A stretch of 64,000 nucleotides of DNA from a virus. The position numbers were made by a program, and so were the translations under genes. The stretch lies in the IMG/VR virus record IMGVR_UViG_3300020049_016021; one strand, 5' to 3'. Of the stretch, positions 1 through 64,000 are shown piece after piece (the first letter of the stretch is position 1; every line of letters starts with the position of its first letter). The notes beneath the pieces are model-generated. The model worked only from the letters and a program-made list of their open reading frames with translations, was not told the origin of the DNA and did no database searches.

Positions 1-7
1 TACACTT

Positions 8-41
8 CCTGGGTAGGGAAACTTGCCCAGGATTTTTCTTT
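8..41 (+). terminator. Rho-independent terminator closing an upstream plus-strand transcript
   Basis: 6-bp GC stem CCTGGG(8-13)/CCCAGG(26-31) followed by ATTTTTCTTT. Confidence 0.4.
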
Positions 42-61
42 AACCTTTAACGAAACATGAT

Positions 62-277
62 ATGCGCGATCTCCGCTACAGAGCTATTTGGGAAAACCCA
101 AGAATTGAACAGACCCAGGAAGCAATTGAAGCTTGGGAACAACAGGCTAATCGTAAATTTCAAGCTAATATTGCCAAAAACATGGTTCGATTAGAACTGC
201 GAGAAGCTTGGAAAAACACAAACCGAAAACACCTGCGATCTCCAAAAGCTAAGAAACGAGGAGGCCCAAAAAAGTGA
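62..277 (+). CDS. Hypothetical small basic protein
   Basis: ORF with ATG start; Lys/Arg-rich C-terminus; TGA stop. Confidence 0.45.
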   Translation: MRDLRYRAIWENPRIEQTQEAIEAWEQQANRKFQANIAKNMVRLELREAWKNTNRKHLRSPKAKKRGGPKK

Positions 278-355
278 TTGAAAAATTGAAGGTGGTCATG
301 TTTAGAGGCTCTGTCGCAATGATAGGGCCTCTTTTTCTTTGTAAACAACACATCA

Positions 356-745
356 ATGATTAAATACCCAAAGTTTTCAAAATGCCCTCTCCTGCAAAAG
401 GACGCGGAGAGTGTTTATTACAATAAAGTCGTCCTTCCGTTATCAAAAGGAAAGCGTGTCTCTCAACTTGAGATTGCAGACCTGGTTACGACTCTCAAAG
501 CTAAGGCTGAAAAAGCTTTAGAAGCGAGAAATACCTGTGAAAACGCTGTAATCTTACAGCAAGCTGAACAAAAGCGCCGAAGTCTGAAAAGACTATCCTC
601 CACTGAACGAGCTGACAGAAATGCCGCTCGTAAACGCCGAAAGGCCCAAAGAGAAAAACAGTTCAAAGAACAGCAAACAATCAAACAACTTACCACTGAG
701 GCAGAAGCCTTGGTGAAGAAGTACAAATCACAACCATCCTTATAA
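356..745 (+). CDS. Hypothetical basic coiled-coil protein
   Basis: 129-aa ORF; TAATG stop-start overlap with next gene. Confidence 0.5.
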   Translation: MIKYPKFSKCPLLQKDAESVYYNKVVLPLSKGKRVSQLEIADLVTTLKAKAEKALEARNTCENAVILQQAEQKRRSLKRLSSTERADRNAARKRRKAQREKQFKEQQTIKQLTTEAEALVKKYKSQPSL

Positions 746-1239
746 TGCAACAAAAATTCATCTTTTGCCTATTGGGCCTAATGCTCACTGCCTTCCTGCC
801 CGCACAAAGTCTCACCTATTCGGTGGACTATTCAATTACCGGAATGAATCCAGAACAAAGTTCTCTGCGGGAAGCCTACCGTATTCCATGGACGCAGCGT
901 GCTGCGAATCTTCCACAACCTGTCATCCAAAATACCTTGTTTGCACTCGACGTACAGACAGGTTCAATGGATCTGTACCTGTACAAGACTTCCATCGCCG
1001 AGCCATCATTGCTCGGTGAAGCATATGATCGTGCCATTGGTATTCATAAGTACTGGTACAATTATGGATCGTGTGATAATTCACCAGAGTACCAAGTTGT
1101 TTGCTATGAAAGGCTTGGAGAATACCATCTTACTGTCACCCAGTGCGGAAACACCATCCTTTCGATGGGTAATCCATACTTAAAAATCGCTTTTGAACCA
1201 TGGAACAACAACCTGACGCATTTGCTGTCGGTGTTTTAG
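745..1239 (+). CDS. Hypothetical secreted protein (N-terminal signal peptide)
   Basis: Hydrophobic N-terminus MQQKFIFCLLGLMLTAFLPAQS; 164 aa. Confidence 0.5.
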   Translation: MQQKFIFCLLGLMLTAFLPAQSLTYSVDYSITGMNPEQSSLREAYRIPWTQRAANLPQPVIQNTLFALDVQTGSMDLYLYKTSIAEPSLLGEAYDRAIGIHKYWYNYGSCDNSPEYQVVCYERLGEYHLTVTQCGNTILSMGNPYLKIAFEPWNNNLTHLLSVF

Positions 1240-1442
1240 CATTGTTCCTTTCTTTCGGTGTTTTCTTAGCCTATCACTCGTATAGGCTAAGAACCCGAGG
1301 GTACATGCGAAACACAATCAATTCAGGCTCAAGAGATCCAAAGACACATTACGCGAATCAACAAAATCAAGGAAAAGTATCCTTTCTTGTAATTTTATTG
1401 GCTGTATTTGCGCTTTATGTTCTCTGGAGATTTTTGAGTTAA
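1200..1442 (+). CDS. Small membrane protein (2 predicted TM helices)
   Basis: 80-aa ORF with two hydrophobic stretches. Confidence 0.4.
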   Translation: MEQQPDAFAVGVLALFLSFGVFLAYHSYRLRTRGYMRNTINSGSRDPKTHYANQQNQGKVSFLVILLAVFALYVLWRFLS

Positions 1443-1460
1443 CCTTTTAAATTCTTTAAA

Positions 1461-2204
1461 ATGATTTTAGCACTGATATTGTTAGTATACGCGTCATTTG
1501 GTCTATTACTGATGGCCTCTCTTGTTGTAATAGGTGACAGAATACACGACCCTACTCTAAGATGTCCTGGTGAAAGCTTTGTGAATTTCGCCCGATTGTA
1601 CAAGGAGGCAATTCTGAATTTCGGAGCAAATTGGTTCTACAAGCCATTTGCCATTTCAGATATTGCTGGCGCAACTATACTATTGCTGCTTTGGCCAGTA
1701 ATTAGCTTCTTCTGGATTTTCCAATTACTTGTTGATCGTTACGCAAACGATTATCATAAGTGGATAAAACTGGATGAAACACGTTATATTGCACAAGGGC
1801 CTAATGGGCACTACCTATACAATAAACGGAACAAAGTACTCAGGGGGATGCTTCCAACCGAAGTAAAAGTACTAATTCTAGACATGTACTATTATAACAC
1901 GGTTCTACCAAAACGTTTTGCGATCTTTGGATTGTTTAAAGACACTGCCTTTAAGCCTGATGCGAACCGACCATTTTTCGACTGGTCTATGGATGCTCTT
2001 CAACTTCCAGAGTTATTTGATCCAAAAGATCGCGTACATCTGGTACATATTATGCGAAAGCATCGTGTCCAGATGTCTGGTACTAGGGCAACTTATGCTG
2101 AATGGGCATCCCAAGCGTTTGGAACGTATCCTTTTGGGCATCATTACGCCAGTGTTCTAGGAAGATTTCTTTTCAATTACCGCAAATATTTGAACAACTT
2201 ATGA
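1461..2204 (+). CDS. Membrane-anchored hypothetical protein
   Basis: 247-aa ORF; N-terminal TM; ATGA overlap with next gene. Confidence 0.5.
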   Translation: MILALILLVYASFGLLLMASLVVIGDRIHDPTLRCPGESFVNFARLYKEAILNFGANWFYKPFAISDIAGATILLLLWPVISFFWIFQLLVDRYANDYHKWIKLDETRYIAQGPNGHYLYNKRNKVLRGMLPTEVKVLILDMYYYNTVLPKRFAIFGLFKDTAFKPDANRPFFDWSMDALQLPELFDPKDRVHLVHIMRKHRVQMSGTRATYAEWASQAFGTYPFGHHYASVLGRFLFNYRKYLNNL

Positions 2205-2794
2205 GCACAATATTAATAATACTCATCCCATTCATGCCCTTTGCCATCTACATGCTGTATAACTTAGCCACAACCTCAGTACCTTCTGGTTACATCCGGC
2301 TACCTAAGTTGTACACAACAGTAAATGGGCAACCAGCTCCGTACTTGTACATAAGCTATCCAGAAGGTACTGGAGGTCTTCTGTATGCAACACTAACATC
2401 TGAAGCTGCCTTCATTAAAATGGAGGATTTACGGTATAATCTACTCGATACCTATATTCGAGAAAGTACCAAATCTCCTTTTAATAAGGATGTTGTGACG
2501 CTTGAACGCTTCGCAAATAAGCACCTAAACTTCAATATTAGGGCCGCCAAATATGCTTTTACAGTTACCAGGGTACAACTCATTGCTAATTTCACTCCAG
2601 AGATGCGTAGTTTCGTTTCTGAGCTACTTTTGGACTATTCAGCGGTAGATACCCTTGCCACCTATAAAAGTGTCTTAGAACGCGAATTAAGGGGCTCTGA
2701 TAACCCTTACGCTGTAGACATCCTCCAACAAATTTCACGCCTATACACTAATGTACTATGGATGCCCTACAAAAAGTCAGAACCGAAGCTTTAA
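2201..2794 (+). CDS. Hypothetical protein (start at ATG 2201, inside track ORF 2102..2794)
   Basis: ATG at 2201 overlaps the TGA of the upstream gene (ATGA); hydrophobic N-terminus. Confidence 0.5.
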   Translation: MSTILIILIPFMPFAIYMLYNLATTSVPSGYIRLPKLYTTVNGQPAPYLYISYPEGTGGLLYATLTSEAAFIKMEDLRYNLLDTYIRESTKSPFNKDVVTLERFANKHLNFNIRAAKYAFTVTRVQLIANFTPEMRSFVSELLLDYSAVDTLATYKSVLERELRGSDNPYAVDILQQISRLYTNVLWMPYKKSEPKL

Positions 2795-3105
2795 GCCAGA
2801 TCTACCAGAAGAATACATTCACTGTTCTTGGCGCTATTGTAGTGCTAAAAATGATGAATGACGCAGCTTCCAGGTTAATCTGGAACTCTATCCATTACTG
2901 GCTAGACAAGGGTATCTTGATTGACTTTGACCAACTACAGCGGAAATTTGAAGCTTCTAATGGAGCTGACTATAATTTTTGGTGTATTACGACTGAGGAG
3001 GTATTGATTAACACTAGTTGGTCAAACCCAAAATCATTCTATGCTATAGACCGCGAAGCTGCGGTAGATTATGCTGATAAGGTGTTGAACCTATCAGTTG
3101 CCTGA
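2758..3105 (+). CDS. Hypothetical protein
   Basis: 115-aa ORF. Confidence 0.4.
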   Translation: MDALQKVRTEALSQIYQKNTFTVLGAIVVLKMMNDAASRLIWNSIHYWLDKGILIDFDQLQRKFEASNGADYNFWCITTEEVLINTSWSNPKSFYAIDREAAVDYADKVLNLSVA

Positions 3106-3526
3106 TGTGCATACCAATCCCCTAGCCCATTCCAAGGCTACCTGTCGGATTGACTGTTTGTTTCATAATAAAGATTTGTTTTTGTAGCAGTGCGATAGTA
3201 AACCCACTGTAGAAGGAAACTGCTTTATCGTAAGACAGCTGAACGCCACGATTGAATACGTACTAGGAGAGTTTTTAGGTAATACAACCTACCTCTTCTA
3301 CAGATCACTACAAATTTATATTCTTTATCTAGTTCTTATTGGTATCGGAGAAAACCTCAAAAAAAGAGAAATCCGACTTCTGAGCCACCTCGTGTTAGGC
3401 TATTCAAACCTACTGCTTGGCTGATCCAGGATTGCTCTCTTTCCTGGCCAATACACAAAGATACGAAATAAATTGAGGTGTTGCCAAATTTTCAACTTTT
3501 AACCTTTACACCGTAAATCTACTACC
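3106..3526. promoter_or_regulatory. 420-bp AT-rich noncoding region with 9-bp inverted repeat (CTGTAGAAG ... CTTCTACAG)
   Basis: No ORF of 60 aa or more in any frame; inverted repeat about 75 bp apart; lies between two gene clusters. Confidence 0.3.
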
Positions 3527-3985
3527 ATGTATGAGACAAGCCTCATAACAGCTTGGGGAGCTAAGCAACCCCAAAACTTCATTCAAGAACCACTCAGAAA
3601 CATTACGTATCTGCGTAATCGTTTGGTGCTTAACATTCAATATGCCTGCGCAAACAGAACGTGCACAAAAGACGTGTCTAAAGCGATAAATGAGGCAAAA
3701 AAAGAGTTAAACTCGCTCGCAGTACGCGTACCCCGCCAAATGCAAGACCTCATTGACGAGGTTTCTGAGGTAAAAGCCAGGATTTTGGCTGCACCTGCCG
3801 AAGAATTCATCACCGTAGGAAAATACTTTCCTGAGAGTGAACACGCTGATGTCATTGATGCCTGGGTAGCTTTTTACGCTCCCAGCGGTAAATTCGATCT
3901 TTTAACCGGCTTAACCGCCCTCATCGAGGTGACACGGTTCGGTCTAAATTTCAACTATGGAACAGATTCCACAGAAAATAATTGA
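3527..3985 (+). CDS. Hypothetical protein
   Basis: 152-aa ORF. Confidence 0.5.
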   Translation: MYETSLITAWGAKQPQNFIQEPLRNITYLRNRLVLNIQYACANRTCTKDVSKAINEAKKELNSLAVRVPRQMQDLIDEVSEVKARILAAPAEEFITVGKYFPESEHADVIDAWVAFYAPSGKFDLLTGLTALIEVTRFGLNFNYGTDSTENN

Positions 3986-4241
3986 GAATCCCGCCATGGT
4001 CGGCATTCTTGCCGTTTGTTTTGTTGTTGGAATTACGCTTATCCTTAGAGGACTGAGGCCTCGTCTCACGAAAAAACAATTGGCAAAAAAGAAGGCGCTC
4101 TATCAACTAGAGATTGCCCTCGACCAAAACAAATCCACCTTTCTGTCCTCTGTGGAGGCGGCATATGACCGTTACCAAAATTACCTTGAGTTACTAAAGG
4201 CCCTCGAGAAAGAAGAGGCGGTGGATAAACTTGGAAGTTAA
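3957..4241 (+). CDS. Small membrane protein
   Basis: 94-aa ORF with one TM segment. Confidence 0.4.
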   Translation: MEQIPQKIIENPAMVGILAVCFVVGITLILRGLRPRLTKKQLAKKKALYQLEIALDQNKSTFLSSVEAAYDRYQNYLELLKALEKEEAVDKLGS

Positions 4242-4389
4242 AAATACTGTAATCAACCGGACTATCGAGAATTCAAGCATAAAGATGTTTGTGTTCTTAG
4301 GGTAGTACTTAATTTACTTCGGCGCTAGTTTTGTCCACACTAGGGAAGTTCTTGAGTCTACTCATTCTTTTCATCTTTAAATTTTACAT

Positions 4390-5193
4390 ATGAAACAAAT
4401 TATCAAAATTACGTCGTCGAAATCAACCGAAGAAAAGGCAGTACCGACGTTTGTCCATTGGTTGTATGCTACTGTTGCAATCTTTCAAAGATTGTCGGGC
4501 ATTCAAAAGGCCAACGTTGGCGTGTTCCTTGGATTAACCCTTATGTGCGCTATGACCATAGGTGCTTGGGTGAGTATAAATACCAACCCACCAAAAACAA
4601 TCATTGTACCTGTCGTTCAAGCTTCAAGTGAGAAGGCTGACGCAGAAGAAGAGATTGTACCCGAAATTCCGCAAACTTCGGTATTTGTAGGAGAGAAAGA
4701 AACTCTGGATGAAAATCCACCAGAACCAGCTCCGGCAAAGAATTTAACCGCTTACAAAACGCAGGCGCAGGCGTATATTCAGAAGTACAAAGCTGCGGCA
4801 CAGGCTGGTTGGAGAAAACATGGAGTACCCGCAAGTATCAGTTTAGCACAAGGTCTGATTGAATCGAGAGCAGGAACTAGTAAATTAGCGGTGCAAAACA
4901 ACAATCATTTTGGCATGAAGTGTTTTTCAAAAAAGTGTGGTAAGGGGCATTGTACCAATCATAAGGACGATACCCACAAAGACTTCTTTTTGAAATTCAA
5001 ATCTCCTGCACAAAGCTGGGAAGCCCATTCAAAGCTGTTGTCATCGGGACGATATGCAAAATTAAAGAAATACGGACGCGACTACGTTCGTTGGGCCCAA
5101 GGATTAAAGCAAGTAGGTTATGCAACGGATAAAAGTTATGCTAATACACTAATTAGTGTAATCAAACGGTATAACCTAACTAAGTATGATTAG
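4390..5193 (+). CDS. Peptidoglycan hydrolase, GH73 N-acetylglucosaminidase domain (FlgJ-like), N-terminal membrane anchor
   Basis: C-terminal motifs GVPASISLAQGLIESRAGTSKLA...NNNHFGMK...YATDKSYANTLISVIKRYNL match the glucosaminidase (PF01832-type) signature; TM segment near residues 40-65. Confidence 0.7.
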   Translation: MKQIIKITSSKSTEEKAVPTFVHWLYATVAIFQRLSGIQKANVGVFLGLTLMCAMTIGAWVSINTNPPKTIIVPVVQASSEKADAEEEIVPEIPQTSVFVGEKETLDENPPEPAPAKNLTAYKTQAQAYIQKYKAAAQAGWRKHGVPASISLAQGLIESRAGTSKLAVQNNNHFGMKCFSKKCGKGHCTNHKDDTHKDFFLKFKSPAQSWEAHSKLLSSGRYAKLKKYGRDYVRWAQGLKQVGYATDKSYANTLISVIKRYNLTKYD

Positions 5194-5213
5194 GCTTACA
5201 AAATCCCCCTAAG

Positions 5214-5279
5214 GTGTGGTTCTAATGGTGATTATAGGTATTATATACTTATAGAAGGTTCGAATCCGTCCCACACCCC
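5214..5279 (+). tRNA. tRNA-like gene, atypical (66 nt); probable anticodon TAT (Ile-UAU) if folded canonically
   Basis: Perfect 7-bp acceptor stem GGTGTGG/CCACACC; canonical T-arm GAAGG-TTCGAAT-CCGTC; anticodon stem TAGGT/ACTTA with loop ATTATAT; D-arm reduced (4-bp stem, 4-nt loop GGTG), 2-nt variable loop; no CCA encoded. Confidence 0.4.
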
Positions 5280-5292
5280 TAAATTTTAAAAC

Positions 5293-6330
5293 ATGAAGAT
5301 AAACATGGAATTAACGGAAGTGAAAGCTGAATTACAGCAGAGGTACTTCCAAAGTGACCCTGCCATAAATGCGGTCATACGTGCCTTGGCACTAAAACAA
5401 AACTGTATTCTGTATGGTCCACCTGGCCATGCAAAATCTGGTATTGTCGAAACGGCCCTGAAACTCTATTTGGGTGAGGTTGCGTTCTACCAGCAGGTGT
5501 ACCAGACAAACGGCGGCATGGAAATGCCTACAGAACCCTTTGTTGGTGCCTTGGACTTGAAACGGTACCGAGAAGACGGTACTATCAACTACCAATTGGA
5601 GCATACGATATATATGGAGAAGGAGTACGCCATATTGGAGGAAGGCTTGGACGCTCCCCCGTACGTGCTCGAAACCATGAAGCAGCCATTGATGTCAAAA
5701 GTACTTTGCATCAACAATGTTTGTTCCCCAGTAAAATTACAGTCGATGTTCATCTGCACAAATCACAATCCAGTTGAATGGGCGGGTGAGGTCGACAGTT
5801 ACAAAGCGCTTTTGAAACGTTTTCCACACAGAGCTCATGTAGAATGGAGCAAGTATGACATTACCACCTGGGATGCTTATTTAACCCATTTAGGTCGACC
5901 TGACAAACTTGTGGCGGCTATGCTTGAAAAATGCCATCAAATGAATTACCCAATGGCACCGAGGGAAGCGCTAGCCTTCCAAGACCTTATCAAGTTTGAA
6001 GGTTTAAGTGGTGTTGAGACTTTCGATGACATGCATGAGAAGCCAGAAGTGTATGAGGAGCTAAAGAAGATGATGGCTTTGGTTCCTTTTGTAAGAGACT
6101 TGGAAGAAGCCGAAAGTCTAGCTCTTCAAGCAAAATTTGCCTTCGAACGAAACGATCCAAATTTTATTGCTCATTTTGGAAAGGCTAAGAGCGCTCTTGA
6201 AAACATAAAGGGGATCCCAACAACGGGTGTCTACACTGACCGTATGCGAAATACAGCCATGAATCTTTCACAGCTGTTAAAGGACCACGTTCAAAAAGTT
6301 GCAAATGCAACAGAAATCCCAAAATTATGA
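5293..6330 (+). CDS. MoxR-family AAA+ ATPase (CobS-like)
   Basis: Walker A variant GPPGHAKSG, Walker B ILEEGLDAPP, then FICTNHNPVE (MoxR/CobS pattern); ATGA-coupled to the downstream VWA gene. Confidence 0.65.
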   Translation: MKINMELTEVKAELQQRYFQSDPAINAVIRALALKQNCILYGPPGHAKSGIVETALKLYLGEVAFYQQVYQTNGGMEMPTEPFVGALDLKRYREDGTINYQLEHTIYMEKEYAILEEGLDAPPYVLETMKQPLMSKVLCINNVCSPVKLQSMFICTNHNPVEWAGEVDSYKALLKRFPHRAHVEWSKYDITTWDAYLTHLGRPDKLVAAMLEKCHQMNYPMAPREALAFQDLIKFEGLSGVETFDDMHEKPEVYEELKKMMALVPFVRDLEEAESLALQAKFAFERNDPNFIAHFGKAKSALENIKGIPTTGVYTDRMRNTAMNLSQLLKDHVQKVANATEIPKL

Positions 6331-7457
6331 ACCAAGCTTATAACCTAGATCCTGAGCTCCTAAAAAAAGCTGCAGAAAAGGCCAACCATTACATTTCCAC
6401 AGGTTATCTGACCACGGCAGCTGCTGTTGCGAGTCATTTAACAATGGATAATGATCCATATTCAGTAGCAATGCAGGTAAGCGGTGGGAAGTCTACGAAA
6501 AGCATGGCACTCGATATGGCTATTGCTGGAAGTAAGGTAAAAGGAGATGTCTATACACTAGCAAGAGTTCTTGCAGAACAGTATATGATAAAGCAGCATA
6601 AAGATTCTTCTCAAGAAGAATTTGAAAAAGCTGTAAAAGAGGCCATTGAGGAAGCCGAAGCTGAAAAAGAAATGATGCTTCCTGGGGGACATAAGGGTGG
6701 AGAAAGTATCAGAAACTTTTTTCAGGGTTATTCTCTTCCTTTTGGCGCTGTAGACGAGGTTCCAGAATACATCAAGCAAAGTGGAGCCATGGTGTTTGCT
6801 AAACAACAAACGAATAGTAAAAAAGTTGAGGGTAAACCCAAGAGTGCCGTTCACTTTAGAAGAATCCGCAGACTAGAGGAGATTGCTCGCGTAATCCCTA
6901 AACAGCTGTGTGTTGATGACGACGTGTTTGAGTTAATGCTTGCTCAAAGACAATTGATTGGTAAATTTCCTCTGCGCTCAAAACAAGATCTCAAAACAAT
7001 GGTTATTTTGTTAGATGATTCTGGCTCTATGAGTGCTGACACACGTGTGCCAAAACTAACTGCTATTTTAGAGTCGCTATTTAAAGAGGTTGAAAAAGAA
7101 AGCTTAAGGTTATTAATCGCTCCATTTGAGTATTCACTTGGTCCGGCCTTTGAACTAAAAAATGCCCATAGCGTTAATGAGTTTAAAAAAATTGTGACAG
7201 ATGGTTCTGGTGGAAACACTTATCTAAATCACATACTACCCAAAGTCATTACTGATTTGCAAAAAGGAATGTTTGGAACCTTTAAAGTTCCTGTGGACAC
7301 ACGCATACTCATAATAAATGATGGTGAGGATCCCCCTGGAGAAATGAAACCCGCTGCTCCAGTTCATGCATTAAGTTTGGGTGAATTCAACAAAGACTTG
7401 AGTGTTCTTTGTAAAGCTAGTGGCGGGGATTATACCATGTATAAATCTATAACATGA
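6327..7457 (+). CDS. von Willebrand factor A (VWA) domain protein, CobT-like partner of the MoxR ATPase
   Basis: MIDAS motif VILLDDSGSMS plus downstream T and DGSGG elements; adjacent and translationally coupled to the AAA+ gene. Confidence 0.65.
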   Translation: MNQAYNLDPELLKKAAEKANHYISTGYLTTAAAVASHLTMDNDPYSVAMQVSGGKSTKSMALDMAIAGSKVKGDVYTLARVLAEQYMIKQHKDSSQEEFEKAVKEAIEEAEAEKEMMLPGGHKGGESIRNFFQGYSLPFGAVDEVPEYIKQSGAMVFAKQQTNSKKVEGKPKSAVHFRRIRRLEEIARVIPKQLCVDDDVFELMLAQRQLIGKFPLRSKQDLKTMVILLDDSGSMSADTRVPKLTAILESLFKEVEKESLRLLIAPFEYSLGPAFELKNAHSVNEFKKIVTDGSGGNTYLNHILPKVITDLQKGMFGTFKVPVDTRILIINDGEDPPGEMKPAAPVHALSLGEFNKDLSVLCKASGGDYTMYKSIT

Positions 7458-7756
7458 TTGAACTGTTCACATATCTGAACACCTTCAGTTCTTGTGCCAA
7501 GTATCGTCCTGGATTTCGTACTCCTGACGGTGTTTTATGGGTATTAACCCACACACAACCGACCGAAGGTGTCCAGACCATATTGATTGAAGCCTCGCTA
7601 ATTGAAAGCGAGCATTTTAAACCAAAAACCGAAACTCTGTACCTAACCCCAGCCGAAAACCAAAAAGCTGCCAGATATAATAATATTTCTGGTGGAATAT
7701 TAAAAATCGATTTTTCACTATTAAACAACAATATAAATGAGTACCAAAAAGTATGA
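7454..7756 (+). CDS. Hypothetical protein
   Basis: 100-aa ORF; ATGA overlap with upstream gene. Confidence 0.35.
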   Translation: MIELFTYLNTFSSCAKYRPGFRTPDGVLWVLTHTQPTEGVQTILIEASLIESEHFKPKTETLYLTPAENQKAARYNNISGGILKIDFSLLNNNINEYQKV

Positions 7757-8459
7757 ATTTACCCGAGAAGAGCTAGGCCTCTCTCCTGAAGCCAATCTTC
7801 CAGTTGTTATCGCTGCGCTAAACAATGAGCGTGCAGGCATACCAACGGAAGTAGACAAGCCCTATTACGCACTGGCCAACTGGCCTACCATCCGCCACAA
7901 GTTTGCCTCCCTGGTGCTGCAAAGTGATTTGACAGAAATGCCATTTTCTGGTACCCCAGAGATTACTGTGGATAACCTGAAAGAAATTCAGGACGCCGTG
8001 ACCATGTATCACGAAGACAAAAGTCCAGAAGCTCAGGAGCTTGCTATTTCCACTCTTCGTGAAGCCGGCCTCACTTATGAGGCACCAGTACCTGCAACGG
8101 AAGAAGAACTCCAAACCCTGGTAACTGAAGAATCTCAAGATGCCCCAGAAGTTACCGAAGAAGAGGCCGTACCTGAACAAACGCCTGTACCGGCGGATAA
8201 CGCCATTGTTGCTGCGAAAACACCAGTGAATGTGTTACCAGCGCAAATGAATGATGCACTGGTAAGTGCCAAAACTGCCCTGGAACATTCCAAAAACCTT
8301 CGAACTGCGTTGGATCAAGCTCGGGAGGCAGCTGATGCTCAAGCTGAAGCTTTGGTAAACGCTACCCTTGCCATTGCTGACACCATTTTGAAGGCAAATT
8401 CTGTCGAAGCTGAAATCCCAGCAGCCATCGAAGAGGCAGAAATTGCCGTTGAGGTGTAG
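7737..8459 (+). CDS. Hypothetical acidic Ala/Glu-rich protein
   Basis: 240-aa ORF; strongly acidic. Confidence 0.5.
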   Translation: MSTKKYEFTREELGLSPEANLPVVIAALNNERAGIPTEVDKPYYALANWPTIRHKFASLVLQSDLTEMPFSGTPEITVDNLKEIQDAVTMYHEDKSPEAQELAISTLREAGLTYEAPVPATEEELQTLVTEESQDAPEVTEEEAVPEQTPVPADNAIVAAKTPVNVLPAQMNDALVSAKTALEHSKNLRTALDQAREAADAQAEALVNATLAIADTILKANSVEAEIPAAIEEAEIAVEV

Positions 8460-8477
8460 AAGAAACGAAACATTATT

Positions 8478-8503
8478 GTTCATGGGGGCGGAGTAACCCT
8501 CTG
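8478..8503 (+). promoter_or_regulatory. Strong GC hairpin (GGGGGCGGAG/CTCTGCCCCC) in an intergenic gap; possible terminator or RNA stability element without a U-tract
   Basis: 10-bp stem with one G-U pair, loop TAACC, between genes 7737..8459 and 8524..9147. Confidence 0.3.
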
Positions 8504-8523
8504 CCCCCTTCAACCAATTAAAA

Positions 8524-9147
8524 ATGAGTTTAAAAATGTTAACCACAGAGTGGGGCCAAAATCAGATTCAATTTTCTGATGACAAATCCTACTACATACC
8601 CAGCGCGCTACGAGTTGGCATTGGTGATAATAATCCATATCTAACTATGCGGTGTACTCATCGTGGTGCTGGAGCCAAATTGGAGGAAAAAGTAATAGCC
8701 GTAAAAGCTGATTCAGCTGAATTGGCTGTTTTTGTCGAGGCCTCCAGCGCAAAGAATGGGGAATGGTGCGCTACCGGCGAACTGTATTTCCATAATGGTG
8801 AGATTTGGGTACGCAATATTTCATTTGAAAAAAGCGTACAAGTTATCGAGCAACGTGTCTCCATCGTTATAGGGGGAGAATCCATTGAGCGCAGCGTACT
8901 ACAGATTGTCTACATGCAAGATTTGAAAATGCAAATCTTGCGGAATGGGGAGGTTTACTATACGCAGAGTGCTACGGCTATTTGCACTGCCGGCATCTTG
9001 GTAAATGAGATCAAACTCGCTTCCAGAACCGGCAAGGATGTACGGATCGATCACAAGACAGTACTGCCCAAAGCTGCTCTTGCGGTGTATGATGCTGAAA
9101 TCTTGCAGCAAAAAATTATTGCCTTCACCAATACACCGGTGCTATGA
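8524..9147 (+). CDS. Hypothetical protein
   Basis: 207-aa ORF. Confidence 0.5.
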   Translation: MSLKMLTTEWGQNQIQFSDDKSYYIPSALRVGIGDNNPYLTMRCTHRGAGAKLEEKVIAVKADSAELAVFVEASSAKNGEWCATGELYFHNGEIWVRNISFEKSVQVIEQRVSIVIGGESIERSVLQIVYMQDLKMQILRNGEVYYTQSATAICTAGILVNEIKLASRTGKDVRIDHKTVLPKAALAVYDAEILQQKIIAFTNTPVL

Positions 9148-9500
9148 TATTACTGCATGGTAAGTTACAGCTGCAAACGGGGGCAAACAGAAGTGTGCTG
9201 ATTCTTAAAATTCCTGTTAGTGATAACCAGTCAAGGGCAATCACAAATCAAGACGAGTTAAAGGAAACAATACAGGCCATGCTGCATACAGGTGAGAGAC
9301 TTAGACGGTTTAACCTAGAGTCCTCTAGCAAGGGGGAATATTTTGGTTCTATAATTATAGAGCTAGAAATATTTTCCTTAGTGCAAATAGCAACTGGGCT
9401 CTCACGTTTAAAAAATTTAAATCGGAAAGTAAATGCTCAAGTTCGTATTTCGAGTGGGGCTAGTTTTTCTCGCCGCCATTTTACTTTTTGGAAGAACTAG
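9144..9500 (+). CDS. Hypothetical protein
   Basis: 118-aa ORF; ATGA overlap upstream; overlaps next gene by 68 nt. Confidence 0.3.
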   Translation: MILLHGKLQLQTGANRSVLILKIPVSDNQSRAITNQDELKETIQAMLHTGERLRRFNLESSSKGEYFGSIIIELEIFSLVQIATGLSRLKNLNRKVNAQVRISSGASFSRRHFTFWKN

Positions 9501-9933
9501 TGAAGAGCCTGCACAATTCAGTGCTTATGGCGAAACAAGTTGGGAGAATCTCTTTAGAAAAATGGAGTCCCAAGGATTTGAATTCCCAAGAGTAGTGATA
9601 AGTCAGATGATCCTAGAAACAGGTTCTTTTACTTCTGATATTTACCAACATAATAAAAATGTTTTTGGTATGAAGAAGAGAAAAGATAGGACCTATTCTA
9701 CAGAGGTGCGCGCAGGGCATTCGGCTTACAAAAATGCAGCACTGTCTTTGGCAGAATACTTGAAGTACCAAAAAATGATTCTCCGTTTGGCTCGTAAAAA
9801 ATACAAAATCGAGACAGAGGATGATTACTTATGGTTACTAGATCACTTGCCACACTGCAAGGGTTGTAGATATGCTGAAGATCCTCTTTACACGACGAAA
9901 TTACGAGCTATTATTGCTCGCGACCTAAATTAA
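9433..9933 (+). CDS. Secreted glucosaminidase-like (GH73-like) peptidoglycan hydrolase
   Basis: Signal-peptide-like N-terminus MLKFVFRVGLVFLAAILLFG; motif VISQMILETGSFTSDIYQHNKNVFGMK resembles the glucosaminidase core. Confidence 0.55.
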   Translation: MLKFVFRVGLVFLAAILLFGRTSEEPAQFSAYGETSWENLFRKMESQGFEFPRVVISQMILETGSFTSDIYQHNKNVFGMKKRKDRTYSTEVRAGHSAYKNAALSLAEYLKYQKMILRLARKKYKIETEDDYLWLLDHLPHCKGCRYAEDPLYTTKLRAIIARDLN

Positions 9934-9939
9934 GATCTG

Positions 9940-10128
9940 CCCCGTGGGATGTCTCCCGTCTCTAGGGTTTTGCTTCACTGGGAGTGTTCCCTTCCCCCGA
10001 ATTTGGCCTGACCGCGCGGATCCTCGCAAAGGTCCCCACATATCTTTCTGGCTGCTCCATCAGCGGCTGGGACCTGGTATTCTCGGGATAAGTAGTAAGG
10101 ACTGGTACCGCCTTAGGACGGGGAGGGA
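9940..10128 (+). ncRNA. GC-rich structured noncoding element (candidate ncRNA or regulatory RNA)
   Basis: About 58% GC island in a roughly 38% GC genome; two near-identical GNNN hairpins GGGATGTCTCCC and GGGAGTGTTCCC; palindrome CCGCGCGG; long-range pairing CCCCGT(9942)/ACGGGG(about 10120); the only track ORF over it is Pro/Gly/Arg-rich and implausible. Confidence 0.3.
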
Positions 10129-10158
10129 ATTTTTGTTAACAATTAAACTAAAATCTAT

Positions 10159-11556
10159 ATGCAACTTATGCTATGGCTGATTATGATAACGGTTGCCGTT
10201 ATTATTATTTTGATGGTCCTCTATTACAAAATTACCTTAAAGGTAAATGAATCGACGACCATTCATCAAGAAGTCACAACGGCCTTACACCAGGAAACAA
10301 ATTCATTGTTGGAGGAACTCATCAAAAAACTTGGCGCAAGGTTTTCCAGAAAAGAAGCGGCAGTCAGCTCGTTACTGAAAATGGAAATTTGGAACACACT
10401 CATCCTATCGAACGCCAGAAACGTCCCACTGGAATTATTTCTCCTTGAATTCTTGAAAACTACCAACGGGCAGATAACCGAAGAGATACTGCACGAATCA
10501 CCGGAAGATCCATTTGCCGATGACAGTGGACGTTCGCAATTATTCAAAATCGAAACTGCGTCGGGAACCGAAAATCTCTCGGACACGGTAATCTTAGAAT
10601 TTATTACTGATTGGGCTCCGCTTTCAGCTATCGAAGATTCAGAAAAATTTGTCCCTTATGCCAGGGACAAAGATTTTGTATCAGTAATTAAGGGTCTCAA
10701 GATTTACACACCGAAGGACTGCCAGGGAGATTGCCCGCTTGACACAATGGCTCTTTGTCAGCGTGTGGCCAATTCTGCCGAACTGCGTGTAAAGTACCTG
10801 CCAAAGGTATTTGACAAAAGCATGATGGCTGTGTGGTCGTACAATGACAAAAGCAAAACGTGGACCTATGGCACGATGCCAGTTGTTCCCGTGGAGGCAC
10901 CAATACTGGATTTATGTTATCCTGTCCTACAAACCAAAGAGACAACGCCAAAGTTGGTTCCGGTGCGCAGGCTACTAGAAACCATTGGACAACAGTGGAA
11001 AGAAAATGTTCCTGTGCGTATTGCCTTTTTAGGTAAAGCTGGTACTGGTAAGAGCCGTCTCCTTCGACTGTTAGCGCACAAGGCCAATGAATGTGGTCAA
11101 AAGGTAGCAACCGTTACCGTAGGTGCCCTAGAGAAGTTGTTGGAGACTTCGTCAGCACCCTTTGCTGACTTGGTTCGAAACTCCGACAAAGGAGGGGTTG
11201 TTGTGTTCATTGATGAGGTATCCGGCATTCCGGCAAAACTCATTGCGGACTTAAACAGCGCAATTGAAGGCATTGTGGACCAACCTCAGTTGTCTTTCGT
11301 CCTTGCGGGCACAATTGACTCTGGTCACGTGGTTGACGAAACACTTGTACGCCAAGGTCGTATGGACCTAACCGTTGAAATTGGTCTTCTGTCGGTCGAA
11401 CAAACTGCGAAATTATACAACGCACTGGTTGCTAAGTATCCTGATTTGAAATGGGATCCTTTGAAAGAGGGAGAATCCATGACTTTGGGAGGAGTTTTTG
11501 GTCTAGGTAAGAAACTCCAATTTGCCGAAAAGCTGGAGAAAGCTTTGTCGCTGTAA
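10159..11556 (+). CDS. Membrane-anchored P-loop NTPase (AAA-type; possible DnaC/IstB-like loader)
   Basis: N-terminal TM; Walker A IAFLGKAGTGKS; Walker B VVVFIDEVSG. Confidence 0.55.
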   Translation: MQLMLWLIMITVAVIIILMVLYYKITLKVNESTTIHQEVTTALHQETNSLLEELIKKLGARFSRKEAAVSSLLKMEIWNTLILSNARNVPLELFLLEFLKTTNGQITEEILHESPEDPFADDSGRSQLFKIETASGTENLSDTVILEFITDWAPLSAIEDSEKFVPYARDKDFVSVIKGLKIYTPKDCQGDCPLDTMALCQRVANSAELRVKYLPKVFDKSMMAVWSYNDKSKTWTYGTMPVVPVEAPILDLCYPVLQTKETTPKLVPVRRLLETIGQQWKENVPVRIAFLGKAGTGKSRLLRLLAHKANECGQKVATVTVGALEKLLETSSAPFADLVRNSDKGGVVVFIDEVSGIPAKLIADLNSAIEGIVDQPQLSFVLAGTIDSGHVVDETLVRQGRMDLTVEIGLLSVEQTAKLYNALVAKYPDLKWDPLKEGESMTLGGVFGLGKKLQFAEKLEKALSL

Positions 11557-11592
11557 AAGACCATATTTTATACAACTTTTTGGTTATCACCT

Positions 11593-11627
11593 AGGAGAAG
11601 AGCTCAACCCTCTTCTCCTAATTTTTT
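11593..11627 (+). terminator. Rho-independent terminator
   Basis: Perfect 10-bp stem AGGAGAAGAG/CTCTTCTCCT, loop CTCAACC, followed by AATTTTTT. Confidence 0.6.
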
Positions 11628-11632
11628 CTGCT

Positions 11633-12337
11633 ATGACATTAAAAGCTGGAGACCCAATAGATGTTGGTGCTCCGATGGGCACAAAAAGGACTAGAAGATT
11701 CCCAGACACAAATACAGAGCAGTCGTTTGTAACCCAAGCGGTTGCTTATATAAATACGGGAGTTTTTACACAATACGAAACAAAAGGAGGAAAAATTTGG
11801 TTAAAAACTAATGAATACCTAAATCATAGCCACCTTATTCTAGATTTTTCTTATTATCCCCTAGGCCTAGGAGCTTTGGGTGAACGTAGTTATATGCGGC
11901 CGGAACATCTTCCATTTAGTCATCCTGGCTGTATAGTTGGACTTCAGGCCACACAACTTTGTACTCATAGGCTTTCAGGAGAGAAGTGCAGATTACGCAT
12001 AGCTGAAAATTTTTACGCTAATGGTGAATACACTCTTACGCCTATTAATGGTAAAGAAGAAACTAGAACTTTTACAAGTCAAAAATGGGGTGATAACTAT
12101 AGAGAATTTTTAGCTCATTTAGAATCCTTAAAAGGCTCTACTCTCTGCGGGAAAGGGCGTATTCGTGGATTTATTCTTTACGATACATTTGATACTGAAA
12201 ATATTGGAAGATACGTATCATCTCTAATTTTACCAAACAACGACGCTAGGCAGATTCAGAAAGAAGCATACGTTATAGTAGTGTTTGAGGACCTTACTTT
12301 AGCGTACTTTCCAACTTATTTAATAGAGAAGCCATGA
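11633..12337 (+). CDS. Hypothetical protein (start moved to ATG 11633; track ORF 11522.. reads through the terminator hairpin)
   Basis: ATG at 11633 just after the terminator; in frame with track ORF. Confidence 0.5.
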   Translation: MTLKAGDPIDVGAPMGTKRTRRFPDTNTEQSFVTQAVAYINTGVFTQYETKGGKIWLKTNEYLNHSHLILDFSYYPLGLGALGERSYMRPEHLPFSHPGCIVGLQATQLCTHRLSGEKCRLRIAENFYANGEYTLTPINGKEETRTFTSQKWGDNYREFLAHLESLKGSTLCGKGRIRGFILYDTFDTENIGRYVSSLILPNNDARQIQKEAYVIVVFEDLTLAYFPTYLIEKP

Positions 12338-12861
12338 AATTAACGATCCACCATCTATCAAATGATGGAAACCAACGTATAAAAACCCTGCACGCTAAAG
12401 AAGCTATTATTGACTGGGGATACGAACTAACGTCAGGAAATCCTGAGCCGGCAATAAAACTGATAACCGAGACAACAGAAAAGCAGTATGTACTGCTTGG
12501 CATACATAATATTGAGACAATATTTAATGTAGTAAACGAATTAATTAAAACAAACGCGGCTGCATTGTCCTTACCCATAGATATATTTGACCCAAGCCTG
12601 CCTTCTCACAGTGCATGCACTTGGAGTCTTGAAGATTATTTTGATTGGTTACATCCACATCTATATCAAAGAACTGAAGCTTTTGCTTTGTTCTCTAGCA
12701 CAGAAAAGAGACAAATTTTAGCAAAAGATTATTCCCCTATAACCAAAAGTCGTAAAAAATCACTCGCTCCTCATTGGAGAGCTAGATTACCAATCCCACA
12801 AAAAGATATTTCTAAACTAAAATTTTTTAATGAAATACTTGACAATCGCGTTATTATTTAG
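12334..12861 (+). CDS. Hypothetical protein
   Basis: 175-aa ORF; ATGA overlap upstream. Confidence 0.5.
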   Translation: MKLTIHHLSNDGNQRIKTLHAKEAIIDWGYELTSGNPEPAIKLITETTEKQYVLLGIHNIETIFNVVNELIKTNAAALSLPIDIFDPSLPSHSACTWSLEDYFDWLHPHLYQRTEAFALFSSTEKRQILAKDYSPITKSRKKSLAPHWRARLPIPQKDISKLKFFNEILDNRVII

Positions 12862-13183
12862 TATCTTTGCACTCTCATGCGGAGATCCTGGCGACGAAGC
12901 TTATGAGCTTCCAATTCGTCCAACAGACACCATCCCAACAATCGAGATTGAACCCTCACAAACGGTTACTTGGGACCATAGTGTACTAAGTTTGCGCCTC
13001 CCAGAGCTAAACGCAAAACCGCATTGTGAGAATTTGCGAATAGTGCTTGAAGTACTGATAAAAGGGGATTCGTTGCATAGTTACACAGTCACACAACAGT
13101 GTAACCCCACAATACCCACAGTAGCTAAGAAAGCTCCAGTGAAACCAGTAGTTAAACCTAAACCAGCCGTTAAGAAAAAATGA
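12830..13183 (+). CDS. Putative lipoprotein with Lys/Pro-rich C-terminus
   Basis: Signal plus lipobox-like LSCG; C-terminal KKAPVKPVVKPKPAVKKK. Confidence 0.45.
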   Translation: MKYLTIALLFSIFALSCGDPGDEAYELPIRPTDTIPTIEIEPSQTVTWDHSVLSLRLPELNAKPHCENLRIVLEVLIKGDSLHSYTVTQQCNPTIPTVAKKAPVKPVVKPKPAVKKK

Positions 13184-13638
13184 AGCGAATAGCTATGGCT
13201 CAGTATGTCCGCTGGCGTTACCCAGACCCAGAAGGAATAGAGGACTATTACTCGGGGACCCCTGAAGAGAAGCAAAGGAGAAGTAAGAGAGAGATGACAC
13301 GTCTTGAGAAACAAGCCTACAACCAATTGCTTGATAGTGTTTACAACAACAAGACGAGAAAGAATTTTTCTATTCAACTCTCTACAAAAGAAAAATTGGC
13401 CTTAATTTGTGCCACTGATCTATACACCAAAGATCTGTACAAACTAAAACTCCTCAGAAAACAAGTCAAGAATGGAAATAAGCGAAAAGGCCATCGTGAA
13501 ATTGGGTCTCCCATCCATTACCGAGTGGAAAGATATTCCATTCCCGTACCAAAACCAAGGTTGGAGGACATACGGCGAATTCGTCGACAAGCTCTCGAGT
13601 ACCTTGCGAATCCGCATATCCGAGACTATCGTCTGTAA
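13180..13638 (+). CDS. Hypothetical basic protein
   Basis: 152-aa ORF; overlaps ORF 13472..13798 in another frame (one of the two may be spurious or frameshifted). Confidence 0.4.
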   Translation: MKRIAMAQYVRWRYPDPEGIEDYYSGTPEEKQRRSKREMTRLEKQAYNQLLDSVYNNKTRKNFSIQLSTKEKLALICATDLYTKDLYKLKLLRKQVKNGNKRKGHREIGSPIHYRVERYSIPVPKPRLEDIRRIRRQALEYLANPHIRDYRL

Positions 13639-13798
13639 TCGCAAGATCATTCATCGGGTAGAATTACACCAGGCAACTTTGGGGTTATGTGTCGTATATG
13701 ACGCAAATCGATCTGAAGCCTATAAAAAAGCGTTGCGTAAATGCTATCGACTTCTAAAACGTTATTACTCTTTGAACCTAGCGGAAGCCAATATTTAA
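13472..13798 (+). CDS. Hypothetical protein (overlapping alternative frame)
   Basis: 108-aa ORF overlapping both neighbours. Confidence 0.25.
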   Translation: MEISEKAIVKLGLPSITEWKDIPFPYQNQGWRTYGEFVDKLSSTLRIRISETIVCNRKIIHRVELHQATLGLCVVYDANRSEAYKKALRKCYRLLKRYYSLNLAEANI

Positions 13799-14295
13799 CG
13801 CAGGTTCACCAAATAAAGACCCTATTTCAAAGGGAAGAATGGTATGTAGAAAAACTGCAGCCCTACACGAAGATATATAACCCGAATGCGGTGATACTTA
13901 TTCCAGATACTGCTGGGTTGAATGTGAACATGGAGTATGTGAAAACAAAGTTTCCTCCTATATTCCCGCCACAAGATCCAGGCCTTGAGTACTTTAGGTT
14001 AAATTTTTTGCATTACTATGTAAAGAAGAAAATGCCCATTCTCGGCATAGGGACTTCAAGTTTTCTTATCTTTGCTGAGGTCTGTAAGGGAAACCTAATC
14101 TTTGGAGCTGACGGATTATCCTGGGGAGCCACTAAACTCCCAAATGTAGATACAAATACTAACAACTTCGTGGGCCCCTATTGTGGTGGTTTATTGAATT
14201 TTAGTATAAATGAAGACCTTTGTGAATTTGCAGAGGCTCTCTTGCCAAGGCCGGATGGCGGAGAGGAAGTAGAACCGGCCCTTGTTTTAGTATGA
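13741..14295 (+). CDS. Hypothetical protein
   Basis: 184-aa ORF ending in TGA with ATGA overlap to the next gene. Confidence 0.45.
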   Translation: MLSTSKTLLLFEPSGSQYLTQVHQIKTLFQREEWYVEKLQPYTKIYNPNAVILIPDTAGLNVNMEYVKTKFPPIFPPQDPGLEYFRLNFLHYYVKKKMPILGIGTSSFLIFAEVCKGNLIFGADGLSWGATKLPNVDTNTNNFVGPYCGGLLNFSINEDLCEFAEALLPRPDGGEEVEPALVLV

Positions 14296-14588
14296 ACAAA
14301 TCGCTAGCGGCATATGTTAGAGACCGCTTCTGAGTACTTAGAAGAGTCAAAGACAAACAGCCTCTGAATGTTTCGTATACAATAGAAGGACTTAAATGGT
14401 CTAGTAATAGGCTAGGAAAGGCCCTCTTTTTTAAAAAAGCCATTATCTCTAATGGTAAGATTATTGGGGACTTGTCTCCATCTGAAGAGGTTTATTACGA
14501 GTTGTTTGATCCTATGGAACACAACAACTTAACTCTTCAAAGAGCCGAATTGAGGTGTTTAGACAAAGCTTTGCGGCTTTGCTACTAA
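14292..14588 (+). CDS. Hypothetical protein with one in-frame TGA (14331); first TGA-recoded gene; weak HNH-like motif (EHNNL)
   Basis: ATG 14292 to TAA 14586-88; open across TGA 14331-33 with plausible composition; missed by the standard-code track. Confidence 0.4.
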
Positions 14589-14645
14589 ATAGGCTACTAC
14601 CCGGAACCTCTAAGTGACCGGTCTTTTCACATTAATATATTTATT

Positions 14646-15248
14646 TTGGAAACAATACTTAAAAGCCTTGCTATAATTGGTTTTATGAGTCTCTGTGGAT
14701 TTTTGTTTGTGAAAAATAACACACAAATCGAGATTTTAAAAACAGAGCAAACCATACAAACTGTGCGGGCTGATTCTCTTTCTCAAAAAGTCGATTCCTT
14801 ACAGGAAGAAATAATTCGATTGAGAGAAACCCATCCGTATCAATCGCGTAAGTGAAAGAATCGGAAAACAGGCCTTTGTACGCAAGGCAACTTCTTTGGA
14901 TTTCTACTTTACACCCCTGTTGATACAACCATAAGTAAAGATTTTGCTTACGTACTTTCAACATATTCTGGGCCAAAAGCTAAGGTAACAAGTGTAAAAA
15001 GATACAATGACTCATCGTCTCGCCACTATCACGGCAAGGCTATTGATTTAGCTTGAGATGAAGAGTTAATTGCTTTTTTGATATCAGAAGAAGGTACAAG
15101 ATGGTTAACCGAACACGATATTACCCTTTATATTGAAGGGGCTCCAGGAAGTAAAAAGGTCCGAAAGTACCTAGATCATCCTCAAGCAGCACAATATTGC
15201 TTCTTTAATAAGAACGCAACGGGTGACCACATCCACATGAATATTTAA
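14646..15248 (+). CDS. M15-family zinc peptidase (VanY / L-Ala-D-Glu peptidase-like cell-wall hydrolase) with N-terminal TM; two in-frame TGA read as sense
   Basis: Motifs SRHYHGKAIDLA (SxHxxGxAxD) and GDHIH; in-frame TGA at 14853 and 15054; TAA stop 15246-48; TTG start at 14646 (ATG alternative at 14682). Confidence 0.6.
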
Positions 15249-15289
15249 CGGGATTGGGAGAGGGTAATACTTCTCCCTAATTCCAACTT

Positions 15290-15517
15290 ATGATAACTGT
15301 AATCTTTTCGGCTCTTATTGGGGCCATCGTAACGAGAACCGTTGATAACTTTCCAAAGATTGTCCGGTCTCTAAAAACATTGACACAAGAACCCGTAACC
15401 ACGGTACAAGAAAAAAAAGCACCTTCTGGGGAACCAAGTGCTGGAGAACTAGTTCAAACAGGCATAAAAAGAACGAAAAATGGATATACGGCCGTCTATG
15501 TGAGTCGTGAGAGATAG
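15290..15517 (+). CDS. Small hypothetical membrane protein
   Basis: 75-aa ORF; overlaps PolA start by about 38 nt. Confidence 0.3.
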   Translation: MITVIFSALIGAIVTRTVDNFPKIVRSLKTLTQEPVTTVQEKKAPSGEPSAGELVQTGIKRTKNGYTAVYVSRER

Positions 15518-17366
15518 TAAAATCTCTCCTTGCTCAGGGCTAGATATTACTAAGGCAATACGGGAATGAACTGGCCCTATTGCTCTAGACACCGAGACTA
15601 CCGGAGGATTAGATAACATCTTAGCTCAAAAGGTAGTATTACTACAGTTCGGAAATGCGCATGTGCAGTATCTTATTGACACACGTGTAAAAGATCCCAC
15701 CAAGCTCCTAAAAGAAATAATAAAAAGACCCATTATTGGGCACAACCTGAAGTATGATTACCAGGTCATAAAGCAGAACTATGGGGTGGAACTGAGTGAT
15801 GTATTTGATACTATGCTAGCAGAGCAAGTCTTGGACTGCGGAAGTTTTGAGGGCATACGAAAAGGCTGGTATGGACTAGCCCAAGTTTCTCATAGGCGCG
15901 TTGGCATAGATTTTTATAGTAGCCAAGGGAATTTATTTCTCCCTACGATAACAAAAGAGCTACAAAAATCATTTACAAAACAAGGTGACACCCCGTTTAG
16001 CTTAGCTCAATTATTATATGCGGCTCTCGACGTTGAGGCCACATACAGAACATATCTGGCTCAACAAGTACAAATAACCAAGGATAATCTCGAAGCGACA
16101 ATCGAGTTAGAAAATGAATATTTGAAGGTTCTGGGAGATATGGAATTAGTTGGTGTGTTTCTAAATCAGAAGCAATGGTTAGACAATTATCGTCAAACAT
16201 TGCTTGCTACTGAAAAGCTTAGAGAAATGCTTTCTGCTTATGCCCCCGTAAACTGAAATAGTTGGAGACAAGTTCTACCAATAATGCAGTCTTTCGGGGT
16301 GGACACATCCATCATAGACAAAAAGACGGGCGCGATAAAGGAATCTGTTGCTAGACAAGTATTAGAAAAGCAGATAAAGAAAGATCCCATAATTGGTAGT
16401 TACCTATCTTATAAGGAGTCCGCGAAAGAGTCGTCTGTATATGGGGAAATGTTTTTAAAGCATGTAAATCCCATATCCAATAGGGTTCATTCTTCTTTTA
16501 TGCAGATAATGCGTACGGGTAGGACATCCTCTACAAATCCGAATATCCAGAATATAAAGCGCGGCGCAATTTACCGCTCCGCTTTCCAAGCTGAAGAGGG
16601 AAATGTATTTGTTGGGGCCGACTTCTCAAACATTGAAGCAAGAATTCTAGCTGATAAATGTGGAGATGTAAACTTTAGAGCTGCCTTTGATAATGATGGA
16701 GACTACCACTTAGCGACCGCCAGATTGGCCTTTGAAGATCCAACCTTACAGAAGGATTCAGAAGAACGAAGGTTAGCTAAGAATATTAACTTCAGTATTG
16801 CCTATGGGGGTGGTGCTGGAACACTTTACGAAAAGTATAGGATTCCTTTGAAACGAGGAAAAGAGCTGATAGAGAAGGTTTATAAGGGATTTCCAAAGCT
16901 AAGACCCTATTTCGATAGACAAGGGCAACTCGCAAAAGAGAATGGGTACATAGTGGCAAACGAATTAACTAAGAGAAGAAGTTATATTCCTTTCTTTGAT
17001 AAGTATAAAACCATGAAGGCCCATATAGAGACCTTTACACGGAGAGGTTGGGAACCACATCCACATGTGGTACGAGATTGTAGAATGTTAGAGGCAAAAA
17101 TTCAACGTTGGGCACAGAACATACCGATCCAAGCTACTGCTGCTGACGTAGCAAAGCAAGCCGGAATATATTTAAGGCAACGCTCAAAAAAGATTGGATT
17201 CGATATTGTGATATTTGCGCACGATGAATATGTAGTGGAATGTGCAGAGTGGAAGAAAAAGGCTGTAAGTTTAGCGCTAGAGCGCTCTTGCAGCGAGGCT
17301 GTTAACAAATTCTTAACCATAGCTGTTCCCGCTGTTGCGGAAGATAGTACACACTGAAAAAAATAA
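15480..17366 (+). CDS. polA: Family A DNA polymerase with 3'-5' exonuclease domain; contiguous only if four in-frame TGA are read as sense
   Basis: Exo I motif LDTETTGG upstream of the track ORF start; exo II IGHNLKYDYQV; Pol motif B RRLAKNINFSIAYGGGAGTL; motif C FAHDEYVVEC; in-frame TGA at 15501, 15567, 16254 (between the two track ORFs, same frame) and 17355; TAA at 17364-66 in TAATG overlap with the next gene. Confidence 0.85.
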
Positions 17367-18463
17367 TGACATTAGAAGCCACGTTTATTTACATTATGGT
17401 CGCCGGATTACTTGGCGTCGTAAGCTACTTTGGATATCAAAAAGCAAAAAAAGATCCTGAAAATGCGGGGCTTGAACCAGGAGTAATTCTTGTTCGTTCC
17501 TTTATTAAATATTCTCTGACATACTTTATTGTTTTCCAGGCTTCAGCTATGCTTGCAGAAGCAGCTCTCCTGGGTTCAGTTCAAGAAGAAAACATGAACG
17601 TAGCTGCTCGTATGGGCAGTCACATAGCAATGGCAATGGTAGGCGCTTTTGGTGCCTTCGCCATGACAAAATACTTTGGAAGTTTCATATCCGTAATAAC
17701 AACAAAAAGACCCCTAGGCATTTGGCTGGGCTTGGCTAGCACAACTTTTATGCTGAGTGGTGTAAGTTTGGTTTTGACCATTGGATCGCCTATCTACAAT
17801 CTTATGGCTATGACAAATGCTCTTCATCAGGGAGTTCAACTTGAAGTATGGTGGGCAAGTTTTCAAGTTGGTTTGGGATTTAAACCTCAAGCGTACTTAG
17901 ACTATGTGATAGCGTTGAATAAGCTTCCGGCTAACTATGCCCCATATGATTCCCTTAAAACGGGTATGGTGACTTCATTAGGTTTGACAGCCTTTCACAT
18001 CCTAATTACCTTCTGGGAAATCCTAACGGTATTAATGCTGGCTCTAACCCATAAAGGTGTAAATCATGCTTTGCTAGGCAACTTATTTGATTTGGTTGTT
18101 GATGCACCCGCTAAGGATTCAAAAGCAAAAGATGACGCAAAGGACAAGAAGCCAAAAGATGACATAACTGAAGAAGCAAGGAAAGCAAAAGATTTGATAG
18201 GTAAACTGTTGACTTATGCTGAACTTGATAAAGATGTTGTTGCTTCATTTTCTGAGAAACTGTTTCCGTATATTCATGACAAAAGCACCCAACAAAATAC
18301 GGTTGCTAACTTAGCGGAAGCTATGGATTTGCTCGTGAAATATGAATCAGCAAGAAACTCGTCTCCTCAAGCTAAGGCTGGTTTACGTACTCAATTTCAA
18401 GCCTTGGTTACTAAATGGACTAAGGGCGGCTTAACTCTGCCTAAAGCAGCAAAAAAGATGTAA
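17366..18463 (+). CDS. Polytopic membrane protein with Lys/Asp-rich C-terminal region
   Basis: 365-aa ORF with several hydrophobic helices; ends ...PKAAKKM-TAA containing the A_AAA_AAG heptamer. Confidence 0.55.
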   Translation: MTLEATFIYIMVAGLLGVVSYFGYQKAKKDPENAGLEPGVILVRSFIKYSLTYFIVFQASAMLAEAALLGSVQEENMNVAARMGSHIAMAMVGAFGAFAMTKYFGSFISVITTKRPLGIWLGLASTTFMLSGVSLVLTIGSPIYNLMAMTNALHQGVQLEVWWASFQVGLGFKPQAYLDYVIALNKLPANYAPYDSLKTGMVTSLGLTAFHILITFWEILTVLMLALTHKGVNHALLGNLFDLVVDAPAKDSKAKDDAKDKKPKDDITEEARKAKDLIGKLLTYAELDKDVVASFSEKLFPYIHDKSTQQNTVANLAEAMDLLVKYESARNSSPQAKAGLRTQFQALVTKWTKGGLTLPKAAKKM

Positions 18464-18541
18464 GCCGAGGAGAACCTAGTTGTGAGTGGTGTGGGGGAAT
18501 ACACGGCAATATTGGCCTTGAATTAATCCACACCTTCTCAC
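18451..18541 (+). promoter_or_regulatory. Candidate programmed -1 ribosomal frameshift site (A_AAA_AAG) with downstream stem-loop
   Basis: Slippery heptamer 18451-18457 in the zero frame of gene 17366..18463; the -1 frame is open into the zinc-ribbon gene; hairpin GTGAGTGGTGTGG(18483-95)/CCACACCTTCTCAC(18528-41). Confidence 0.3.
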
Positions 18542-18555
18542 GCCCTCCTTGGCTT

Positions 18556-19173
18556 GTGGGATTACAAGACGAATGCCAGATTTGTCATACAATAACCTGG
18601 CTTGGTTTTGTTCGTGATAAGTACGCTTGTTGTGAAAGCTGCTATTACAGAATAGAAAAACCAGAAAAGATAGTAACGAGAATATGTGCACGATGCTTTG
18701 AGACTAGAAACTTAAAGAAGACATGCAGTAATTGTTCTTCGGTGATTGAAGAATATGCTAACAATAGTTTACTTTGTGAAGACTGTAAAAATCTTGAAGT
18801 ATTTCGTCCTGCTAGCACAAAAGTGCAAAAATGCCTGGAATGCGGAATTCTGTCTCACCTTAACAATGAGGGTCTCTGCATGAATTGTTTTAACAGGTAC
18901 AACGTGCAACCACCAAAACGCTGCAAGTCTTGTGGAAAACCTGTCATACGGGGAGCCGCTTTTTGTGATGAATGTGTTAGCTTAGCTTCAAGACGTACAC
19001 AAAGAGTGTGCCACGGCTGTGGTCAAACACTGTCAACTGCGAGCCAATATGATTCATTCTGCCATAAATGTAAAATAAATTTAGAGCGAGGAGTTTGTAC
19101 AAATTGTTCTGAAAACACACTTGTTGCAGATAACCACGGTTGGTGCACAAAATGTCAAGTAGATAATGGATAA
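18556..19173 (+). CDS. Multi-zinc-ribbon protein (about 13 CxxC motifs)
   Basis: GTG start at 18556; the frame is open 30 codons further upstream with no start codon and includes another CxxC (CEWC). Confidence 0.55.
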   Translation: MGLQDECQICHTITWLGFVRDKYACCESCYYRIEKPEKIVTRICARCFETRNLKKTCSNCSSVIEEYANNSLLCEDCKNLEVFRPASTKVQKCLECGILSHLNNEGLCMNCFNRYNVQPPKRCKSCGKPVIRGAAFCDECVSLASRRTQRVCHGCGQTLSTASQYDSFCHKCKINLERGVCTNCSENTLVADNHGWCTKCQVDNG

Positions 19174-19183
19174 GAGAGATAAG

Positions 19184-20350
19184 ATGCAGGCTGAAGCTGT
19201 TCAGGCCTGAAAAGATGCAAATAACTGGGGAACCATATTAATTTATACGGGAGGCGGCAAAACTCGTTGTGGACTTATGGCTTTTGAAGCTTTAGGAACA
19301 CCACGAACATTGATAGTTACTTCTCGTAGACCAATATTGGACCAGTGAAAAAATGTTGTTGTTGGGCCCGATGTCACATACATGTGCTTAAAGAGTGCTT
19401 ATCTCCATGAAGGTGAGTATGATTTAGTTATAGTAGATGAGGTGCATCGGGCTCTTTCAAAAGAGTACAGAAGATTGTTCACAAATATAAAGACAAGGGC
19501 TCTTTTGTGTTTAACCGCCACACTACCAGAAGACCCAGAATACGTGAACTTTCTGGAGAAGATTGCCCCAACTGTATACGAAAAAGAGTTATCTGGTGCT
19601 ATTGACGAAGGTCTTGCTCCAAAGGCTCAAATATACAATCTAGCTGTTCCCCTTAGTAAAGAGGTTGCTGGAAAGTATAAAGTTTTTGATAGTAAATTTA
19701 CTCAGAGCATAATAAAACTTACTCGATTTAGGAGTGAGCAACTCCATCTTAGAGAGTACCCATCTATATTTGAATTAGCCAGGGCAGCCCAACACCGAAA
19801 CTTTGAAAAAGAGGTGCAAATGGCCTGTAATGCTTACTGGGCAAGTATGACTATGCGCAAGCAAGTCTTGTACGAAAATCCTGCAAAAATAGGCGCGGTA
19901 ATTTCAATATTGGAGAAATATCCCCCGAGTGCAAAGTGGATCATTTTCACAAAAACAACTGCCTTTGCGGAGAAGATAGCTGCACAAGTACCAAACAGTG
20001 TTGTGTACCATTCAAAGCAAAAAACATCCCAAAGAGAACAAGTTTTAAAGGCTTTTAGTGCTGGGGATAAAACAAGATTAATTGCTGTTGACGCTTTAAA
20101 TGAAGGCTTAGATGTGCCAAGAGTATTTGGCGGAATCTGTGCTTCAGGAGTATCAACGTTATTAACAAATCGTCAACAGCTAGGCAGGATTATTCGCCCT
20201 GAAGAAGGTAAAACGCCTATATTTTTTAATTTGTACACGATCGGAACTGTGGAGAAGACTTGGATAGAGAAAAAATTCATCAATTCTAAATTAACACCAA
20301 TATGGCTAAACCATTTGGCCGAGGTGCAAACCGGCTTACGCAGTATATAA
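19184..20350 (+). CDS. SF2 DEAH-box helicase; two in-frame TGA read as sense
   Basis: ATG 19184; motif I IYTGGGKT, motif II LVIVDEVH, motif III LTATLP, motif VI QQLGRIIR; in-frame TGA at 19208 and 19346; the track only shows the C-terminal 322 aa. Confidence 0.8.
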
Positions 20351-21471
20351 GGATGAGGGGAGCATTGCTTCCGAGCCAACTCGACGAACACCGAGTAGGT
20401 CAGGCTTGTGAAGAGCAATGTGTTTTTTGTTTAAATCAGCATACTTATATTCCTTTATTTCATTACCCTTTAGGTGGTGGTGAAACACCAGAACGTGTTC
20501 CAGGAGTATTTATCTGTGATGATTGTGATAATAAAATCGAAGCAAAACTAAGAAGTGGCACAAATACGAAAACCATAGGTCTGTTTAATGACATACAAAC
20601 ATTTGTGTCGCAGGGGGTTTTCCCTGACCACACTTATGAGCATTATCAACACCTAAATGAGGAGATTGAGCCAAACGCAAAGGAAAAAAAATTAGCTTGT
20701 ATTTTCTGTAAGGTGCAACAACGTATAAATGTATCTGATCCTTACACGAAGGAGTTTTGTCACGAGATAGATACTCCTATGGGAGCCACTCAAAATTGGC
20801 TTGATGGTGGTAAGGTGCTTATATGCTTGTCTTGTGTAAAACTCATTGAGGATGAATTGAAGCAATTCAGAGTAGGAACTATCGAGGACTACGTAGAAAC
20901 ATTTACAGAAGTAGCTATTTGTCCTGTTTGCGATGGAAACTATTTGATTACAAACTTTGAAGACGAAGTTAGGACGCAAAATGGTACCTTATTTAAGCAT
21001 ATGTGTGGAGCTTGCACGTATGATCTGTTAACAAGTGATTCACGAAAACTCCATTATGCTGGACACGATATGCGCCAACTATATAAGGCGCGTACTGATA
21101 ATTTTGAAGCTAATACAGCGGTTATTCGTCATAAGGAAGAGATATGTGAATCTTGTGGACAGTACATTCTTATTGATCTTACATTGATTCCAGAATATGT
21201 AGTGGCACAGTATTTCGACACGGACAGTAATTACATTTGTGAATGCTGTTCAAAATATGGTGGGGGATATCCACCGTTAGTTATGAAACTCGAGGCACAC
21301 ACCCTACGCTTTTATAAGGACGATACTGGAAAATTTACCCTGGTATATTGGTCAACTGGGGACTCAAAGGTTCTTTCTGTAAGAGAAAACGTGTCGCCAG
21401 AAATAGCCAAGCAAGAACTTTTTGCTCTTTTACCTTCAACCAGTTTAATTGATGGGAACCTTGATGTATAA
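20302..21471 (+). CDS. Multi-zinc-ribbon protein (8 CxxC motifs)
   Basis: 389-aa ORF with paired CxxC motifs. Confidence 0.5.
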   Translation: MAKPFGRGANRLTQYIRMRGALLPSQLDEHRVGQACEEQCVFCLNQHTYIPLFHYPLGGGETPERVPGVFICDDCDNKIEAKLRSGTNTKTIGLFNDIQTFVSQGVFPDHTYEHYQHLNEEIEPNAKEKKLACIFCKVQQRINVSDPYTKEFCHEIDTPMGATQNWLDGGKVLICLSCVKLIEDELKQFRVGTIEDYVETFTEVAICPVCDGNYLITNFEDEVRTQNGTLFKHMCGACTYDLLTSDSRKLHYAGHDMRQLYKARTDNFEANTAVIRHKEEICESCGQYILIDLTLIPEYVVAQYFDTDSNYICECCSKYGGGYPPLVMKLEAHTLRFYKDDTGKFTLVYWSTGDSKVLSVRENVSPEIAKQELFALLPSTSLIDGNLDV

Positions 21472-21673
21472 AGGGATACACTCTTCTGGAAATTTTGATT
21501 TAAAGTTGCATATATTTGAGTCTAGTGGGAAAGAGATTCACTTATATTATATCATATTACAGAACGATCGTGTGCTGGAGCGCCAAAAATTAGTGGTAAC
21601 CCATAACATGCACACTACTTTACTCGACGTCATAAGAAAATTTCATAGCTATGCCGACGGACAAATCTCATAG
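21449..21673 (+). CDS. Small hypothetical protein
   Basis: 74-aa ORF. Confidence 0.3.
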   Translation: MMGTLMYKGIHSSGNFDLKLHIFESSGKEIHLYYIILQNDRVLERQKLVVTHNMHTTLLDVIRKFHSYADGQIS

Positions 21674-21899
21674 ATTTTTAGCCCAGATAGAGCTAACAAA
21701 GGCGCATGGTGAAGTATATGCGAAATTGTCTCTGTATAAAACCAGGACTAGGGCCGCAGACGGGCTACAGCGTTACGGAGCAAAACTCTCTTTACGGAAT
21801 AAAAATAATTCGTATTATCATAGTAAAACCTTTGGGCCTATGTTATCTTTGTTTGATCTAATCGAAAAAGCCCTTGCATATGCTGAAGACAAACAATAA
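21651..21899 (+). CDS. Small hypothetical protein
   Basis: 82-aa ORF. Confidence 0.3.
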   Translation: MPTDKSHRFLAQIELTKAHGEVYAKLSLYKTRTRAADGLQRYGAKLSLRNKNNSYYHSKTFGPMLSLFDLIEKALAYAEDKQ

Positions 21900-22182
21900 A
21901 ATTCCCAATGAATACTTTCGGATGGTCATGCACTATAGAAACGCCTATGGAAAGATTGGCGGATTAGTAGAGATAGAAGAAGAGGAGGAATTATTTCGTG
22001 CTTCAATTACCTTATATTACTTTGCTGGTGAAACAATAGCTTTTGAAGGTCAGCGTTCCTATGACTACCACGTACTTCTAAAATCAAGTATAAGGGCGCT
22101 GTACAGATTATTTCAAGAACAAGATTGTGAAGCTATCTTTATGTGTAGCAGCTCTAGTGGAACATACCCTACTACAGAATAA
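21874..22182 (+). CDS. Small hypothetical protein
   Basis: 102-aa ORF; TAATG overlap downstream. Confidence 0.35.
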   Translation: MHMLKTNNKIPNEYFRMVMHYRNAYGKIGGLVEIEEEEELFRASITLYYFAGETIAFEGQRSYDYHVLLKSSIRALYRLFQEQDCEAIFMCSSSSGTYPTTE

Positions 22183-22697
22183 TGGAAAAACGAATATTCT
22201 CCGGCACACTAAAAACAAAAGACCTGCAAACAACCTTTTGGGCAGACTCTTATAGCGTTATTTTCTCTATTCGTTACACTCAAAAGGGGCGGTCACATCT
22301 ACTATTGCATTCCTTTCCTTATTTATCTTATTTTCAATGTATTTGGGATGCAACCCAATTAATGGAGCGGATACAGGAATACTTTGATAGCACAGAAATG
22401 TCCTTAGAAGTCAATGAGGAATATGCAGACACAAAGCAGATACACTACTCAAAACATATTTTAAATTATGTCTCAATTACCCTTAACGCTGCCTATATAC
22501 AGGCAATTGAAAGAAGACAGGATCTCGGTCGAATCATACCTCGTGCTGTGGTACCTAAGCACGGGAGAGTTAACACAACCGAGTATCGAAGAAAACTTGA
22601 TAATAGAAAATCTAATCTCCCAAAAACTTTGCACAGAAACACACTTGTTGGATGCTGGTCACGTTTTTCTCTCACGCTACTTAACCCTCCTGCCTAA
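22182..22697 (+). CDS. Hypothetical protein (C-terminal 60 aa are Arg-rich and may be out of frame)
   Basis: 171-aa ORF overlapping the next gene by 230 nt in another frame. Confidence 0.35.
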   Translation: MEKRIFSGTLKTKDLQTTFWADSYSVIFSIRYTQKGRSHLLLHSFPYLSYFQCIWDATQLMERIQEYFDSTEMSLEVNEEYADTKQIHYSKHILNYVSITLNAAYIQAIERRQDLGRIIPRAVVPKHGRVNTTEYRRKLDNRKSNLPKTLHRNTLVGCWSRFSLTLLNPPA

Positions 22698-23025
22698 CGA
22701 AGCCACAGCTACTTACACAGAAGATTTTGAGTTGTTCTGGAAAACCTTCCCAGCGTCCGATAAGTGAGATCGATTTGGAGAAACAAGAAAATTAAGGCAG
22801 AACAAAAAGGAAACCTATGCGCAATATTTGTTAGCATTAAATAGTCTGTCTGCTCCTGAACTACAGGAAGCTCTTGAAATAGAGATAAAAAATAAGAAAG
22901 AGTCTCCATCTCTTTCCAACCCTTTTAAATACATGAAAGCTTCAGTCAATTGGTTAAGAGATAAGGAATATGAAAACATAGTTTTTCCTGTATATACTTT
23001 AGAAGAAGATAATGGATTGTTATAA
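22468..23025 (+). CDS. Hypothetical protein (possible replisome-organizer-like); one in-frame TGA
   Basis: Track ORFs 22468..22767 and 22828..23025 are in the same frame joined across TGA 22765 with no other stop; TAATG overlap with the DnaB-like gene. Confidence 0.4.
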
Positions 23026-24023
23026 TGGAATATAGACACATTAGTTATGGAGTTAACTCAACCTTAGAATACATAAAGAAGAGACAGAGTGGCGAGATAA
23101 AATCCTTGAAGACTTCATTTTCTAAACTGAACTCTGTGCTTATGGGAGGCATTGACTGAGGAAGAATATTTACGATTGTGGGGCAGTCGGGCTCTGGAAA
23201 ATCTACAATCCTTGAGCAACTAAAGAAAGATTTTATTGATCTTAATAAACCTGATTTTGAGATTCTTTCCTTTGAATTTGAGATGCTAATTGAAGATCAG
23301 CTAGCTCGTTATGTGTCTTCTTTAGGAAAGTACACTATAAAGGAATTGTATTCTGCGGCTAGCCCATTGTCTAAAGAAGCATTTGATGAGGTAGAAAAAG
23401 CGTTAGAGAAGCGAAATTCTGTTCCAGTTTATTACGTTGACAATCCTGGCACACCATCCCAAATACAGGAAACTATTCTAACCTTTATATCAGAGAGGCA
23501 GTTGCTCTCAAAGAATCTAGGATTAGTAATCACAATTGACCACATACTTTTGACAAAAGGTAGAACAGGTGACAACGAGAAAGAGATTGTAGATGCTTTG
23601 ATGGATGTCTTGAATGATATAAAAAAATATTGTGCTCATATAGGCCTACGTTGCCTCATTATTAGTTTGGGCCAATTAAACAGGGATATCGAACGGGTTG
23701 AACGTGTAGAAAATCCGTTATACCATTTCCCAAATAGAAATGACATATTTGCTGCTTCGTCTGTTTACCATACGTCAGACTATGTTTTAGTGTCCCATAG
23801 ACCTATAACAGTAAATGGTATGAAGCGAACCATAAATGGTGTAGAAAAAGGTTACGGGCCCCCAAGAACTCAGTTTCCAAATGGCTGACCATTAGTATAC
23901 CCAAAGGAGCCTAGTAGACACATGGTCTATTGGCACCTCATAAAAGAAAGATTCGGAAAGCCTGGGGTAATTGCTTTGGCTGAGAATTTTGCACACTATA
24001 AACTAGAAGAAGTAGATTTATAA
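23025..24023 (+). CDS. DnaB-like replicative helicase (RecA-fold ATPase domain); two in-frame TGA
   Basis: LNSVLMGGID-W-GRIFTIVGQSGSGKST (H1/Walker A), LVITIDHILL, SLGQLNRDIERVE (DnaB H4 SQLNR); C-terminal KERFGKPGVIALAENFAHYKL after TGA 23886 resembles the DnaB C-terminus; TGA at 23157 and 23886; TAA 24021-23. Confidence 0.8.
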
Positions 24024-24025
24024 TT

Positions 24026-24991
24026 ATGAACTTAGTACAAATAACAGGACTACCTGCAACAGGTAAAACTACAGGAGCACGTTTCTTAGACCCGAAGAGC
24101 ACTTACTACATTGATGCGGATGGAAAAGGTCTCTCTTGGAAAGGATGAAAGAACGCTTATAATGCGGAAAATAAAAACTACGCGAAGACGGCCGATCCCA
24201 CAACAATATATAAAGTGGTAAAGGCTGTTAGTGAGACACGCCAAGATATCAACTGTATTGTTATAGACACTATAAATGCTATGATGACAACAGAAGAGAT
24301 GGCTATCCTAGAATCTCCTTCAAGAGATAAGTGGGCGGATCAATAGGTTAGGTCCGGTACCTGTCTAATTGCTGGAATATCCTTAGAGTTTATTATACTA
24401 CAAAGTAGCTTTGAAATAAAGGCAAGCTTGATAAGTTAAAAAATAATAGAATTGGACAATCAGCAGCGAAGCCCCGAACAGGGGAACGTTCAGAGATCAT
24501 CCCTCCGAAGGGGAGTAGGGCGACTTTTAAAGCCCGAAATGGCAGGACTTTGCAATTGTGTTTACACACTAAAAGATACTAGTATAAGCGCAGAATCTTA
24601 GCAAAGAAGATATGATCCACGCCCCATAGAAATATGGGGAATAGTGCTAGCTGTAGAAGTATGAAATCTATATAAGTTAATACGTGAAATTAAGCGTGAT
24701 GATTTTGTAGTATTCGTATTAGCGCATTGCGAGGCCTATGACGTAAATGGTATTACCCATTATCGTACTATGGTCAATGGAAAGAAGCTTTCAAAGATTA
24801 ACTTGAATGCCTTTCTATCTTATAATTTATACACAAAGATAAGTGCTGGAGCTGATGGTAATTTCAACTATGAGTTGATAACCAAAAGTGATGGTACCAA
24901 TGAAGCTCGTTCAGTTATGGACGTGTTTCCAAGCAAAATTGAAAATAATCTAGAGAATGTTCGAACCGCTGTAATTGCAGCAGAAAATTAA
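24026..24991 (+). CDS. Sak4-like (AAA_24) recombination ATPase, split by a group I intron: exon 1 24026..24340, exon 2 24647..24991; in-frame TGA at 24146 and 24662
   Basis: Walker A GLPATGKT, YIDADGKG, CIVIDTINAMM in exon 1; VVFVLAHCEAYDVNG...NLNAFLSYNLYTKISAGADGNF in exon 2; both exons in the same frame class; intron length 306 (multiple of 3). Confidence 0.7.
24341..24646 (+). ncRNA. Group I self-splicing intron (IA-type core; no homing endonuclease ORF)
   Basis: Conserved elements Q-like CAATCAGCAGCG (24457), R GTTCAGAGATCATCC (24488), S AAGATATGATCC (24607) with P7 GATCA/TGATC; P5 hairpin CCCCGAACAGGGG; P9 hairpin CCCCATA-GAAA-TATGGGG; proposed P1: exon CGGAU(24336-40) with IGS GUCCG(24357-61), U-G at the splice site; P10: exon-2 CUA with IGS UAG; intron ends with G 24646. 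Confidence 0.7.
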
Positions 24992-24996
24992 ACGAA

Positions 24997-25587
24997 ATGA
25001 GTTTACAAGCAAAACTATTTTTGAACAGTGACAACGGCACAGGTGGCACAAAGATTCCAGTAGGAATTCACGAAGGAACCGTAGTTTTCAGTGGCCTTGT
25101 CACAGATCAAACTTGGACAGATATCCTGTTCTCCGAGCCAACCACTGGGAGAGCAATCCACAAAAGGCTGTTCATGCCTACTGGTAGTAAGCCGAAGGAT
25201 GGCGAAACTATTCAGGACGCATATAACAGGGAGCAAAAACGTAACCTAGGTCAAATCACTGATTTGATGCTAGTATTTCTCGGACCAGAGATCGTCGAGA
25301 CCTTCGAGGCTACAGATTATAAGGAGTTTGTTGCGAAAGCAGCTCTTCTTTTAGGTGCACATAAAAATGTACCTGTTAATCTGAAAGTAATTCCAGACTA
25401 TAAGGAGAAAATGTATCCCGAGTTGCCTTACTCAAGGTATGTAGAGCGGCACAACCCAGGGAGTGAAACAGGCCTAAAGTTATCAAAGGATGATAATGCG
25501 GCAATCTCCGAAATGGAAATGAAGCGTGCTGCCAAGTCGAACGCCGCAGGCAGTGCCTCTTCAGAGGACTTAGAGTCATTGGTCTAA
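24997..25587 (+). CDS. Hypothetical protein (possibly SSB-like; acidic C-terminal tail)
   Basis: 196-aa ORF next to the Sak4-like gene; C-terminus ...SSEDLESLV. Confidence 0.4.
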   Translation: MSLQAKLFLNSDNGTGGTKIPVGIHEGTVVFSGLVTDQTWTDILFSEPTTGRAIHKRLFMPTGSKPKDGETIQDAYNREQKRNLGQITDLMLVFLGPEIVETFEATDYKEFVAKAALLLGAHKNVPVNLKVIPDYKEKMYPELPYSRYVERHNPGSETGLKLSKDDNAAISEMEMKRAAKSNAAGSASSEDLESLV

Positions 25588-25660
25588 GTAGCTCACTAAT
25601 CACAATTACCACCGTTAGGCGTGGTTGGGTAGAAATGAGGTTTTTACAGAGCTAAAATCT

Positions 25661-25697
25661 AGGGGTAGTAGGCTACAATCTGCTACCCCTTTTTTTA
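25661..25697 (+). terminator. Rho-independent terminator
   Basis: Stem GGGGTAG.../...CTACCCC followed by TTTTTTT. Confidence 0.5.
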
Positions 25698-25705
25698 TTT
25701 ATCTT

Positions 25706-26008
25706 ATGTTAACACTAGAATACTATTTCAAGCATCTTGCCAAATTGCAGGCAGTACTTGCTTCTTCACCTGATCTCCTAGAAGAGGTTATGGTTGCTGA
25801 ATTTTCAGCTGATTTTATCAACGAAAAAAATGAGCGGTGTTACGTAAGTCGTCAACACGTAGCTTTCAATAAAACCTTTAGGCTCGATGCACATAGTCAG
25901 ATTGAATGCTATTTAATCGAAGTTTACAAGGCGAAAACAATCACAAAAGTCACAATTCATAGAGATGCTAAAGGCAAAGGAACACACGAACATACTTCAA
26001 AGGATTAG
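25706..26008 (+). CDS. Small hypothetical protein (start moved downstream of the terminator)
   Basis: ATG 25706 in frame with track ORF 25625..26008, whose N-terminus would span the terminator. Confidence 0.4.
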   Translation: MLTLEYYFKHLAKLQAVLASSPDLLEEVMVAEFSADFINEKNERCYVSRQHVAFNKTFRLDAHSQIECYLIEVYKAKTITKVTIHRDAKGKGTHEHTSKD

Positions 26009-26918
26009 TGTCCTAGGTGCTTTTGGGTATTATTTGAATTCAGAAATAGTCTTTGGTCGACATTATAAGAATCCGCTAAGAGGAGACAAGAATCCAACAT
26101 GTTCATTTTGAATTGGAAATTCAAATACTCCGCTATTTGTAGACTTTGGCACTGGAAAAAAATATACGCTAATTGATTTTGTTAAAGAAAAATTTGGACT
26201 ATCTTATTCCGAAGCAATTGCCAAGATTGAAAAGGATGCCCATTTGTTCCAAGATCAAGAGGTCGAAGATAAACCCGAGAAACCTGTATTCTCCTTTATT
26301 CCTGGGGATATTGAGGATGGTATGCACTATTGGAAAAGGTACAGAATACCAAAAACAATAGTAGCAAAATACTGCTTTATAGTAAAGAGTCTCTATAAAA
26401 ATGAATCGTTTGTAGGACGTAGCAGTAAACAAAATCCTCTCTTTGCCTATAAGTTCATTTCTGGTAGAATAAAACTTTACCGACCACTCAGCCCTGATAA
26501 GCAAAAGAAATGAGGTGGAAATGCCACAGCGGAAGATATTGGAGGATTGTACCAATTACCTCAGAGAGGACAACTACTGTTTATCACATCTTCTATAAAG
26601 GATATAATGGTCTTAAAGCAGCATGGTTTTAATGCTGTGGCCCTAAACGGGGAAGGGTATGGTCTTAGTTCTGATTCCTACGAAACCATTGCTCCGTACA
26701 TAACGGGTCTAAGAAAACGGTTCAAAAAGATCGTTATCTTCCTAGACGGAGACGCGGCCGGAGTGACGTTTGCAAATAAATTATCGCTTCGTCTGAAGCT
26801 TCCAAACATACACTTAGATCCAGTGTTTAAGGATATTTCGGATTACCAAAAACACTTTGGAGTTGTCCAAACAAACAGAAAAATAAAAAAACTATTATCC
26901 AAATGCTTAAGAACTTAA
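25965..26918 (+). CDS. DnaG-type DNA primase (zinc-binding region plus TOPRIM domain); two in-frame TGA
   Basis: ATG 25965; HYKNPLRGDKNPTCSF-W-IGNS, GTGKKYTLIDFVKEKFGLSYSEAIAKI, TOPRIM LLFITSSIKD...IVIFLDGDAAG; TGA at 26109 and 26514; the track splits it into 26244..26513 and 26547..26918. Confidence 0.75.
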
Positions 26919-27280
26919 GTAGACTTGAAAAATTGAACCTGGTAATTATTACCCTCTGCGTAGGTCTGTCTATCGGAGTGGCCGCACTAGTACCTGAAAT
27001 AGCGAAAACAACCAAAGCCATCGAAGAATTGCAAGAAGTGGTTAGAAGCAGTCCAAAATCATATCGAATAGATATTGTAGAATTTGCGAAGGACTCAATT
27101 AGTATGAGTTTTTCAAACCATATTGAGACAGTGAACTTAGAAGAAGCGAAGAAACACTTTAAAACACAGTGCTTTACAACCTGTGATGAGATGGATTGCC
27201 CGGACAGTACCATCATAATGTTAATTGAAGAGACCCCTTATTCACAACGAATCATAGTAGATTCGATACTTTACCAATAA
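26903..27280 (+). CDS. Hypothetical membrane protein
   Basis: 125-aa ORF with N-terminal TM. Confidence 0.45.
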   Translation: MLKNLSRLEKLNLVIITLCVGLSIGVAALVPEIAKTTKAIEELQEVVRSSPKSYRIDIVEFAKDSISMSFSNHIETVNLEEAKKHFKTQCFTTCDEMDCPDSTIIMLIEETPYSQRIIVDSILYQ

Positions 27281-27982
27281 ATGACAAAGCACGACAATCT
27301 CTCCAATTTTGTTGGGGAGTCTTGGTTAACACCTTTAAGTGGGGCTTTCGATTACTTCAAGGAGAAAATCATCCCTTATCTAAAGGCCGAAAAGGAAAGG
27401 CTGGAAATACGTAACCTGGAATCACCGGAGAGCAAAAAACAGACTATATATCCTTCTACTCTATCAAACGTTTTCAGGGCTTTCAAAGAGACCCCATACA
27501 ATACCGTTAGAGTAGTTATTATTGGCCAAGATCCTTACCACGATGGTTCCGCTACAGGAATAGCTTTCGACAATTCAAAAACGAAACGTCCCTCCCCATC
27601 TCTTAGGAATATTCTGAAGGAGATAGTGAAGGATTGCGGGGAAACCCAGGCTACAGAGAATGTGTTGAGTTATTTGGAGCACCTTCCTTCACAGGGGGTG
27701 CTCCTTTTAAACACAGCATTAACTGTTGTAAGCAAGGAACCCTTGAGTCATGTGCCTATATGGGCTCCCTTTACCGAGGAAGTCATAAAGGTACTAAATA
27801 AGCGTGACCAGATCGTATGGGTACTTTGGGGGACAAAAGCTCACGCCTTTGAACCAAAGATAAATCCACGCCATGTCATAGTGAAGGGAGCCCACCCATC
27901 TCCTTTCTCTTACCATCTATTCAAGGACAAGAGGTTTTTTGAAATAATTAATTCAAGTTTAAAAAATAAAATACGATGGTAA
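27281..27982 (+). CDS. ung: Uracil-DNA glycosylase (family 1 UNG)
   Basis: Motifs VVIIGQDPYH, LLLNTALTV, VWVLWGTKAH, GAHPSPFS. Confidence 0.85.
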   Translation: MTKHDNLSNFVGESWLTPLSGAFDYFKEKIIPYLKAEKERLEIRNLESPESKKQTIYPSTLSNVFRAFKETPYNTVRVVIIGQDPYHDGSATGIAFDNSKTKRPSPSLRNILKEIVKDCGETQATENVLSYLEHLPSQGVLLLNTALTVVSKEPLSHVPIWAPFTEEVIKVLNKRDQIVWVLWGTKAHAFEPKINPRHVIVKGAHPSPFSYHLFKDKRFFEIINSSLKNKIRW

Positions 27983-28704
27983 AATTCGATCAGAAAACAC
28001 GGGCAAAGTACCCGAACATCAACCAGCAGATGCTCAACCCTGCTTACAACATAAGTGGCTGTTTTGAGGACTCACGATTTCCTCCAGAGCACATTCAAAA
28101 AGTCCACATTAATCCGCCACCAAGTGTTCGCCTTACTCAAGACAAAGAGGCGCTACTTCTCCATTTAGCAGCAGAAGGATACGTTGTCCCAGATCATGCA
28201 CCAAAAACAGCCTTCATTACTGATGGAATGTTCGATCTTTCTTCTTTTGAGGAATTCTATGAGTCTTTGGAAGATTTCATCATTATGGAAATAGCCGAGT
28301 CTTTGGCAAAAGAGATTGGGGACTACGCAGAAATTCTGGCTCTTATAGGAGCAGCAGAACTTCCGGGGGGATCCTTGTTGAAGCTTCCACAGGGATACCA
28401 AAGTGCGCAAGTGCACGTTATCCCAAACGCGGCTGGTAGAGCATTAAATCTGGGAACAAAACAGACATCCAATGGTGTGCTATCACATAGTATTCCGTCT
28501 GCTTGGGACAGGGATGCCGCCTTTGCTATGGCCAAAAACAGTGTTGATGAAATTGGATTGGATTATGGTCATGTGACCTTGATTCAGACGCCGAAAGAAG
28601 AAATGCTGATAGCCAACATTGAAACCATGCTTCGCCCCAGCGACATTATTGCTATAAGGGGCTATGCAGACATGCTAAACAAAGCATTGAATGGAAAAAA
28701 ATAA
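27976..28704 (+). CDS. Hypothetical protein
   Basis: 242-aa ORF. Confidence 0.5.
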   Translation: MVKFDQKTRAKYPNINQQMLNPAYNISGCFEDSRFPPEHIQKVHINPPPSVRLTQDKEALLLHLAAEGYVVPDHAPKTAFITDGMFDLSSFEEFYESLEDFIIMEIAESLAKEIGDYAEILALIGAAELPGGSLLKLPQGYQSAQVHVIPNAAGRALNLGTKQTSNGVLSHSIPSAWDRDAAFAMAKNSVDEIGLDYGHVTLIQTPKEEMLIANIETMLRPSDIIAIRGYADMLNKALNGKK

Positions 28705-29176
28705 TCAGAAGGGCAGAAATGACCTTGAAAAATATTGTTGAGTGCTATTAGAGGAGGCAGGTATTCAGTTTGATTACGAAAGAGCGATCGAATTAGTGCC
28801 TGCTTTCCTTTTCAAAGGTCTAAACATTGAAAAAACAAAAAAAGGCCTTGTTGAAAAGAAATCATCCTACAAGAACATCATATACAGCCCAGACTTTATG
28901 GGTGAGGATTGAGTAATAGAAACGAAAGGACTAAGAAGACCTGACTTTGATTTGAGATGAAAGCTCTTTAAGTATTTATATAGAAACAAGAAAATAATAC
29001 TCCTAATGCCTGGCAATCAAGCTCAAGTAGCTGTTTGTGTGGAAATTATAAAAGAATGATTAAATGGAAAACGAGATCAAAGATCCTATAGAAGAATATT
29101 ACAAATCACCAAGGATTTCCAACAGTCTGCTAAAAAGCCTTCAAAATCCAAGAGCAGCAAAATTAAAAAGGGATAA
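28691..29176 (+). CDS. PD-(D/E)xK nuclease-like protein; four in-frame TGA; 3' end uncertain
   Basis: ATG 28691; motif YSPDFMGEDWVIETKG (PD...ExK); in-frame TGA at 28739, 28910, 28958, 29057; basic low-complexity tail after 29060; TAA 29174-76. Confidence 0.5.
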
Positions 29177-30089
29177 TCCAGAACTATATGAGTGAAACAG
29201 CCCAGCACTGAGAATAGGTTCAGCCGTTGACTGTTTACTTACCGATCCTACCTCTTGGGAGAAACGTTTCAAGGTCCTCACTATAAACAAGCCCTATGGA
29301 TTCATGGGAAGTTTTGTGGAAGCTTTACCAAAGGGGATACAAGTGGACTCTCCGGCCGAGGATTATGAGATGGCTTATTGGGCATCTGGATATAAAATGT
29401 CTAGAGATTGGGTGATAAAAAAGTTTTGAAGTACACCAGACGCTGTTGAGTACTACTACACTCAGTCTGATCCTAAGGATATAACAGTGCTCTCAAAAGA
29501 CGAGCACGAGGCCGCAATTAAAGCGACAGAGTTAATACTGGCCTCTCCTTTTGCAAAGCCTTATTTTGTAAAATCCGGAATAACAGAGGAACTATTACAT
29601 CAGGTTCCTATCTATTTTGAACTTGAAGGCCAGGAATTCAAGGCCTTGCTTGACGGGATAAGACTAAACCATAAAAACAGGACAATAGAACCATTTGACT
29701 TAAAGACAACTGGAAAATCTGTTTATGACTTTCCACAAAGTTACTTAACTTTTGGTTACTACACTCAAGCAGCTCTTTACGATCTTGCTATAAGGACAAA
29801 AGAGAGTCCTGTTCTTCAGTATATTGATGAGGGTTACATTATAAAGGATTTTGTATTCATTGTTGCAGAAACAAAGACATCATCCACAAGTCCTGCATTA
29901 ATATATACAACCACTCAGCATGAAAGAAATTGTGGATTAGAGGGTGGTTTCGTCGATGGAAAATACTACAAAGGAATATATCAATTGTTAGATGATTACC
30001 TATGGTACAGTAAAAATGACCTATGGGTATATCCAAAAGAAATTCACGAAAATAATGGGCAAATACCACTAAAGGTCTTTGCTAATTAG
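29064..30089 (+). CDS. PD-(D/E)xK exonuclease (YqaJ / lambda-exo / Cas4-like fold); two in-frame TGA
   Basis: ATG 29064; 342 codons; catalytic-like DGIRLNHKNRTIEPFDLKTT; in-frame TGA at 29193 and 29427; the track shows only the last 200 aa. Confidence 0.6.
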
Positions 30090-30090
30090 C

Positions 30091-30645
30091 ATGAAACACA
30101 CTATAACAGCATTATTCCTCACTCCTGTCTTAGGGCTAAAGCAAAAGGCGCCAATAAACATGTATGATCCGGCATATTACCTTAGCACATACTCTGGAGA
30201 CAGTCATAGAGAGGAATACAAGAACTGAAAGAGCGGAGATTTTATTCTGCTCGAATACAACGAAACAATTCCGCAAACCCTAACCGAATACTTTCAGAGC
30301 CACCCTAGCTTTGTGGAGATGTACGAGCCGCAGAAGGCCAAACGTATCTTCGTATTTCGGTTACCGAAGGAGGTTAAAGAGGGATACACCTTTAAAATTT
30401 TGGAAGGTAAGTATTCAGAAGCGGATAGAAAAGTGGTGAACAAATACTTCCCAGCAGATCCTAGTCACTCACTCTACGGGAATCGGTTAATTTTCGATAA
30501 GAGTGAGCTTTGGCGACAAGAGTGGGAGAAAAAGGGTGTCTCTCTCCCTGAAGATGCAGAAGTGTATTCGAAACCATTTGCCAGAAATGAATTATACGGT
30601 TATGTACCAGAAACAAAACAAAGAAGTGCTAAGGTCTCTTTATAG
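30091..30645 (+). CDS. Hypothetical secreted protein; one in-frame TGA
   Basis: ATG 30091 with signal-like MKHTITALFLTPVLG; TGA 30226; joins to track ORF 30313..30645. Confidence 0.45.
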
Positions 30646-31060
30646 CGAAGGAGCAAAATATATAGGGATACTTCAGCGTTTCTTCAGTCCTGAGCGCTGA
30701 GCGCTAATTAGCCAAACCCAATCTCAAAGGGAAGAGGCTTTAAAGGTCCTAGGTATTACAGAAACAGACCTCACAAGAATCGAGGAAGAAAAGACGTTGG
30801 GAAGACGCGAAGTTATTCGTAGAGCAATTGCTCATTCTTCACCGTCCTTCGGAAGATTTCTAACCCAGGCCTACACTTATTATGAGGACCACAAAAAATC
30901 AACAGCTGTAGATGCTGATAATAAGGCTATTATCCTTGAAAAGATGAAGCAAAAGATGTCAACATGGAAACCCGAAACTTTAACAGCGGATGACCTTGCG
31001 TCTATAAATGTAGATCTTTACTTATTATCTAAAAACTCCCATAACAAATCTACAAGATAG
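30602..31060 (+). CDS. Hypothetical protein; one in-frame TGA (start uncertain)
   Basis: Track ORFs 30503..30700 and 30797..31060 are in the same frame across TGA 30698; ATG 30602 chosen to limit overlap. Confidence 0.4.
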
Positions 31061-31137
31061 GAGGTCTCATTCACCAAATAAACATTGTAGTGCTGTTGTT
31101 GATAGACAGTCTAGTCTGCAATTGAACGAAAAACATG

Positions 31138-31174
31138 CCCCCAATCTAGGTAACACTGGGTTGGGGGTTTTTTA
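31138..31174 (+). terminator. Rho-independent terminator
   Basis: CCCCCAA/TTGGGGG stem followed by TTTTTTATT. Confidence 0.55.
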
Positions 31175-31196
31175 TTAACTTCTCACAACAAATAAA

Positions 31197-31514
31197 ATGA
31201 ATATACCATCTGAAATAATCAGTGATTTGAATTCCGAAATGGAATATACAGAAGACCAGTTGGGGTTTGATGAACAATTCGATGCTATCACCGTGACAAA
31301 TTGCCGATACCAGATGAAGAATGGGAAGCGGTTAGATCGCATGATTATGCTCCATCGTCCTTCTGGAAAACTTTTTGAACTAACTCCGCGCGAGCTGCCC
31401 TATCATCAACTAACCGCCGAAGAAAAGGCAGACCTAGATGAGCGTGTTTCTAATTGGAACGAGGCTGTCCCTATGGAGTACGCCTTAACCATCGAATCAA
31501 AGCCAGAGTTGTAG
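31197..31514 (+). CDS. Hypothetical acidic protein
   Basis: 105-aa ORF. Confidence 0.5.
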   Translation: MNIPSEIISDLNSEMEYTEDQLGFDEQFDAITVTNCRYQMKNGKRLDRMIMLHRPSGKLFELTPRELPYHQLTAEEKADLDERVSNWNEAVPMEYALTIESKPEL

Positions 31515-31573
31515 GCAACACTTTGGGGAGATACATTATTTTCAATTTCTTCAACATTCAAAATCATACTATT

Positions 31574-32551
31574 ATGCAACCAAAATCATTATTTAAACTT
31601 TTCACTGTCTTCTTCCTTGGGTTTATTCTCGTGATGATCTGGCAAAGGATGGCAGTTTCACCTGAATTCTATGGTATAGCTGCTTATTTGCCTCATCTTC
31701 TGGGCATTGTTTTTATTGGACTTATCATTCGATATTACCGTGAAATCAAAGCTTGGATCATGCTACCAATCTTTCTTCTTTGCATGCAAAGTTGTGACTA
31801 TGTGGCATCTGACAAGATTGGTGTGTGGGTAGAAAACTACGGGAAAAGCATAGACGACTATTCATTAGTTATGGGTAAATTTCCTATTGATTGGTTTTCA
31901 AAATCCAGCTGGTCATTGCAGTTTCCTGCAACTAATTTTCCTGTTCATGTAGAGCCAATTCAAATGTACTGTAAAGATGGTGTAGGAGTTTTTGTTGATC
32001 CAAGTGTTCTTTGTGCATTAATTCGATCGGACGAGGCCTGTAAGAAGTTTGCTCTTCAATTCAGTGCCTACAAGGATGGGAGAGACTTCCAAGAAGCCTT
32101 GGCGCAGACAATTCTAAAAGAAACAGTTGAGTCTTGTCGCCAAATAGTACAAAACACTGTATCTGATACTTTACTATCAAATCGAGGACACTATTACTCT
32201 ATCATGGAGGAGCGTCTTCGTAAGAGGATAGACGATGTTTACGGTACGGAGTTAAAACAATTTTCCGTTGAAATCTCCGTTGATCCAACACTTCAAGCAG
32301 CCATAAATGCTAGGCTATTAGAACAGGAGAAGACAAAAAAGACTGTCGCTGCAATGGAAAATACCAAGGCCGAAATTGAGCTTATGAAACTTACTAAGCA
32401 GAAAATTGATCTGGAATCTCAAGCTTATTCGCCGCAGTTTTTAAAAAAGTTGGAGTTGGACTATTCCTACAATGCTTGGATAGCTCTAGCAAATTCCCCA
32501 AACAAAGTCTTTGTGCAAGGGTCGCTAAATAATTTCTTGCTTAGCCAATAA
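31574..32551 (+). CDS. SPFH / band-7 (stomatin-prohibitin-HflK-like) domain membrane protein
   Basis: N-terminal TM helices, then a PVHVEPIQMY...FVDPSVLCALI...QTILKETVESCRQIV...GTELKQFSVEISVDPTLQAAINARLLEQEKTKK pattern typical of SPFH domains; start at ATG 31574 within track ORF 31454..32551. Confidence 0.6.
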   Translation: MQPKSLFKLFTVFFLGFILVMIWQRMAVSPEFYGIAAYLPHLLGIVFIGLIIRYYREIKAWIMLPIFLLCMQSCDYVASDKIGVWVENYGKSIDDYSLVMGKFPIDWFSKSSWSLQFPATNFPVHVEPIQMYCKDGVGVFVDPSVLCALIRSDEACKKFALQFSAYKDGRDFQEALAQTILKETVESCRQIVQNTVSDTLLSNRGHYYSIMEERLRKRIDDVYGTELKQFSVEISVDPTLQAAINARLLEQEKTKKTVAAMENTKAEIELMKLTKQKIDLESQAYSPQFLKKLELDYSYNAWIALANSPNKVFVQGSLNNFLLSQ

Positions 32552-32575
32552 GTTTTCACACAGAATGTTGAGGAT

Positions 32576-32597
32576 GGGAGATTCTTCGGAGTCTCCC
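32576..32597 (+). promoter_or_regulatory. Hairpin with UUCG tetraloop just upstream of gene 32610 (GGGAGA-TTCTTCGGAG-TCTCCC)
   Basis: 6-bp GC-rich stem enclosing TC/GA plus TTCG loop, 12 nt before the start codon. Confidence 0.3.
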
Positions 32598-32609
32598 AAT
32601 TATTAATTT

Positions 32610-32918
32610 ATGCAAAACTCATCTACCATCGCTAGTTGGAGTAATCCTGCTCCACCCAAATCTCTAAGTGAGGAAATCCAAAAACACGTAAATTATGCCG
32701 AGAATCTTTACATGGCTTGGCGCAAAAAGAATCCCGCAGTCACTAATATACTTGTATTCAAACATATTCTGTTGGGATACTTGACTCGAGTACTTGTGAT
32801 TGAAGGAAATTTCATGGAAGCCCTTGAGCGTATTGATGCTTTCTGGGAAGAATACGAATTTAACTACCTCCAACTTTGGGAGGAAAAGTACCAAGAATCT
32901 TTAAAGCCTGTTATATGA
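32610..32918 (+). CDS. Hypothetical protein
   Basis: 102-aa ORF; ends TGA followed two codons later by TAA. Confidence 0.45.
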   Translation: MQNSSTIASWSNPAPPKSLSEEIQKHVNYAENLYMAWRKKNPAVTNILVFKHILLGYLTRVLVIEGNFMEALERIDAFWEEYEFNYLQLWEEKYQESLKPVI

Positions 32919-33148
32919 ATCTTGTAACGGACTTACTCACAAACCTCAAATTAGGAAATCCAGAAGACGCTCCTAAATTTATTCAACATTTTTTAACACA
33001 TTTTCATTCACCCACGGTTGAATTATTAGATAGAGATTCGGCTTTATTTCTTTACGTGATCTTGGTCATAACTCCAGTAAAGGTTTCTATCCAGCATATC
33101 AATCGCAAACACACATTACTATGCTTAGAGTCTTTTCAAGAGGACTAA
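32876..33148 (+). CDS. Hypothetical protein
   Basis: 90-aa ORF. Confidence 0.3.
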   Translation: MGGKVPRIFKACYMNLVTDLLTNLKLGNPEDAPKFIQHFLTHFHSPTVELLDRDSALFLYVILVITPVKVSIQHINRKHTLLCLESFQED

Positions 33149-33312
33149 TTCTCCTACTTTTTTGTCTGGTACTCGTTTTGGTAGCTTTTCATTTCACTAC
33201 CCTAAAGGTCTTTGGATTTATTGGAGCTACCATATTGCTTTGCTTGCTAATCTTTCGATCAGAGATTTTATACTGGCTTGAATTTGGCCGTTTTAATCCT
33301 CCAAAGTTATAA
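33121..33312 (+). CDS. Small membrane protein
   Basis: 63-aa ORF with two TM segments. Confidence 0.35.
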   Translation: MLRVFSRGLILLLFCLVLVLVAFHFTTLKVFGFIGATILLCLLIFRSEILYWLEFGRFNPPKL

Positions 33313-33473
33313 TATTAGGTACCATAGCAACTAATCCAGAATTGAGAGGTATTCTTAGCAAAAGAGTTAGGAACCTCTCTTAAAGAACTAAGGTCGAAAT
33401 ATTCTTTCCCAACCTCTCTCGTTACAAAAGTGTAATGGGGGAGGTATTTTTTTCACTTTTAAATAACTAATTC

Positions 33474-34202
33474 ATGCCACATTATCCTATTGATTTTGAC
33501 ACCACAACCAGTCACGCTGCTATTGATAAAATTATTGATGGGGCATCCCCTGTAGTCCCTGAAAAAACACCAGTTACAGAATATCCTGAAGAGGTGCACC
33601 CGATATATGAAGAAGTGTTACCAGCTGACGAGCCCCTTGAAGCACTACCAGTATATGACGACCTGTACACAACAATTTTTGTTGGGCCTGAAGAAATTGC
33701 CAATTTGCTAGGTGCCTCTGTCCAATATGGAAAAGACGTATATACTTATTGGAAATCTCAATCAATCAGGTACCGTCTATCTCAAAATCTCGTAGTCTCA
33801 AATATCACAGAGTTACCCGATGTGTGTGGTGTAACACAATTAATCGTTACATTTGAAAAAGTATCCTCCAAAACTTTTAAGCTTTCATTAAAACAGATGG
33901 AGGAGCTCTTTGAGGCTCTTGCTCTCTGTGACATCGATGGACCTTTTCATTGTCACATTGTAAACCAAATCCACCCAGATTGCCTGCAAGATTTTCGAAA
34001 TCGCGCGCTATGTATAACTGAAGAAAAAATAGTGAGGCAGTTTGGACCTACACTGGCCACGCTTGAAGCGAATGCAGAGGCAGAATATGCCGACACATTG
34101 TTCGTACGATTAAAAGGAACCGCTTTCTACAATCAAAAGGAGATTCAAGAGGCCATCCACAACTTCTCACTAAAAGAAGCGTGCAAAAAATATGAAGAAT
34201 GA
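33474..34202 (+). CDS. Hypothetical acidic protein
   Basis: 242-aa ORF; last plus-strand gene before the convergence point. Confidence 0.5.
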   Translation: MPHYPIDFDTTTSHAAIDKIIDGASPVVPEKTPVTEYPEEVHPIYEEVLPADEPLEALPVYDDLYTTIFVGPEEIANLLGASVQYGKDVYTYWKSQSIRYRLSQNLVVSNITELPDVCGVTQLIVTFEKVSSKTFKLSLKQMEELFEALALCDIDGPFHCHIVNQIHPDCLQDFRNRALCITEEKIVRQFGPTLATLEANAEAEYADTLFVRLKGTAFYNQKEIQEAIHNFSLKEACKKYEE

Positions 34203-34204
34203 AA

Positions 34205-34248
34205 AAAGCCCCTCCTCACCGTTATGGTGGGAAGGGGCCTAACTTTTT
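34205..34248. terminator. Bidirectional rho-independent terminator between convergent gene blocks
   Basis: Stem GCCCCTCCTCACC/GGTGGGAAGGGGC flanked by AAAAAA upstream and TTTTT downstream. Confidence 0.6.
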
Positions 34249-34256
34249 CTGCGCGT

Positions 34257-37200
34257 CTATGGGCGCACGGGTATTATCCCAAATAAATATTCACTGTCTT
34301 CAGCATCCTTAGAAAGAACGTCTGCTATCTGTAGTGATCCGGCAGTAAATGGCACTGCTCTAGCAACTGTCTTTAAGCCTTGGGGCCAACCGTCTCTATC
34401 AGTGTTCCCAGTAACTGGTGAAGCCATTAAGTCAAACAGAGCAATAGATGTCTTACCCATTTTGTCAATGGCCACAATTGGCTTTAAAGCTGTATCTACA
34501 AGATCAGTTAAATGAGCTCCACGAGTTAAATCTAAAATAGTTCTTTTTATAGACCTGCCAACATAAGACTTTTCTTCATCGTCGTCTAATCCAACCTTGA
34601 ATAGTACTAGTAGTAGCGTAAACCATCCAAATGTATTCAAAAGTCCAGCTAAAGCTCTAGCTCTGTGCCCTTTCAATGTATTTTCTCCAAGATTCTCTTC
34701 CGTTAGATACTGTTTACCTTTTCCAGATAGAGCTGCAAAGATAGAAGCTACAAGAACACGTAATTGACCTTCCATAACTTCAGAGTGCCATTGATAGACA
34801 GGCATACCATCAGGTTTTTGGCCCGTCAGTACATACTTACCCACAGTGATGTCTTTGTATGGAGCAGCAAATAAAACCTTTAGGTACTGGTAAAAATACT
34901 TGTGAAACTGCATAACAAAATCACCAAGTACGCTTACTTCTATTGCTGTCTTTTCTTCTTTACGATAAGAACCATTCAGTTTCTCATAGGCTCTTTTTAG
35001 AGACTTAACTTCAAGTGAAGTTAATTCCTTTAGGGAAGCATAGCTACCATCAGCTTGAAGGACTTGTCCTCGTTCTCCTATGGTCCAATTACCTTTGTTA
35101 TCGTAGGCATCCCACAATGTGACTTCTTTACCTGAAGCATCTTTTACTTTAATAGACTTCATTAACCCAGCTAGCTGCCAAAGAGCACCAAATGTTTCAC
35201 CAACTTGGTAGAACAAGAAGGCGTTAGTTGTACCATTTAGCTTTGATATTTGGTGAACTAGTCTATCATCGTTTACTTCAAATGGATAATTGTCTGGCAA
35301 CCAATCAAAGTTCTTTGCTATGTTCCAGAGTTTTGAGTCATCTTCTTGTCCTAAAAGCTTTGCTTTCATGTAATCTCTTAAGGCTACTCTTCCCCCATCT
35401 ATATTGATGGTTTCAAATGACTCTGGTGGAACTCCTAAGATGTTGGACATAAGTTTGTTAACAAGTCCCCTAGTTGATTGCGTAGTATTGGCTGCTGCAA
35501 TCATAACTGCGTTACGAATAGGAGACCACACTTTAAAAGAAAGCACAGAGTATGTTACAGAAGTCTTTAGTGCTCGGAGTATTCTATCCTGAGACACTAC
35601 TATGGGCGTCCCTTCGGGGATGTCCGTGAGTTTTTCTGTAAGTTTATTAGCCTTTAGAGTAATCTTTTTAGCAGAAACACTATCCTTAGTTGTATCCCCT
35701 AGAACCTGTAAAGTAATTTGAGAATCTAACCATTTTACCAGTCGATCATAACGAGGTTTTCCTGCCTCGTCCTTATCTTCTTGAAGACCATTATAGACGC
35801 CCATCGCAATATCGTATACCGGATCCAAACTCTCCTTCGCCTTCAAAGAAGCCATGAAATACTTAAAAGAAGCATCAACATTCCAACTATGGTTTACATC
35901 ACTGACTATAGAGGACCCGCTATGTTTAAAATACTTCAGAGGTAGACCATCTGATTCTTTTGTGTAAGCATCCTCCAAGAAATTAGTTAGGTTTCTTTTT
36001 ACGCTCTGTCCTACAACAGTTTTAAATCCAAAACCGCCAGCATAGAAAGCCTCTTCTTCACGAAGTTCAGCCAAAGGCTTTGGTATCCTAGGCAGGAAAT
36101 CTTCTGGTAATGTTTGAGGTATGCCCAACTTTTCATATCTGAATAATGGAACCGATGGATTATCAAACTTATATCCTACTACTGTATTTGCAAAGTTATC
36201 ATACTCATTTTTCATAGTAGAATACACAAAACTCCTATAATTTTTTTGGGCCTGTGTAAGCGGCACTTCTACGCCATCTTTCAAATAAGTATCCTGCAAA
36301 TTTAGATAGTACCCACCACGCTCTAAGTCGGAAGATTCTCTCCACATAAATGCAAAGTGATTCTTTGTTGTGGTGTTCATGGCTCTTGATAAGAGCTTAT
36401 GGGAAATAATACTACCGACAAACCATAGTGGAGAAAATGTGAAAAGTCCATACACATTAGCAACAGCTGCTCCACCAAGAAGTATCTTCTTGAGTAAACT
36501 TTGGTCTTCTTTATTAAGGGCAGCTTGGTACAGCTTATCATGTTCTGATTCTATTCCTAATAGATATTTCTGTGTCTTTGCCTTAGCATCCATAATTATC
36601 TTATGAAGTGTCTGGACTTTTGGATTAGAAATATCTGAAAAGTTCTTAAATTGCCAGAAAGACGAGAGATCCTCTGATTTACTGTTCAGATCTGTTGCGG
36701 CGTCCTTTTCTAGCTCGAGTATGGCGTCACTATATTTCTTTGACAGCACTCTAATATTAGGATCACTCTGAATTTCAGATTTTGTCTTCCCCTCATGCAA
36801 GATGCCTAATTTCTCTTTTAAATAAAGGTGTTTCTCCTTTGTGGATAAATGAGAAATACTATCCTGAAGCTCAATTATACTGGTAGCCTCACCCTTATAG
36901 GAAGACGCCTCTAACAACTTAGCTTCCTTTAACTTGTTATAAATCTCCGGATTAGTTTGCTTGTAGTAGTCTCCTATAGTGTACAAATACGGCTGGATGT
37001 CTAGCTCCATTATAGTTGCTTTCCCCTTGTAGTCTACCTTCACGAGCTTTATAGATCTAAACTTCATGTTAGGAAATTTTTCCTTTAACATGATAGCACG
37101 GTAGGTTAGTTCCAAATAACCCTTTGATAATTTAGAATCATTTATACCATACTTATCACCATAATCCATAAGATATGGTGTGCTCATATCACTAGTAAGA

Positions 37201-38780
37201 TTACCGGTTTTCCAGTCAAGAAGTGTAACATCTCCATTTTGATGGACAAATAATCCATCCGCTGTGGTTCCCAACTTATTTCCATCTGCATCAGTTAGAT
37301 ACTTTGATACCAAACCAATCTCTGGAGCAGCTTTGTCCTGCTTAGATCTTGGAATGCCCTTTGTACCTGTAGTATCTATCATAACACCAGAAGCGTCCAA
37401 TATGTTTTGAAAATTATCGTGGATCTTACTTAGGCGTGGATGAGCTTCTAGTGTAGTATAAGGTTCACCTAATTCTTGAGCATATCCAACAGCAAGTTGC
37501 TTAATTTTAGCCTTCTCGGTCGCATTATCTTCCAGTCTGTAATAGATATATGCGTGAACTAATTTACCAATTAATCTAGCTCCTTTAAAACGTTCTTCAA
37601 ATCCTGCAACAATCTCTGTAAACGAATAGGTATTTCCTCCGATAGTTATAGATTGGGTTACATCTTTAGGAGCAATTTTATCAATGTTTATTCCGCGCTG
37701 TTTATAGAAATTCTTAGCTGCCCCTTCAGCCGGAGTATCCATGAACCGTCTTGCTTTCTTAGAGAATTCTCCAAATAACTTGTCGCCTATAAAGGCAGTG
37801 AGACGTTTAGCAATATCAGTACCACTCTCATCTTGGTAAAAAGAACTAGTGTCAGATGTTGAATACTTAGCTGATTCTTTTAATAGTTCCGCAATGTAGT
37901 CAGGTGTTTCTGAAGCTTGCCCAGGAAACTTCTTCTTCATCATATCAGCCACTTCATCTAATCTCTGATAAGCCTCTGGAAGTTCGCTAGCACTTACATC
38001 TATTGGGGCTCTTCCCCTTAAATCCGCTACGGTTGAATAAGCAGTTAAAGAATTTTTTAATCCAAGAAGATCTCTAACAAATTGTAGAAAATAACTGAGA
38101 TAAAAAGAAGTTGGGTTCTTTACTGCTAGTCTAGCAAGATAATCTGTAACAACTTCTTCAGGATTTGAAGTATCTCTTGAATTAGCCGAATCTAATATAA
38201 CCTTAAATGTTTCTGGCTTCTGTAATCTCAAAAGATTTACAAAGGGGTGATAATATTCGTGAAAAGGCGTATCCTTTGTAGCATGGGCAGTGTTTACCAT
38301 TACTAACATTTGACCGTTTCTCTGAACGAATTTACCTTTCCATTTTATCGCTGGGGCATTTATAGTTTCAAAAGGAAATCCAAACTTCTTTGATAAATTA
38401 ACAAGTACGTTCTCTAGATCTTCTTTTGTGTACCCAGTGGAAAAGGCGGTTGTAGCAATTATCTCTTCTTTTGTTGGAGGAAATAAAGCCATTGTACCAC
38501 TAGACGTGCGTACGATGTCTCCATCTATCTTAGCATCTAAGCCGTCAAATCTGGCCGCAAAAAGATCTACAACACCAGAGAAATCTGCCACATCACCTAA
38601 ATAGTCAGTATACTTTTTAGTATAATATTCAAGATCTCTTCCAACCTCATTTGCAATTTTATCTCTTATGGGGGAGACTATTTCGGTGGGCTGTTGATGA
38701 AATTTAATTAGCGCTAGATCTTCTCCATATTTTGCTACTAGTTCTTTTCATTCCGCACTATTTTTATTTGGACAAATCAT
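34257..38780 (-). CDS. Large virion-associated protein (about 1507 aa with N-terminal extension; putative ejected/cargo protein); one in-frame TGA at codon 11
   Basis: Track ORF starts at GTG 38591. The frame stays open 63 codons upstream to ATG 38778-80 in a TAATG overlap with the stop of the upstream gene, crossing one TGA (38748-50). The extension reads as plausible protein (MICPNKNSAEWKELVAKYGEDLALIKFHQQPTEIV...). Confidence 0.55.
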
Positions 38781-41700
38781 TAGCAGTTATTTATTTTTTT
38801 ATAGACTTCAGTAAATTCTTCCATGGTTAGTTTTCCATCCTCTATTGCTGAAAATGTCTTTGAATCAAACATTAAAACAGAAAAGGTTTGAGATGTAACA
38901 TCTGTTATGTAGCCATAAGTGTTCTCCTTTAGATATACCACTTGGCCTACTTCTACGTCCGAAAATTCCCTAAGACTAGGAATGGTATGTTCTTTTGTTT
39001 CCTCGTTGAATGTTACCTCCACACTACCAAGAGCTCTTGGTATATTCAACTCAACTCTTCTTTGAGCTTCACTAAATCTAGTGTCGTGATTCAATGTTGC
39101 TGGTAGGTATCTATCAGAAAAACCTGTCTTTTTGTAAACAAGCCTAGCAAGAGCTCTTCTTGCATTAGGCCAAGTAGTTAGAGGTTCTAGTAATTCTTTT
39201 TCTACGTAAACATTAGCACTAGAAGGAATTTCATTTAATAACGTTATAGACTTATTTACCGCAGCTTGAACTTCTTCAGGAGTTGAATCCTTCGTAATGT
39301 GGGATAGTGGTAGTACTATACCCTCTTCTATTTCTGAAGTTGAGACTATTACATTATTCCGTTTTAGTGCCTTCTCCCTTATTTCCTTTATCTTATCTAC
39401 AACAACGGTTGTTCCAGTTCTACTTGATGTGAAAGATCCAGCCAGACTTCTGATAGCTGGAGCTACCTCGGTTTTTGTTAATGGAACCTTCGATTTAAAT
39501 CGGAGTGTGTACCTGTATTCAGTATCGGTCTGCCTTGCGTGCGTAACTTCATAGATAGTTAATTCTGTGCCGGATGCGTCTTGCCTATTAAAAGCGGCTA
39601 CTGTATCTCCTTTTTCAAGAATGTAACCATCGATAGCTTCGGTCAAAGTGCTACCTTGTATATTAGATCTATTTACTATTCTTCCATTAAACTCTAATTT
39701 ATCCAAACTAAAGGCAGTATCTATATCATTTATAGAAAATCTATAGTGAGGAGAACCCCCTGGCTCTGTTAGTTGCACATAGTATGTGTACTCACTTCCA
39801 GGAGTGTTTTTTAACATGTAGACTTCATTACCATATAAACGGATAAATCTAGGAGAATTATCTGAGAAAGGAACATTAAATTTTAAGTCAAAGTGTATCT
39901 TCTTGTCGGCGTAATTTGCAGTTCCATGGAATATCTTCTTATTTCCCCATGACATCTTTACATTTGCAATAGTCATTGGAGCAGTATCATTGCGCCTAAC
40001 CAAATCGGGTCTAGATCGAAGCATTTGAAATGTAAAGGCATCTTTTAGAAGAGATAGATTAATACCACTTCTAGCATCGTCTTTAGGTATGACTGCTTCT
40101 AGTCTTGCGTCCTGAGCATTTGAATAACCAATAGACCATTCGGCAGGGAATACAAGTGATAATCCAGTGCGTTCAAAATACATCCCGTCGCTTATAAGCG
40201 AATATTTAAATAGATCACGAGCAAAATCAGCCCAAGATGTTTCTGTTCCTGGTATTACCTCTTTATTATGTATAAGCTTTTCAAAGTCTTCCCTTATAAG
40301 TTCTAGCATCTCCTCATCACTTACCTTGTCTGCTACGATTTGAAGTTTTGTAACTTTATCTCTATTTGTTATAATCTCTAGGGCATTTAAGAACTCATTG
40401 CTAGAGTCAATACTCAGGACCTTACCGGCTGAAGAAATAAACTTTTGTCCCCAAGCTTCTTTCCCATAATAAGATTTTTTATCTGTGTGATAAACAGTAT
40501 CAGATGGAACGCTTGTGGAGAATGGGACACCATTTACATCAAAGTCTAAATCAGCACTAAGATATTTGATTAATTCTTTTGAAACCTCATCTGTCTTCTC
40601 TAGTTGATCGAACGGTGTGAATATATTAGTCTCATTTAGAAAACGATTTATAAATCCTTGCACTATCGGATTATAGACAAAGAAACTGTTTTCTAAGATC
40701 TTCTTGTAAAGAAGTAGTGCTCTATAAGCGGCTAACACGTGTGGAAGCCTAAGAGGTGTAGAATTTTCAAAGGCAGAATTATCAGAAGGCTTTATCTTTC
40801 TTGATAAACTTCTCCTAAGAATTTTGTTTACAAAAGTGGCCCTGATCTGAGCAAAATAGAAATCTGATAGATCTGGATTTTCCTTATACTTATCTAGTCT
40901 CTCTTTAAGTAGCTTTTCAGCTGTTTCCTCTGATTCTTCAAGAGCAGCCTTATATTCTGCTGATTCCCTAAAGGTTTCTGCTAGTGTTTCCACAAGTACC
41001 TTTTGTAGTTCAGCACCCCTGTTACTTTCATCTGCGAACTTGGTATATCTTTCAATCTTTCCTATTACAGAATCTACTTTCCAACGTTTGTTTGGTAATC
41101 CTCGCAAAGAACTATACACCTGGCTATGAGTAAACAATTCTTCTCCTACTGGGATAAGTTTCCTTAGGTTTGAAAGTACAACTAGATCTGAAATAAGTCT
41201 ATCGATTCCTCTTGTTTTACCTATGTATATGGAATCAAGTGTTGAGGTTTCAATCGATAATCGACCGAAAGCCATGCTTATGCCCTTCTGTTTCTGAACG
41301 GCTCCTATGAGCTTATCCGCTTGCTCAGGGTATAATTCATAAAGGCGGTTTTGCCAATTATCATCTTTTATAAGCTCATCCGTAAGCTTAACGAGTTCTT
41401 TTCTTAATTTCTCTGAAGTCCAACGCCCACCCTCACTTAGGGCAGTTACTGCTGGAGTTTTAAATATTCTAGAAACAGTATTCAACGGAAAGCCAAATCC
41501 AAGAAATGTTAAGAACAAATTAGCATTATTATTAGTAATACCTAATATGTGCAGTTTTTGCATCTTAACGTTGTCAATAGCCAAGTTGATTATTGTATCT
41601 ATGGTTTCAAATACATTCTTCTGTTTTTCATCAAGTCTGGAAAATCCAGATATAGTTGTTCCATTTACGGTGGTCTTAAAGATATCTTTTAGTCTAACAG

Positions 41701-42226
41701 CTTCTCGTTTTTGAATCCTGAACCCAATATTTTTTTGTATTAGGCCTTCTATAGTAGCTGCTTTATTTGCTACTAAAACCTTATTTAATTCGGTACTGCC
41801 TGCCATATAGACAAAGTTATCAGGACCAATTACAGATTCTATTGGAGTTGTACTTAGAAGATATGAAAACATCTTACCAAAGTTGGCCGCAATACCAGTA
41901 AGAGAGATACCAGAATAGGTATTATATCTTATCTGTTCTTGAGCACTGAAGTCTGTTAATTGTCCTTGTGCTGTTAAAGCGGCATCAACTTCTTCTTGAC
42001 TTTGAAAAGCCCTAACTTCTTTGTTATTTTTTTGGCTTTCAAGAGCAGCCCAAACTTCTGATAAAGAAGGTTCTTGAGCGTATGGATCATACCGTTCTAT
42101 TAGTGTTTCAGCAAGAGGAGAAAGGGGCTCAGTACTTAAGCCCCCTAATCCATTCTCGAAAACAAACGCCCTAAATTCCTCTACAGAGAATTCTTTTTCG
42201 TTTACAATTATTTTACAATCTAGCAT
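38780..42226 (-). CDS. Large virion-associated protein (1148 aa), function unknown
   Basis: Uninterrupted 1148-aa ORF; ATG overlaps the stop of the 4095-aa gene. Confidence 0.65.
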   Translation of the reverse strand: MLDCKIIVNEKEFSVEEFRAFVFENGLGGLSTEPLSPLAETLIERYDPYAQEPSLSEVWAALESQKNNKEVRAFQSQEEVDAALTAQGQLTDFSAQEQIRYNTYSGISLTGIAANFGKMFSYLLSTTPIESVIGPDNFVYMAGSTELNKVLVANKAATIEGLIQKNIGFRIQKREAVRLKDIFKTTVNGTTISGFSRLDEKQKNVFETIDTIINLAIDNVKMQKLHILGITNNNANLFLTFLGFGFPLNTVSRIFKTPAVTALSEGGRWTSEKLRKELVKLTDELIKDDNWQNRLYELYPEQADKLIGAVQKQKGISMAFGRLSIETSTLDSIYIGKTRGIDRLISDLVVLSNLRKLIPVGEELFTHSQVYSSLRGLPNKRWKVDSVIGKIERYTKFADESNRGAELQKVLVETLAETFRESAEYKAALEESEETAEKLLKERLDKYKENPDLSDFYFAQIRATFVNKILRRSLSRKIKPSDNSAFENSTPLRLPHVLAAYRALLLYKKILENSFFVYNPIVQGFINRFLNETNIFTPFDQLEKTDEVSKELIKYLSADLDFDVNGVPFSTSVPSDTVYHTDKKSYYGKEAWGQKFISSAGKVLSIDSSNEFLNALEIITNRDKVTKLQIVADKVSDEEMLELIREDFEKLIHNKEVIPGTETSWADFARDLFKYSLISDGMYFERTGLSLVFPAEWSIGYSNAQDARLEAVIPKDDARSGINLSLLKDAFTFQMLRSRPDLVRRNDTAPMTIANVKMSWGNKKIFHGTANYADKKIHFDLKFNVPFSDNSPRFIRLYGNEVYMLKNTPGSEYTYYVQLTEPGGSPHYRFSINDIDTAFSLDKLEFNGRIVNRSNIQGSTLTEAIDGYILEKGDTVAAFNRQDASGTELTIYEVTHARQTDTEYRYTLRFKSKVPLTKTEVAPAIRSLAGSFTSSRTGTTVVVDKIKEIREKALKRNNVIVSTSEIEEGIVLPLSHITKDSTPEEVQAAVNKSITLLNEIPSSANVYVEKELLEPLTTWPNARRALARLVYKKTGFSDRYLPATLNHDTRFSEAQRRVELNIPRALGSVEVTFNEETKEHTIPSLREFSDVEVGQVVYLKENTYGYITDVTSQTFSVLMFDSKTFSAIEDGKLTMEEFTEVYKKINNC

Positions 42227-45200
42227 TTTATTTTAATTAAACCGGACTCTGCGAGTTTCTTATAGAATGAAGAATTAATATCATCAGTTAATAAGTTGGA
42301 AAGCTCTTTTTGCATTCTATGCCTATTGCGCACAACATCTTCAAATGAGATAGGAGTTAAAAGATCCTTTCTATTTTTCATCTCAAGAAGATTAGTTGCA
42401 AAGTTATGAACAATGTCATTTTTGGCAACTGTTTCAGTTGTTGCATTTAGTTTTGAAAGCTTATCATTTAAATCCTTTAATTTGGCATTCAGCTGGCTTC
42501 GTTCTGCATAGGTAGCCCCCGCCATCTGACTTGTTAACAGATTGATTTGTTGACTGATAGATACTACTTTAGACGTCAAATAGTCACGCAATTTTGCTCC
42601 TTCAATAGTGATAGGTTTTCCATTTAGGTAACCATAGGCTTCCCCTACTGGAGTTACAAGATCAGGATTATAAACATGGGAAGGATCAACGCTACTTAAA
42701 ATAGTATTTAAATCTAGCGCTTCCTTCATATCATTGTAGTCTTTTCTAATAACAAACAAACTGTCTACGTCATAGTCAGAACCATGGTAGTATACTATAA
42801 GAGAAGGGGCGATTATAATGTTTCCTTGAGAAGCCGCAGACTTAGGATAAAAACCAACTACCTTCATTGGTAATAATGAGTGATAGTTAGTAGTAGGAAT
42901 CCTAAAACCAACTAAGCCATTAGAGAGCCCAAGAACATCACCAACAGTCATATAAGCAGCATACTCTTCAGGTAAGATTACTTCGCAGTAACCCTCTGAG
43001 TCGCGCCACTTTAGATTACGCATTTCTTTCGAACCGTCTGGATTAGTAATTTCGACTGGTCCAAGATCCGCTTGTAAAACTAACTTTGAGCCTTTAAATC
43101 TGAATCCTGTTGTTGCGGCTGTTATCATGGAACCTATACTAGAAACTACACGATCAGCTATTAACGGGAGATTGAAAGAAGCTTTTTGTTTTTTGGATTC
43201 TGTTTTTAGAATTTCATAAACATCCTTTGCTCCATCAAGACCGTCTAGGTTTTCAATTAACTTTGCCCTTAATAAGTTTTCAGAAGCAGCTGTTAAAGTG
43301 CCCTTGCTAGTTAGCCTTAAATCTCTTGAGACTTGCCTAACACCATTATCTATGATTGTAGCACTTGCTAAGTGTAGATCATAAATTTCATGTGTATTCT
43401 CTCCGTTTGTGTCCTGCATAGCGGTAGCCTGTGAAGGGGCTGCTACGCTTGTTTCTACACTGTGGGCTGGGTTCAACTGGAAACGTAGATTCTCATTGTT
43501 TAATGTAATGAAAGATCCTTCTGATATACTATTCGTATGTATTCGACCATCCTCTCCAAGTTTGGCTGGACTAGCAGGTCTACCAATCTTTACACCAGAT
43601 TTGAAAACCATCTGATCTGCTTTCGCATTACGCATGGCCTCTCTATAGGTGGCAAGATGAGGAAAGGCAGCAACAAGTTCGTCAGTCAAGACTTTAACAG
43701 AATATTTTACGGCTGTTGGAACACCCTTTTCTATGGAGAAATATACGGGCTTTAATACTGTATCAACAAGAGCATCAGCTCCATAAGCAGAAGCAATCTT
43801 TTCATAGAACTCTGGTAGCATAAATCCTTCAGCATCTGAAGCTTCGTAGTCAGCTCCGTAGGAAGCATTGATAGCAGCTTCTAGGTCTTCTGGAATCTCT
43901 CTTACTAAGTCTTCGACAACCAATACTTTGGATTCTTTAGGGAGCCCGTGTACAGCATCTATTAGCATAGTGTCCCCAGTAGCAGTTACTATCTGAATAC
44001 GTTTTGTTTGTTCTTCCTTGTTAGCGAAGAAAGCCTCGTCACCATAAATAATTTGAGATAAAGAATACTGGTTTATTATGAAATTAAAGTAGAAACTTTC
44101 TATTAGTTTTTCAACTATTTGATTTCTTTTTTCAAAATAATTATTTAATTCTTCATCACTCATGTTACGTTTCCATTCGGGAGCAGTTCCAATATTCAGT
44201 ATGCTAGCCGCAGCTTTTAAATCCTTGTCGGAAATAGGTACCTTAGCATTTTTCTCTGGTAATCTGATGAAAGCAGGCAATAGTTCTGCTACCTTAGTAG
44301 TTACGTGTTTCTTTACTGCCTCAATAGCTTCAGTAGTTGAAAGATCTTTTGTTGAACCAGTCAGTCCCGCAAATCTCCAAGATTGGTAATTCTTAGCATA
44401 TGTTGGATTATTTCCAAGTAACTTTGGATCAGGTCTATTTTTTTGAGCGTTGATAATAGCTAGTAAAGCTTTATCTATCTGTGCTCCTTTTAATACTGAA
44501 ACCTCTACATTAGCAATGGTCGTTCTATTTGATGGAATAGGCAGAGCTTGATAGTATTTTCCTCTTGAAGCCGCTACTCTAGAAATAAAATTACCTACTA
44601 TGTGGCGCTTTCTAAAGTCATTTAAATTTTCTTTGCGAAGGAATTTAGCGAAGCGCTCATTCCCTTTTTGTTTCCATGAATCATGTTCATTATACGAGAA
44701 CAGCGTGTTTAGACCGTTAAAGAAAATATTAGAAGATAGGAATGGATCGGTGCTTTTCACTTTTCCATTTTGTACAGAAAAAGTATCAAAACTCTTGGCT
44801 GGTCGTCCCTGTAAAGCATTTTCGAGACTTGTCAGTAGATCTGTCTGGTAGGAAGAATCAATCCATCCAAAAGCTTTTTTACCGTCGCCTCTTGTATAGG
44901 AGTGAGTTTCACCTAAAGCAAAGTGGGAATTCAACATATCTGTTAATTCATCAATAAAGCTTCCCTCATTTTCTAACAGAGTTTCACCACTTCTAGCTTC
45001 TTGATATTCTTCTTCAGTTTCGTAGTCTGTCTTCTCTGTTGCATAACCAGCCTGCAATTTTGGAGCAACAAGTTTTAAACGTTCAAAAAATAACTCAACA
45101 CTCCTAGCAGAAGCATCTGTTATTCTTTTATGGACATCTATAAGATTAAGAAACTCCTTTATAAGGCTTCTTTTCTCTTCTATTGTTTTTACATTTGTAT

Positions 45201-48200
45201 TATAAAGTTTGTCCATGAATTCCTGAGGAAAGAGTTTCTTTTCCTTGGCCTCAAGACGGGTTTCTACATATTTATTAAAGAAGAAGCGGAGATTAGCTTC
45301 ATGGGCTCTTTTACCTCCACCTGCTTTTATTATGTAGTTTATTACTTTATAAATACCAAAATCCCAACGCTCAATGAAGGCTAATGGCTTACTTTTTCTC
45401 AAGGATGCTACAGCTGCCAGTAAGCTCTTTAAAAAGTCCATATCTTCAAACAAGTAGTATGCTTGTCCTACTGAACTATATGGGACTCGTACCTTATTAG
45501 CTAAGAGCTCAATGAAGCTGTGTGTAGTGCTTTGTTGATGTTCAACACCATACTTTGTAGGAAATTGCTTTGCTGTATGTAAGGTTACTTCTTCAACAGA
45601 CGAACCATCTAAAGAGTAAATCGCATACACCCCCTTAAAGGTTGCGTCTTTTCTAAAAGAAATATTCTTTAGTCTGTTCGGAGCATCTAACTTTGTCTCT
45701 ATGTCGTGAAACAAATTCAACATAGCGTTTCCTGTAGCCCAACGGATATTAGGTTTACTTCTTATTCCTTGGAATTCTTTAAAGTTGTGTTTCAAAGCTT
45801 CCAATGCCCCTCTTATAGAATGCTTAGGAATTGAAGCAATACGTTCTAGCAAAAATGAATAGGCCCTGTTTAAGTCTGCATAATCTTCTTTACCGTTTTT
45901 CCAGTACTTTATTGTGATTAACCTTTGCTTTATTGCGCCCGTTAATTTTACGTGAGGATCAACAAGCATAGAGTCAAATGTCTCGGCTCGTAGGGCATCA
46001 AGTTCAGAAGTTAGCGACTCTGGTGTGTCAACATTTTCTTCGTTACCTTCTTCTACTTCTGCTGGAGCGCCTTCTAAGAGAGCGGCTAGTTTAGCTTCTT
46101 TCTCTTCTATATCCTTTAATTTAATTGCATCCAGTACTTTCAGAACAGCTCCTCTAGTTTGTGTTTGTCCAAAGTAGTGATTTACAAGCTTTCTCCAAAG
46201 ACCTCCATTTTTTAAGATCTTTGCGAGCGTGGCTCTAAGCTGAGCAGCTTCTTCCTGCGTATAAGTAATGCCTGCTGAAAACTTACTAGGACTTTCTACA
46301 AAATCCTTCATTCGTTCTACTACAGACTCAAGAATTTCACTTTGACTCAATACTCGAGTAGTCGGCCGATTCCTTTGAATTTCAGAATAAGCAGCTAAAA
46401 TAAATGTTTTTGCTTGATGATATTCTGTGTAAGAATTAAATTCTGAGCGCAGATTCATCGCAGCTCTTTCAACTAATGGTGTCTCTCGTTGCTTAAAATA
46501 GAAAGCCTTGTTATCTATCAGATTAAAGAAATTCTCTACGCTGCTTAGATTATTATAGGTAAATCCTAAAAGACGTTTCAACTTATTCCAAAGAATCTCA
46601 AAGATATTAGATGTCTTTGTTTTGACAAATGTCTCAAAACTCTCGGCTAATTTCTCTTCTAATTCTACAACCCCTAATTCCCCATAAACCTCACGAGCAA
46701 GATTTAAAGCCTGCACCTGTTCAGCTGGAGTAAGGTATTCCCAAAATACTTTGTGAAATAATTCGTGTCTTACAACTCTAGAAGAGATCTTACCATTTGC
46801 TAATCTAGCAAAGCTAGTTATCCCGTTTTTATAGAGCCCCCAGACAGTTTCCCCTCTAGCATTGACAAGTTGCCCGTATTCCAATATTTGATATAATTCT
46901 CCTTTCTTGTTAGAGAAGAGGCTTTTCAAGAATTGAATAGGTGTTTTTCCTGTGAATCTACCCACGTAATTATCAACATCTACGTCGGAAAACTCTTCAC
47001 CAAGATTTTCACCTAAGAATCTCTTTGAACGTTCAGTATGAATTGCTTCCAATAACTTTGTGACCCCTTCCATGGGATCATCAGGATTTATCGAAAGCAC
47101 CTTATCTCTATATTCGAAATTAGATTGGAATACATCTTCGAACTCTTCAGCTGGTGAATCAGATAATGCCACCAACTTCTCTAAGTAATCCGAGAATCCA
47201 GTAGGAACATCTAAACTTTCAGCATCAAAAGCCTGCACAGTTGGTAAGGCAGAACCTTCTCTTGCTTTTTTTCTAAGAGCAGAGCTAATAGGTATTAACT
47301 GGTCAAAGATGTCGTAGAGATCTTCTAGCTCTGTATAGGTTATACGCTCGGTTAATCCAGCCTGCTGTGCAAGTGTGTTGTAGTGATTTATAACTTCTTG
47401 TAATTTTTGTCTTACAATAGCTTCGTCAGCTTCAAACTCATAAATCAAGCTTTCTAAGTCATTATCAAATCTAGCTCTATCAAACTTCTTACCTGAATAA
47501 TAGTCCGTCCGTGCAAAGTCTGCAATCGTAAATACCTCTTGTTCATTAATAGCATTCAAAATTCTCGTAAGAACAGAAGCTCTAATGAAGTCTCTAGAAG
47601 CAACGTCGCCTTGGTTTCGTCCTGTATCTTTGACATCTAAGGATGTTTCAAGATCTGCTTTAATATTATCGAGAGCAGTGCTTTCTTGTTTTGCGACGTC
47701 CTTTAGGGCAGTGATTATAGCAACATTTTGTGTTACATATAATTGGCTTTGAGCGTGAGCCTCTCTATATTTTTCGACAGCTTCAATTAGCGAAATAGCT
47801 CCCAAACCGCTAACAAATTCCCCAGTAGCCTTCTGGCTAAATTCTTTTGTTATGGCTTGTTCAATAGTTTTAGTGCTTGTTTCCTTAGAAAACTCCTCAA
47901 TCCTTCTTTTCAATCGAATTAGTTCAGAGCGCTCTACTCTTTGTTGTTCTTGCTCAAGTGGACTTGTTACTCCAGCTTCTAAGGCAACATCTATGACGGT
48001 GTGGCGTACTCCTGTAAAATGTGTAGTCACCAACTCTAAGGGTAGATTCTCTAAGGCTGTCTCAGCGCTCACATCAAAACTCTTTGGTAGAGGAGTTCTC
48101 AATCCAAATCCTTCTGAAATATTACTAAAGGTGCCTGTTTTATCCTGTCCTTCTAAGAACACATCCTTTAAGTCCTCTAAGCTTATTGGAGAAAGGTGTT

Positions 48201-51200
48201 TATTTCCTGGAGTCTCTAAGAGCTCATTTATGAAATGAAATCTTGGTGTGCCGGCTTTTCCCCTTCTTACTAAAGAACCCCTATAAGCTTCTAATCGGTT
48301 TAGTAGCGCAGAGTTTATTTTTGGATTATAGGCTAATCCTTTCTTCCTAGTAAATTTAATAGGACCAAGCAAACTGATACCCTTGGTATCTTTTACGTCC
48401 TTCTCTTCATCTAATACTTTGTAGTCTCTTAGAATTATATTCTTACCATTATGTGTTGTAATTACTAAATTCTGACTACCAATGGAGTCCATTATTAGTT
48501 GAGCTTCTCCTTTATAGGATCTTCTCTTACCAGCTTCAATATTACCATGCACCAAGAAATCTAACTCGGATGCAAGCTCTAGTAGTTTCTTAGGAATCTT
48601 CTTCCCATCAACATCGGGAAACAACTTATTTAGAGCCGGCGCAGGAGATAATTTCAATGTAGCCTCCTTACCTTCAACAAGAGCCGTGTGTGTATTAGAA
48701 AGGTGTGTGATAAGCTCGTGAAAAGGAAAATACTTCTCCCCAGCAATATCCACCATGCCCCCTAGTTTTAATGTAGAGTAAGCTCCTGGTAATTTACTAC
48801 TTGCCAACGCTTTCTCAAATTGTTCTAGTGTCTTTATGAATTTTACAAGGGGCTCTATATTTGTGGTCTTTGTATTTAAGACTGTTGGAGCGAGACGAAT
48901 GAACTGTGTCTTTACAACCTTACCAGTTGTAGTTCGTAGTCCGTGTATCATCATATAAGGAGGACCTATTTGAGGTCTATCCTCTATTGAGGTAGCATCC
49001 GGAAACCATCTATCAAGATCCTTTGCAGACTTAAACACGCCTATAGTGACATGCTTTGCAGGATTGGCTAGTATTTCTGAATAGTTCTCTAATTGCTCAT
49101 CACCACTAGGACCCCACATCTCATTCAAATACTTTCTCAGAAGAGGGATATCTGTTATCTTTCCACTATTAGCATCTCTTGCAAGAGAGGAAAAATCTTC
49201 CGTTGGCTCTTCACCGTACAGGTATTGGAGAGGTGCACTGCTGGCTTGGTTTATGATCTCTATACTATCAAGACCAGGAGACCTAAATACACCTGGAGTA
49301 GCTGTAGAAGAAAGTGTTGAGGGTTGGAGTGTTTGTAGGGAAATCCCTAAATTTTCCTCTAACCTCCTATTTTCAGATTCTCCTAATACTGCTATTCTTT
49401 CAAAAAGATCACCTCCAAGTTTTCGTAGAATAACGTATCTACTTGCTGGTGTACCATCCTTTTTTGGAGTACGGTCTAAGGCGATTTGAAGCACTTCTCC
49501 AGGAACTAGTGGGTTAATGCCGTCTCTACCTTGGTCATGCTTAAATGTTGCATTAGTTGGATGAAGAAGTCTATGGGCTCCTTGCACAACGGGCTGCTGT
49601 GGTGGAGTATCTATAGGAATATCTTCTTCCCAAGTTATATCTTCTTCCTCTTCTTCTTTCTCCTTTTTAGGCTTACTTTCTGGTACTGGAGCTTCTTCAG
49701 AAGGAACAGCAACATCAGTTAATGCTTCTAAAATCTTTATGCGTTCATCTAAAAGCTTTAAGACTTCTTCAGCTGTTCTTGTAGTTTTTGGTTGTGCTGC
49801 TATAGTTGGGTCAACTATGTGGGAAGCCTTTGGGACATTAGACAGATGTGCATATTTTCTTGCTCTTGATAAAGCTGTATATACCCACTGATTATATACT
49901 TCTACGTTCTCAAAATTTACCTGATCCCCTTTAGTAATGTCCACATAAACCTCGTCTCTAACAATACCTGCTGCTTCCGGTACCATCAGAACAGTAGCAT
50001 CCGGAAGAGAAGCTTGATATTGAGCTTGCTTTGCTTTACTTCCAACCAGTATAATCCTTGTCCTAGCCGGATTGCTTCTTACAGAACGTTTGTAACTATC
50101 TACAATAGAGTTGCCTGTTTCTGCAAATGAGCCCTCTATCTCTTCAGCTGATAAGGAGATATCCTTTGAAGAAGATGAATTATGTTCAACTACTTCTTCC
50201 TTACTTTTGTATTGATTCTGAAGATCTATTAACTCATCTAAGTCTGCTCTGTAAGTAGCCGATAAGGGTGATATTTGTAGCAAGTTCTCTACTAAAGGTA
50301 ATCCCGTAACAGCTGTTATTGGCCTTCTTCCTGTCTCAAATGCCTCTTTTACCGCTTTATCCCCATTATGATACTCAGTTTCAGTAGCTGAAAAGTTATC
50401 ATAAAATTCAAGATCTAGTGCTGGTCTACCGACGTTTCCTGGTGTTACTTGGTTTGGGTCATATAGAAACAAATACTTAACCTGTGCCTCTTCGTTTAGA
50501 GTATTGTACTTAGCAACAGCAGAAGCAAACTTGTTTATGGTTTCAATAGTAAGACCCCCAGCTTCGTCTATGATGATGGTTCTCACCTTACCTAGAGTAT
50601 CGGACTCTAGTTTAGCTATTATTTGTTCAATAGTGTTGGTGTTGTCAGGATTACCAAGACTTTCTGCAATGTTCTCGGCAGCTAGTTGATATGGAGCCGC
50701 TGAAATAATTTCCTCATCCTTTAGGCCTAGCACGTGCTTCAACAACTTAGATACTACTAAGGATTTTCCTGCTCCCGCTGGAGCTCTTAAAGCTGCGCCA
50801 GCAGAATATAATTTTCCTGAATTTTTTGGGGTAGAGAAGAAAGTAGCCAATTCCCTAGCAACCCTGATTTGTGCTGAAGAAGGTAGTGGAAGTAGCGGAT
50901 TGTTCTTTATGAACTTCCTGATCTTTGAAAGAAATTCAACATGGTTAAATCCACCTTCAGCGGCCAATTGAATATGTTGCAGAGCTGTTAACTGCGCCTG
51001 TAGTTTTACAAGAGCAGCTAGTTCTTCCTTCGTTGCGTTACCAACATAGTTACCAAGAGCAGTATTAAAATCAACAATATCATAGTTTTTATTAAAATTG
51101 ACTAAGGGATCTATATTCTGCTTTGGTAGAGGATTTAATTTCTCCTTAGCCTCTAATATACGTAGTACTTCTAAAAATCCGCGACTAGGATTGTCTAATA

Positions 51201-54200
51201 TTCTAACAAGAGATTCATCAGTTAATCTTGGCCCAAGTCCTGTTGTCCAAAGCAACTTCATAGAACGTAAGAATTCTTCAGCCTTTTTCCTATAAGCCTC
51301 TTGAATTTCAATAGCTTTCTTAGGTTCTTGAGCTAGTGTATCTAATACCGCCATTGAAGTTAATTCTGGATCTAGAACATCTTCAGTAAGGATTGGCGTT
51401 AGTTCATTGGTTGCCTCAGCGTAGAATAAGTTCTCCTTTGTATTTTTTAAGTCCTTGTTCTTAAGATTCTCCTCAACCAAAGTTTTTATAAGTCTTAGTT
51501 TTGGAAGTAGGATAGCAGCATTGCTTTTTATAAGTTTACCATTGTTACCAAGGGAATCAAGATTTATTTTCTCTAGTGCTTCAAGATGAGCTATTTGTTT
51601 CTTTACTGCCTCTAGTGCTGTGTAGTCTTCTGATATCTTTTCACCATCAAATTCACTTACCTCAACAATCCGTTCAGCCGCTTGAGTTATTTCTTTTGCA
51701 GCGAGCTCCTTAGCTTCAATATTGTCTACGAAATCAGGACTTGTTTTTCTAGCGTCAAGAGTATCGAAAGTTTTCTGTTGGTCCTTTATCAAAGGTGCCG
51801 CAGAACTCTGTAACGCTTTTATATTATCATATTCATCAAGCAAAGCTAAAATGCTATCAGGTAGTTCATCTGCTTCCATTTCTAGAAGCTCTTCAACAGA
51901 GATACCATTTGGTAGTTTCGCTAAAATAGCTTCTTCTTCCTTTTGCAGAGTTTCAGCCACTTCTGCTATCTCATTCTTCAATAAGTCTATCTCATCTCCG
52001 TACATAGAAAGATCTTCTTCCTGAAGGGTTTGAGTTATTTTATTTAAAGATTCGATTTTATCAGCTAGATCCTTTCCTGTATTTGACAGCCTTACTGTTG
52101 CCGCTAATACGTCTGATTGAAAGTAAGTCTTTGCAACCTTTAACTTCTTTTCAGTTTCAATAGCTGTGGCCCTTTTCTCTAGGAAACTATTAACAGTTTT
52201 GTCAGTAGCTCCTTCCCCCAAAGATAAAGTCTTTAGCCCTTCTCGTACTGTTCGAAGTCCACTAAAATCTTTATTAGATACAGCGTCTTTATAGGCTTTA
52301 AAACCTGTGCTAGGTTTTATTAGCTTCGTATAAACTTGTCCCAGTTCTTCCAAAGCTGTTTCAGCTTCTTTTTGCTGGGTTAGAAGATTAGCAAGCTGTT
52401 GCTCATTGAGGGCATCCTTTGTTTTAAACTTACCAAGAGCATCTATATCACCAGCGTTGAAAGCAGTGGCTATTTCTGAAGCCCTAATTGGGTCCTGTTG
52501 CCACACTGCATTTATTTCTTTACCAATTTCCTCGGATAAAGCTTTTAGATTTACAATCCTACCACCAACATTAGCTGTGTAAGCTTTTAAACCTCTTAAT
52601 GTAGTCTCGTCTGTAGGCGATAGAAGTGAATTATTTACTTGTAAAAAGTTTTGCTCTAATCTTTCAATATGTGCTTTCCAACCATCTACCTGTTCTTGTA
52701 GTTCCTTCGCTGTTGAAAATCCCATTGCCTGGGCCTGTTCTTCTGTGGCTTGCTGTAAAGTTTCTAACTTCTGTATAAGCTGTTCTGTAGTGCCAGAGTT
52801 GAAGGCAGTTTGGGCCAGATTGTTTAACTTTTCTAGCTGGAAATATTTTAGTTTTAATGGATTAGGATTTGGTCTGCCAGCTTCTAAATCAAATAAATTA
52901 TCTAATTCTCCTTGATAGGTGATGTCAGCGGCCAGTGCGGAAGCTTTTGCCATATCCTTTTTAGGTAGGCCATCATCTCCCAATACTATAGAAGAAGCTA
53001 TTTCATAGTTACCATCCTGATCTGCTCCATACTGAGCAGCCAATCCTTGGTACTGTGTTTCATCAATCTTCTGCACCTGTCCATCTATCTCATTAAAATA
53101 CTCTTGTGTTCCGTCTTCTTTTGGCTTGGCTACCAGCTTTCCTTTTTTTGCAGGCGTACGCTCTATAACATCAGTTGAGAAGAAATCAGTATAAGCCGAA
53201 TTCAACCTTGTCTCGGCGTCTTTTTGACGTTGACGGTAATTTCTAGATTGAGAGACCGATCCTACACCAATTAGATCCGCAACAATAGATTGGCCACCAC
53301 CTATAATAGCTCCAAGACCAGCGGCCTTTACTCTGTCTGGATCAGCGAAATCCATTTCTAAAACATCTTTAATATAAGCTTTAGAAGCGTCTAGAAAAGA
53401 ACTATGGTTATGGGTAGCATCATTTGCTTTTTGAATTGAGTACTGAAGATTTTCTTCTAAGCCCTCTCCAAAAGTTTGAGTGATAATTGACTTTGCAAAA
53501 TTAGCATAGGAGTTGCCTTGGTCATAAAGTAACTTTTCAACAGCAGTCAAAGGAGCCTTGGCCTGAACAACCTTACTCGAAGATTTTGCAAGTCCTAGTC
53601 CTAAGTCATTCATCCTAGTAGAAGTAACACCAGGTTTGAATATAGGTTTCACAAGTTTTGTGAAGAAGTTGTTTGTAACTCCAGCCGTAGCCATGTTCAA
53701 CCAAAAAACATTGGTTAAAGACTGATTAGCTTTATCAGCTATTTGTTCGTCAGTTAATTCATTTTCTCCACGCTGTCTTGCGACCTCCAGTTGCCTCTTT
53801 ACTTGATCCCTAGAATCAATTCCCTCAAGAGCAGATTCATTTACAGTTAAAAATGTGTTTAATGTTAGCTCGTCTATATTACTAGCTATCTTGGCCAGCT
53901 TCTGACTACCCGAATTAAATAGGACATCTCTAAATGACTTTCCTTTTGCTAAAGCATTGATAACCCTTGAGCCTGTAGCTGCTTTTGCCAACAAGCCTGT
54001 TAATCCAAAGCTCTGAGTTAAAAAAGAAACTGTTTCAACATTAGCCGTAGCTAGTTGCCCAGGAGAAGATAGTTGATCCCAAAAGCTTTTATCATGGAAG
54101 TTTGCCTCTTGAAAGTGCGGAAAATGCTCAGTACCCCAGGTACTGATTGCCTTCCCCATATCCAAGAATGGGTTATGTTCAAATCCAGAAGCAAACTCTC

Positions 54201-54507
54201 CACCAGAAAGAGCTTTAGCACTTCCTTCTACAAGCCCTGTAAAAGCGCCTACTATTGTTGGTGCACCAGACAATGTTTTTACTCCTAAGTCCCCTAAGAA
54301 GTTTGCAATTGCTGTTGGATAGCCTTGATTATTATATCGGACATTGGCTTGATTCTCATAATCCAAGAGGCCCTTATCGTAGTAATTCCCCAGCAAGCTA
54401 CCAAGATAGGTGTCAGCGCTACCTATTGGTTGTCCGCCAAACTCATTACGAGGTCTGGCATAGGCTTTGTGTTTGACCGGTGAAATTAATTGACTTATAT
54501 CTGGCAT
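42220..54507 (-). CDS. Giant virion RNA polymerase-like protein (4095 aa) with an internal SF1 helicase domain and a C-terminal beta-prime-like DPBB catalytic motif
   Basis: Helicase: Walker A RAPAGAGKS (about 50765-50790), Walker B TIIIDEAGG (about 50560), motif VI VYTALSRARKYAHL (about 49850). RNAP: FRIPTTNYHSL (about 42885-42910; compare beta-prime NRAPTLHRL) followed by YYHGSDYDVDSLF (DxDxD at about 42765-42780; compare NADFDGD). Zero in-frame TGA; TAG stop. Confidence 0.8.
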   Translation of the reverse strand: MPDISQLISPVKHKAYARPRNEFGGQPIGSADTYLGSLLGNYYDKGLLDYENQANVRYNNQGYPTAIANFLGDLGVKTLSGAPTIVGAFTGLVEGSAKALSGGEFASGFEHNPFLDMGKAISTWGTEHFPHFQEANFHDKSFWDQLSSPGQLATANVETVSFLTQSFGLTGLLAKAATGSRVINALAKGKSFRDVLFNSGSQKLAKIASNIDELTLNTFLTVNESALEGIDSRDQVKRQLEVARQRGENELTDEQIADKANQSLTNVFWLNMATAGVTNNFFTKLVKPIFKPGVTSTRMNDLGLGLAKSSSKVVQAKAPLTAVEKLLYDQGNSYANFAKSIITQTFGEGLEENLQYSIQKANDATHNHSSFLDASKAYIKDVLEMDFADPDRVKAAGLGAIIGGGQSIVADLIGVGSVSQSRNYRQRQKDAETRLNSAYTDFFSTDVIERTPAKKGKLVAKPKEDGTQEYFNEIDGQVQKIDETQYQGLAAQYGADQDGNYEIASSIVLGDDGLPKKDMAKASALAADITYQGELDNLFDLEAGRPNPNPLKLKYFQLEKLNNLAQTAFNSGTTEQLIQKLETLQQATEEQAQAMGFSTAKELQEQVDGWKAHIERLEQNFLQVNNSLLSPTDETTLRGLKAYTANVGGRIVNLKALSEEIGKEINAVWQQDPIRASEIATAFNAGDIDALGKFKTKDALNEQQLANLLTQQKEAETALEELGQVYTKLIKPSTGFKAYKDAVSNKDFSGLRTVREGLKTLSLGEGATDKTVNSFLEKRATAIETEKKLKVAKTYFQSDVLAATVRLSNTGKDLADKIESLNKITQTLQEEDLSMYGDEIDLLKNEIAEVAETLQKEEEAILAKLPNGISVEELLEMEADELPDSILALLDEYDNIKALQSSAAPLIKDQQKTFDTLDARKTSPDFVDNIEAKELAAKEITQAAERIVEVSEFDGEKISEDYTALEAVKKQIAHLEALEKINLDSLGNNGKLIKSNAAILLPKLRLIKTLVEENLKNKDLKNTKENLFYAEATNELTPILTEDVLDPELTSMAVLDTLAQEPKKAIEIQEAYRKKAEEFLRSMKLLWTTGLGPRLTDESLVRILDNPSRGFLEVLRILEAKEKLNPLPKQNIDPLVNFNKNYDIVDFNTALGNYVGNATKEELAALVKLQAQLTALQHIQLAAEGGFNHVEFLSKIRKFIKNNPLLPLPSSAQIRVARELATFFSTPKNSGKLYSAGAALRAPAGAGKSLVVSKLLKHVLGLKDEEIISAAPYQLAAENIAESLGNPDNTNTIEQIIAKLESDTLGKVRTIIIDEAGGLTIETINKFASAVAKYNTLNEEAQVKYLFLYDPNQVTPGNVGRPALDLEFYDNFSATETEYHNGDKAVKEAFETGRRPITAVTGLPLVENLLQISPLSATYRADLDELIDLQNQYKSKEEVVEHNSSSSKDISLSAEEIEGSFAETGNSIVDSYKRSVRSNPARTRIILVGSKAKQAQYQASLPDATVLMVPEAAGIVRDEVYVDITKGDQVNFENVEVYNQWVYTALSRARKYAHLSNVPKASHIVDPTIAAQPKTTRTAEEVLKLLDERIKILEALTDVAVPSEEAPVPESKPKKEKEEEEEDITWEEDIPIDTPPQQPVVQGAHRLLHPTNATFKHDQGRDGINPLVPGEVLQIALDRTPKKDGTPASRYVILRKLGGDLFERIAVLGESENRRLEENLGISLQTLQPSTLSSTATPGVFRSPGLDSIEIINQASSAPLQYLYGEEPTEDFSSLARDANSGKITDIPLLRKYLNEMWGPSGDEQLENYSEILANPAKHVTIGVFKSAKDLDRWFPDATSIEDRPQIGPPYMMIHGLRTTTGKVVKTQFIRLAPTVLNTKTTNIEPLVKFIKTLEQFEKALASSKLPGAYSTLKLGGMVDIAGEKYFPFHELITHLSNTHTALVEGKEATLKLSPAPALNKLFPDVDGKKIPKKLLELASELDFLVHGNIEAGKRRSYKGEAQLIMDSIGSQNLVITTHNGKNIILRDYKVLDEEKDVKDTKGISLLGPIKFTRKKGLAYNPKINSALLNRLEAYRGSLVRRGKAGTPRFHFINELLETPGNKHLSPISLEDLKDVFLEGQDKTGTFSNISEGFGLRTPLPKSFDVSAETALENLPLELVTTHFTGVRHTVIDVALEAGVTSPLEQEQQRVERSELIRLKRRIEEFSKETSTKTIEQAITKEFSQKATGEFVSGLGAISLIEAVEKYREAHAQSQLYVTQNVAIITALKDVAKQESTALDNIKADLETSLDVKDTGRNQGDVASRDFIRASVLTRILNAINEQEVFTIADFARTDYYSGKKFDRARFDNDLESLIYEFEADEAIVRQKLQEVINHYNTLAQQAGLTERITYTELEDLYDIFDQLIPISSALRKKAREGSALPTVQAFDAESLDVPTGFSDYLEKLVALSDSPAEEFEDVFQSNFEYRDKVLSINPDDPMEGVTKLLEAIHTERSKRFLGENLGEEFSDVDVDNYVGRFTGKTPIQFLKSLFSNKKGELYQILEYGQLVNARGETVWGLYKNGITSFARLANGKISSRVVRHELFHKVFWEYLTPAEQVQALNLAREVYGELGVVELEEKLAESFETFVKTKTSNIFEILWNKLKRLLGFTYNNLSSVENFFNLIDNKAFYFKQRETPLVERAAMNLRSEFNSYTEYHQAKTFILAAYSEIQRNRPTTRVLSQSEILESVVERMKDFVESPSKFSAGITYTQEEAAQLRATLAKILKNGGLWRKLVNHYFGQTQTRGAVLKVLDAIKLKDIEEKEAKLAALLEGAPAEVEEGNEENVDTPESLTSELDALRAETFDSMLVDPHVKLTGAIKQRLITIKYWKNGKEDYADLNRAYSFLLERIASIPKHSIRGALEALKHNFKEFQGIRSKPNIRWATGNAMLNLFHDIETKLDAPNRLKNISFRKDATFKGVYAIYSLDGSSVEEVTLHTAKQFPTKYGVEHQQSTTHSFIELLANKVRVPYSSVGQAYYLFEDMDFLKSLLAAVASLRKSKPLAFIERWDFGIYKVINYIIKAGGGKRAHEANLRFFFNKYVETRLEAKEKKLFPQEFMDKLYNTNVKTIEEKRSLIKEFLNLIDVHKRITDASARSVELFFERLKLVAPKLQAGYATEKTDYETEEEYQEARSGETLLENEGSFIDELTDMLNSHFALGETHSYTRGDGKKAFGWIDSSYQTDLLTSLENALQGRPAKSFDTFSVQNGKVKSTDPFLSSNIFFNGLNTLFSYNEHDSWKQKGNERFAKFLRKENLNDFRKRHIVGNFISRVAASRGKYYQALPIPSNRTTIANVEVSVLKGAQIDKALLAIINAQKNRPDPKLLGNNPTYAKNYQSWRFAGLTGSTKDLSTTEAIEAVKKHVTTKVAELLPAFIRLPEKNAKVPISDKDLKAAASILNIGTAPEWKRNMSDEELNNYFEKRNQIVEKLIESFYFNFIINQYSLSQIIYGDEAFFANKEEQTKRIQIVTATGDTMLIDAVHGLPKESKVLVVEDLVREIPEDLEAAINASYGADYEASDAEGFMLPEFYEKIASAYGADALVDTVLKPVYFSIEKGVPTAVKYSVKVLTDELVAAFPHLATYREAMRNAKADQMVFKSGVKIGRPASPAKLGEDGRIHTNSISEGSFITLNNENLRFQLNPAHSVETSVAAPSQATAMQDTNGENTHEIYDLHLASATIIDNGVRQVSRDLRLTSKGTLTAASENLLRAKLIENLDGLDGAKDVYEILKTESKKQKASFNLPLIADRVVSSIGSMITAATTGFRFKGSKLVLQADLGPVEITNPDGSKEMRNLKWRDSEGYCEVILPEEYAAYMTVGDVLGLSNGLVGFRIPTTNYHSLLPMKVVGFYPKSAASQGNIIIAPSLIVYYHGSDYDVDSLFVIRKDYNDMKEALDLNTILSSVDPSHVYNPDLVTPVGEAYGYLNGKPITIEGAKLRDYLTSKVVSISQQINLLTSQMAGATYAERSQLNAKLKDLNDKLSKLNATTETVAKNDIVHNFATNLLEMKNRKDLLTPISFEDVVRNRHRMQKELSNLLTDDINSSFYKKLAESGLIKIKC

Positions 54508-54509
54508 AA

Positions 54510-56408
54510 TTATTGTGTTATAAACTCAGCTTCATAAGCTGATTTAGTTTTTATTGGAAACAATTTCTTTATAGTTTCATCATCAAAGAGAAGCCGCTCC
54601 AGATCTTGTGGTTCAGCTATGCGCCCATCAATAGTTAGAGGATCATTGAAGTTCACTTCTTTGCCGTCTTTTCTAGCCCCGTAGAATATACGCATAGGTT
54701 CACCGTTTTCATAGTGAGTTACCCCCACTAGTCCTACAGCTTTTCCAGTTGCTTTATCTCCTATTTCAAAATAGTCACCAGTTTGACGACCGTCTTTTAC
54801 ATAGCCAAAAGCCTTTTTAGTTAACTCTTCGTTAGCTCGTACAATATTTGTCTTTGGTTCTGCTACATAATAAACAGTTCCAAGAGCATCTTGTGCGGGT
54901 AGGATAGTAGAGCCCGAAGGCACGTGACCAGTAAAGCCCATTGCTTTTCCTACGGCTGGATACTTTGACTTTAGAGGATTATCCTTATCTCGCAAATTTC
55001 TGCCTATTTCTATCTTATCCTCAAGATTTTCTACTTCTACTATATCTCCTGAGGGGCCTTGCTTATAAACTCTGTAAGTACCAGCAGCTAACCCAGGAAG
55101 TAATCTATTAGCTTCTTCTTGTTGTGCCGCAGTTGTTTTAAAAGGATAATAGTGGATTCGAGTATACTTAGTATCCTTTCTAGCTACATTATACATATCT
55201 ATAAGTTCACTATCCGAGGCATTTGGATTAGCAATTTTTATAGACTTCAACATCTCTTTGTTAACGTTGGTATTTTTATTAGACATATAATAAGCATACG
55301 TAGCAGGCTGTGTTTTGCCTCTTGTCTTTCCTGTCTCTATATCTCTATAGGATGTTCCTCCAGCAGGTTGATACACTTCTTTACTTAATTCTGGATAAGT
55401 AGGTGCTAACTGTTTACCTAAAGTAAACTCGCTAGGCGTTAGTTCTGTTTGATCTTGCGTATCCAGATTATGTTTATAGTCAATCCGACTTAAAGCATTT
55501 CGGTGTTCAATAGCTTTCAAAGTTTTACTATGCGCAAACCGAAGATTCTCTTTTTGAATCCAGTCTTCTTTGTAATCAAGTGCTCCTGAGTATTCTATGA
55601 TTCCTGTTCTTGCGGGAATAACGTCCTGTTCATACTGCTTTGCAACTCCCTCGATAAAGGTATTAGTGTCTGTTCCTGACAATTCCGCAAGAGATTGTGC
55701 GTAACTTAGAAACTGAAGATCGTTATTTAATTTACCTCTCCAGCCGGCAGCAGCTTCACTTGGATCTATCTTTGTTACTTTCTCTTTTTTAAATTCGTGA
55801 TAACCATCGATAGTTTTCTGCCCTGTTAGTACAGAGATTTCCATAGTTCTAGGCTTTACCTTGCTCATATACTCCTCAAATTCTTTGTGAATGTCATAAG
55901 TTTTTGGAAGATCCTTCACTTGTACTTGAGAGTAGCTTCGCGTATTTGGATCAAAAGTAGTTGGTCCCTGCTTCTCATAGTAATTTTGAAGAAGATTAAG
56001 TTGCGCAGAATCTATCTCTCCAGAGGCTAGTCGTTTTCTTTCTCTGGCTAAGGAGTCTTCTACCTGTGAGTAGTTTCTTTCAATAGCTCCTGCTTCACCA
56101 TTAGGTGAAAATAGATCATTTGCCTCCCTCTTTAAAGCAATCAGTTCTTTTGTTGCTTGTGAATAATCACCCCCGTAAGTAGTCGCAACCTGGTCAATTC
56201 GATCTCTAAGCTGTTTTTCAAGTTCTGTAGCTCTGGCTCTATCTTGCGGAAGTGCCTTTACATATTTGTTCCTTAATGCTTCACTTTCAGCGAAGTTAAC
56301 ATCGTATTGCTTCTGAGCTGTTTCCAAAGCTGCGGCAACAAACTCAACAGGAGGAACATATAATGATCCCTTATAGGGTGTTCCTTTATAAAATCTATTA
56401 ACCGCCAT
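54510..56408 (-). CDS. Virion structural protein (632 aa), function unknown
   Basis: Uninterrupted ORF tightly packed between giant genes. Confidence 0.6.
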   Translation of the reverse strand: MAVNRFYKGTPYKGSLYVPPVEFVAAALETAQKQYDVNFAESEALRNKYVKALPQDRARATELEKQLRDRIDQVATTYGGDYSQATKELIALKREANDLFSPNGEAGAIERNYSQVEDSLARERKRLASGEIDSAQLNLLQNYYEKQGPTTFDPNTRSYSQVQVKDLPKTYDIHKEFEEYMSKVKPRTMEISVLTGQKTIDGYHEFKKEKVTKIDPSEAAAGWRGKLNNDLQFLSYAQSLAELSGTDTNTFIEGVAKQYEQDVIPARTGIIEYSGALDYKEDWIQKENLRFAHSKTLKAIEHRNALSRIDYKHNLDTQDQTELTPSEFTLGKQLAPTYPELSKEVYQPAGGTSYRDIETGKTRGKTQPATYAYYMSNKNTNVNKEMLKSIKIANPNASDSELIDMYNVARKDTKYTRIHYYPFKTTAAQQEEANRLLPGLAAGTYRVYKQGPSGDIVEVENLEDKIEIGRNLRDKDNPLKSKYPAVGKAMGFTGHVPSGSTILPAQDALGTVYYVAEPKTNIVRANEELTKKAFGYVKDGRQTGDYFEIGDKATGKAVGLVGVTHYENGEPMRIFYGARKDGKEVNFNDPLTIDGRIAEPQDLERLLFDDETIKKLFPIKTKSAYEAEFITQ

Positions 56409-59151
56409 AACTGTTTAGGATTCTTTTATAAACTTCTGGATACATACTTTTTAGAATTTGAATTTGATCGTATCCCTGTTTCTTGGCATTTAAGGCCTGT
56501 CCAAAATTACCAAGAGAATTAAATGCTGTATCTACGGCTTCCTTATAGGCAGCTCTATTTTGAGCATTTATTTCATTTGTTGTTTGTGTTTGCGCATTAT
56601 TGTAGCGCCTCTGATTGGAGATTCTTCCCTCATATTCAGTTAGAGCTCCAGCATTCATTTGTCCGTACTGAGTTGCTACCTGACTGTCAGCATTTAATTT
56701 TGTTGCTAGCATTCTATTAGCAAAAGCCCTACGAGCATTTATAGACCCAACCTCTAAATTAGAAAGACTGCTATCGAAACTTCTTTGACTTTGATACAAA
56801 GCCTGCGTAGGATCAAATATCCTTTTAGTTATAGAAGTATTGTCATATTGAGCTTTTTCTCTTTCTGGTCCTCCTGCCAATTGCCCAAATTTAGACAATA
56901 CTTCAACACCCTGAAGAGCATCCCCTATTGTAAATTTCTCCGCACTACCAGTCCTCTGTTGTCCAGTTGTATTGTTTAGAACTTTTAAAGCCTCAGAAGG
57001 ACTAGTTGTTCCTGTAGTTTTTCTAATACTCTCTACTTTATTATTAGTCATCGGCAGTTGCTCAAAAGGTTTCATAGTCAATCCTTGATTAGCTAATACA
57101 CCGAAACTATTATCCAAACTTCCATCTTCTGGCATGCGCAGTACTCCAAGAGTATTCGTTGGAGAAGTTTCTGCTACAGTTCTTGCTCTTGATTGTGGAA
57201 CCCCTGCACTTTGTGTAGGTGGTAATGCCCCTTTTACAGGCTCTTTAGTATTAGGACTTACAGGCTCTTTAGTATTAGGACTTACAGGCTCTTTAGTGTA
57301 AGGAATAATCTGCCCTTGGCTACTCAGGGGCGTTCCATCAGGCACTTTCCATTGAGTTTGGGTGTTCTCCATAGGATACTTACGCTTATGTTGTTCAATA
57401 GCTGCGCGGGTTAATTTATTTCGTAACCCTGGTCCTGCGTCTTCTATAACGGTATACTCACCCATGCGATCTCTTTTTAAGAATCTGTCTGTATATGGAT
57501 CATAGTAATTTCCAGTATATAATCCCATATTACGTTTTTCTAAAAGCATATATGGAGCGGGATTTTTTGCTGAATATTGAGTTGTTGGTCCACTTGGTTC
57601 TCTCAACTGAAAAGAAAGTTGATTCTTTAAATTGGCTATTGGATCTTCAAAATCTACTGTCTCTTGAATTCTTGGTGTGTTTGCTTGTTGTGTTTGAGCA
57701 TTAATGGGATATTGTTGCTTGTGTTGTTCAATCGCTTCTCTTGAAAGCTTATTGCGTAATCCTGGGCCAGCATCACTAATAACTGAATATTCTCCCATTC
57801 TATCCCGTTTTAAAAAACGATCCTTATACGGATCATAATACGTTCCAGTATATAACCCCATTTTTTGTTGTTCCACAAGCATATAAGGATACTCTGGATC
57901 ACCTGGGTCCATGGAGCCACCAGTAGCATAACTATTAGTGTTTCCTCTTAGCCCTAATCTTGTAGCCACACCTTCTTGAGTGGTAGCTAAACTTTGATTA
58001 GCCTTGTTTGCAAATTCGATAGTATTCTGACTAATACTATCATAAGGAGTTGTCTTGAGTCTTTTCTCTGCTTTACCCGCAGCAATCTCTGATAATCTAG
58101 CCAAAGATGCAAATGATTGATTTGTCTTTGGATCTGTTAGTTGATTTGAATAAACAAATCTATTCTTTACCACTTCATTATGGTCTAATCGTACATTCTT
58201 TGTTGGGTAATAATTCCCATCAACCTGATTTGGGTTACCTTGCACTTGGAAAGCGGAGTCAGAAAGCTCTATGTCACCCCCTGTAGCAAATCCAGTAGAA
58301 AATTTTTTCTTTTGTGGCGTACCATGCGACTTTGAACCAATATTAAAATCTTTGGACAATACGTCTATATCCGCAATAGGAACACTCGCATACTTATTAC
58401 TTTTTGTATCGTGTACAAAAATTTCTGATGGCGAGAAGCTGTTTTGTATAAAAACATAGTTATCAACTGATCCTATTTTGTCAAAATTAGCTGGATTATT
58501 GCCTAATTTTCCACTACTATTCTGCCACCCACTTTCTCTACCTAGGGCCTTAAGAAACTTTTGTTGATACTGTGGATCAGTCTCAACACCGATAAACTTT
58601 AGTGGCTTTGGATTTCGTTGTGGTGTGGGCCTATGTCGCTGGTTTGCATCATCTCCAAAAAATCCAGTATTTGTTGTATCAATTTTGGTTGGGCCCCCAA
58701 CAGGACCACCAGTAGCCCGTTCTCGAAAACGATCTCTTGATTTACTATAAGAAGCTGTTCCGCGTTGTTTTGGTAATGCAGCAGTCATATTACCAAGCAA
58801 CCCATTTAAAACCGTTGAAGGTTGCGTAATCGGTTGTGTTGTGTTGGATATTTTAGGATTAGTTATGATAGGTTTATAAATTGGGCCGCCATTGTTATAT
58901 GCTCCTGGAGTAGCTGATAACACCATCTGAGCACGTTGTCTTTCATCTTTCTTCTTTTTAAGAAGTTCGGAGATTAGCCCTATACCCCCAGAAGACACAA
59001 CATTACCCCAATTCACTTTATAGGGATCTTGTGTTGCGTCAGCTTCATAGCTACTTACACTTAATAATTGTTGAGCCGCATTTGTTGCTAGCCCAACTAC
59101 AGAGCTAATGGCTCCGCCTGAAAAATACTTTTTTTGGGATTTTGTTTTCAT
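56398..59151 (-). CDS. Virion structural protein (917 aa) with internal tandem duplications (possible tail or ejection protein)
   Basis: Uninterrupted ORF; two about 61-aa repeats and a TKEPVSPN triple repeat; Gly/Asn/Gln/Thr-rich. Confidence 0.6.
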   Translation of the reverse strand: MKTKSQKKYFSGGAISSVVGLATNAAQQLLSVSSYEADATQDPYKVNWGNVVSSGGIGLISELLKKKKDERQRAQMVLSATPGAYNNGGPIYKPIITNPKISNTTQPITQPSTVLNGLLGNMTAALPKQRGTASYSKSRDRFRERATGGPVGGPTKIDTTNTGFFGDDANQRHRPTPQRNPKPLKFIGVETDPQYQQKFLKALGRESGWQNSSGKLGNNPANFDKIGSVDNYVFIQNSFSPSEIFVHDTKSNKYASVPIADIDVLSKDFNIGSKSHGTPQKKKFSTGFATGGDIELSDSAFQVQGNPNQVDGNYYPTKNVRLDHNEVVKNRFVYSNQLTDPKTNQSFASLARLSEIAAGKAEKRLKTTPYDSISQNTIEFANKANQSLATTQEGVATRLGLRGNTNSYATGGSMDPGDPEYPYMLVEQQKMGLYTGTYYDPYKDRFLKRDRMGEYSVISDAGPGLRNKLSREAIEQHKQQYPINAQTQQANTPRIQETVDFEDPIANLKNQLSFQLREPSGPTTQYSAKNPAPYMLLEKRNMGLYTGNYYDPYTDRFLKRDRMGEYTVIEDAGPGLRNKLTRAAIEQHKRKYPMENTQTQWKVPDGTPLSSQGQIIPYTKEPVSPNTKEPVSPNTKEPVKGALPPTQSAGVPQSRARTVAETSPTNTLGVLRMPEDGSLDNSFGVLANQGLTMKPFEQLPMTNNKVESIRKTTGTTSPSEALKVLNNTTGQQRTGSAEKFTIGDALQGVEVLSKFGQLAGGPEREKAQYDNTSITKRIFDPTQALYQSQRSFDSSLSNLEVGSINARRAFANRMLATKLNADSQVATQYGQMNAGALTEYEGRISNQRRYNNAQTQTTNEINAQNRAAYKEAVDTAFNSLGNFGQALNAKKQGYDQIQILKSMYPEVYKRILNSYGG
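57232..57305 (-). repeat. 24-bp tandem repeat (about 3 copies) encoding (TKEPVSPN)x3
   Basis: Direct repeats ACAGGCTCTTTAGTATTAGGACTT on the plus strand. Confidence 0.7.
57373..57888 (-). repeat. Intragenic duplication: two 183-nt copies (57373-57555 and 57706-57888) encoding PYML(V/L)E..MGLYTG.YYDPY.DRFLKRDRMGEY.VI.DAGPGLRNKL..AAIEQHK..YP
   Basis: About 75% identical 61-aa units at residues 422-482 and 533-593 of the 917-aa protein. Confidence 0.7.
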
Positions 59152-62100
59152 TATCGATTACGATTTTGAATTTGTGTTCCAAGCAGGTCTAAAGTTATTT
59201 TACTGTCTTCTGTTGGATTAAAGAACAACCTTACGCCTAAGTAGTAATCCCTAAAACGGGCACTTTCATATAAAGGTTTTTCTGGATCTATATTTGAAAA
59301 ATTAACTGTCTTATCTATGTAGGAAAACGGAGAGGACGCTTTGGCTGCCCAAGAAGAATCCCAAATAGGTTGCGTAGGTGCGATTGTCAGGTCGCGTATG
59401 TTGTTTATTCGCCACTGTCTATCGGTCTTCTTGACTAGGGATAGAGTATTAAAAGTATCCATCTGAAAATTAGAAGGCTGGACAAGTGGTTGTTCTCCTG
59501 TGCTTTGGGTGCTGTTATAGAATATTACCGTATTATACGTTTCTTTCGTAGGATATTCTTCTAATGTATTTGCACTTTTTGCAAAAGCCAGAGCCGAGTA
59601 GTCTATTGAAGAGGTTACCTTCGCTTCTTTTGGATTCTTAAATGCTATGAGATCAATTATGTGCGGATACTTAGACCCGTAAAAAGTCTGATAATTTCCA
59701 TCGAAGTGTTTGTAGATTTCACTATACCCATTTTGTGTAAAGAAGGTATTTGAATTAGCAAACAAATAGTTTGGAAGATACGAATGAAAAGAAGTCCAGT
59801 GTTGATTTATAAAAGAATAAGATAACGTGAAAGACCTATTCTCAAAATAAGTTATGTTATCAAAATCAATACTTTGAACGGTACCTGTTGGGGGATTATA
59901 GTAAAAGGAGTGACCATTAAAGAATATCTTATCGGGCGTAGTATACAGTGCTGGAAGATCATATTCAGTTGGGTAGTAAACAAACTTGTTTGTCCACTGG
60001 GGTAGCAACTTGAAATCTCGTTTATGCACTAATAATCGTTTATGCCTGGGATCATAGGTTGTTTTATAACCAACCCCTATAGGTGAAGCGTGAGATATAT
60101 ATGGAAACTTTGTGCTAGTTAACTGTTCAAATTGCTTTAGATACTCAAGTTCTCCATTTTCTTGCCAGAAATTACGTATTCCAGTTAAGGATAAATCATT
60201 TAATTTATCTGTTAATAATAGCGGGTGCCCTGCTAAGGAATCAATATAAGCAGCACCATATTCCGTTTGAATTCTAGATGAGAAATGAGCCTGACCTGCA
60301 AAGGCAAGATTACTGTTCTTTAGTTCCATTGGCGGAATACTAAAAACTTCCCCAGTACCTAGATACACATTATCTATATCAGTTTGGAGCGTTTGCGCTT
60401 GCACTGGTAATCTGTAAACTGATCTAGTTGTTGTAGCATACAGATGTCCAAAATTTACAAATAAGTCAGTTATTGGTCCAGTTGTTCCCCCTATTTTATC
60501 CGTATAATTGTTCTGTAAGATAATTCTACTCTTATCAACTAAACTCTCATTGTCATCTGTTTGGGAAGCATATACCCTATATGGGTGATCTTCAATACAC
60601 ATATTACAATATTGATAAGCAAATTGAACTGGGTAATCATAAACTATCCCATCTAAGAAAGAATAAGATTTATTATATAGGTACCGTTCTTGGTAGTAGG
60701 CAAAAGATTTGTCTGCGACCTTGTACAGTTTCTGCTTCATGTAATTCCTTAGATGCTGGTGATTGTCAGCCATCGTAGGCGGATTCTTTGGTTGGAAATA
60801 GGAGAATTCTCTTTTAGTTTTTGAACCGTGTCTAAATCCATAATTAAGCAGAGTATCTTGTGTCGGAAAAGACAACATATATGTATCATAATCCAAAGTC
60901 ACAGAATCACTATCTCCTGATACCGGTACGCCTGTTTGACGGTAGTTAAAGTCAACCATTGTTAACCGAGAAACCGCTGTGTCTCCACCATACATAGTAA
61001 ATGAGGTACTAGGAGAACCTTCTCTTGATAAGCAGTTATTGAAGCGTTTAAATTTCACCTCAAATAAATTAGAGAACACATCTAAATATTGATAGATGGC
61101 CCCGTAGTACAATTTTCCTCTCCAATTTCCGCCAGCATTTTGTATGTCTGCCGCGCCAGAATTGAGCCTAATTATCTGGAAATTTGTATTAATACTATTA
61201 TTTATAAATGTAGTATTTGATAAGGGCTCATACACTTCATTGCCTTCTTGTGCACCAGGGTAGGACTTTGGACAAAAGATGTCGGTACGCATACCATGCA
61301 CTAGATTAGTTTCACTGGGATTAGCATATTTAGTGAAATACCTAAATTGTGTGGTAGCATCTACTGTTCCTTTATAGTCATCATTTTGATCTAATAACTG
61401 ATCTGGGAGGAGTGCGCTTTCTGTAATAGAAGCATTATTTGCTATTTGATTTGCATCCCAATATATCTTCTCGAACTTAACAAATGCACCTCTGCTTGTC
61501 TTTTCATTTAGTAAAAGATCACTGCTAATAAAGGCGTAGAGATTTTTCAGTATCCCTGTATTTGGTGGTGGAGTGGGCACATAATCAGTAGCAGATATTG
61601 TTGAAGGATCAAGTATTTGTCTTGAGGCTGCATGAATTGGAATAAATGCTCCTTTAGCTAGTATTCGCCTCTCAAAGGTTCTGTCGCCATAAACAAAGTA
61701 GTGCCCTACGATGTCTTCGTCTGGTGGGTATTCTACATTAGAAAACTTAACACCTGTCCTAAAAGCATGAGCAGCGCCAGACCCATCACGTATTTCGGCT
61801 CCTGGCATCCTATGATGACGAATTTTGGTAACACCTGGAACTATAAGATTCCCGTGCCAATCTCTTCCCCAGTAACCATCTGGTAAATTCTCACAAGTTG
61901 GTATGTCAGGATAAGTAGCATTATCTGATTCATGGTAACCAGGAAGTCCTGTTAAGGAGGCACCATATTGTACAGCTGTTGATATTTGTCCCCAACGTCT
62001 AGTATAGACTGTACCCTCTCCATATTGCTTTATGCCAGTATCCCAAGGATTGCCGTCTGTAGCAACACCCCCAGTGCCTATATATGGGTTAGCTCCATTT

Positions 62101-63371
62101 ACTGGAATGTCTGTATCAGCGGCTCTTCCTACAGTATAAAATACAGGAGAAACTTGGCCAGTATTAAATACATACACAATACCGAAAGGGTAGACCTCAT
62201 CTTCCATAAGAGAGCCGTCACCAAAATAATAACTAGCCATCTTGCTCTTATAATCTATATCAGAGTTGATGGGTACCTTTACAAATTCAGTTTTTATTTT
62301 TGAAGCGTACTGTTGGTACTTTGTGTAGTCTTTGTAAGCTTTGGATGAATTAGCTAAAAACAGCTTGTCCATGTTGAAAGCCTGAGCAGCGATCTTCTTT
62401 ATTTGAACTGTTGGAGTTAAAATATCGTCAAGTGTCACACTACCTTTTATCTGGTCAGCTGTTCCTGTGTACAGAAAAGCGGCTGTACCATTTATCCATG
62501 GCTGAGCATGGAGCAGATCAACACCAGATATTTCTCCTTCATCGCTTGTTCTCTTTATAACAGCCACTTGATAGTAATCAAATAAATCGTCTGTACCTGT
62601 TATTAGAAAGGAGATGGCCTTATTGGTCTTATTTACAAAGGAGTCTGAATCAGGAACATTTGATCCCCCATCATACATGTGTACAGTTGCTGTGCTCCCA
62701 TGATAACTATAGGGTTCATCTGCTATTGCTACTGGTCTGGTAACAATGGTCCATTGAGTAGCATTCTGATATTTATCCAGAAACCTAACTGCAAAATAGT
62801 AGACACCTATCTCCAGCTGTCCACCAGCATTCTCAACTATGCCGGAATTATTTGTACCTTTATAAAGATTAAAGCAAGGGATAAAGTAATCTCTTGAGAA
62901 ATCCATCTTTGGGCACCAGTAACTGCCTCCTAATTCGTATTGTGCTAGATCGTTTAGATTTAGAACTTTATAGGTATTGAGATTATCAGTAAAATAGACA
63001 TAAGGATCACACCCATTTCTTAGCTTATACAGAGCATTAATAGGATACTTATCAGAAAAATTAAGGCATGGTGCAACAAGTATCGTTGAGTAAGTGCAGG
63101 TGGCTGAGTTTAATTTTCCTATTTCGTGTTGACCTAATGGATCATATAGAAACAGTATGACATCATCATGTTCGTTAACTACAGAACCTATTATCTTCTT
63201 GTTGCCAGTAAAATTTGTAGAACAAGTTTGGTTGCCACCCTCACTAGAAATGGAAGGAAGATGGCCTTGTGTTGTTTCTAACACCGCATTTAGAGCAAAC
63301 CTATAAGATCCTTCTTCTTGGTATTTTGGGTGAGAGTCCGTATTTAGGCCTTTTGTAAATAAATTATCCAT
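59151..63371 (-). CDS. Large structural protein (1406 aa), Tyr/Asn/Gly/Thr-rich; putative tail fiber or tail-associated protein
   Basis: Uninterrupted ORF; composition typical of receptor-binding or tail proteins; TAATG coupling on both sides. Confidence 0.55.
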   Translation of the reverse strand: MDNLFTKGLNTDSHPKYQEEGSYRFALNAVLETTQGHLPSISSEGGNQTCSTNFTGNKKIIGSVVNEHDDVILFLYDPLGQHEIGKLNSATCTYSTILVAPCLNFSDKYPINALYKLRNGCDPYVYFTDNLNTYKVLNLNDLAQYELGGSYWCPKMDFSRDYFIPCFNLYKGTNNSGIVENAGGQLEIGVYYFAVRFLDKYQNATQWTIVTRPVAIADEPYSYHGSTATVHMYDGGSNVPDSDSFVNKTNKAISFLITGTDDLFDYYQVAVIKRTSDEGEISGVDLLHAQPWINGTAAFLYTGTADQIKGSVTLDDILTPTVQIKKIAAQAFNMDKLFLANSSKAYKDYTKYQQYASKIKTEFVKVPINSDIDYKSKMASYYFGDGSLMEDEVYPFGIVYVFNTGQVSPVFYTVGRAADTDIPVNGANPYIGTGGVATDGNPWDTGIKQYGEGTVYTRRWGQISTAVQYGASLTGLPGYHESDNATYPDIPTCENLPDGYWGRDWHGNLIVPGVTKIRHHRMPGAEIRDGSGAAHAFRTGVKFSNVEYPPDEDIVGHYFVYGDRTFERRILAKGAFIPIHAASRQILDPSTISATDYVPTPPPNTGILKNLYAFISSDLLLNEKTSRGAFVKFEKIYWDANQIANNASITESALLPDQLLDQNDDYKGTVDATTQFRYFTKYANPSETNLVHGMRTDIFCPKSYPGAQEGNEVYEPLSNTTFINNSINTNFQIIRLNSGAADIQNAGGNWRGKLYYGAIYQYLDVFSNLFEVKFKRFNNCLSREGSPSTSFTMYGGDTAVSRLTMVDFNYRQTGVPVSGDSDSVTLDYDTYMLSFPTQDTLLNYGFRHGSKTKREFSYFQPKNPPTMADNHQHLRNYMKQKLYKVADKSFAYYQERYLYNKSYSFLDGIVYDYPVQFAYQYCNMCIEDHPYRVYASQTDDNESLVDKSRIILQNNYTDKIGGTTGPITDLFVNFGHLYATTTRSVYRLPVQAQTLQTDIDNVYLGTGEVFSIPPMELKNSNLAFAGQAHFSSRIQTEYGAAYIDSLAGHPLLLTDKLNDLSLTGIRNFWQENGELEYLKQFEQLTSTKFPYISHASPIGVGYKTTYDPRHKRLLVHKRDFKLLPQWTNKFVYYPTEYDLPALYTTPDKIFFNGHSFYYNPPTGTVQSIDFDNITYFENRSFTLSYSFINQHWTSFHSYLPNYLFANSNTFFTQNGYSEIYKHFDGNYQTFYGSKYPHIIDLIAFKNPKEAKVTSSIDYSALAFAKSANTLEEYPTKETYNTVIFYNSTQSTGEQPLVQPSNFQMDTFNTLSLVKKTDRQWRINNIRDLTIAPTQPIWDSSWAAKASSPFSYIDKTVNFSNIDPEKPLYESARFRDYYLGVRLFFNPTEDSKITLDLLGTQIQNRNR

Positions 63372-64000
63372 TAGAATCCTATGTTTTCTTGACTACTTAG
63401 TCCTCCAAACAATCCATCAAAGGCACGTGTTCTTGGGACTAATCTATTACGTTGATTCTTTATATTTTCTAACACAGATAGTTCAGGAAGATTTAAGTTA
63501 AGGGCCTTCTTAGATAAAGTTGACCACATACTAAGATGGAAACTGACCCTCTGCGTGGCTCCCTCTTCTTTCATAAGATCCTTAGCTAGCCAATACTTAT
63601 ATAGTACATAATGAGTAAGGGCCTCTTTTACAGTCTCATCGTCAGGGATAAGAATATCACCATCTTCATCAACAGGTACTGCTAAATAACTTATATTCAA
63701 TTGGCCTGTTCTAAAGCTGGTAGTAAACACACCACCAGGAGAAAGGTGAAATTCATAGGTACAGTTATTGCAAAGACATAGTGTGCTGTCAACACATATT
63801 CCTGTTATAAATGTATTTGTAGAGGCTCGCATACGATATGTCTTGTTGTTATCAATGGCGAGTACTTGTACAATATACTTTAAATCTTCTGGAGCTGTTG
63901 CTTTGTGTTCAACAACCTCAACAATAGCTGTCTTAGCTTCGTAGCGACTCTCCAGATTCATTTGTAAAAATCCTTTTGCGGCATGCTCTAACATGACAGC
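63371..64000 (-). CDS. Structural-module protein, 5' end possibly beyond the window
   Basis: ORF 63371..63994 (207 aa) abuts the window edge; stop overlaps the start of the 1406-aa gene. Confidence 0.45.
   Translation of the reverse strand, partial: AVMLEHAAKGFLQMNLESRYEAKTAIVEVVEHKATAPEDLKYIVQVLAIDNNKTYRMRASTNTFITGICVDSTLCLCNNCTYEFHLSPGGVFTTSFRTGQLNISYLAVPVDEDGDILIPDDETVKEALTHYVLYKYWLAKDLMKEEGATQRVSFHLSMWSTLSKKALNLNLPELSVLENIKNQRNRLVPRTRAFDGLFGGLSSQENIGF

Follow-up and report, generated by a model that had tools for sequence, protein, structure and literature searches.

The window, a 64,000-nt stretch of DNA taken here over its full length, belongs to a crAss-like phage, about 100 kb in size and distantly related to Flavobacterium and Cellulophaga phages, the cultured matches of its 1406-aa virion protein, and carries two translational dialects on one strand: TGA is a stop codon up to position 14,295 and stands for tryptophan in the replication block that follows. 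The explanation favoured as a whole, given a probability of about 0.7, is that the rightward arm is split by the meaning of TGA, which passes from stop to tryptophan and back to stop. Both meanings are conserved among relatives, and a family of tRNA(UCA) genes is present. While block-wise recoding is already known in crAss-like phages, it normally concerns late genes; here the recoding is found in the replication genes, and the late virion genes are free of it.

Two meanings of TGA along the rightward arm

The first block of the arm holds the following elements:

1..14295, +: block 1, accessory genes in the standard code, 24 tiled genes, coding density 0.93
2201..2204, +: ATGA stop-start overlap, read directly from the sequence
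4390-5193, +: glucosaminidase endolysin (Pfam/PHROGs)
5213..5278, +: non-canonical tRNA-like element, anticodon UAU (Rfam tRNA, 17.6 bits)
5293-6330, +: MoxR-like AAA ATPase (Pfam/PHROGs)
6327-7457, +: VWA protein (Pfam/PHROGs)
9433-9933, +: second glucosaminidase (Pfam/PHROGs)
10159-11556, +: AAA ATPase (Pfam/PHROGs)

The initial annotation had counted 12 of about 23 early genes as ending in TGA and had seen no need for read-through; both points hold, with stops of 12 TGA, 7 TAA and 5 TAG over 24 genes, no in-frame TGA in 4510 codons and 57 tryptophan codons that are all TGG. Coding density scarcely changes if TGA is taken as sense (0.937 to 0.949). The six ATGA overlaps reported at 2201, 7454, 9144, 12334, 13180 and 14292 are all present and a seventh lies at 6327, such overlaps accounting for 7 of the TGA stops. 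The read-through tails, put earlier at 4 to more than 20 codons, in fact range from 1 to 72, and six of the twelve do not exceed 5. As to whether homologues run on past these TGAs, the orthologues in the relatives L014 and L015 stop at the equivalent alignment position, with either a TGA followed by an unrelated tail or a TAA or TAG; because of this shared end point, the block-1 TGAs mark genuine C-termini. Beyond the window start, the block of TGA stops extends for about another 3 kb. Two glucosaminidase (lysis-type) genes lie inside block 1. The tRNA-like element between the endolysin and MoxR genes, called tRNA-Ile(tat) by ARAGORN at a relaxed threshold, is not the suppressor. In codon usage, block 1 is the heterogeneous part, made of accessory DNA: relative synonymous codon usage (RSCU) correlates at r = 0.70 between its odd and even genes and at r = 0.82 between blocks 1 and 2; between the replication block and the virion arm, r is 0.95.

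The switch falls at about 14.29 kb, as first proposed, between the last TGA stop of block 1 at 14293 and the earliest sense TGA, 38 nt further on at 14331, where the L014 orthologue also has TGA. From there the window continues as follows:

14292..31060, +: block 2, replication block, 26 genes; stops 19 TAA, 7 TAG, 0 TGA
14292..14588, +: first recoded gene, 98 aa; TGA codon 14
14646..15248, +: membrane-anchored protein; TGA codons 70, 137
15480..17366, +: DNA polymerase A (PolA), 3'-5' exonuclease and polymerase domains; TGA codons 8, 30, 259, 626
19166..20350, +: SF2 helicase; TGA codons 15, 61
23025..24023, +: DnaB-like ATPase; TGA codons 45, 288
24026..24991, +: AAA_24 (Sak4-like) ATPase, split by a group I intron at about 24311-24646
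25965..26918, +: Toprim primase; TGA codons 49, 183
28691-29176, +: DUF1064-like protein; four TGAs
29064-30089, +: PDDEXK nuclease; two TGAs
31197..34202, +: tail of the rightward arm, six genes; no sense TGA; TGA stops at 32916 and 34200
34257..63994, -: virion arm, giant proteins of 1444, 1148, 4095, 632, 917 and 1406 aa

Judged from composition and alignment, TGA is a tryptophan codon in block 2. Its 24 in-frame TGAs are spread over 13 of the 26 genes; taking them as sense raises the coding density of 14295-31060 from 0.779 to 0.969, and tryptophan frequency is 1.26% in blocks 1 and 2 alike only if TGA is counted as tryptophan. TGA makes up 24 of 71 tryptophan codons in block 2 versus 0 of 57 in block 1 (Fisher p = 9e-8), and 0 of 26 stops versus 12 of 24 (p = 2e-5). 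In PolA, a gene broken into two in public gene calls, matches to PF01612 and PF00476 flank the TGA at codon 259, which lies inside the PF00476 match and corresponds to an invariant tryptophan in 16 of 16 aligned homologues; at codons 30 and 626 the homologues mostly have tryptophan. The two exons of the AAA_24 ATPase contain one TGA apiece (24146 and 24662) around an intron recognised by Rfam (RF00028, 64.4 bits, 24311-24639), and the L014 orthologue is uninterrupted. The product of 14646..15248 has no Pfam match; its HxxxxxxD...HxH motif resembles that of LAS/M15 peptidases. All 16 window TGAs that align with L014 face TGA (11) or TGG (5) and, in the reverse case, six window TGGs face TGA there; against L015, the counts are six TGA, five TGG and five hydrophobic residues.

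The recoded block, initially thought to extend to 34 kb, ends at about 31.06 kb, and a 136-nt spacer with a terminator-like hairpin separates it from the arm tail, where TGA is a stop again. Across its 9849 codons in the window, the virion arm is free of in-frame TGA, and it has no TGA among 69 tryptophan codons and no TGA stops; in close relatives the arm goes on with ring proteins, MCP, portal, TerL and a GroEL-like gene, and this continuation is TGA-free, homing endonucleases excepted. The lack of TGA stops in this arm is not ascribable to the suppressor, since the standard-code phage Fpv1 likewise has 0 of 34. Blocks 1 and 2 share an ATGA at their junction, which leaves no intergenic gap, and no promoter is visible at 14.29 kb; this overlap makes a single transcript probable, which counts against a clean temporal separation of the two. 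In phi14:2, a crAss-like model phage, the whole rightward replicative arm forms one early class (bioRxiv 10.1101/2020.03.07.982082).

A split suppressor tRNA and a probably leaky UGA

The suppressor tRNA guessed at in the initial annotation exists, as a phage-encoded tRNA with anticodon UCA, but is located outside the window. In the window strain it lies about 13-14 kb upstream, on the opposite strand, in a conserved cluster at the head of the leftward arm that consists of genes for a 165-aa protein, a tmRNA and the tRNA(UCA). It was read from a neighbouring contig of the same strain, linked by 100% identity with L003 across 3450 nt; the L025 contig is 99.8% identical to L001, itself 98-99% identical to the virion arm of the window. 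The tRNA(UCA) gene stands next to the tmRNA gene in L025, L036, L040, L041 and L042, and a further copy is in L037; L042 and the recoded relative L015 are one and the same contig. In the window strain a 722-nt group I intron (Rfam, 50.0 bits) that contains an HNH endonuclease ORF interrupts the gene inside the anticodon, separating positions 34 and 35; both exons are on the contig, and the predicted spliced tRNA folds as a cloverleaf. No report of an intron-split suppressor tRNA was found in the literature searched. In an alignment of seven tRNA(UCA) sequences, pairing holds in 98% of cells, compensatory changes occur in 11 of 17 pairs, and all seven have the anticodon loop CUUCAAA. Charging with tryptophan is not evident from the tRNA itself, because the variable arm is long in most copies, that of the window strain included, these copies are called tRNA-SeC by ARAGORN, and the anticodon arm in L037 differs by a single base from that of the adjoining tRNA-Ser(UGA). 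No release-factor gene (RF1 included) and no TrpRS gene was seen in the phage.

The phage tRNA(UCA) would provide the tryptophan reading of UGA in the replication block; its splicing and charging, the amino acid inserted and the timing of expression are what we infer from the sequences. As the suppressor must compete with host RF2, UGA decoding during infection would be leaky, and the genome has features that look like adaptations to this. A purine, which makes a good suppression context, directly follows 22 of 24 sense TGAs versus 28 of 47 TGGs in block 2 (56/67 versus 205/339 when four genomes are pooled, p = 2e-4, orthologous codons being reused). Within the replisome genes, sense TGAs also cluster towards the 5' end, where failed read-through would cost little (median relative position 0.35 versus 0.65 for TGG, p = 0.0025), and half of the block-1 TGA stops (6 of 12) are backed by a TAA or TAG within 5 codons, versus 6 of 42 TAA/TAG stops (p = 0.004). 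Context, 5' clustering and backup stops together fit leaky suppression in competition with RF2, and the backup stops suggest that translation of block-1 genes does encounter the suppressor. Synthesis of polymerase, helicases, primase and nucleases would likely be gated or throttled by how much mature suppressor tRNA is available, while block-1 proteins could be made at once.

Relatives and alternative readings

A recoded replication block is common to three diverged relatives, L014, L015 and L023. L014 and L015, whose PolA is 69% and 49% identical to that of the window, display the full pattern, with TGA stops upstream and the switch at the same gene pair; in L023 the upstream block has no TGA stops. 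In L021 and L022 the code is the standard one, and TGA ends genes in both blocks.

Among the alternatives, neutral codon capture is a possibility of some weight, if clearly less probable than the favoured reading. Here, a constitutive opal suppressor would have let TGG drift to TGA in weakly expressed replication genes, TGA stops would persist where read-through is harmless, and the blocks would mirror expression level and gene turnover, not timing or regulation. The free exchange of TGA and TGG among relatives, the compositional heterogeneity of the accessory DNA, a simple loss of block-1 TGA stops in L023, the Fpv1 virion arm and the featureless boundary all agree with it. However, the placement of sense TGAs is not random, with a bias towards 5' ends and a following purine, and the replication block is devoid of TGA stops (0/26) whereas the standard-code relatives have 3/12 and 4/18. 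Every core replisome enzyme moreover has at least one TGA whereas the adjoining UDG has five TGG codons and no TGA, and the boundary is held at one gene pair among relatives.

That the replication cassette came recently, as a module, from a recoded lineage, as was also proposed initially, is highly improbable, even though the switch is sharp (less than 40 nt) and the accessory region is mosaic among close strains (L025 is 69-76% identical to L003 and L010). It is unlikely because L014 and L015 share the boundary, with the same TGA positions, at 49-69% PolA identity, and because standard-code relatives with a syntenic replication block exist; divergence ranks also agree between the blocks, L014 being nearest in both, and block 2 has the codon usage of the virion arm.

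A host that itself reads TGA as tryptophan (genetic code 4), with the phage following it, is marginally less probable still. Tryptophan TGAs in replication genes and the lack of a visible release-factor gene would accord with such a host, but not the absence of TGA from the tryptophan codons of block 1 and the virion arm, the 12 TGA-ended genes with ATGA coupling and non-conserved tails, the phage's own tRNA(UCA), or a sense-TGA context bias as expected under release-factor competition. The cultured relatives, moreover, infect hosts of a phylum in which we know of no code-4 member. Finally, pseudogenes or assembly errors, which the fragmented public gene calls might suggest, are considered excluded, since identical TGAs recur in independent assemblies from several samples, are kept or exchanged with TGG in relatives, and are always in frame inside intact domains.

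Comparison with known systems

Block-wise reassignment of TGA to tryptophan (opal) has been described in crAss-like phages (Yutin et al. 2021, PMC7886860; Mgcod preprint, bioRxiv 10.1101/2022.06.29.495998), and the present phage shares with them the crAss-like architecture, the restriction of TGA as tryptophan to part of the genome, the alignment of in-frame TGA with TGG or TGA in relatives and a suppressor tRNA close to the 5' end of the late, leftward arm. In those phages, however, the recoded genes are "mostly late genes", and dual coding, with avoidance of the reassigned stop, is usual in the other block (same sources); here the virion genes are TGA-free, the replication block is recoded, and the neighbouring block ends half of its genes in TGA.

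Borges et al. (bioRxiv 10.1101/2021.08.26.457843) proposed that recoding regulates late and lysis genes, a model considered here together with the TGA-recoded Agate and Jade phages; in that study recoding affected the structural and lysis genes of every clade and the replication genes variably. A phage suppressor tRNA, a predicted standard-code host and a partial alternative code as a likely translational gate are common to both cases, as is the preference of intron-borne homing endonucleases for TGA, found here in L017 and L026. In contrast, TerL, portal, MCP and the giant virion proteins are unrecoded here, RF1 and TrpRS genes were not seen, and a tmRNA, of which the recoded-phage papers found by literature search make no mention, lies beside the suppressor tRNA. 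Lera, a zeta crAss-like phage of about 180 kb (PMC12386605), similarly combines opal suppression by tRNA-Sup(TCA) with TGA in some DNA-processing genes (helicase, RNA polymerase), but its TGA-containing genes are mostly structural or lysis genes and it has 26 tRNAs, whereas the present phage has essentially one canonical-scoring tRNA family and a tmRNA.

The cultured Flavobacterium phage Fpv1 (NC_031914) has the same two-arm layout, giant virion proteins, split PolA, primase, UDG, Sak4-like ATPase and homing endonucleases; it differs in its annotated standard code, with TGA stops in 8 of 45 replication-arm genes, and a search of it returned no tRNA and no tmRNA. Group I introns are known in tRNA anticodon loops, for example in cyanobacterial and plastid tRNA-Leu(UAA). 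The tRNA(UCA) intron resembles these in its Rfam-recognised group I core, its insertion between anticodon nucleotides 34 and 35, after U, and its terminal G, but it contains an HNH endonuclease ORF and its host gene is a phage opal-suppressor tRNA.

Phage identity and the distribution of TGA

Judged by gene content, the window is part of a crAss-like phage, because its flanks, reached via identical proteins, carry CrAss_Ring_1 and CrAss_Ring_2 genes (Pfam) adjoining the gene of a 1406-aa virion protein with distant relatives in Flavobacterium and Cellulophaga phages, and because a split major capsid protein (MCP), portal, large terminase (TerL) and GroEL-like gene lie further out on the virion arm (PHROGs). 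The crAss-like signature is present: ring, giant virion, TerL, portal and MCP genes share one arm and the replication module occupies the other. Plus-strand genes fill 1-34202 of the window and giant minus-strand genes 34257-63994, G+C is ~36-44%, and one public contig of the strain measures 99,991 bp. The host presumably uses the standard genetic code, by analogy only with the cultured relatives, which infect Flavobacterium and Cellulophaga. Megablast of both plus-strand blocks against a phage collection gave no match, and a related-locus search with the MoxR protein found no relative. The minus strand also holds a 4095-aa single ORF (42220-54507), with a Dda-like helicase/AAA_30 segment at about residues 1240-1357; few phage proteins are larger than its product. 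On a contig of a close strain (L025 5358-6953), a GroEL-like chaperonin gene lies directly upstream of the large terminase, at the head of the virion arm (PHROG E = 2.5e-127). The arrangement is as follows:

1-14295, plus strand: block 1, accessory genes
14292-31060, plus strand: block 2, replication genes
31197-34202, plus strand: tail of the arm, six genes
34257-63994, minus strand: virion arm

The initial annotation held that 12 of about 23 genes in the first 14.3 kb end in TGA, that none needs read-through and that the code switches at about 14.29 kb, and all of this is borne out. Our gene model tiles block 1 with 24 genes (coding density 0.93) ending in 12 TGA, 7 TAA and 5 TAG; their 4510 codons include no in-frame TGA, and Trp is encoded by TGG in 57/57 cases. 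ATGA overlaps are present at all six positions named (2201, 7454, 9144, 12334, 13180 and 14292) and also at 6327. Block 2 comprises 26 genes ending in 19 TAA, 7 TAG and no TGA, 13 of which carry a total of 24 in-frame TGA next to 47 TGG; the two blocks differ both in Trp codons (Fisher, p = 9e-8) and in stops (p = 2e-5). Reading TGA as sense raises the coding density of 14295-31060 from 0.779 to 0.969 and leaves that of block 1 nearly flat (0.937 to 0.949), and Trp frequency is 1.26% in both blocks alike only when TGA is counted as Trp. The last TGA stop lies at 14293 and the first sense TGA at 14331. The recoded block had been drawn from 14.3 to 34 kb; it starts there and ends at ~31.06 kb, the six genes of the arm tail having no sense TGA and two TGA stops, while the TGA-stop block reaches ~3 kb upstream of the window start. 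Block 1 had also been called early, which is not obviously so because two glucosaminidase genes lie within it.

Recoding is not concentrated in late structural and lysis genes: the glucosaminidase endolysins have no in-frame TGA, nor do ~25 genes of the virion arm including TerL, portal and MCP, the exceptions being two homing endonucleases, and 0/69 Trp codons of the virion arm within the window are TGA. Nor is the non-recoded block 'dual-coded' by avoiding TGA stops, as 12/24 block-1 genes end in TGA. A phage of a code-4 host, in which TGA would be Trp throughout and never a stop, does not match 0/57 and 0/69 TGA among Trp codons and the 12 TGA stops. Avoidance of TGA stops holds in the virion arm only, where it is ancestral because the cultured standard-code Flavobacterium phage Fpv1 also has 0/34 TGA stops there (8/45 in its replication arm); the idea that this absence is an adaptation to a suppressor was dropped on the same ground. 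What remains specific to the lineage is that TGA-Trp never spread to virion genes, save homing endonucleases lodged in the capsid gene. In that gene (L017 2665-6036, equivalent to L025 ~12640-16010, both close relatives), a pair of group I introns scoring 26.7 and 40.8 bits in Rfam separates three pieces; the introns encode HNH and LAGLIDADG homing endonucleases with two TGA-Trp codons apiece, and the capsid exons have none.

Two meanings of TGA and the boundary between them

Merging ORFs across TGA in block 2 yields DNA polymerase A (PolA), an SF2 helicase, a DnaB-like ATPase, a Toprim primase, a PDDEXK nuclease and an AAA_24 ATPase, and each core replisome enzyme needs one to four read-throughs. 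The exonuclease and polymerase domains of PolA flank TGA codon 259, which is an invariant Trp in an alignment of 16 PolA homologues, codons 30 and 626 being mostly Trp. Several PolA database homologues start at 'MLQ' or end early, suggesting that their gene calls are also truncated by TGA; public gene calls break the polymerase, helicase and primase genes into pieces, a fragmentation that standard gene callers impose on this lineage. Close strains (98-99.9% identical) were uninformative on the meaning of TGA because every TGA is kept in them. Block 2 was aligned instead with two diverged syntenic relatives, L014 (PolA 69% identical) and L015 (49%). Against L014, 16/16 aligned window TGAs pair with TGA (11) or TGG (5), and six window TGGs pair with TGA; against L015, window TGAs pair with 6 TGA, 5 TGG and 5 Val/Leu/Phe codons. 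By these pairings, TGA in block 2 behaves as a synonym of TGG. The same block has a group I intron (24311-24646, Rfam 64.4 bits) in its gene for the AAA_24/Sak4-like ATPase, the two parts of which are 24026-~24340 and ~24647-24991; in L014 the orthologue has no interruption.

In block 1, homologues extending past the TGA positions were looked for, and the orthologues end at the same aligned place instead. Those of the MoxR-like ATPase and of the 8524-9147 and 11522-12337 genes in L014 have TGA at the same aligned position, followed in each pair by tails that are unrelated and of unequal length; TAA or TAG closes the VWA orthologue in L015 and the 13741-14295 orthologue in L014, a few residues at most from where the window has TGA. 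The conserved block-1 proteins therefore terminate at TGA. The tails that read-through would add, initially put at 4 to more than 20 codons, actually range from 1 to 72. The MoxR-like AAA+ ATPase and VWA-domain genes (5293-7457) form an ATGA-coupled pair kept in all relatives examined. Two genes that follow (7454-7756 and 7737-8459; 100 and 240 aa) are a single ORF in L014 (351 aa) and L015 (369 aa); in the lineage of the window they lie in different frames (+1), with the junction ...CAA AAA GTA TGA, a split present in four independent assemblies. Either the gene has split or the two frames may be joined by programmed +1 frameshifting at UGA.

In both L014 and L015 the meaning of TGA switches between the same two genes; a third diverged relative, L023, has a recoded replication block and no TGA stops upstream. 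Two standard-code relatives, L021 and L022, have intact polymerase, helicase and DnaB genes, with TGA stops at 1/14 and 7/15 genes upstream and at 4/18 and 3/12 in the replication block, respectively; by this comparison the recoded lineage has thus purged all TGA stops from its replication block and retained them in the adjoining one. That the replication cassette was imported recently, as the initial annotation had entertained, is unlikely on composition and position. Relative synonymous codon usage (RSCU) of block 2 matches that of the virion arm (r = 0.95) more closely than block 1 matches block 2 (r = 0.82); block 1 is itself the outlier, its own odd and even genes correlating at only r = 0.70, and GC3 falls from 0.39 in block 1 to 0.35 in block 2 and 0.28 in the virion arm. 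Codon usage and the conserved boundary together argue against such an import. Blocks 1 and 2 join by an ATGA overlap without a spacer; a sigma-70 promoter scan performed no better than on shuffled sequence and found no promoters at the block boundary, and the shared leader motif TTAACCTTTA shows no enrichment.

Outside the window, ~2.8 kb before its start, the rightward arm of the same phage carries a Pistol ribozyme match that barely exceeds the gathering score (35.6 bits, threshold 34.5; L003 6825-6881, plus strand, on a contig of the strain of the window). Where the two arms diverge, L010 11030-11650 and L003 3837-4457, from the same strain, are reverse complements at 99.5% identity; either the segment can invert or the assembly is in error.

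An intron-split suppressor tRNA and a linked tmRNA

The suppressor tRNA that the initial annotation had proposed as agent was found, located outside the window on a strain-linked contig. ARAGORN with default settings reports no tRNA in the window, L001, L003, L004, L009, L010, L014, L015 or L017, our own T-arm/acceptor and anticodon-arm scans missed the split gene, and relaxed thresholds in ARAGORN give mainly false positives within coding regions; tRNA finders miss the suppressor because its gene is split by an intron. Walking through close relatives led to L025, which matches L001 at 99.8% identity in the virion arm; L001 is itself 98-99% identical to the window. L025 encodes a tmRNA (Rfam 53 bits) followed after 124 nt by a 98-nt tRNA with anticodon UCA. 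A cluster of a 165-aa protein gene, tmRNA and tRNA(UCA) is common to L025, L036, L040, L041 and L042, of which L042 is the same contig as the recoded relative L015. The 165-aa protein gene has TGA at a conserved Trp; SmpB, the tmRNA partner, was sought here, and Pfam gave no match of any kind. A covariance model built from the cluster tRNAs found an extra tRNA(UCA) copy in L037.

The contigs L010/L026 continue the strain of the window (100% identical to L003 over 3450 nt) and carry a tmRNA (76 bits) and no intact tRNA(UCA). The covariance model matches a tRNA 3' half on L026, and the 5' half lies 722 nt upstream; the intervening sequence is a group I intron (RF00028, 50.0 bits, equal to the gathering score; E = 1e-11) that carries an HNH endonuclease ORF. 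It interrupts the anticodon between positions 34 and 35 (...CUU/CAAAUGG...AAAGUG/CAAAACUAG, slashes marking the splice sites), and has the features of a tRNA intron: its core is of group I, the upstream exon ends with U, the last intron base is G, and the two exons together make a tRNA. The predicted junction, ...CUAGUCUU/CAAAACUAG..., gives a 97-nt spliced product with a cloverleaf fold and a long variable arm; ARAGORN fails to recognise this predicted tRNA, the T-loop of which is unusual. Across the seven sequences of the tRNA(UCA) family, 98% of cells pair, both partners have changed in 11/17 pairs, and the anticodon loop is CUUCAAA throughout. A phage-encoded anticodon-UCA suppressor is thus found, intron-split on L026 and intact in relatives. 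Short forms (L036, L042) have A1-U72 and G73, and an anticodon arm that we take, from identity rules, to be tRNA-Trp-like; long-arm forms look Ser- or Sec-like to standard tools, and their proposed insertion of Trp rests on the codon alignments. In L037, a tRNA-Ser(UGA) (730-813) and the tRNA(UCA) (2482-2578) have the same anticodon arm except for the middle anticodon base, which hints that the long-arm suppressor was derived from, or swapped sequence with, tRNA-Ser. Fpv1 has neither tRNA nor tmRNA. No other code-switch factor (deaminase, release factor or aminoacyl-tRNA synthetase) was detected by Pfam among 20 small block-1 and upstream proteins.

Two tRNA-like elements were rejected as the suppressor. 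One, at 5213-5278 (plus strand) between the endolysin and MoxR genes, is non-canonical, with anticodon UAU, a fully paired 7-bp acceptor stem, a GGUUCGAAUCC T-arm and a poor D-arm; it scores 17.6 bits in Rfam, is matched by ARAGORN at relaxed threshold only, and may be either an unusual tRNA-Ile or a signal for RNA processing. The other, L003 3158-3222 (minus strand), has a CAU anticodon, an incomplete D-arm and three mismatches in the acceptor stem (Rfam 29 bits).

The tmRNA adjoins tRNA(UCA), downstream of the 165-aa protein gene, in 5/6 tRNA(UCA) contigs. It scores up to 76 bits in Rfam and has unusually long predicted tags of 30-33 aa ending in ...VYA or ...YAYA. Its sites are:

L010 4770-5031, minus strand (L026 707-968): tmRNA, strain of the window
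L025 3101-3362: tmRNA, close strain
L041 3364-3610: tmRNA, other tRNA(UCA)-bearing contig
L042 6969-7296: tmRNA, recoded relative

Just past the tmRNA, L026 929-1533 is a zinc-ribbon ORF with four TGA-Trp codons, weak double-zinc-ribbon matches only in Pfam, and a C-terminal motif that we read as endonuclease-like; a duplicated tmRNA 3' end (T-arm and acceptor) follows it. A 107-nt RNA further on (3834-3940) has a tRNA-like acceptor and T-arm domain, and this element and the zinc-ribbon ORF look like relics of mobile-element insertions.

Proposed gating of the replisome and comparison with known recoding

In a standard-code host the suppressor tRNA competes with RF2, so UGA decoding should be partial. 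A 3' purine is the classical context for efficient suppression, and the base following TGA in block 2 is a purine in 22/24 cases (13 of them A), against 28/47 for TGG in the same block; pooled over four recoded genomes, with orthologous codons counted repeatedly, the figures are 56/67 against 205/339 (p = 2e-4). TGA-Trp codons lie early in their genes (median relative position 0.35, against 0.65 for TGG, p = 0.0025; 14/24 against 10/47 within the first 70 codons), where a failed read-through would cost little. Backup stops are frequent in block 1: TAA or TAG lies within five codons of 6/12 TGA stops, compared with 6/42 TAA/TAG-ended genes (p = 0.004), and within three codons of 4/4 of the TGA stops closest to the boundary. 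Because backup stops follow its TGA stops, block 1 may also be translated while the suppressor is present. Purine context, early placement and backup stops all fit partial decoding of UGA.

Because all core replisome enzymes need one to four read-throughs, the supply of mature suppressor tRNA would gate or throttle their synthesis. The whole reading, to which we give a probability of roughly one in four, is of an inverted programme in which an environmental crAss-like lineage would gate its replisome, not its late genes, through UGA-to-Trp recoding. The timer would be maturation of the suppressor tRNA, here including intron self-splicing; the linked tmRNA would clear or tag ribosomes stalled or terminated at unsuppressed UGA; and UGA would have two simultaneous, context-dependent meanings, probably on one early transcript. 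In the phage phi14:2, the virion RNA polymerase transcribes the whole rightward replicative arm as one early class, and middle promoters often precede tRNAs (bioRxiv 10.1101/2020.03.07.982082). By analogy with phi14:2, the recoded genes would belong to the early class, the reverse of the published pattern.

If confirmed, recoding would be a broader translational switch and not just a lysis timer, and the phage would offer a natural case of one codon with two side-by-side meanings, context and backup stops handling the conflict. The current view is that stop-codon recoding serves to delay the structural and lysis genes of the late phase; this lineage reverses it, UGA read-through being needed by every core replisome enzyme and by no virion gene, while same-strand neighbours still end in UGA. 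Block-wise reassignment of TGA or TAG in crAss-like phages is described as 'mostly in late genes', the other block usually being dual-coded (PMC7886860; bioRxiv 10.1101/2022.06.29.495998). In the study of Borges et al., recoding affected structural and lysis genes in all clades examined and replication genes variably (bioRxiv 10.1101/2021.08.26.457843), a pattern that the Zeta phage Lera also follows (PMC12386605), unlike this lineage. Recoded-phage papers returned by our literature search make no mention of tmRNA. The system is of one kind with known block-wise recoding, but four features set the lineage apart from the published phages: the choice of recoded block, the frequent TGA stops kept beside it, the suppressor gene split by an intron, and the linked tmRNA.

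What the first reader, a model, noticed from the sequence alone, without database searches (positions are those of the whole stretch)
5214..5279. Atypical 66-nt tRNA-like gene (probable tRNA-Ile UAU), not the expected suppressor
It has a perfect 7-bp acceptor stem, a textbook T-arm (GGTTCGAATCC) and a 5-bp anticodon stem with a 7-nt loop AUUAUAU (U33, anticodon UAU, purine 37). It also has a truncated D-arm and a 2-nt variable loop. A phage tRNA reading AUA would fit an AT-rich phage on a host that decodes AUA poorly. The window contains no tRNA with anticodon UCA. The suppressor implied by the TGA recoding must be elsewhere in the genome, host-encoded, or act by another mechanism.
Basis: seen in the sequence. 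Interest (0 to 1): 0.5.

Follow-up and report, generated by a model that had tools for sequence, protein, structure and literature searches.

The report
tRNA-shaped RNA element, not a tRNA
The 66-base tRNA look-alike after a phage cell-wall hydrolase gene is most likely not a decoding tRNA but an odd relative of a widespread, apparently undescribed family of anticodon-less tRNA mimics that sit between phage genes, probably as RNA processing or stability signals.

Summary
The tRNA-shaped element is real. It lies at 5213..5278 (+), one base left of the reported start. Its T stem carries an A.G mismatch.

No detector accepts it as a tRNA. ARAGORN at default finds nothing, and Rfam tRNA scores 17.6 bits against a threshold of 29. 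The cloverleaf is 5 kcal/mol worse than the best fold.

The decisive evidence is comparative. In the two ~50%-identity relatives that keep a tRNA-like element in the same glucosaminidase-to-MoxR spacer, the acceptor helix (GTGTG/CACAC), an ATGGT motif and the T arm are kept. The whole anticodon arm is missing. More distant relatives carry only a plain hairpin there.

The short forms belong to a large family:
- A model gave 141 matches in 100 viral loci, often several per genome on one strand.
- They sit 0-20 nt after a gene's stop codon.
- They show strong covariation.
- The acceptor+T stack is fixed at 12-13 bp.
- No encoded CCA was seen.
- They are absent from Rfam and are rare in cellular genomes.

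The window copy carries a ~20-nt AT-rich hairpin inserted in the linker. It does not itself score with the family model.

My reading is an mRNA-embedded tRNA mimic recognised by tRNA-processing enzymes, not tRNA-Ile(UAU). The function is inferred, not shown.

The parts
5213..5278 (+). Whole tRNA-shaped element (66 nt), including discriminator C5278
   Evidence: Sequence. ARAGORN finds it only at <=90% threshold or in metazoan-mitochondrial mode. Rfam tRNA 17.6 bits over 5213..5278. Identical in JGI contig Ga0206648_1000078.
5213..5219 (+). Acceptor-like helix, 5' strand GGTGTGG (pairs with 5271..5277)
   Evidence: Seven Watson-Crick pairs. Ensemble pairing probability 0.98-1.0. The same GTGTG/CACAC helix is present in L003 and, with a U.G, in L004.
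5220..5234 (+). D-region remnant with ATGGT motif (5225..5229); possible 4-bp hairpin TAAT/ATTA with loop GGTG
   Evidence: ATGGT is nearly invariant in the minihelix family. The D-like stem has probability ~0.01 in the ensemble. TTCTA (5220..5224) is extra relative to L003/L004.
5233..5253 (+). AT-rich central hairpin (anticodon-arm look-alike; tRNA-style stem 5235..5239/5247..5251, loop 5240..5246, 'anticodon' UAU 5242..5244)
   Evidence: Pairing probability 0.99. Absent from L003 and L004. The L002 substitution A5247G keeps the closing pair as U.G.
5254..5270 (+). T arm: stem GAAGG/CCGTC with A.G mismatch, loop TTCGAAT
   Evidence: Sequence. It is the only local match of family model R1 in the window (5257..5267, 8 bits). 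Stem probability 0.12-0.24.
5271..5277 (+). Acceptor-like helix, 3' strand CCACACC
   Evidence: See 5213..5219. Acceptor plus T stack is 12 bp, as in the family (12-13 bp).
5205..5212 (+). Conserved upstream spacer motif CCCCCTAA
   Evidence: CCCCCT precedes the element in L002, L003 and L004. CCCCCAGGTGG survives inside the hairpin loop of L392. Its function is unknown.
4381..5193 (+). Upstream gene: glucosaminidase (GH73, endolysin-like); stop TAG 5191..5193, 19 nt before the element
   Evidence: Pfam PF01832 1e-31 and PHROG endolysin. This gene precedes the structured element in all relatives examined.
5293..6330 (+). Downstream gene: MoxR-like AAA ATPase, starting 14 nt after the element
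   Evidence: Pfam bpMoxR/AAA_5.

Best explanation
The element is a tRNA mimic embedded in the phage's polycistronic mRNA, not a decoding tRNA. It is the local, modified descendant of a widespread phage element. That element consists of an acceptor-like helix stacked on a T arm (12-13 bp in all), plus a GG-containing D-loop remnant (ATGGT) that can dock on the T loop to make a tRNA 'elbow'. It has no anticodon arm. In this phage a ~20-nt AT-rich hairpin and 5 further bases have been inserted in the linker, which produces a cloverleaf look-alike with a fortuitous UAU 'anticodon', and the T stem has weakened. Proposed mechanism (inferred, not shown): once transcribed with the glucosaminidase gene, the acceptor/T stack and elbow are recognised by the host enzymes that measure exactly this shape. 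RNase P would cut at 5212|5213, and RNase Z or another 3' processing enzyme would cut after 5278, possibly followed by CCA addition. That would cut the transcript between the lysis-type gene and the MoxR/VWA genes, and/or leave a structured, exonuclease-resistant end. Plain hairpins appear to do the same job at this position in more distant relatives.
For: Shown. (1) Two ~50%-identity relatives that keep a tRNA-like element in the same glucosaminidase-MoxR spacer retain the same acceptor helix, ATGGT and T arm but lack the anticodon arm: L003 AGTGTG-ATGGT-CGCA-GGGGAGG-TTCGACT-CCTCCCC-ACACT, and L004 likewise. The flanks CCCCCT and CTAA are shared with the window. (2) These short forms are strong members of a family: model R1 scores them 48.7 and 43.6 bits and finds 141 matches in 100 viral loci. 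(3) The family shows covariation. 80% of cells are paired against 62% in shuffles, the score is 0.472 against 0.152 (0/500 shuffles) and <=0.175 when the partner is slid, and the T stem is 95% paired with double changes at 6 of 7 pairs. Within single genomes the copies differ by compensatory changes. (4) The acceptor+T stack is 12 bp (44/80) or 13 bp (33/80) however it is split. This is the tRNA minihelix length, and the window element is 7+5=12. (5) 98 of 102 copies lie just after a same-strand ORF, mostly 0-20 nt from its stop, and the next ORF usually starts 10-50 nt downstream. Neighbouring genes are unrelated (140 clusters), which fits a generic transcript signal. (6) The family is virus-enriched: the same pattern gives minihelices in 103/128 viral hits but real tRNAs in 92/121 hits in cellular genomes, with only 4 minihelices. 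(7) More distant relatives have only a G+C hairpin in the same spacer, so a structure at the end of this gene is the conserved requirement. (8) tRNA status is rejected by the detectors and by thermodynamics. Inferred from established knowledge: RNase P, RNase Z and CCA-adding enzyme recognise the acceptor/T minihelix and elbow without needing an anticodon arm.
Against: The window element itself is not detected by the family model: there is no full-length hit at E<=10, only the T loop. Its membership therefore rests on positional orthology with L003/L004, not on a score. Its T stem is weak and its divergence from L002 (2/66) equals that of flanking coding DNA, so there is no direct sign of purifying selection on this copy. 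In this phage clade the element is single-copy, unlike the multi-copy genomes. No RNA ends, cleavage or expression data were available, and the enzyme involved is a guess. The direction of change (insertion here versus deletion in L003/L004) is inferred from the family consensus, not proven.
Confidence: 0.5

Rival explanations
1. Decaying relic. The element descends from a functional minihelix (or tRNA) but in this lineage is drifting, with AT-rich insertions and a broken T stem, and no longer does anything beyond perhaps forming a hairpin.
For: The T stem has a mismatch in both W (A.G) and L002 (A.A) and only 0.12-0.24 pairing probability. The family model does not recognise the element. The z-score of the fold is only -1.6. 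Substitution density equals that of the flanks. The spacer is evolutionarily fluid: hairpins, minihelices and extra ORFs come and go.
Against: The perfect 7-bp acceptor helix, a perfect T loop, the GG of the D remnant and the exact 12-bp stack are all still intact. The element is retained at the same place where every relative keeps some structure.
Confidence: 0.2
2. A genuine, structurally aberrant tRNA-Ile(UAU) that reads AUA for an AUA-rich phage.
For: The element has a 7-bp acceptor stem, a 5-bp stem with a 7-nt loop carrying U33/UAU/A37, and a canonical T loop. AUA is 35-48% of Ile codons, 23-27 per 1000. It is the single best tRNA candidate in the window at relaxed ARAGORN settings. The L002 substitution keeps the anticodon-stem pair.
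Against: It falls below the ARAGORN default and the Rfam gathering score, and the relaxed ARAGORN hit is at chance level. It has a 2-nt variable region, no proper D stem and a mismatched T stem. The cloverleaf is 5.3 kcal/mol above the MFE. The L003/L004 elements lack the anticodon arm. Other phage tRNA look-alikes carry 4- or 5-nt loops in the same position, which shows that such central hairpins need not decode. The discriminator is C rather than the A73 used by bacterial IleRS (my own knowledge, not tested).
Confidence: 0.1
3. A transcription terminator or attenuator that merely resembles a tRNA.
For: Its position is immediately after a gene. Distant relatives have G+C hairpins there, some followed by T-rich sequence: L005 ...CCTCCCCTTTAAAC, L390 ...CTCTTTTAAAC, L392 ...TTACTTTTCTAC. 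In T7-like cyanophage relatives the minihelix lies just upstream of the major capsid gene region.
Against: The terminator scan finds nothing at 5194..5292. The window's own clear terminators are G+C hairpins followed by U6-7 (about 31137..31170 and 33412..33450), unlike this element, whose tail is CCUAAAUUUU. A terminator does not explain the invariant T-loop sequence, the ATGGT motif or the fixed 12-13-bp stack of the family.
Confidence: 0.1
4. A trans-acting tRNA decoy. The released tRNA-shaped RNA would bind or titrate a host factor, for example a tRNA-targeting defence nuclease or a tRNA-modifying or CCA-adding enzyme, rather than acting in cis on the mRNA.
For: The family is virus-enriched and often multi-copy. 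It preserves exactly the acceptor/T/elbow surface that many tRNA-binding proteins read.
Against: No evidence for release or accumulation. No associated protein gene is shared by the loci, since flanking genes fall into 140 clusters. The tight placement after stop codons is better explained by a cis role.
Confidence: 0.07
5. A DNA-level site, such as attP carrying a fragment of a host tRNA gene.
For: Phage att cores are commonly 3' parts of tRNA genes (table of att cores in PMC9658991).
Against: Both strands of the acceptor helix are present, not just the 3' part. There is no integrase next to it; the neighbours are glucosaminidase, MoxR ATPase and a VWA protein. Family copies are multi-copy, co-oriented with genes and covary as RNA helices. 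They occur in a lytic-type T7-like cyanophage. The 21-nt 3' part has no exact match in viral contigs.
Confidence: 0.03

Closest known systems
mascRNA / MALAT1 and MEN-beta 3'-end tRNA-like structures (mammals)
   Same: A tRNA-shaped module embedded in a longer transcript, with a good acceptor/T minihelix and a non-decoding central arm. RNase P cleavage at its 5' side makes the 3' end of the upstream RNA, and RNase Z plus CCA addition release a ~60-nt tRNA-like RNA. This is the proposed mode of action here (from my own knowledge of that system).
   Different: It is eukaryotic and nuclear. There is no sequence homology. Cleavage is demonstrated there and only inferred here.
Plant mitochondrial t-elements and the mitochondrial tRNA punctuation model
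   Same: tRNA or tRNA-like structures between coding regions of polycistronic transcripts serve as RNase P/Z cleavage signals. In the phage family, several copies per genome lie on the coding strand directly after stop codons.
   Different: Organellar systems mostly use real tRNAs or near-complete cloverleaves. The phage elements lack the D stem and anticodon arm. The window phage has a single copy in 64 kb.
Murid gammaherpesvirus 68 TMER vtRNAs
   Same: Virus-encoded, non-aminoacylated tRNA look-alikes followed directly by hairpins and processed by tRNase Z (my own knowledge). Many family copies are likewise followed after 2-3 nt by a second hairpin.
   Different: They are Pol III transcription units in a eukaryotic virus, and the hairpins are pre-miRNAs. 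The window copy has no downstream hairpin.
tmRNA tRNA-like domain (TLD)
   Same: Acceptor stem plus T arm plus a reduced D loop, without an anticodon arm.
   Different: There is no mRNA-like domain, tag ORF or pseudoknots. No G3:U70 alanine identity pair (pair 3-70 is U-A here). ARAGORN finds no tmRNA.
Canonical phage-encoded tRNAs (e.g. AUA-reading tRNA-Ile of T-even phages)
   Same: Acceptor stem, T loop and a 7-nt loop with U33 and R37; an AUA-rich genome.
   Different: The element fails detector thresholds, the D arm and variable region are out of range, and the L003/L004 elements lack the anticodon arm.
RNase P-processed phage regulatory RNAs (P1/P7 C4, P4 CI) and RNase III sites of T7
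   Same: Phage transcripts cut by a host structure-specific RNase at conserved intergenic structures to set mRNA ends and stability (my own knowledge).
   Different: Those have different structures and no T-loop/elbow mimicry. There is no homology.

Membership tests
Canonical elongator tRNA (tRNA-Ile UAU) | Scores above the thresholds of tRNA gene detectors | tested here: not met
   ARAGORN default finds 0 genes. Rfam RF00005 scores 17.6 bits against a gathering score of 29. The ARAGORN hit at 90% threshold equals the random expectation of 0.87 per 64 kb. tRNAscan-SE was not available.
Canonical elongator tRNA (tRNA-Ile UAU) | 7-bp acceptor stem and a 5-bp anticodon stem with a 7-nt loop (U33, R37) | tested here: met
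   5213..5219/5271..5277 are perfect. 5235..5239/5247..5251 have 4 WC pairs plus 1 G.U, with loop AUUAUAU.
Canonical elongator tRNA (tRNA-Ile UAU) | D arm (3-4 bp stem, 7-11 nt loop, U8, A14, G18G19, A21) and a variable region of at least 4 nt | tested here: not met
   There are 15 nt between the acceptor and anticodon stems. At best there is a 4-bp A-U stem with a 4-nt loop, with pairing probability ~0.01. The variable region is 2 nt.
Canonical elongator tRNA (tRNA-Ile UAU) | Stable 5-bp T stem | tested here: not met
   A5256.G5268 mismatch (A.A in L002). Ensemble probability 0.12-0.24.
Canonical elongator tRNA (tRNA-Ile UAU) | Anticodon arm conserved in orthologous copies | tested here: not met
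   L003 and L004, in the same spacer with the same acceptor helix, have no anticodon arm.
Canonical elongator tRNA (tRNA-Ile UAU) | Transcribed, processed, CCA-tailed and charged with isoleucine | not testable with these tools
   No expression or biochemical data. The discriminator is C, not A73 (sequence; the IleRS identity rule is from my own knowledge).
Phage anticodon-less tRNA-like minihelix family (defined here by model R1) | Significant full-length match to the family covariance model | tested here: not met
   With filters off over the whole window there is only a local T-loop match at 5257..5267, 8 bits, E 7.5. L003 scores 48.7 bits and L004 43.6 bits.
Phage anticodon-less tRNA-like minihelix family (defined here by model R1) | Acceptor-like helix continuous with the T stem, giving a total stack of 12-13 bp | tested here: met
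   7+5=12 bp in the window element. In the family it is 12 bp in 44/80 and 13 bp in 33/80.
Phage anticodon-less tRNA-like minihelix family (defined here by model R1) | ATGGT motif 0-1 nt after the 5' acceptor strand, then a 3-7-nt linker to a G+C-rich T stem | tested here: not met
   ATGGT is present (5225..5229), but 5 nt after the helix. The linker is 27 nt with a hairpin. The T stem is A-rich and mismatched.
Phage anticodon-less tRNA-like minihelix family (defined here by model R1) | T loop UUCGANU closed by GG/CC | tested here: met
   GGTTCGAATCC at 5257..5267.
Phage anticodon-less tRNA-like minihelix family (defined here by model R1) | Lies on the coding strand shortly after the stop codon of the upstream gene | tested here: met
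   It begins 19 nt after TAG 5191..5193 on the same strand, and the next gene starts 14 nt downstream. In the family, 98/102 copies have a same-strand upstream ORF.
Phage anticodon-less tRNA-like minihelix family (defined here by model R1) | Common descent with bona fide members | tested here: met
   Same spacer between orthologous genes, same helix sequence GTGTG/CACAC although this helix varies freely across the family, and shared flanks CCCCCT and CTAA.
Intrinsic (Rho-independent) terminator | G+C-rich hairpin immediately followed by a U tract | tested here: not met
   There is no terminator-like site at 5194..5292 in the scan. The tail is CCUAAAUUUU. Clear terminators elsewhere in the window have U6-7.
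attP / tRNA gene 3' fragment | Only the 3' part of a tRNA, identical to a host tRNA gene, next to an integrase | tested here: inconclusive
   The 5' acceptor strand is present and no integrase is adjacent. There is no exact match of the 3' 21-mer in viral contigs. Host genomes were not searched with this sequence.
tmRNA | TLD with G3:U70 plus an mRNA-like domain with a tag ORF | tested here: not met
   ARAGORN tmRNA search is negative. Pair 3-70 is U-A, and there is no internal ORF domain.

The most novel reading that the evidence does not exclude
The window element is an offshoot of a previously undescribed, virus-specific class of anticodon-less tRNA mimics: acceptor helix, ATGGT elbow remnant and T arm, with a stack fixed at 12-13 bp. 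Many phages, including cultured T7-like cyanophages, would scatter these after their genes as 'punctuation marks'. They would hijack the host tRNA-processing enzymes (RNase P, RNase Z, CCA-adding enzyme) to cut and stabilise polycistronic mRNAs, or alternatively yield tRNA decoys against tRNA-directed host defences.
Probability: 0.35. Interest if true: 0.8.

Novelty: new variant of a known kind. Interest (0 to 1): 0.62.

Why it matters
For annotation, this element should not be called tRNA-Ile. It cannot be used to argue that the phage supplements AUA decoding, and it leaves the source of TGA suppression open.

More broadly, chasing it uncovered an abundant, covarying family of ~42-nt tRNA-shaped elements that current tRNA finders and Rfam 15 do not report. 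They lie on the coding strand just after the stop codons of phage genes, often several per genome. If they are substrates of RNase P/Z, phages would have a tRNA-punctuation system analogous to that of mitochondria. That would be a directly testable mechanism of phage mRNA maturation, with a cultured model already at hand: Synechococcus phage S-TIP37, NC_048026.1 at about 20516..20560.

They would also be a source of false or missed calls in viral tRNA censuses.

Tried and rejected
- **DNA similarity to GenBank phages.** Searches with the locus and with two multi-copy loci gave no match, so no annotated relative could be consulted.
- **The search for related loci with single proteins.** This gave one distant locus (L001) with no element.
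- **Exact 21-mer of the T arm plus acceptor 3' strand in viral contigs.** No match.
- **First structured pattern in metagenomes.** It returned mostly real tRNA-Ser/Leu variable arms and one coding hit. Only L015 was an R1 member; L011 is an anticodon-less tRNA look-alike that R1 did not detect.
- **Small-ORF reading of the element.** ATG in ATGGT opens 9-15-codon frames. I rejected this because the peptides are unrelated between L003 (MVAGEVRLLPTLLTN) and L004 (MVFRGGSNPPRTTNY), read directly.
- **Hidden suppressor reading.** Rejected: there is no TCA triplet in the element, and TTCTAAT after the acceptor helix has no flanking stem.
- **Family model on the window.** This failed to recover the element, so I do not claim model-based membership.
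- **Minimum-free-energy folding.** It does not give the cloverleaf and the z-score is weak, so thermodynamics alone neither proves nor disproves a structure.
- **Pfam on the small ORFs inserted after the element in L002 and L003.** No families found.
- **Literature searches.** These found tRNA-like structures in general, att-site tRNA fragments and a catalogue of viral candidate RNAs, but no description of this element type. Absence from that library is not proof of novelty.
Full report
**1. What is in the sequence**

Bases 5213..5278 (+) read GGTGTGG-TTCTAATGGTGATTA-TAGGT-ATTATAT-ACTTA-TA-GAAGG-TTCGAAT-CCGTC-CCACACC-C.

- The 7-bp acceptor helix is perfect, but it starts at 5213, one base before the reported start.
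- The T loop and its two closing G-C pairs are canonical. The T stem has an A.G mismatch.
- The anticodon-like stem has one G.U, and its loop gives U33-UAU-A37.
- The D region is 15 nt and the variable region is 2 nt.

The element lies in a 99-nt spacer. It begins 19 nt after the TAG stop of a GH73 glucosaminidase (endolysin-like) gene and ends 14 nt before a MoxR-like AAA ATPase gene, which is followed by a VWA-domain gene. All are on the + strand.

**2. Do detectors and statistics accept it as a tRNA?**

They do not.

- ARAGORN at default finds no tRNA or tmRNA anywhere in the 64 kb.
- Rfam at gathering thresholds finds only a group I intron at 24311..24639.
- In a permissive 301-nt search the Rfam tRNA model gives 17.6 bits against a gathering score of 29, E=0.39.
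- ARAGORN recovers the element as tRNA-Ile(tat) only at 90% of its threshold, or in metazoan-mitochondrial mode.
- At 90% it is the only hit in the window, but composition-matched random sequences give 0.87 hits per 64 kb.
- At 80% the window gives 28 hits and random sequences give 20-37.
- The cloverleaf costs -12.5 kcal/mol against an MFE of -17.8. In the ensemble the acceptor helix (about 1.0) and the central AT hairpin (0.99) form, whereas the T stem (0.12-0.24) and a D stem (0.01) do not.
- The fold z-score is -1.6.

Taken alone, the element is a borderline look-alike.

**3. Relatives at the same locus**

The MoxR protein has few relatives. Their contigs, and others reached through an alignment-based scan and through the glucosaminidase, all keep the order glucosaminidase, spacer, (small ORF), MoxR.

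- **Identical copy.** A JGI contig (3300020036, Ga0206648_1000078) is identical over the element.
- **L002 (99% protein identity).** It has the element with two substitutions. A5247G turns the closing pair of the central stem into U.G. G5268A leaves the T-stem mismatch as A.A. It also has an extra small ORF inserted right after the element.
- **L003/L008/L018 (49%) and L004 (50%).** At the same place they have CCCCCT-A-GTGTG-ATGGT-CGCA-GGGGAGG-TTCGACT-CCTCCCC-ACAC-TTCTAA and CCCCCT-GGTGTG-ATGGT-CTTTA-GGGGAGG-CTCGAAT-CCTCCCC-GCACC-ACTAA. They share the acceptor helix, the ATGGT, the T arm and the flanks of the window element, but they have no anticodon arm.
- **More distant relatives.** L005, L006, L019, L020, L023, L389, L390/391 and L392/393 have only a G+C-rich hairpin in the spacer, sometimes with a T-rich tail. 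L392 still carries CCCCCAGGTGG in its loop.

The conserved requirement at this site is therefore a stable structure after the glucosaminidase gene. In the sub-clade of the window it is tRNA-shaped, and the conserved tRNA-like part is the acceptor/T minihelix, not the anticodon arm.

**4. The short form belongs to a large family**

A pattern that fixes only ATGGT and the T arm hit at least 120 viral contigs.

- **Flanking helix.** In 103 of 128 matches a contiguous 5-8-bp helix of unconstrained sequence flanks the motif exactly as an acceptor stem would. The expectation by chance is about 7%.
- **Not known to existing tools.** ARAGORN calls none of them. Rfam 15 has no family for them. The only weak similarity is to the tRNA model with the D and anticodon arms deleted, 21 bits.
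- **Model search.** A covariance model (R1, from 72 sequences, 13 pairs) finds 141 matches in 100 loci. Many of these were not found by the pattern, and some loci have 3-8 copies, all on one strand.
- **Covariation.** It is strong. 80% of cells are paired against 62% in shuffles. The score is 0.472 against 0.152 (0/500 shuffles) and <=0.175 for slid partners. The T stem is 95% paired, with double changes at 6 of 7 pairs. Copies within one genome differ by compensatory changes.
- **Stack length.** The acceptor+T stack is 12 bp (44/80) or 13 bp (33/80) however it is divided. This matches the 7+5 of tRNA.
- **No encoded CCA.** The three bases after the discriminator are varied.
- **Genomic position.** 98 of 102 copies follow a same-strand ORF, mostly within 20 nt of its stop, and the next ORF usually starts 10-50 nt later. 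Flanking genes are unrelated to one another, including major capsid proteins and ArdC-like proteins.
- **Second hairpin.** Many copies are followed after 2-3 nt by a second hairpin.
- **Virus enrichment.** The same pattern in cellular genomes hits real tRNAs in 92 of 121 cases (tRNA-Phe 65, tRNA-Ser 20) and minihelices in only 4.
- **A cultured example.** One sub-group belongs to T7-like cyanopodoviruses. The cultured Synechococcus phage S-TIP37 has an unannotated copy just upstream of its major head gene.
- **Intermediate forms.** Viral contigs also contain tRNA look-alikes that have a central hairpin with a 4- or 5-nt loop, which cannot decode.

**5. Where the window element stands**

R1 does not detect it. 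With filters off, only the T loop matches, at 8 bits, and there are no other copies in the window.

Its link to the family is by descent: the same spacer, the same helix sequence (which varies freely in the family) and the same flanks as L003 and L004. Relative to them it has TTCTA inserted before ATGGT, a ~20-nt AT-rich hairpin in the linker, and a T stem whose 5' strand has drifted from GGGGAGG to TAGAAGG.

I read it as a derived, partly degenerate variant whose inserted hairpin happens to complete a cloverleaf. The opposite direction, with a tRNA ancestor and deletions in L003/L004, cannot be excluded. Even then, the part kept under selection in relatives lacks an anticodon.

**6. How it most likely works (inference)**

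The conserved features are those read by enzymes that handle tRNA ends without touching the anticodon: a 12-bp acceptor/T stack, a T loop, and a GG that can dock on it. These enzymes are RNase P, RNase Z and the CCA-adding enzyme (established knowledge, not tested here).

The elements lie on the coding strand directly after stop codons. They would therefore be transcribed within polycistronic mRNAs and could direct cleavage, or leave structured, protected ends. At this locus that would separate the lysis-type gene from the MoxR/VWA genes.

Replacement of the element by plain hairpins in relatives fits a transcript-end or stability role. It is not a canonical intrinsic terminator. The scan finds none here, and the window's clear terminators are hairpins followed by U6-7.

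**7.

- **In-frame TGA is real.** It occurs in PolA (TGA 16254, inside the Pfam DNA_pol_A match 224-587), a primase-like gene (26511), a DnaB-like gene (23886) and an ORF at 22765. None occurs in the six giant minus-strand ORFs, which end only in TAA or TAG.
- **No credible suppressor tRNA** is in the window.
- **AUA is frequent**, at 35-48% of Ile codons. Demand for an AUA reader is plausible, but this element is unlikely to supply it.
- **Probable host.** The closest cellular glucosaminidases are named Saprospiraceae/Chitinophagales MAGs, which suggests a Bacteroidota host (inference). PolA is only about 33% identical to any named phage, including a crAss-like phage.

**8. Comparison with known systems and novelty**

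In function, the closest analogues are the MALAT1/mascRNA module, plant mitochondrial t-elements and mitochondrial tRNA punctuation, and the MHV68 vtRNA-hairpin units. In structure, the closest is the tmRNA tRNA-like domain. The element is a member of none of these.

I found no description of this phage family in Rfam 15 or in full-text searches. A large catalogue of viral candidate RNAs mentions unspecified 'tRNA-like' candidates (PMC10690425), which may overlap with it.

**9. Verdict**

The element itself is a modest, possibly decaying variant. It nevertheless points to an abundant and apparently uncatalogued class of phage tRNA mimics whose function is testable.

Noticed in passing
window 24311..24639 (+): Group I intron (Rfam RF00028, 64.4 bits, full-length model match). 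It lies about 290 nt downstream of the DnaB-like ORF (ends 24023) and just before ORFs at 24665..24991 and 24949..25587. The interrupted gene was not identified.
   Followed up: no
window 16254, 26511, 23886, 22765 (+): In-frame TGA codons inside PolA, a Toprim primase-like gene, a DnaB-like helicase gene and an unknown ORF. The Pfam DNA_pol_A match spans the PolA TGA. 12 of 31 plus-strand ORFs 'end' in TGA, whereas the six giant minus-strand ORFs contain no TGA and end in TAA or TAG. This suggests strand- or module-specific TGA reassignment or read-through.
   Followed up: partly
window 34257..64000 (-): A block of giant ORFs on the minus strand (1496, 1150, 4101, 634, 919, 1413 aa and a seventh running off the end), open in the standard code. 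It is reminiscent of the large virion-protein/RNAP blocks of crAss-like phages. These were not annotated here.
   Followed up: no
L002 298..561; L003 3637..3987: Small unrelated ORFs (87-116 aa, no Pfam hit) are inserted immediately downstream of the tRNA-like element in some relatives but not in the window or L004. The site behind the element is an indel ('moron'-like) hotspot.
   Followed up: partly
window 5205..5212; L003, L004, L392 spacers: The motif CCCCCT(A/G)(G)GTG just upstream of or overlapping the element's 5' end is conserved even in L392, where the tRNA-like part is replaced by a different hairpin. In L003 the C run can pair with the G-rich T-stem strand, giving an alternative fold. 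Its role is unknown.
   Followed up: no
L386 1339..1383 (NC_048026.1 about 20516..20560): The cultured Synechococcus T7-like phage S-TIP37 carries an unannotated family member (25.3 bits) overlapping the end of gp32, downstream of psbA and 118 nt upstream of the major head gene. It is a possible experimental model.
   Followed up: partly
L054, L057, L079, L096, L075 (copies listed): In many multi-copy genomes each minihelix is followed after 2-3 nt by a second, unrelated 5-9-bp hairpin and then the next gene. This composite architecture is not present in the window.
   Followed up: partly
L009 10716..10773 (-); L011 4973..5025 (-); L307/L348/L369; L327/L329; L302: These are further kinds of tRNA look-alikes in viral or metagenomic contigs that ARAGORN does not call. 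Examples are a full D arm without an anticodon arm (L009), and central arms with 4- or 5-nt loops. There seems to be a spectrum of non-decoding tRNA mimics.
   Followed up: partly
L031 10599..10653 (-): Glutamine-II riboswitch (Rfam RF01704, 56.3 bits) in a T7-like cyanophage contig that also carries a minihelix.
   Followed up: no
window about 31137..31170 and 33412..33450 (+): Two textbook intrinsic terminators (long G+C hairpin followed by U6-7) lie in plus-strand intergenic regions. This shows that the phage uses ordinary terminators elsewhere.
   Followed up: no

Follow-up and report, generated by a model that had tools for sequence, protein, structure and literature searches.

The 64,000-nucleotide stretch of DNA analysed here (the window) raises the question of whether one phage can end genes at TGA in one part of its genome and read the same codon as an amino acid in another. 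The window represents about two thirds of a roughly 100-kb genome, which was seen except for about 5-10 kb, and crAss-like markers were identified both inside it (CrAss_Ring_1) and in its right flank (CrAss_Ring_2). The explanation that we favour, at a probability of about 0.8, is that this is a crAss-like phage with two genetic codes, in which TGA means tryptophan in block B, in one virion gene and in TerL, and is decoded by the phage's own suppressor tRNA. The window is laid out as follows.

1..14295, plus strand: block A, 23 co-directional standard-code genes, among them two glucosaminidase-domain proteins, a MoxR-like ATPase, a vWA protein and an AAA ATPase
14292..31060, plus strand: block B, 25 gene models
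34257..38780, minus strand: virion-module protein of 1,507 aa, sense TGA at codon 11 (38748-38750)
38780..64000, minus strand: rest of the late (virion) block, with genes of 1,148, 4,095, 632, 917 and 1,406 aa and the start of tail ring protein 1; with the preceding gene, block C

TGA as stop and as sense codon

In block A, TGA is the stop codon of 11 of the 23 genes (TAA of seven, TAG of five) and is absent from the interior of all 4,360 codons. Six ATGA stop/start overlaps were found (at 6327, 7454, 9144, 12334, 13180 and 14292), and similarity to the relative L010 breaks off exactly at the TGA stops. The code switch lies inside a single co-directional gene array, at the ATGA overlap 14292-14295, where the ATG of the first recoded gene overlaps the TGA stop of the gene before it.

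To the right of this point, the coding frame of block B (5,394 codons) contains 24 TGA, no TAA and no TAG, whilst the two other frames hold 88 and 197 TGA, 186 and 153 TAA, and 157 and 77 TAG, respectively. That many TGAs without any in-frame TAA or TAG, against hundreds of off-frame stops, excludes chance. The block B TGAs are spread over the relative positions 0.01-1.0 of their ORFs, as opposed to 0.82-0.99 in block A, and all 24 stops over 14292-31060 are TAA (18) or TAG (6), in agreement with the preliminary description of this DNA. Re-prediction with TGA as sense raised the coding density of 14296-31060 from 0.654 to 0.871 and the mean ORF from 168 to 220 aa; block A gained nothing, its density being 0.871 under the standard code versus 0.841. 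Among tryptophan codons, TGA amounts to 35% in block B (24 TGA, 44 TGG), 1.4% in block C (1 and 69 in 9,914 codons) and none in block A (0 and 53); the differences of block B from blocks C and A are significant (Fisher, p = 5.7e-8 and 1.9e-7, respectively).

The preliminary description had listed 24 in-frame TGAs, 23 of which were placed correctly, in the frame of a long ORF delimited by TAA or TAG; the other is equally an in-frame TGA, though at 26511-26513 and thus three nucleotides from the 26514 given. A 25th position, 32916, also carries a TGA, which like that at 34200 forms a gene end and may be either stop or sense. The sense TGAs had been assigned to 13 consecutive genes; they instead fall in 12 of the 25 block B genes, interspersed with 13 that are TGA-free. 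The 12 genes, with an intron found in one of them, are listed below.

14292..14588, plus strand: 98-aa protein, the first recoded gene; sense TGA 14331 (codon 14)
14685..15248, plus strand: 187-aa protein with an N-terminal hydrophobic segment and SxHxxGxAxD ... DHIH; sense TGAs 14853, 15054
15480..17366, plus strand: PolA with 3'-5' exonuclease domain, 628 aa; sense TGAs 15501, 15567, 16254, 17355
19166..20350, plus strand: SF2 helicase (ResIII + Helicase_C), 394 aa; sense TGAs 19208, 19346
22468..23025, plus strand: 185-aa protein, function not assigned; sense TGA 22765
23025..24023, plus strand: DnaB-like helicase, 332 aa, Pfam DnaB_C; sense TGAs 23157, 23886
24026..24991, plus strand: Sak4-like ssDNA-annealing ATPase, exons 24026-24340 and 24647-24991; sense TGAs 24146, 24662
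24341..24646, plus strand: group I self-splicing intron in Sak4, 306 nt (Rfam RF00028)
25965..26918, plus strand: DnaG-type primase (Toprim), 317 aa; sense TGAs 26109, 26511
28691..29176, plus strand: DUF1064 / Holliday-junction-resolvase-like nuclease, 161 aa, phrog_190; sense TGAs 28739, 28910, 28958, 29057
29064..30089, plus strand: PD-(D/E)xK-like DUF3799 protein, 341 aa, Pfam PF12684; sense TGAs 29193, 29427
30091..30645, plus strand: 184-aa protein, function not assigned; sense TGA 30226
30554..31060, plus strand: 168-aa protein, function not assigned; sense TGA 30698

Pfam matches bridge the TGAs in several proteins whose genes standard-code annotation, in a public copy of this DNA, splits into fragments: PolA, the SF2 helicase (as had been claimed), the DnaB-like helicase (DnaB_C, likewise), the primase (Toprim, with weak matches below the curated cutoffs) and the DUF3799 protein. 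The exonuclease and polymerase domains of PolA do share one frame, DNA_pol_A_exo1 covering residues 29-192 and DNA_pol_A residues 254-617 of the 628-aa ORF. The Sak4 gene, correctly described as containing TGAs, is in addition split by a group I intron that had been overlooked (RF00028, 64.4 bits, E 4.8e-14, match at 24311-24639). The homologs in L010 and L005 lack the intron, and alignment with them set its boundaries: T at 24340 is the last base of exon 1 and G at 24646 that of the intron. The spliced product of 219 aa matches phrog_2872 over its full length (E 1.8e-38). The reported M15 peptidase stands as a TGA-spanning ORF, but no match to the 187-aa protein was found in Pfam, PHROG or PDB, and on its SxHxxGxAxD motif it is a possible LAS/M15-type cell-wall peptidase.

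The residue at sense TGA codons

Window TGAs and TGGs were aligned at the codon level with two related phages, the closest relative and L005. Opposite 25 window TGAs the closest relative has TGA 16 times, TGG six times and other codons three times, so that TGA or TGG is found in 22 of 25 cases, and in 12 of 15 in L005; for window TGGs the figures are 44 of 46 and 24 of 34, respectively. The exchange is reciprocal, with TGA facing eight window TGGs in the closest relative and 11 such cases across both relatives. No glycine, serine or cysteine pattern was found at the window TGAs in these alignments, the lone TGC match (28688) falling before a start codon, and in control ORFs that are spurious and off-frame TGA faces CGA or AGA.

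Individual genes follow the same pattern. The 98-aa protein is 86% identical to a relative's ORF across its TGA, which is TGA there too. TGA is replaced by TGG in L005 at 14853, 15054 (both TGA in L010) and 26511, in L010 at 19208 (TGA in L005) and 23886, and in both relatives at 24146; at 22765, L010 has TGA and L005 CAC, and the same gene has a TGG (22549) opposite TGA in L010. Both primase TGAs are TGA in the closest relative. In the DUF1064-like nuclease, with four TGAs and zero TGGs, position 28910 faces TGG in L021 and the other three face TGA. Also in L021, 29427 is TGA, the window TGGs 30024 (DUF3799 gene) and 30965 (168-aa gene) lie opposite TGA, and the ORFs matching the 184-aa and 168-aa proteins are 69% and 49% identical across 30226 (TGA in both) and 30698 (ATT in L021), respectively.

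The TGA sites of PolA are TGG in relatives, and in an alignment with 96 homologs, distant and of standard code, they correspond to tryptophan. The site at 16254, inside an INWNS motif, occupies a column with W in 50, Y in 20 and L in 16 of the 96. That at 17355, previously taken for a terminator with a backup stop, encodes the invariant C-terminal tryptophan (W in 88 of 88 ungapped homologs). On these comparisons, TGA is a synonym of TGG and hence means tryptophan, as the preliminary description had thought most likely.

That description had confined the recoding to one module, which holds only approximately. The exceptions are the 1,507-aa virion-module protein, TerL (outside the window), with two sense TGAs, and late genes of relatives, with further ones. 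The N-terminus of the 1,507-aa protein, MICPNKNSAE[TGA]KEL, aligns to MICPNKKSPEWQKL in L021, where the codon is TGG; no alternative start was present in its first 60 codons, the sole usable ATG preceding the TGA. Codon 251 of TerL, TGA here, is TGG in 19 of 26 relatives. The late block at 38780..64000 is free of TGA and its stops are exclusively TAA or TAG; since the virion genes otherwise avoid TGA both as sense and as stop, they read identically under either code.

A split tRNA gene and the competing explanations

A tRNA gene with anticodon UCA, which the preliminary description had suggested as a decoder, was found outside the window, about 13.1-13.9 kb to its left on the late-gene strand, beside a phage tmRNA, with a GroEL-like gene and TerL downstream of it. 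Its contig (Ga0206648_1000078, 58,413 nt) is 99.87% identical to window positions 1-10745. The physical link to the window rests on this one metagenomic contig, and since a co-occurring relative matches it at 100% identity over a 17-kb segment including the tRNA, the contig may be a chimera of strains; a 99,991-nt contig of the same phage from another sample encoded no identical HNH or GroEL proteins.

A group I intron of 722 nt, which contains an HNH endonuclease ORF, separates anticodon position 34 from position 35. Its 5' splice site is defined by a U.G pair at the P1 end, and its last nucleotide, next to the 3' exon, is G; splicing would restore a perfect anticodon stem, and the 3' CCA is encoded. 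Many relatives carry a tRNA(UCA) 3.5-4.5 kb upstream of TerL, adjoining tmRNA, and in the syntenic place L023/L076 has a group I intron (RF00028, 50 bits) and an HNH ORF between two tRNA halves. The joined exons align with the relatives' uninterrupted tRNA(UCA), with compensatory changes in 13 of 22 pairs and an invariant CTTCAAA loop. Three IMG/VR contigs contain the exact exon-exon junction without an intron; this allele is about 92% identical (counted by hand from the alignment), and both its pair 1-72 and its variable stem show compensatory changes. ARAGORN detected no tRNA in about 96 kb of the phage genome and made no call on the spliced sequence, and the only tRNA-like element reported by Rfam was a weak one with anticodon CAU. 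The spliced tRNA has a T-loop of TGCAAGT instead of TTCRANT, a 4-nt D-loop and a long variable arm, which is normally absent from tRNA-Trp, together with A1-U72 and G73, as in bacterial tRNA-Trp. Because of this non-canonical structure, its function and amino-acid identity were inferred from the codon statistics and not from the tRNA. We regard it as the probable decoder of the sense TGAs; no report of a phage stop-codon suppressor tRNA split by an HNH-bearing group I intron was found in the paper library searched.

It is unlikely that the sense TGAs depend on host readthrough, by near-cognate tRNA-Trp(CCA) or through phage inhibition of RF2, with the split gene a decayed, non-functional relic. 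The aberrant T-loop and D-arm missed by ARAGORN would suit this, an intron with a homing endonuclease could signal decay, and in published surveys most TGA-recoded phages lack a suppressor tRNA. However, a relic would not be expected to keep its stems by compensatory change, an invariant anticodon loop, an encoded CCA and an intron so precisely placed, and decoding would have to be efficient for essential enzymes with at least 24 TGAs, of which a single 161-aa protein has four. A host using code 4, with the whole phage genome in that code and no switch, is very unlikely. Every sense TGA fits tryptophan, and most block A TGA "stops" are followed by TAA or TAG, five of 11 within six codons, yet these are not significantly near (median 16 codons versus about 14 expected, our own estimate). 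Block A moreover ends 11 genes at TGA without one internal TGA, six of these stops overlap the next start, and homology halts at them. The phage has its own tRNA(UCA), and the closest cellular GroEL homologs belong to the Bacteroidota, a phylum that to our knowledge uses the standard code. TGA shares of 35% and 1.4% also contrast with those of true code-4 genomes, for which 80-90% has been quoted (Pfennig et al.).

Equally hard to sustain is a different residue, be it glycine (code 25), selenocysteine, or serine, leucine or tyrosine. ARAGORN labels relatives' tRNAs "SeC", and these have a long D-stem and a long variable arm; such an arm might suggest serine, leucine or tyrosine, and one sublineage of relatives has a TGA in TerL where glycine is otherwise invariant. 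Against this, TGA and TGG interchange in both directions and never with Gly, Ser or Cys codons in the two relatives, the sites are tryptophan columns in PolA and TerL, and leucine, serine and tyrosine columns, although far commoner, are not those hit. Sequencing or assembly errors, or decaying pseudogenes, would account for the fragmented standard-code gene calls and nothing else. This reading is refuted by the recurrence of identical TGAs in independent assemblies from several samples (99.3-99.9% identity) and by the 16 still TGA in the closest relative despite protein identities of only 55-72%; in-frame TAA and TAG are also absent.

Possible use of the two codes and known systems

In the two-code phage that we favour, self-splicing of the intron would yield tRNA(UCA), which would be charged with tryptophan and, at UGA, compete with release factor 2. 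In the early phase of infection block A would be read normally by the host, and as the suppressor built up, the replication, recombination and lysis enzymes and TerL could be made. This temporal order is drawn only from an analogy to phage phi14:2. There, the rightward replication arm is early throughout, a feature that fits uneasily with a suppressor encoded on the opposite arm. Two possible reasons why enzymes contain TGA, which virion proteins nearly lack, are gating, with translation tied to the code switch, and cost, in that incomplete suppression would be tolerated only in few-copy proteins and TGA purged from abundant or very long ones.

Group I introns occur in bacterial and plastid tRNA genes such as tRNA-Leu(UAA), and the present intron shares their location in the anticodon loop (positions 34/35), the U.G at the P1 end and the terminal G, but it interrupts a stop-codon suppressor tRNA in a phage and has an HNH ORF after the catalytic core. 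In the Mollicutes (code 4), UGA is likewise read as tryptophan by a tRNA(UCA), but genome-wide, with TGA the majority tryptophan codon and RF2 lost; in this phage it is the minority codon, at no more than 35%, and genuine TGA stops occur on the same strand.

Phages with block-wise dual codes (Ivanova 2014; Borges et al., bioRxiv 10.1101/2021.08.26.457843; Mgcod, bioRxiv 10.1101/2022.06.29.495998) similarly combine blocks of three kinds, standard-code, recoded and neutral to code, and stop-codon recoding has been proposed as a translational timer. There, the code switches at a strand switch, the dual-coded block is early/replication, and "in all cases" structural and lysis genes use the alternative code; here the switch lies within a co-directional array and the code-neutral block is the virion block. 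The "code change module" of Jade phages (suppressor tRNA, TrpRS and RF1 upstream of the lysis cassette; Borges et al.) also resembles the present locus as a compact, standard-code set of translation-related genes that would alter UGA reading. No TrpRS or release factor was found in the annotated parts of this genome, however, and its tRNA adjoins tmRNA and needs splicing.

The closest parallel is with the TGA-to-Trp (code 4) crAss-like phages (Yutin et al. 2021, PMC7886860; "Lera" and other Zeta-group phages, PMC12386605), with which this phage shares its Crassvirales-type character, TGAs at tryptophan sites that fragment TerL, helicase and polymerase genes when these are read with the standard code, a UCA-anticodon tRNA, group I introns and homing endonucleases, and recoding of part of the genome. 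There, recoding has been described as "mostly in late genes", with structural genes making up the majority of those recoded (PMC7886860, PMC12386605). Here, by contrast, the virion genes are nearly TGA-free (1 in 9,914 codons), the TGA load falls on replication, recombination and lysis-type enzymes and TerL, and the suppressor is intron-split, has a long variable arm and escapes ARAGORN. The phenomenon is thus a known one, the TGA-to-Trp recoding of crAss-like phages, in a variant made unusual by the genes affected.

Sense TGA codons and their distribution over the genome

The genes of the window are co-directional on the plus strand from position 1 to approximately 34.3 kb and are followed, between 34.3 and 64 kb, by minus-strand ORFs that are very large, reaching 4,095 aa. 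Codon usage was compared across three blocks of these genes, a sense TGA being an in-frame TGA read as an amino acid.

Codon and stop usage in the three blocks of the window
Block A, 1-14295 (+): 4,360 codons; TGG 53; sense TGA 0; stops TGA 11, TAA 7, TAG 5
Block B, 14292-31060 (+): 5,394 codons; TGG 44; sense TGA 24; stops TAA 18, TAG 6
Block C, 34257-64000 (-): 9,914 codons; TGG 69; sense TGA 1; stops TAA 5, TAG 2

The coding frame of block B (25 gene models, 5,394 codons) contained 24 TGA codons and neither TAA nor TAG; its two other frames contained 88 and 197 TGA, 186 and 153 TAA, and 157 and 77 TAG codons. The preliminary description had listed 24 sense TGAs, 23 of which were found in the frame of a long ORF bounded by TAA or TAG alone, with position 26514 to be corrected to 26511. 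They occur in 12 of the 25 genes, not in 13 consecutive ones as first counted, where they restore full-length conserved proteins and are spread over 0.01 to 1.0 of gene length. With TGA read as sense between 14296 and 31060, coding density was 0.871, compared with 0.654 under the standard code, and ORFs lengthened on average from 168 to 220 aa. The statement in that description that the genes of this block end in TAA or TAG agrees with the stops of 14292-31060 (18 TAA, 6 TAG). Region 1-14295 showed no useful gain (0.871 under the standard code versus 0.841 with TGA as sense).

Pfam searches, conducted on proteins with X at the TGA sites, returned domains running across the TGA joins, including a 3'-5' exonuclease and DNA_pol_A in a single 628-aa protein (PolA), an SF2 helicase, DnaB_C and DUF3799, along with a weak Toprim match that falls short of the curated cutoffs. 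PolA is split into pieces of 197 and 357 aa in L001, a publicly deposited version of this DNA with standard-code annotation, and other genes there are fragmented similarly. Across this phage family, standard annotation breaks up PolA, helicases, primase and TerL. An M15 peptidase, proposed earlier for one of these genes, found no support from Pfam, PHROG or PDB. Megablast of 14292-31060 against 50,697 phage records gave no match, and among metagenome contigs a scan yielded no more than a locus of 32% identity, which left the genome unextended. The Sak4-like gene also contains a group I intron of 306 nt that lacks its own ORF (24341-24646 (+); RF00028, 64.4 bits); this gene is intron-less in two related loci (L010 and L005), and the spliced window product matches the Sak4 PHROG over its full length.

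Of the Trp codons, TGA made up 35% in block B, 1.4% among the virion genes and 0% in block A (Fisher tests: B versus C, p = 5.7e-8; B versus A, p = 1.9e-7). Six TGA stops of block A form ATGA overlaps with the next start, at 6327, 7454, 9144, 12334, 13180 and 14292, and the TGAs of this block, if read as sense, would lie at 0.82-0.99 of ORF length, exactly where similarity to the relative ends. TGA is a real stop in block A. The possibility of backup stops was also considered, with the next TAA or TAG following 16, 4, 21, 21, 6, 30, 73, 38, 2, 3 and 4 codons on, distances not clearly shorter than our own estimate from base composition, and no such claim is made. Block A additionally encodes two glucosaminidase-domain proteins (4390-5193 and 9454-9933 (+)) and, as a pair overlapping at an ATGA, a MoxR-like ATPase and a vWA protein (5293-7457 (+)), an unusual content for an early block.

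The boundary between blocks A and B is a gene overlap, in which TGA 14293-14295 ends one gene and TGA 14331, 36 nt beyond, is codon 14 of the next, the N-terminus of which is conserved across the TGA. A scan for sigma-70 promoters and terminators at this boundary gave counts near chance (7 promoter-like elements versus 7.6, and 5 terminator-like elements versus 2.8, expected from shuffling). The nucleotide following sense TGAs of block B was A in 13, G in 9, C in 1 and T in 1 instances, compared with G16 T12 A10 C6 after TGG in the same genes (T in 1/24 versus 12/44), and A5 T4 G2 after the stop TGAs of block A. This small sample hints that the strong UGAU termination context is avoided at sense TGAs, where there may be competition with release factor.

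Recoding had been thought confined to one module, but a block pattern was found instead, with sense TGAs also present in a virion gene and in TerL. In block C the only sense TGA lies at codon 11 of a gene encoding 1,507 aa (34257-38780), which has no alternative start codon and whose N-terminus, MICPNKNSAE[TGA]KEL, aligns to ...PEWQKL, with TGG in the relative. Two sense TGAs occur in TerL, located outside the window; in the column of one of them, 19/26 relatives have TGG and 7/26 have TGA. The relative's portal, capsid and tail genes are essentially TGA-free too, and two TGAs near gene ends, 32916 and 34200, are readable as stop or as sense.

The crAss-like identity of the phage is evident from CrAss_Ring_1 (tail ring protein 1) at 63371-64000 in block C, CrAss_Ring_2 and Ring_1 in the right flank, and Crass_capsid in a relative sharing a 17-kb segment. 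The virion-module ORFs are giant (1,148 to 4,095 aa); in the largest, a single ORF of 4,095 aa at 42220-54507 (-), the one match is to an AAA_30/AAA_19 P-loop, located in the N-terminal third near residue 1,250, and its neighbours (1,148, 1,406 and 1,507 aa) have no Pfam match. The whole set presumably corresponds to the block of virion cargo and RNA polymerase that typifies crAss-like phages; Pfam detected no polymerase signature in it. Upstream of TerL, a 534-aa GroEL-like chaperonin of the phage (Cpn60_TCP1; L074 12511-14115, L075 11319-12923) has its nearest named cellular homologues, at 41-43% identity, in the Bacteroidota (Flavobacteriaceae, Galbibacter, Foetidibacter and Ferruginibacter), which hints at the phylum of the host. 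In different samples, three contigs of this phage (L015, L016 and L017) end approximately 2.9 kb left of the window start, which could be a genome terminus. In the divergent region between the gene arms, comparison of two contigs (L072 49-669 versus L014 3837-4457) showed that in one of them a 620-nt piece is reversed relative to its neighbour; this is either an invertible segment or an assembly fold-back.

The amino acid assigned to TGA

In an alignment of 96 full-length PolA homologues, TGA 16254 falls within the motif INWNSPKQ, in a column occupied by W in 50, Y in 20 and L in 16 homologues. TGA 17355, previously taken for a terminator, aligns to the C-terminal Trp of PolA, which is W in 88/88 ungapped homologues. 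Three close homologues (P0003, P0007 and P0009) end, as annotated, immediately before this Trp, which suggests that they too would have TGA at that codon.

Orthologues were aligned codon by codon with the closest relative, IMGVR_UViG_3300020036_009452 (loci L003, L010, L019 and L021; 55-72% protein identity), and with a second, IMGVR_UViG_3300035438_001058 (L005 and L044; 48% identity in PolA).

Codons of the relatives facing TGA and TGG of the window
Window TGA, closest relative: TGA 16, TGG 6, other 3
Window TGA, L005: TGA 5, TGG 7, other 3
Window TGG, closest relative: TGG 36, TGA 8, other 2
Window TGG, L005: TGG 21, TGA 3, other 10

One of the three other codons facing TGA in the closest relative (28688) lies upstream of the start codon, and the remainder encode His, Phe, Leu, Ile and Lys, never Gly or Ser; as a control, TGA in spurious off-frame ORFs faces CGA or AGA. 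Since TGA and TGG interchange with these relatives, TGA is, on codon comparison, a synonym of TGG in this phage. The PolA and TerL columns agree with this interchange in placing TGA on Trp positions of homologues, a check that had been proposed at the outset. Genetic code 25, in which TGA encodes Gly and which is known from phages of Absconditabacteria/Gracilibacteria, would place TGA opposite GGN codons, and no window TGA faces one. Selenocysteine insertion, which involves a SECIS element and rare UGAs at Cys/Sec positions of redox enzymes, does not fit the 24 sites, which all lie at Trp positions and belong to 12 unrelated enzymes.

A separate instance was observed in TerL column 1379, where five loci (L032, L034, L035, L036 and L070) forming one sublineage carry TGA at an otherwise invariant Gly (DENG to DEN[TGA]), together with a different tRNA(UCA) of 94 nt with G1-C72. 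This is probably a single event, and raises the question of whether all suppressors of the lineage insert the same amino acid.

A candidate suppressor tRNA(UCA) and neighbouring RNA elements

ARAGORN detected no tRNA in the window and approximately 19 kb of flanks of the same phage (L014 and L012, 99.87% and 99.3% identical to the window). A TerL query retrieved 50 related loci, many with a tRNA(UCA) 3.5-4.5 kb upstream of TerL and several with an adjoining tmRNA. At the syntenic place in one of these loci, L023, Rfam searches revealed a tmRNA (76 bits) and, 0.7 kb on, a group I intron at 3623-3815 with an HNH ORF behind it. The intron covers the full RF00028 model (1-253) and scores 50 bits, exactly the gathering score (E 1.6e-10). 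A search with the HNH protein led to contig Ga0206648_1000078 (58,413 nt), the contig from which L014 derives, 99.87% identical to window 1-10745. The gene sought outside the window, a tRNA with anticodon UCA, thus has a candidate on this contig, split by the group I intron.

Features of the tmRNA and split tRNA(UCA) region in L076 (contig Ga0206648_1000078)
8856-9117, late-gene strand: tmRNA, window-equivalent approximately -12.2 kb
9769-9804, late-gene strand: tRNA(UCA) 5' exon, window-equivalent approximately -13.1 kb
9805-10526, late-gene strand: group I intron
10527-10589, late-gene strand: tRNA(UCA) 3' exon, window-equivalent approximately -13.9 kb

The 5' exon is AGGGGTGCTTCACTGTTGTAGAACAGGACTAGTCTT and the 3' exon is CAAAACTAGACGG...CACCCTTGCCA, with G directly before it, so that the spliced junction reads ...GACTAGTCTT|CAAAACTAGAC..., the 722-nt intron lying between positions 34 and 35. 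The joined exons fold into a cloverleaf of 99 nt. Its acceptor stem comprises 7 bp, and its anticodon stem pairs perfectly over 5 bp; the loop is CUUCAAA (anticodon UCA; U34 C35 A36), the variable arm is long, and A1-U72, G5-C68, G73 and an encoded CCA are present. Bacterial TrpRS recognizes A1-U72, G73 and anticodon C35 A36 as identity elements. The joined exons align with uninterrupted tRNA(UCA) genes of relatives, with compensatory changes in 13/22 pairs. Three IMG/VR contigs contain precisely the sequence of the exon-exon junction with no intron in it. This intron-less allele of relatives is approximately 92% identical (our count from the alignment) and differs by compensatory changes at pair 1-72, where it has G1-C72, and in the variable stem.

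ARAGORN called neither the spliced tRNA(UCA) nor the intron-less allele at its position in L048, which accounts for the earlier negatives; its empty result on this phage is a false negative for a split tRNA gene. The 17-kb segment that includes the split-tRNA region is 100% identical to a co-occurring relative, and because a 99,991-nt contig of the same phage lacks identical HNH or GroEL proteins, tRNA(UCA) alleles may differ between strains. Another tRNA-like element, at L014 3158-3222 (-), approximately 6.5 kb left of the window start, was rejected as a suppressor; it has anticodon CAU and a degenerate, almost absent D-arm, scores exactly at the Rfam gathering score (29 bits) and is not called by ARAGORN.

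The tmRNA (L076 8856-9117, equivalent to L023 2685-2946; RF00023, 76 bits, E ~1e-28) has a long tag frame ending ...AVYA, and also adjoins tRNA(UCA) in L024, L026 and L044 (Rfam) and in L032 (ARAGORN call only). A link between the tmRNA and stop-codon suppression, through ribosome rescue after readthrough, is possible; the recurrence of this arrangement across the lineage suggests that the toolkit for changing the code includes ribosome rescue. A second copy of the tmRNA 3' end (T-arm and acceptor, AAGGGTTCGACTCCCTTCATCTCCA; L023 3480-3510) lies 540 nt downstream of the tmRNA and directly before the tRNA(UCA) 5' exon, and could be the remnant of an insertion event. Further elements include a 107-nt tRNA-like element at L023 5812-5918, with a 7-bp acceptor stem (AGAAGTG/CACTTCT), a canonical T-arm (GGGTTCGACCCCC), a long extra arm and a weak match to the tmRNA model (22.5 bits), and a Pistol ribozyme match at L014 6825-6881 (+), approximately 2.8 kb left of the window start (35.6 versus gathering 34.5 bits, E 0.014).

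Proposed mechanism and comparison with other recoded phages

These comparisons show two codes on one strand, with TGA predicted to be read as Trp and a putative phage tRNA(UCA) gene that would need splicing. The spliced tRNA(UCA) would be charged with Trp and compete with RF2; block A could be translated by the naive host, block B and TerL would depend on the suppressor, and the virion genes would be translatable under either code. Phage phi14:2 has an early rightward replication arm, transcribed by an injected virion RNA polymerase; if the present phage follows that order, its replication genes would not be translated before the suppressor is available. The presence of TGA in enzymes and not in virion proteins may reflect such gating, or else what incomplete suppression costs in proteins that are abundant or very long.

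An intron-gated switch, to which we assign a probability of roughly one in five, would have the tmRNA and a self-splicing suppressor tRNA(UCA) shift translation in the infected cell from code 11 to code 4. Such a switch would turn on the replication, recombination and lysis enzymes and TerL, all needing UGA as Trp, and turn down the early genes, whose TGA stops lie in ATGA overlaps of the termination-reinitiation kind; virion genes would be kept code-neutral, and the tmRNA would rescue ribosomes running through TGA stops of host and early genes. If true, DNA replication, not virion assembly, would be the gated step, the reverse of the published model.

TGA-to-Trp recoding in crAss-like phages, with suppressor tRNAs, introns and spread over part of the genome, is established (Yutin 2021, PMC7886860; Zeta group, PMC12386605), as are block-wise codes more widely (Pfennig, bioRxiv 10.1101/2022.06.29.495998; Borges, bioRxiv 10.1101/2021.08.26.457843). 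The initial interpretation, a tRNA(UCA)-mediated reassignment of TGA to Trp of the crAss-like kind, was right, given the TGA/TGG interchange and the candidate tRNA gene. What sets this phage apart is the inverted gene distribution and the hidden suppressor tRNA, and not the recoding itself. In most TGA-recoded phages no suppressor was detectable in the same four surveys, and in our literature search neither a suppressor tRNA split by an intron nor a tmRNA partner came up. A split, non-canonical tRNA offers a concrete explanation for the absent suppressor calls in this lineage, and intron-split or non-canonical tRNAs are a searchable one for other TGA-recoded phages without a detected suppressor.

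In the published pattern, the alternative code occupies the structural and lysis genes, the early/replication block is standard or dual-coded, and the switch occurs at a strand change. The present phage departs from this pattern of late recoding and standard early genes, a concentration that is a usual correlate of recoded crAss-like phages and no strict criterion. Its virion block is code-neutral, its recoded genes encode replication, recombination and lysis-type enzymes, and its switch lies inside one gene array. It thereby tests the current recoding model, in which late structural and lysis genes are supposedly locked behind the new code, whereas here it is the replication enzymes that are locked; either the gated step varies between lineages, or TGA load mainly follows the truncated product that a gene can afford.
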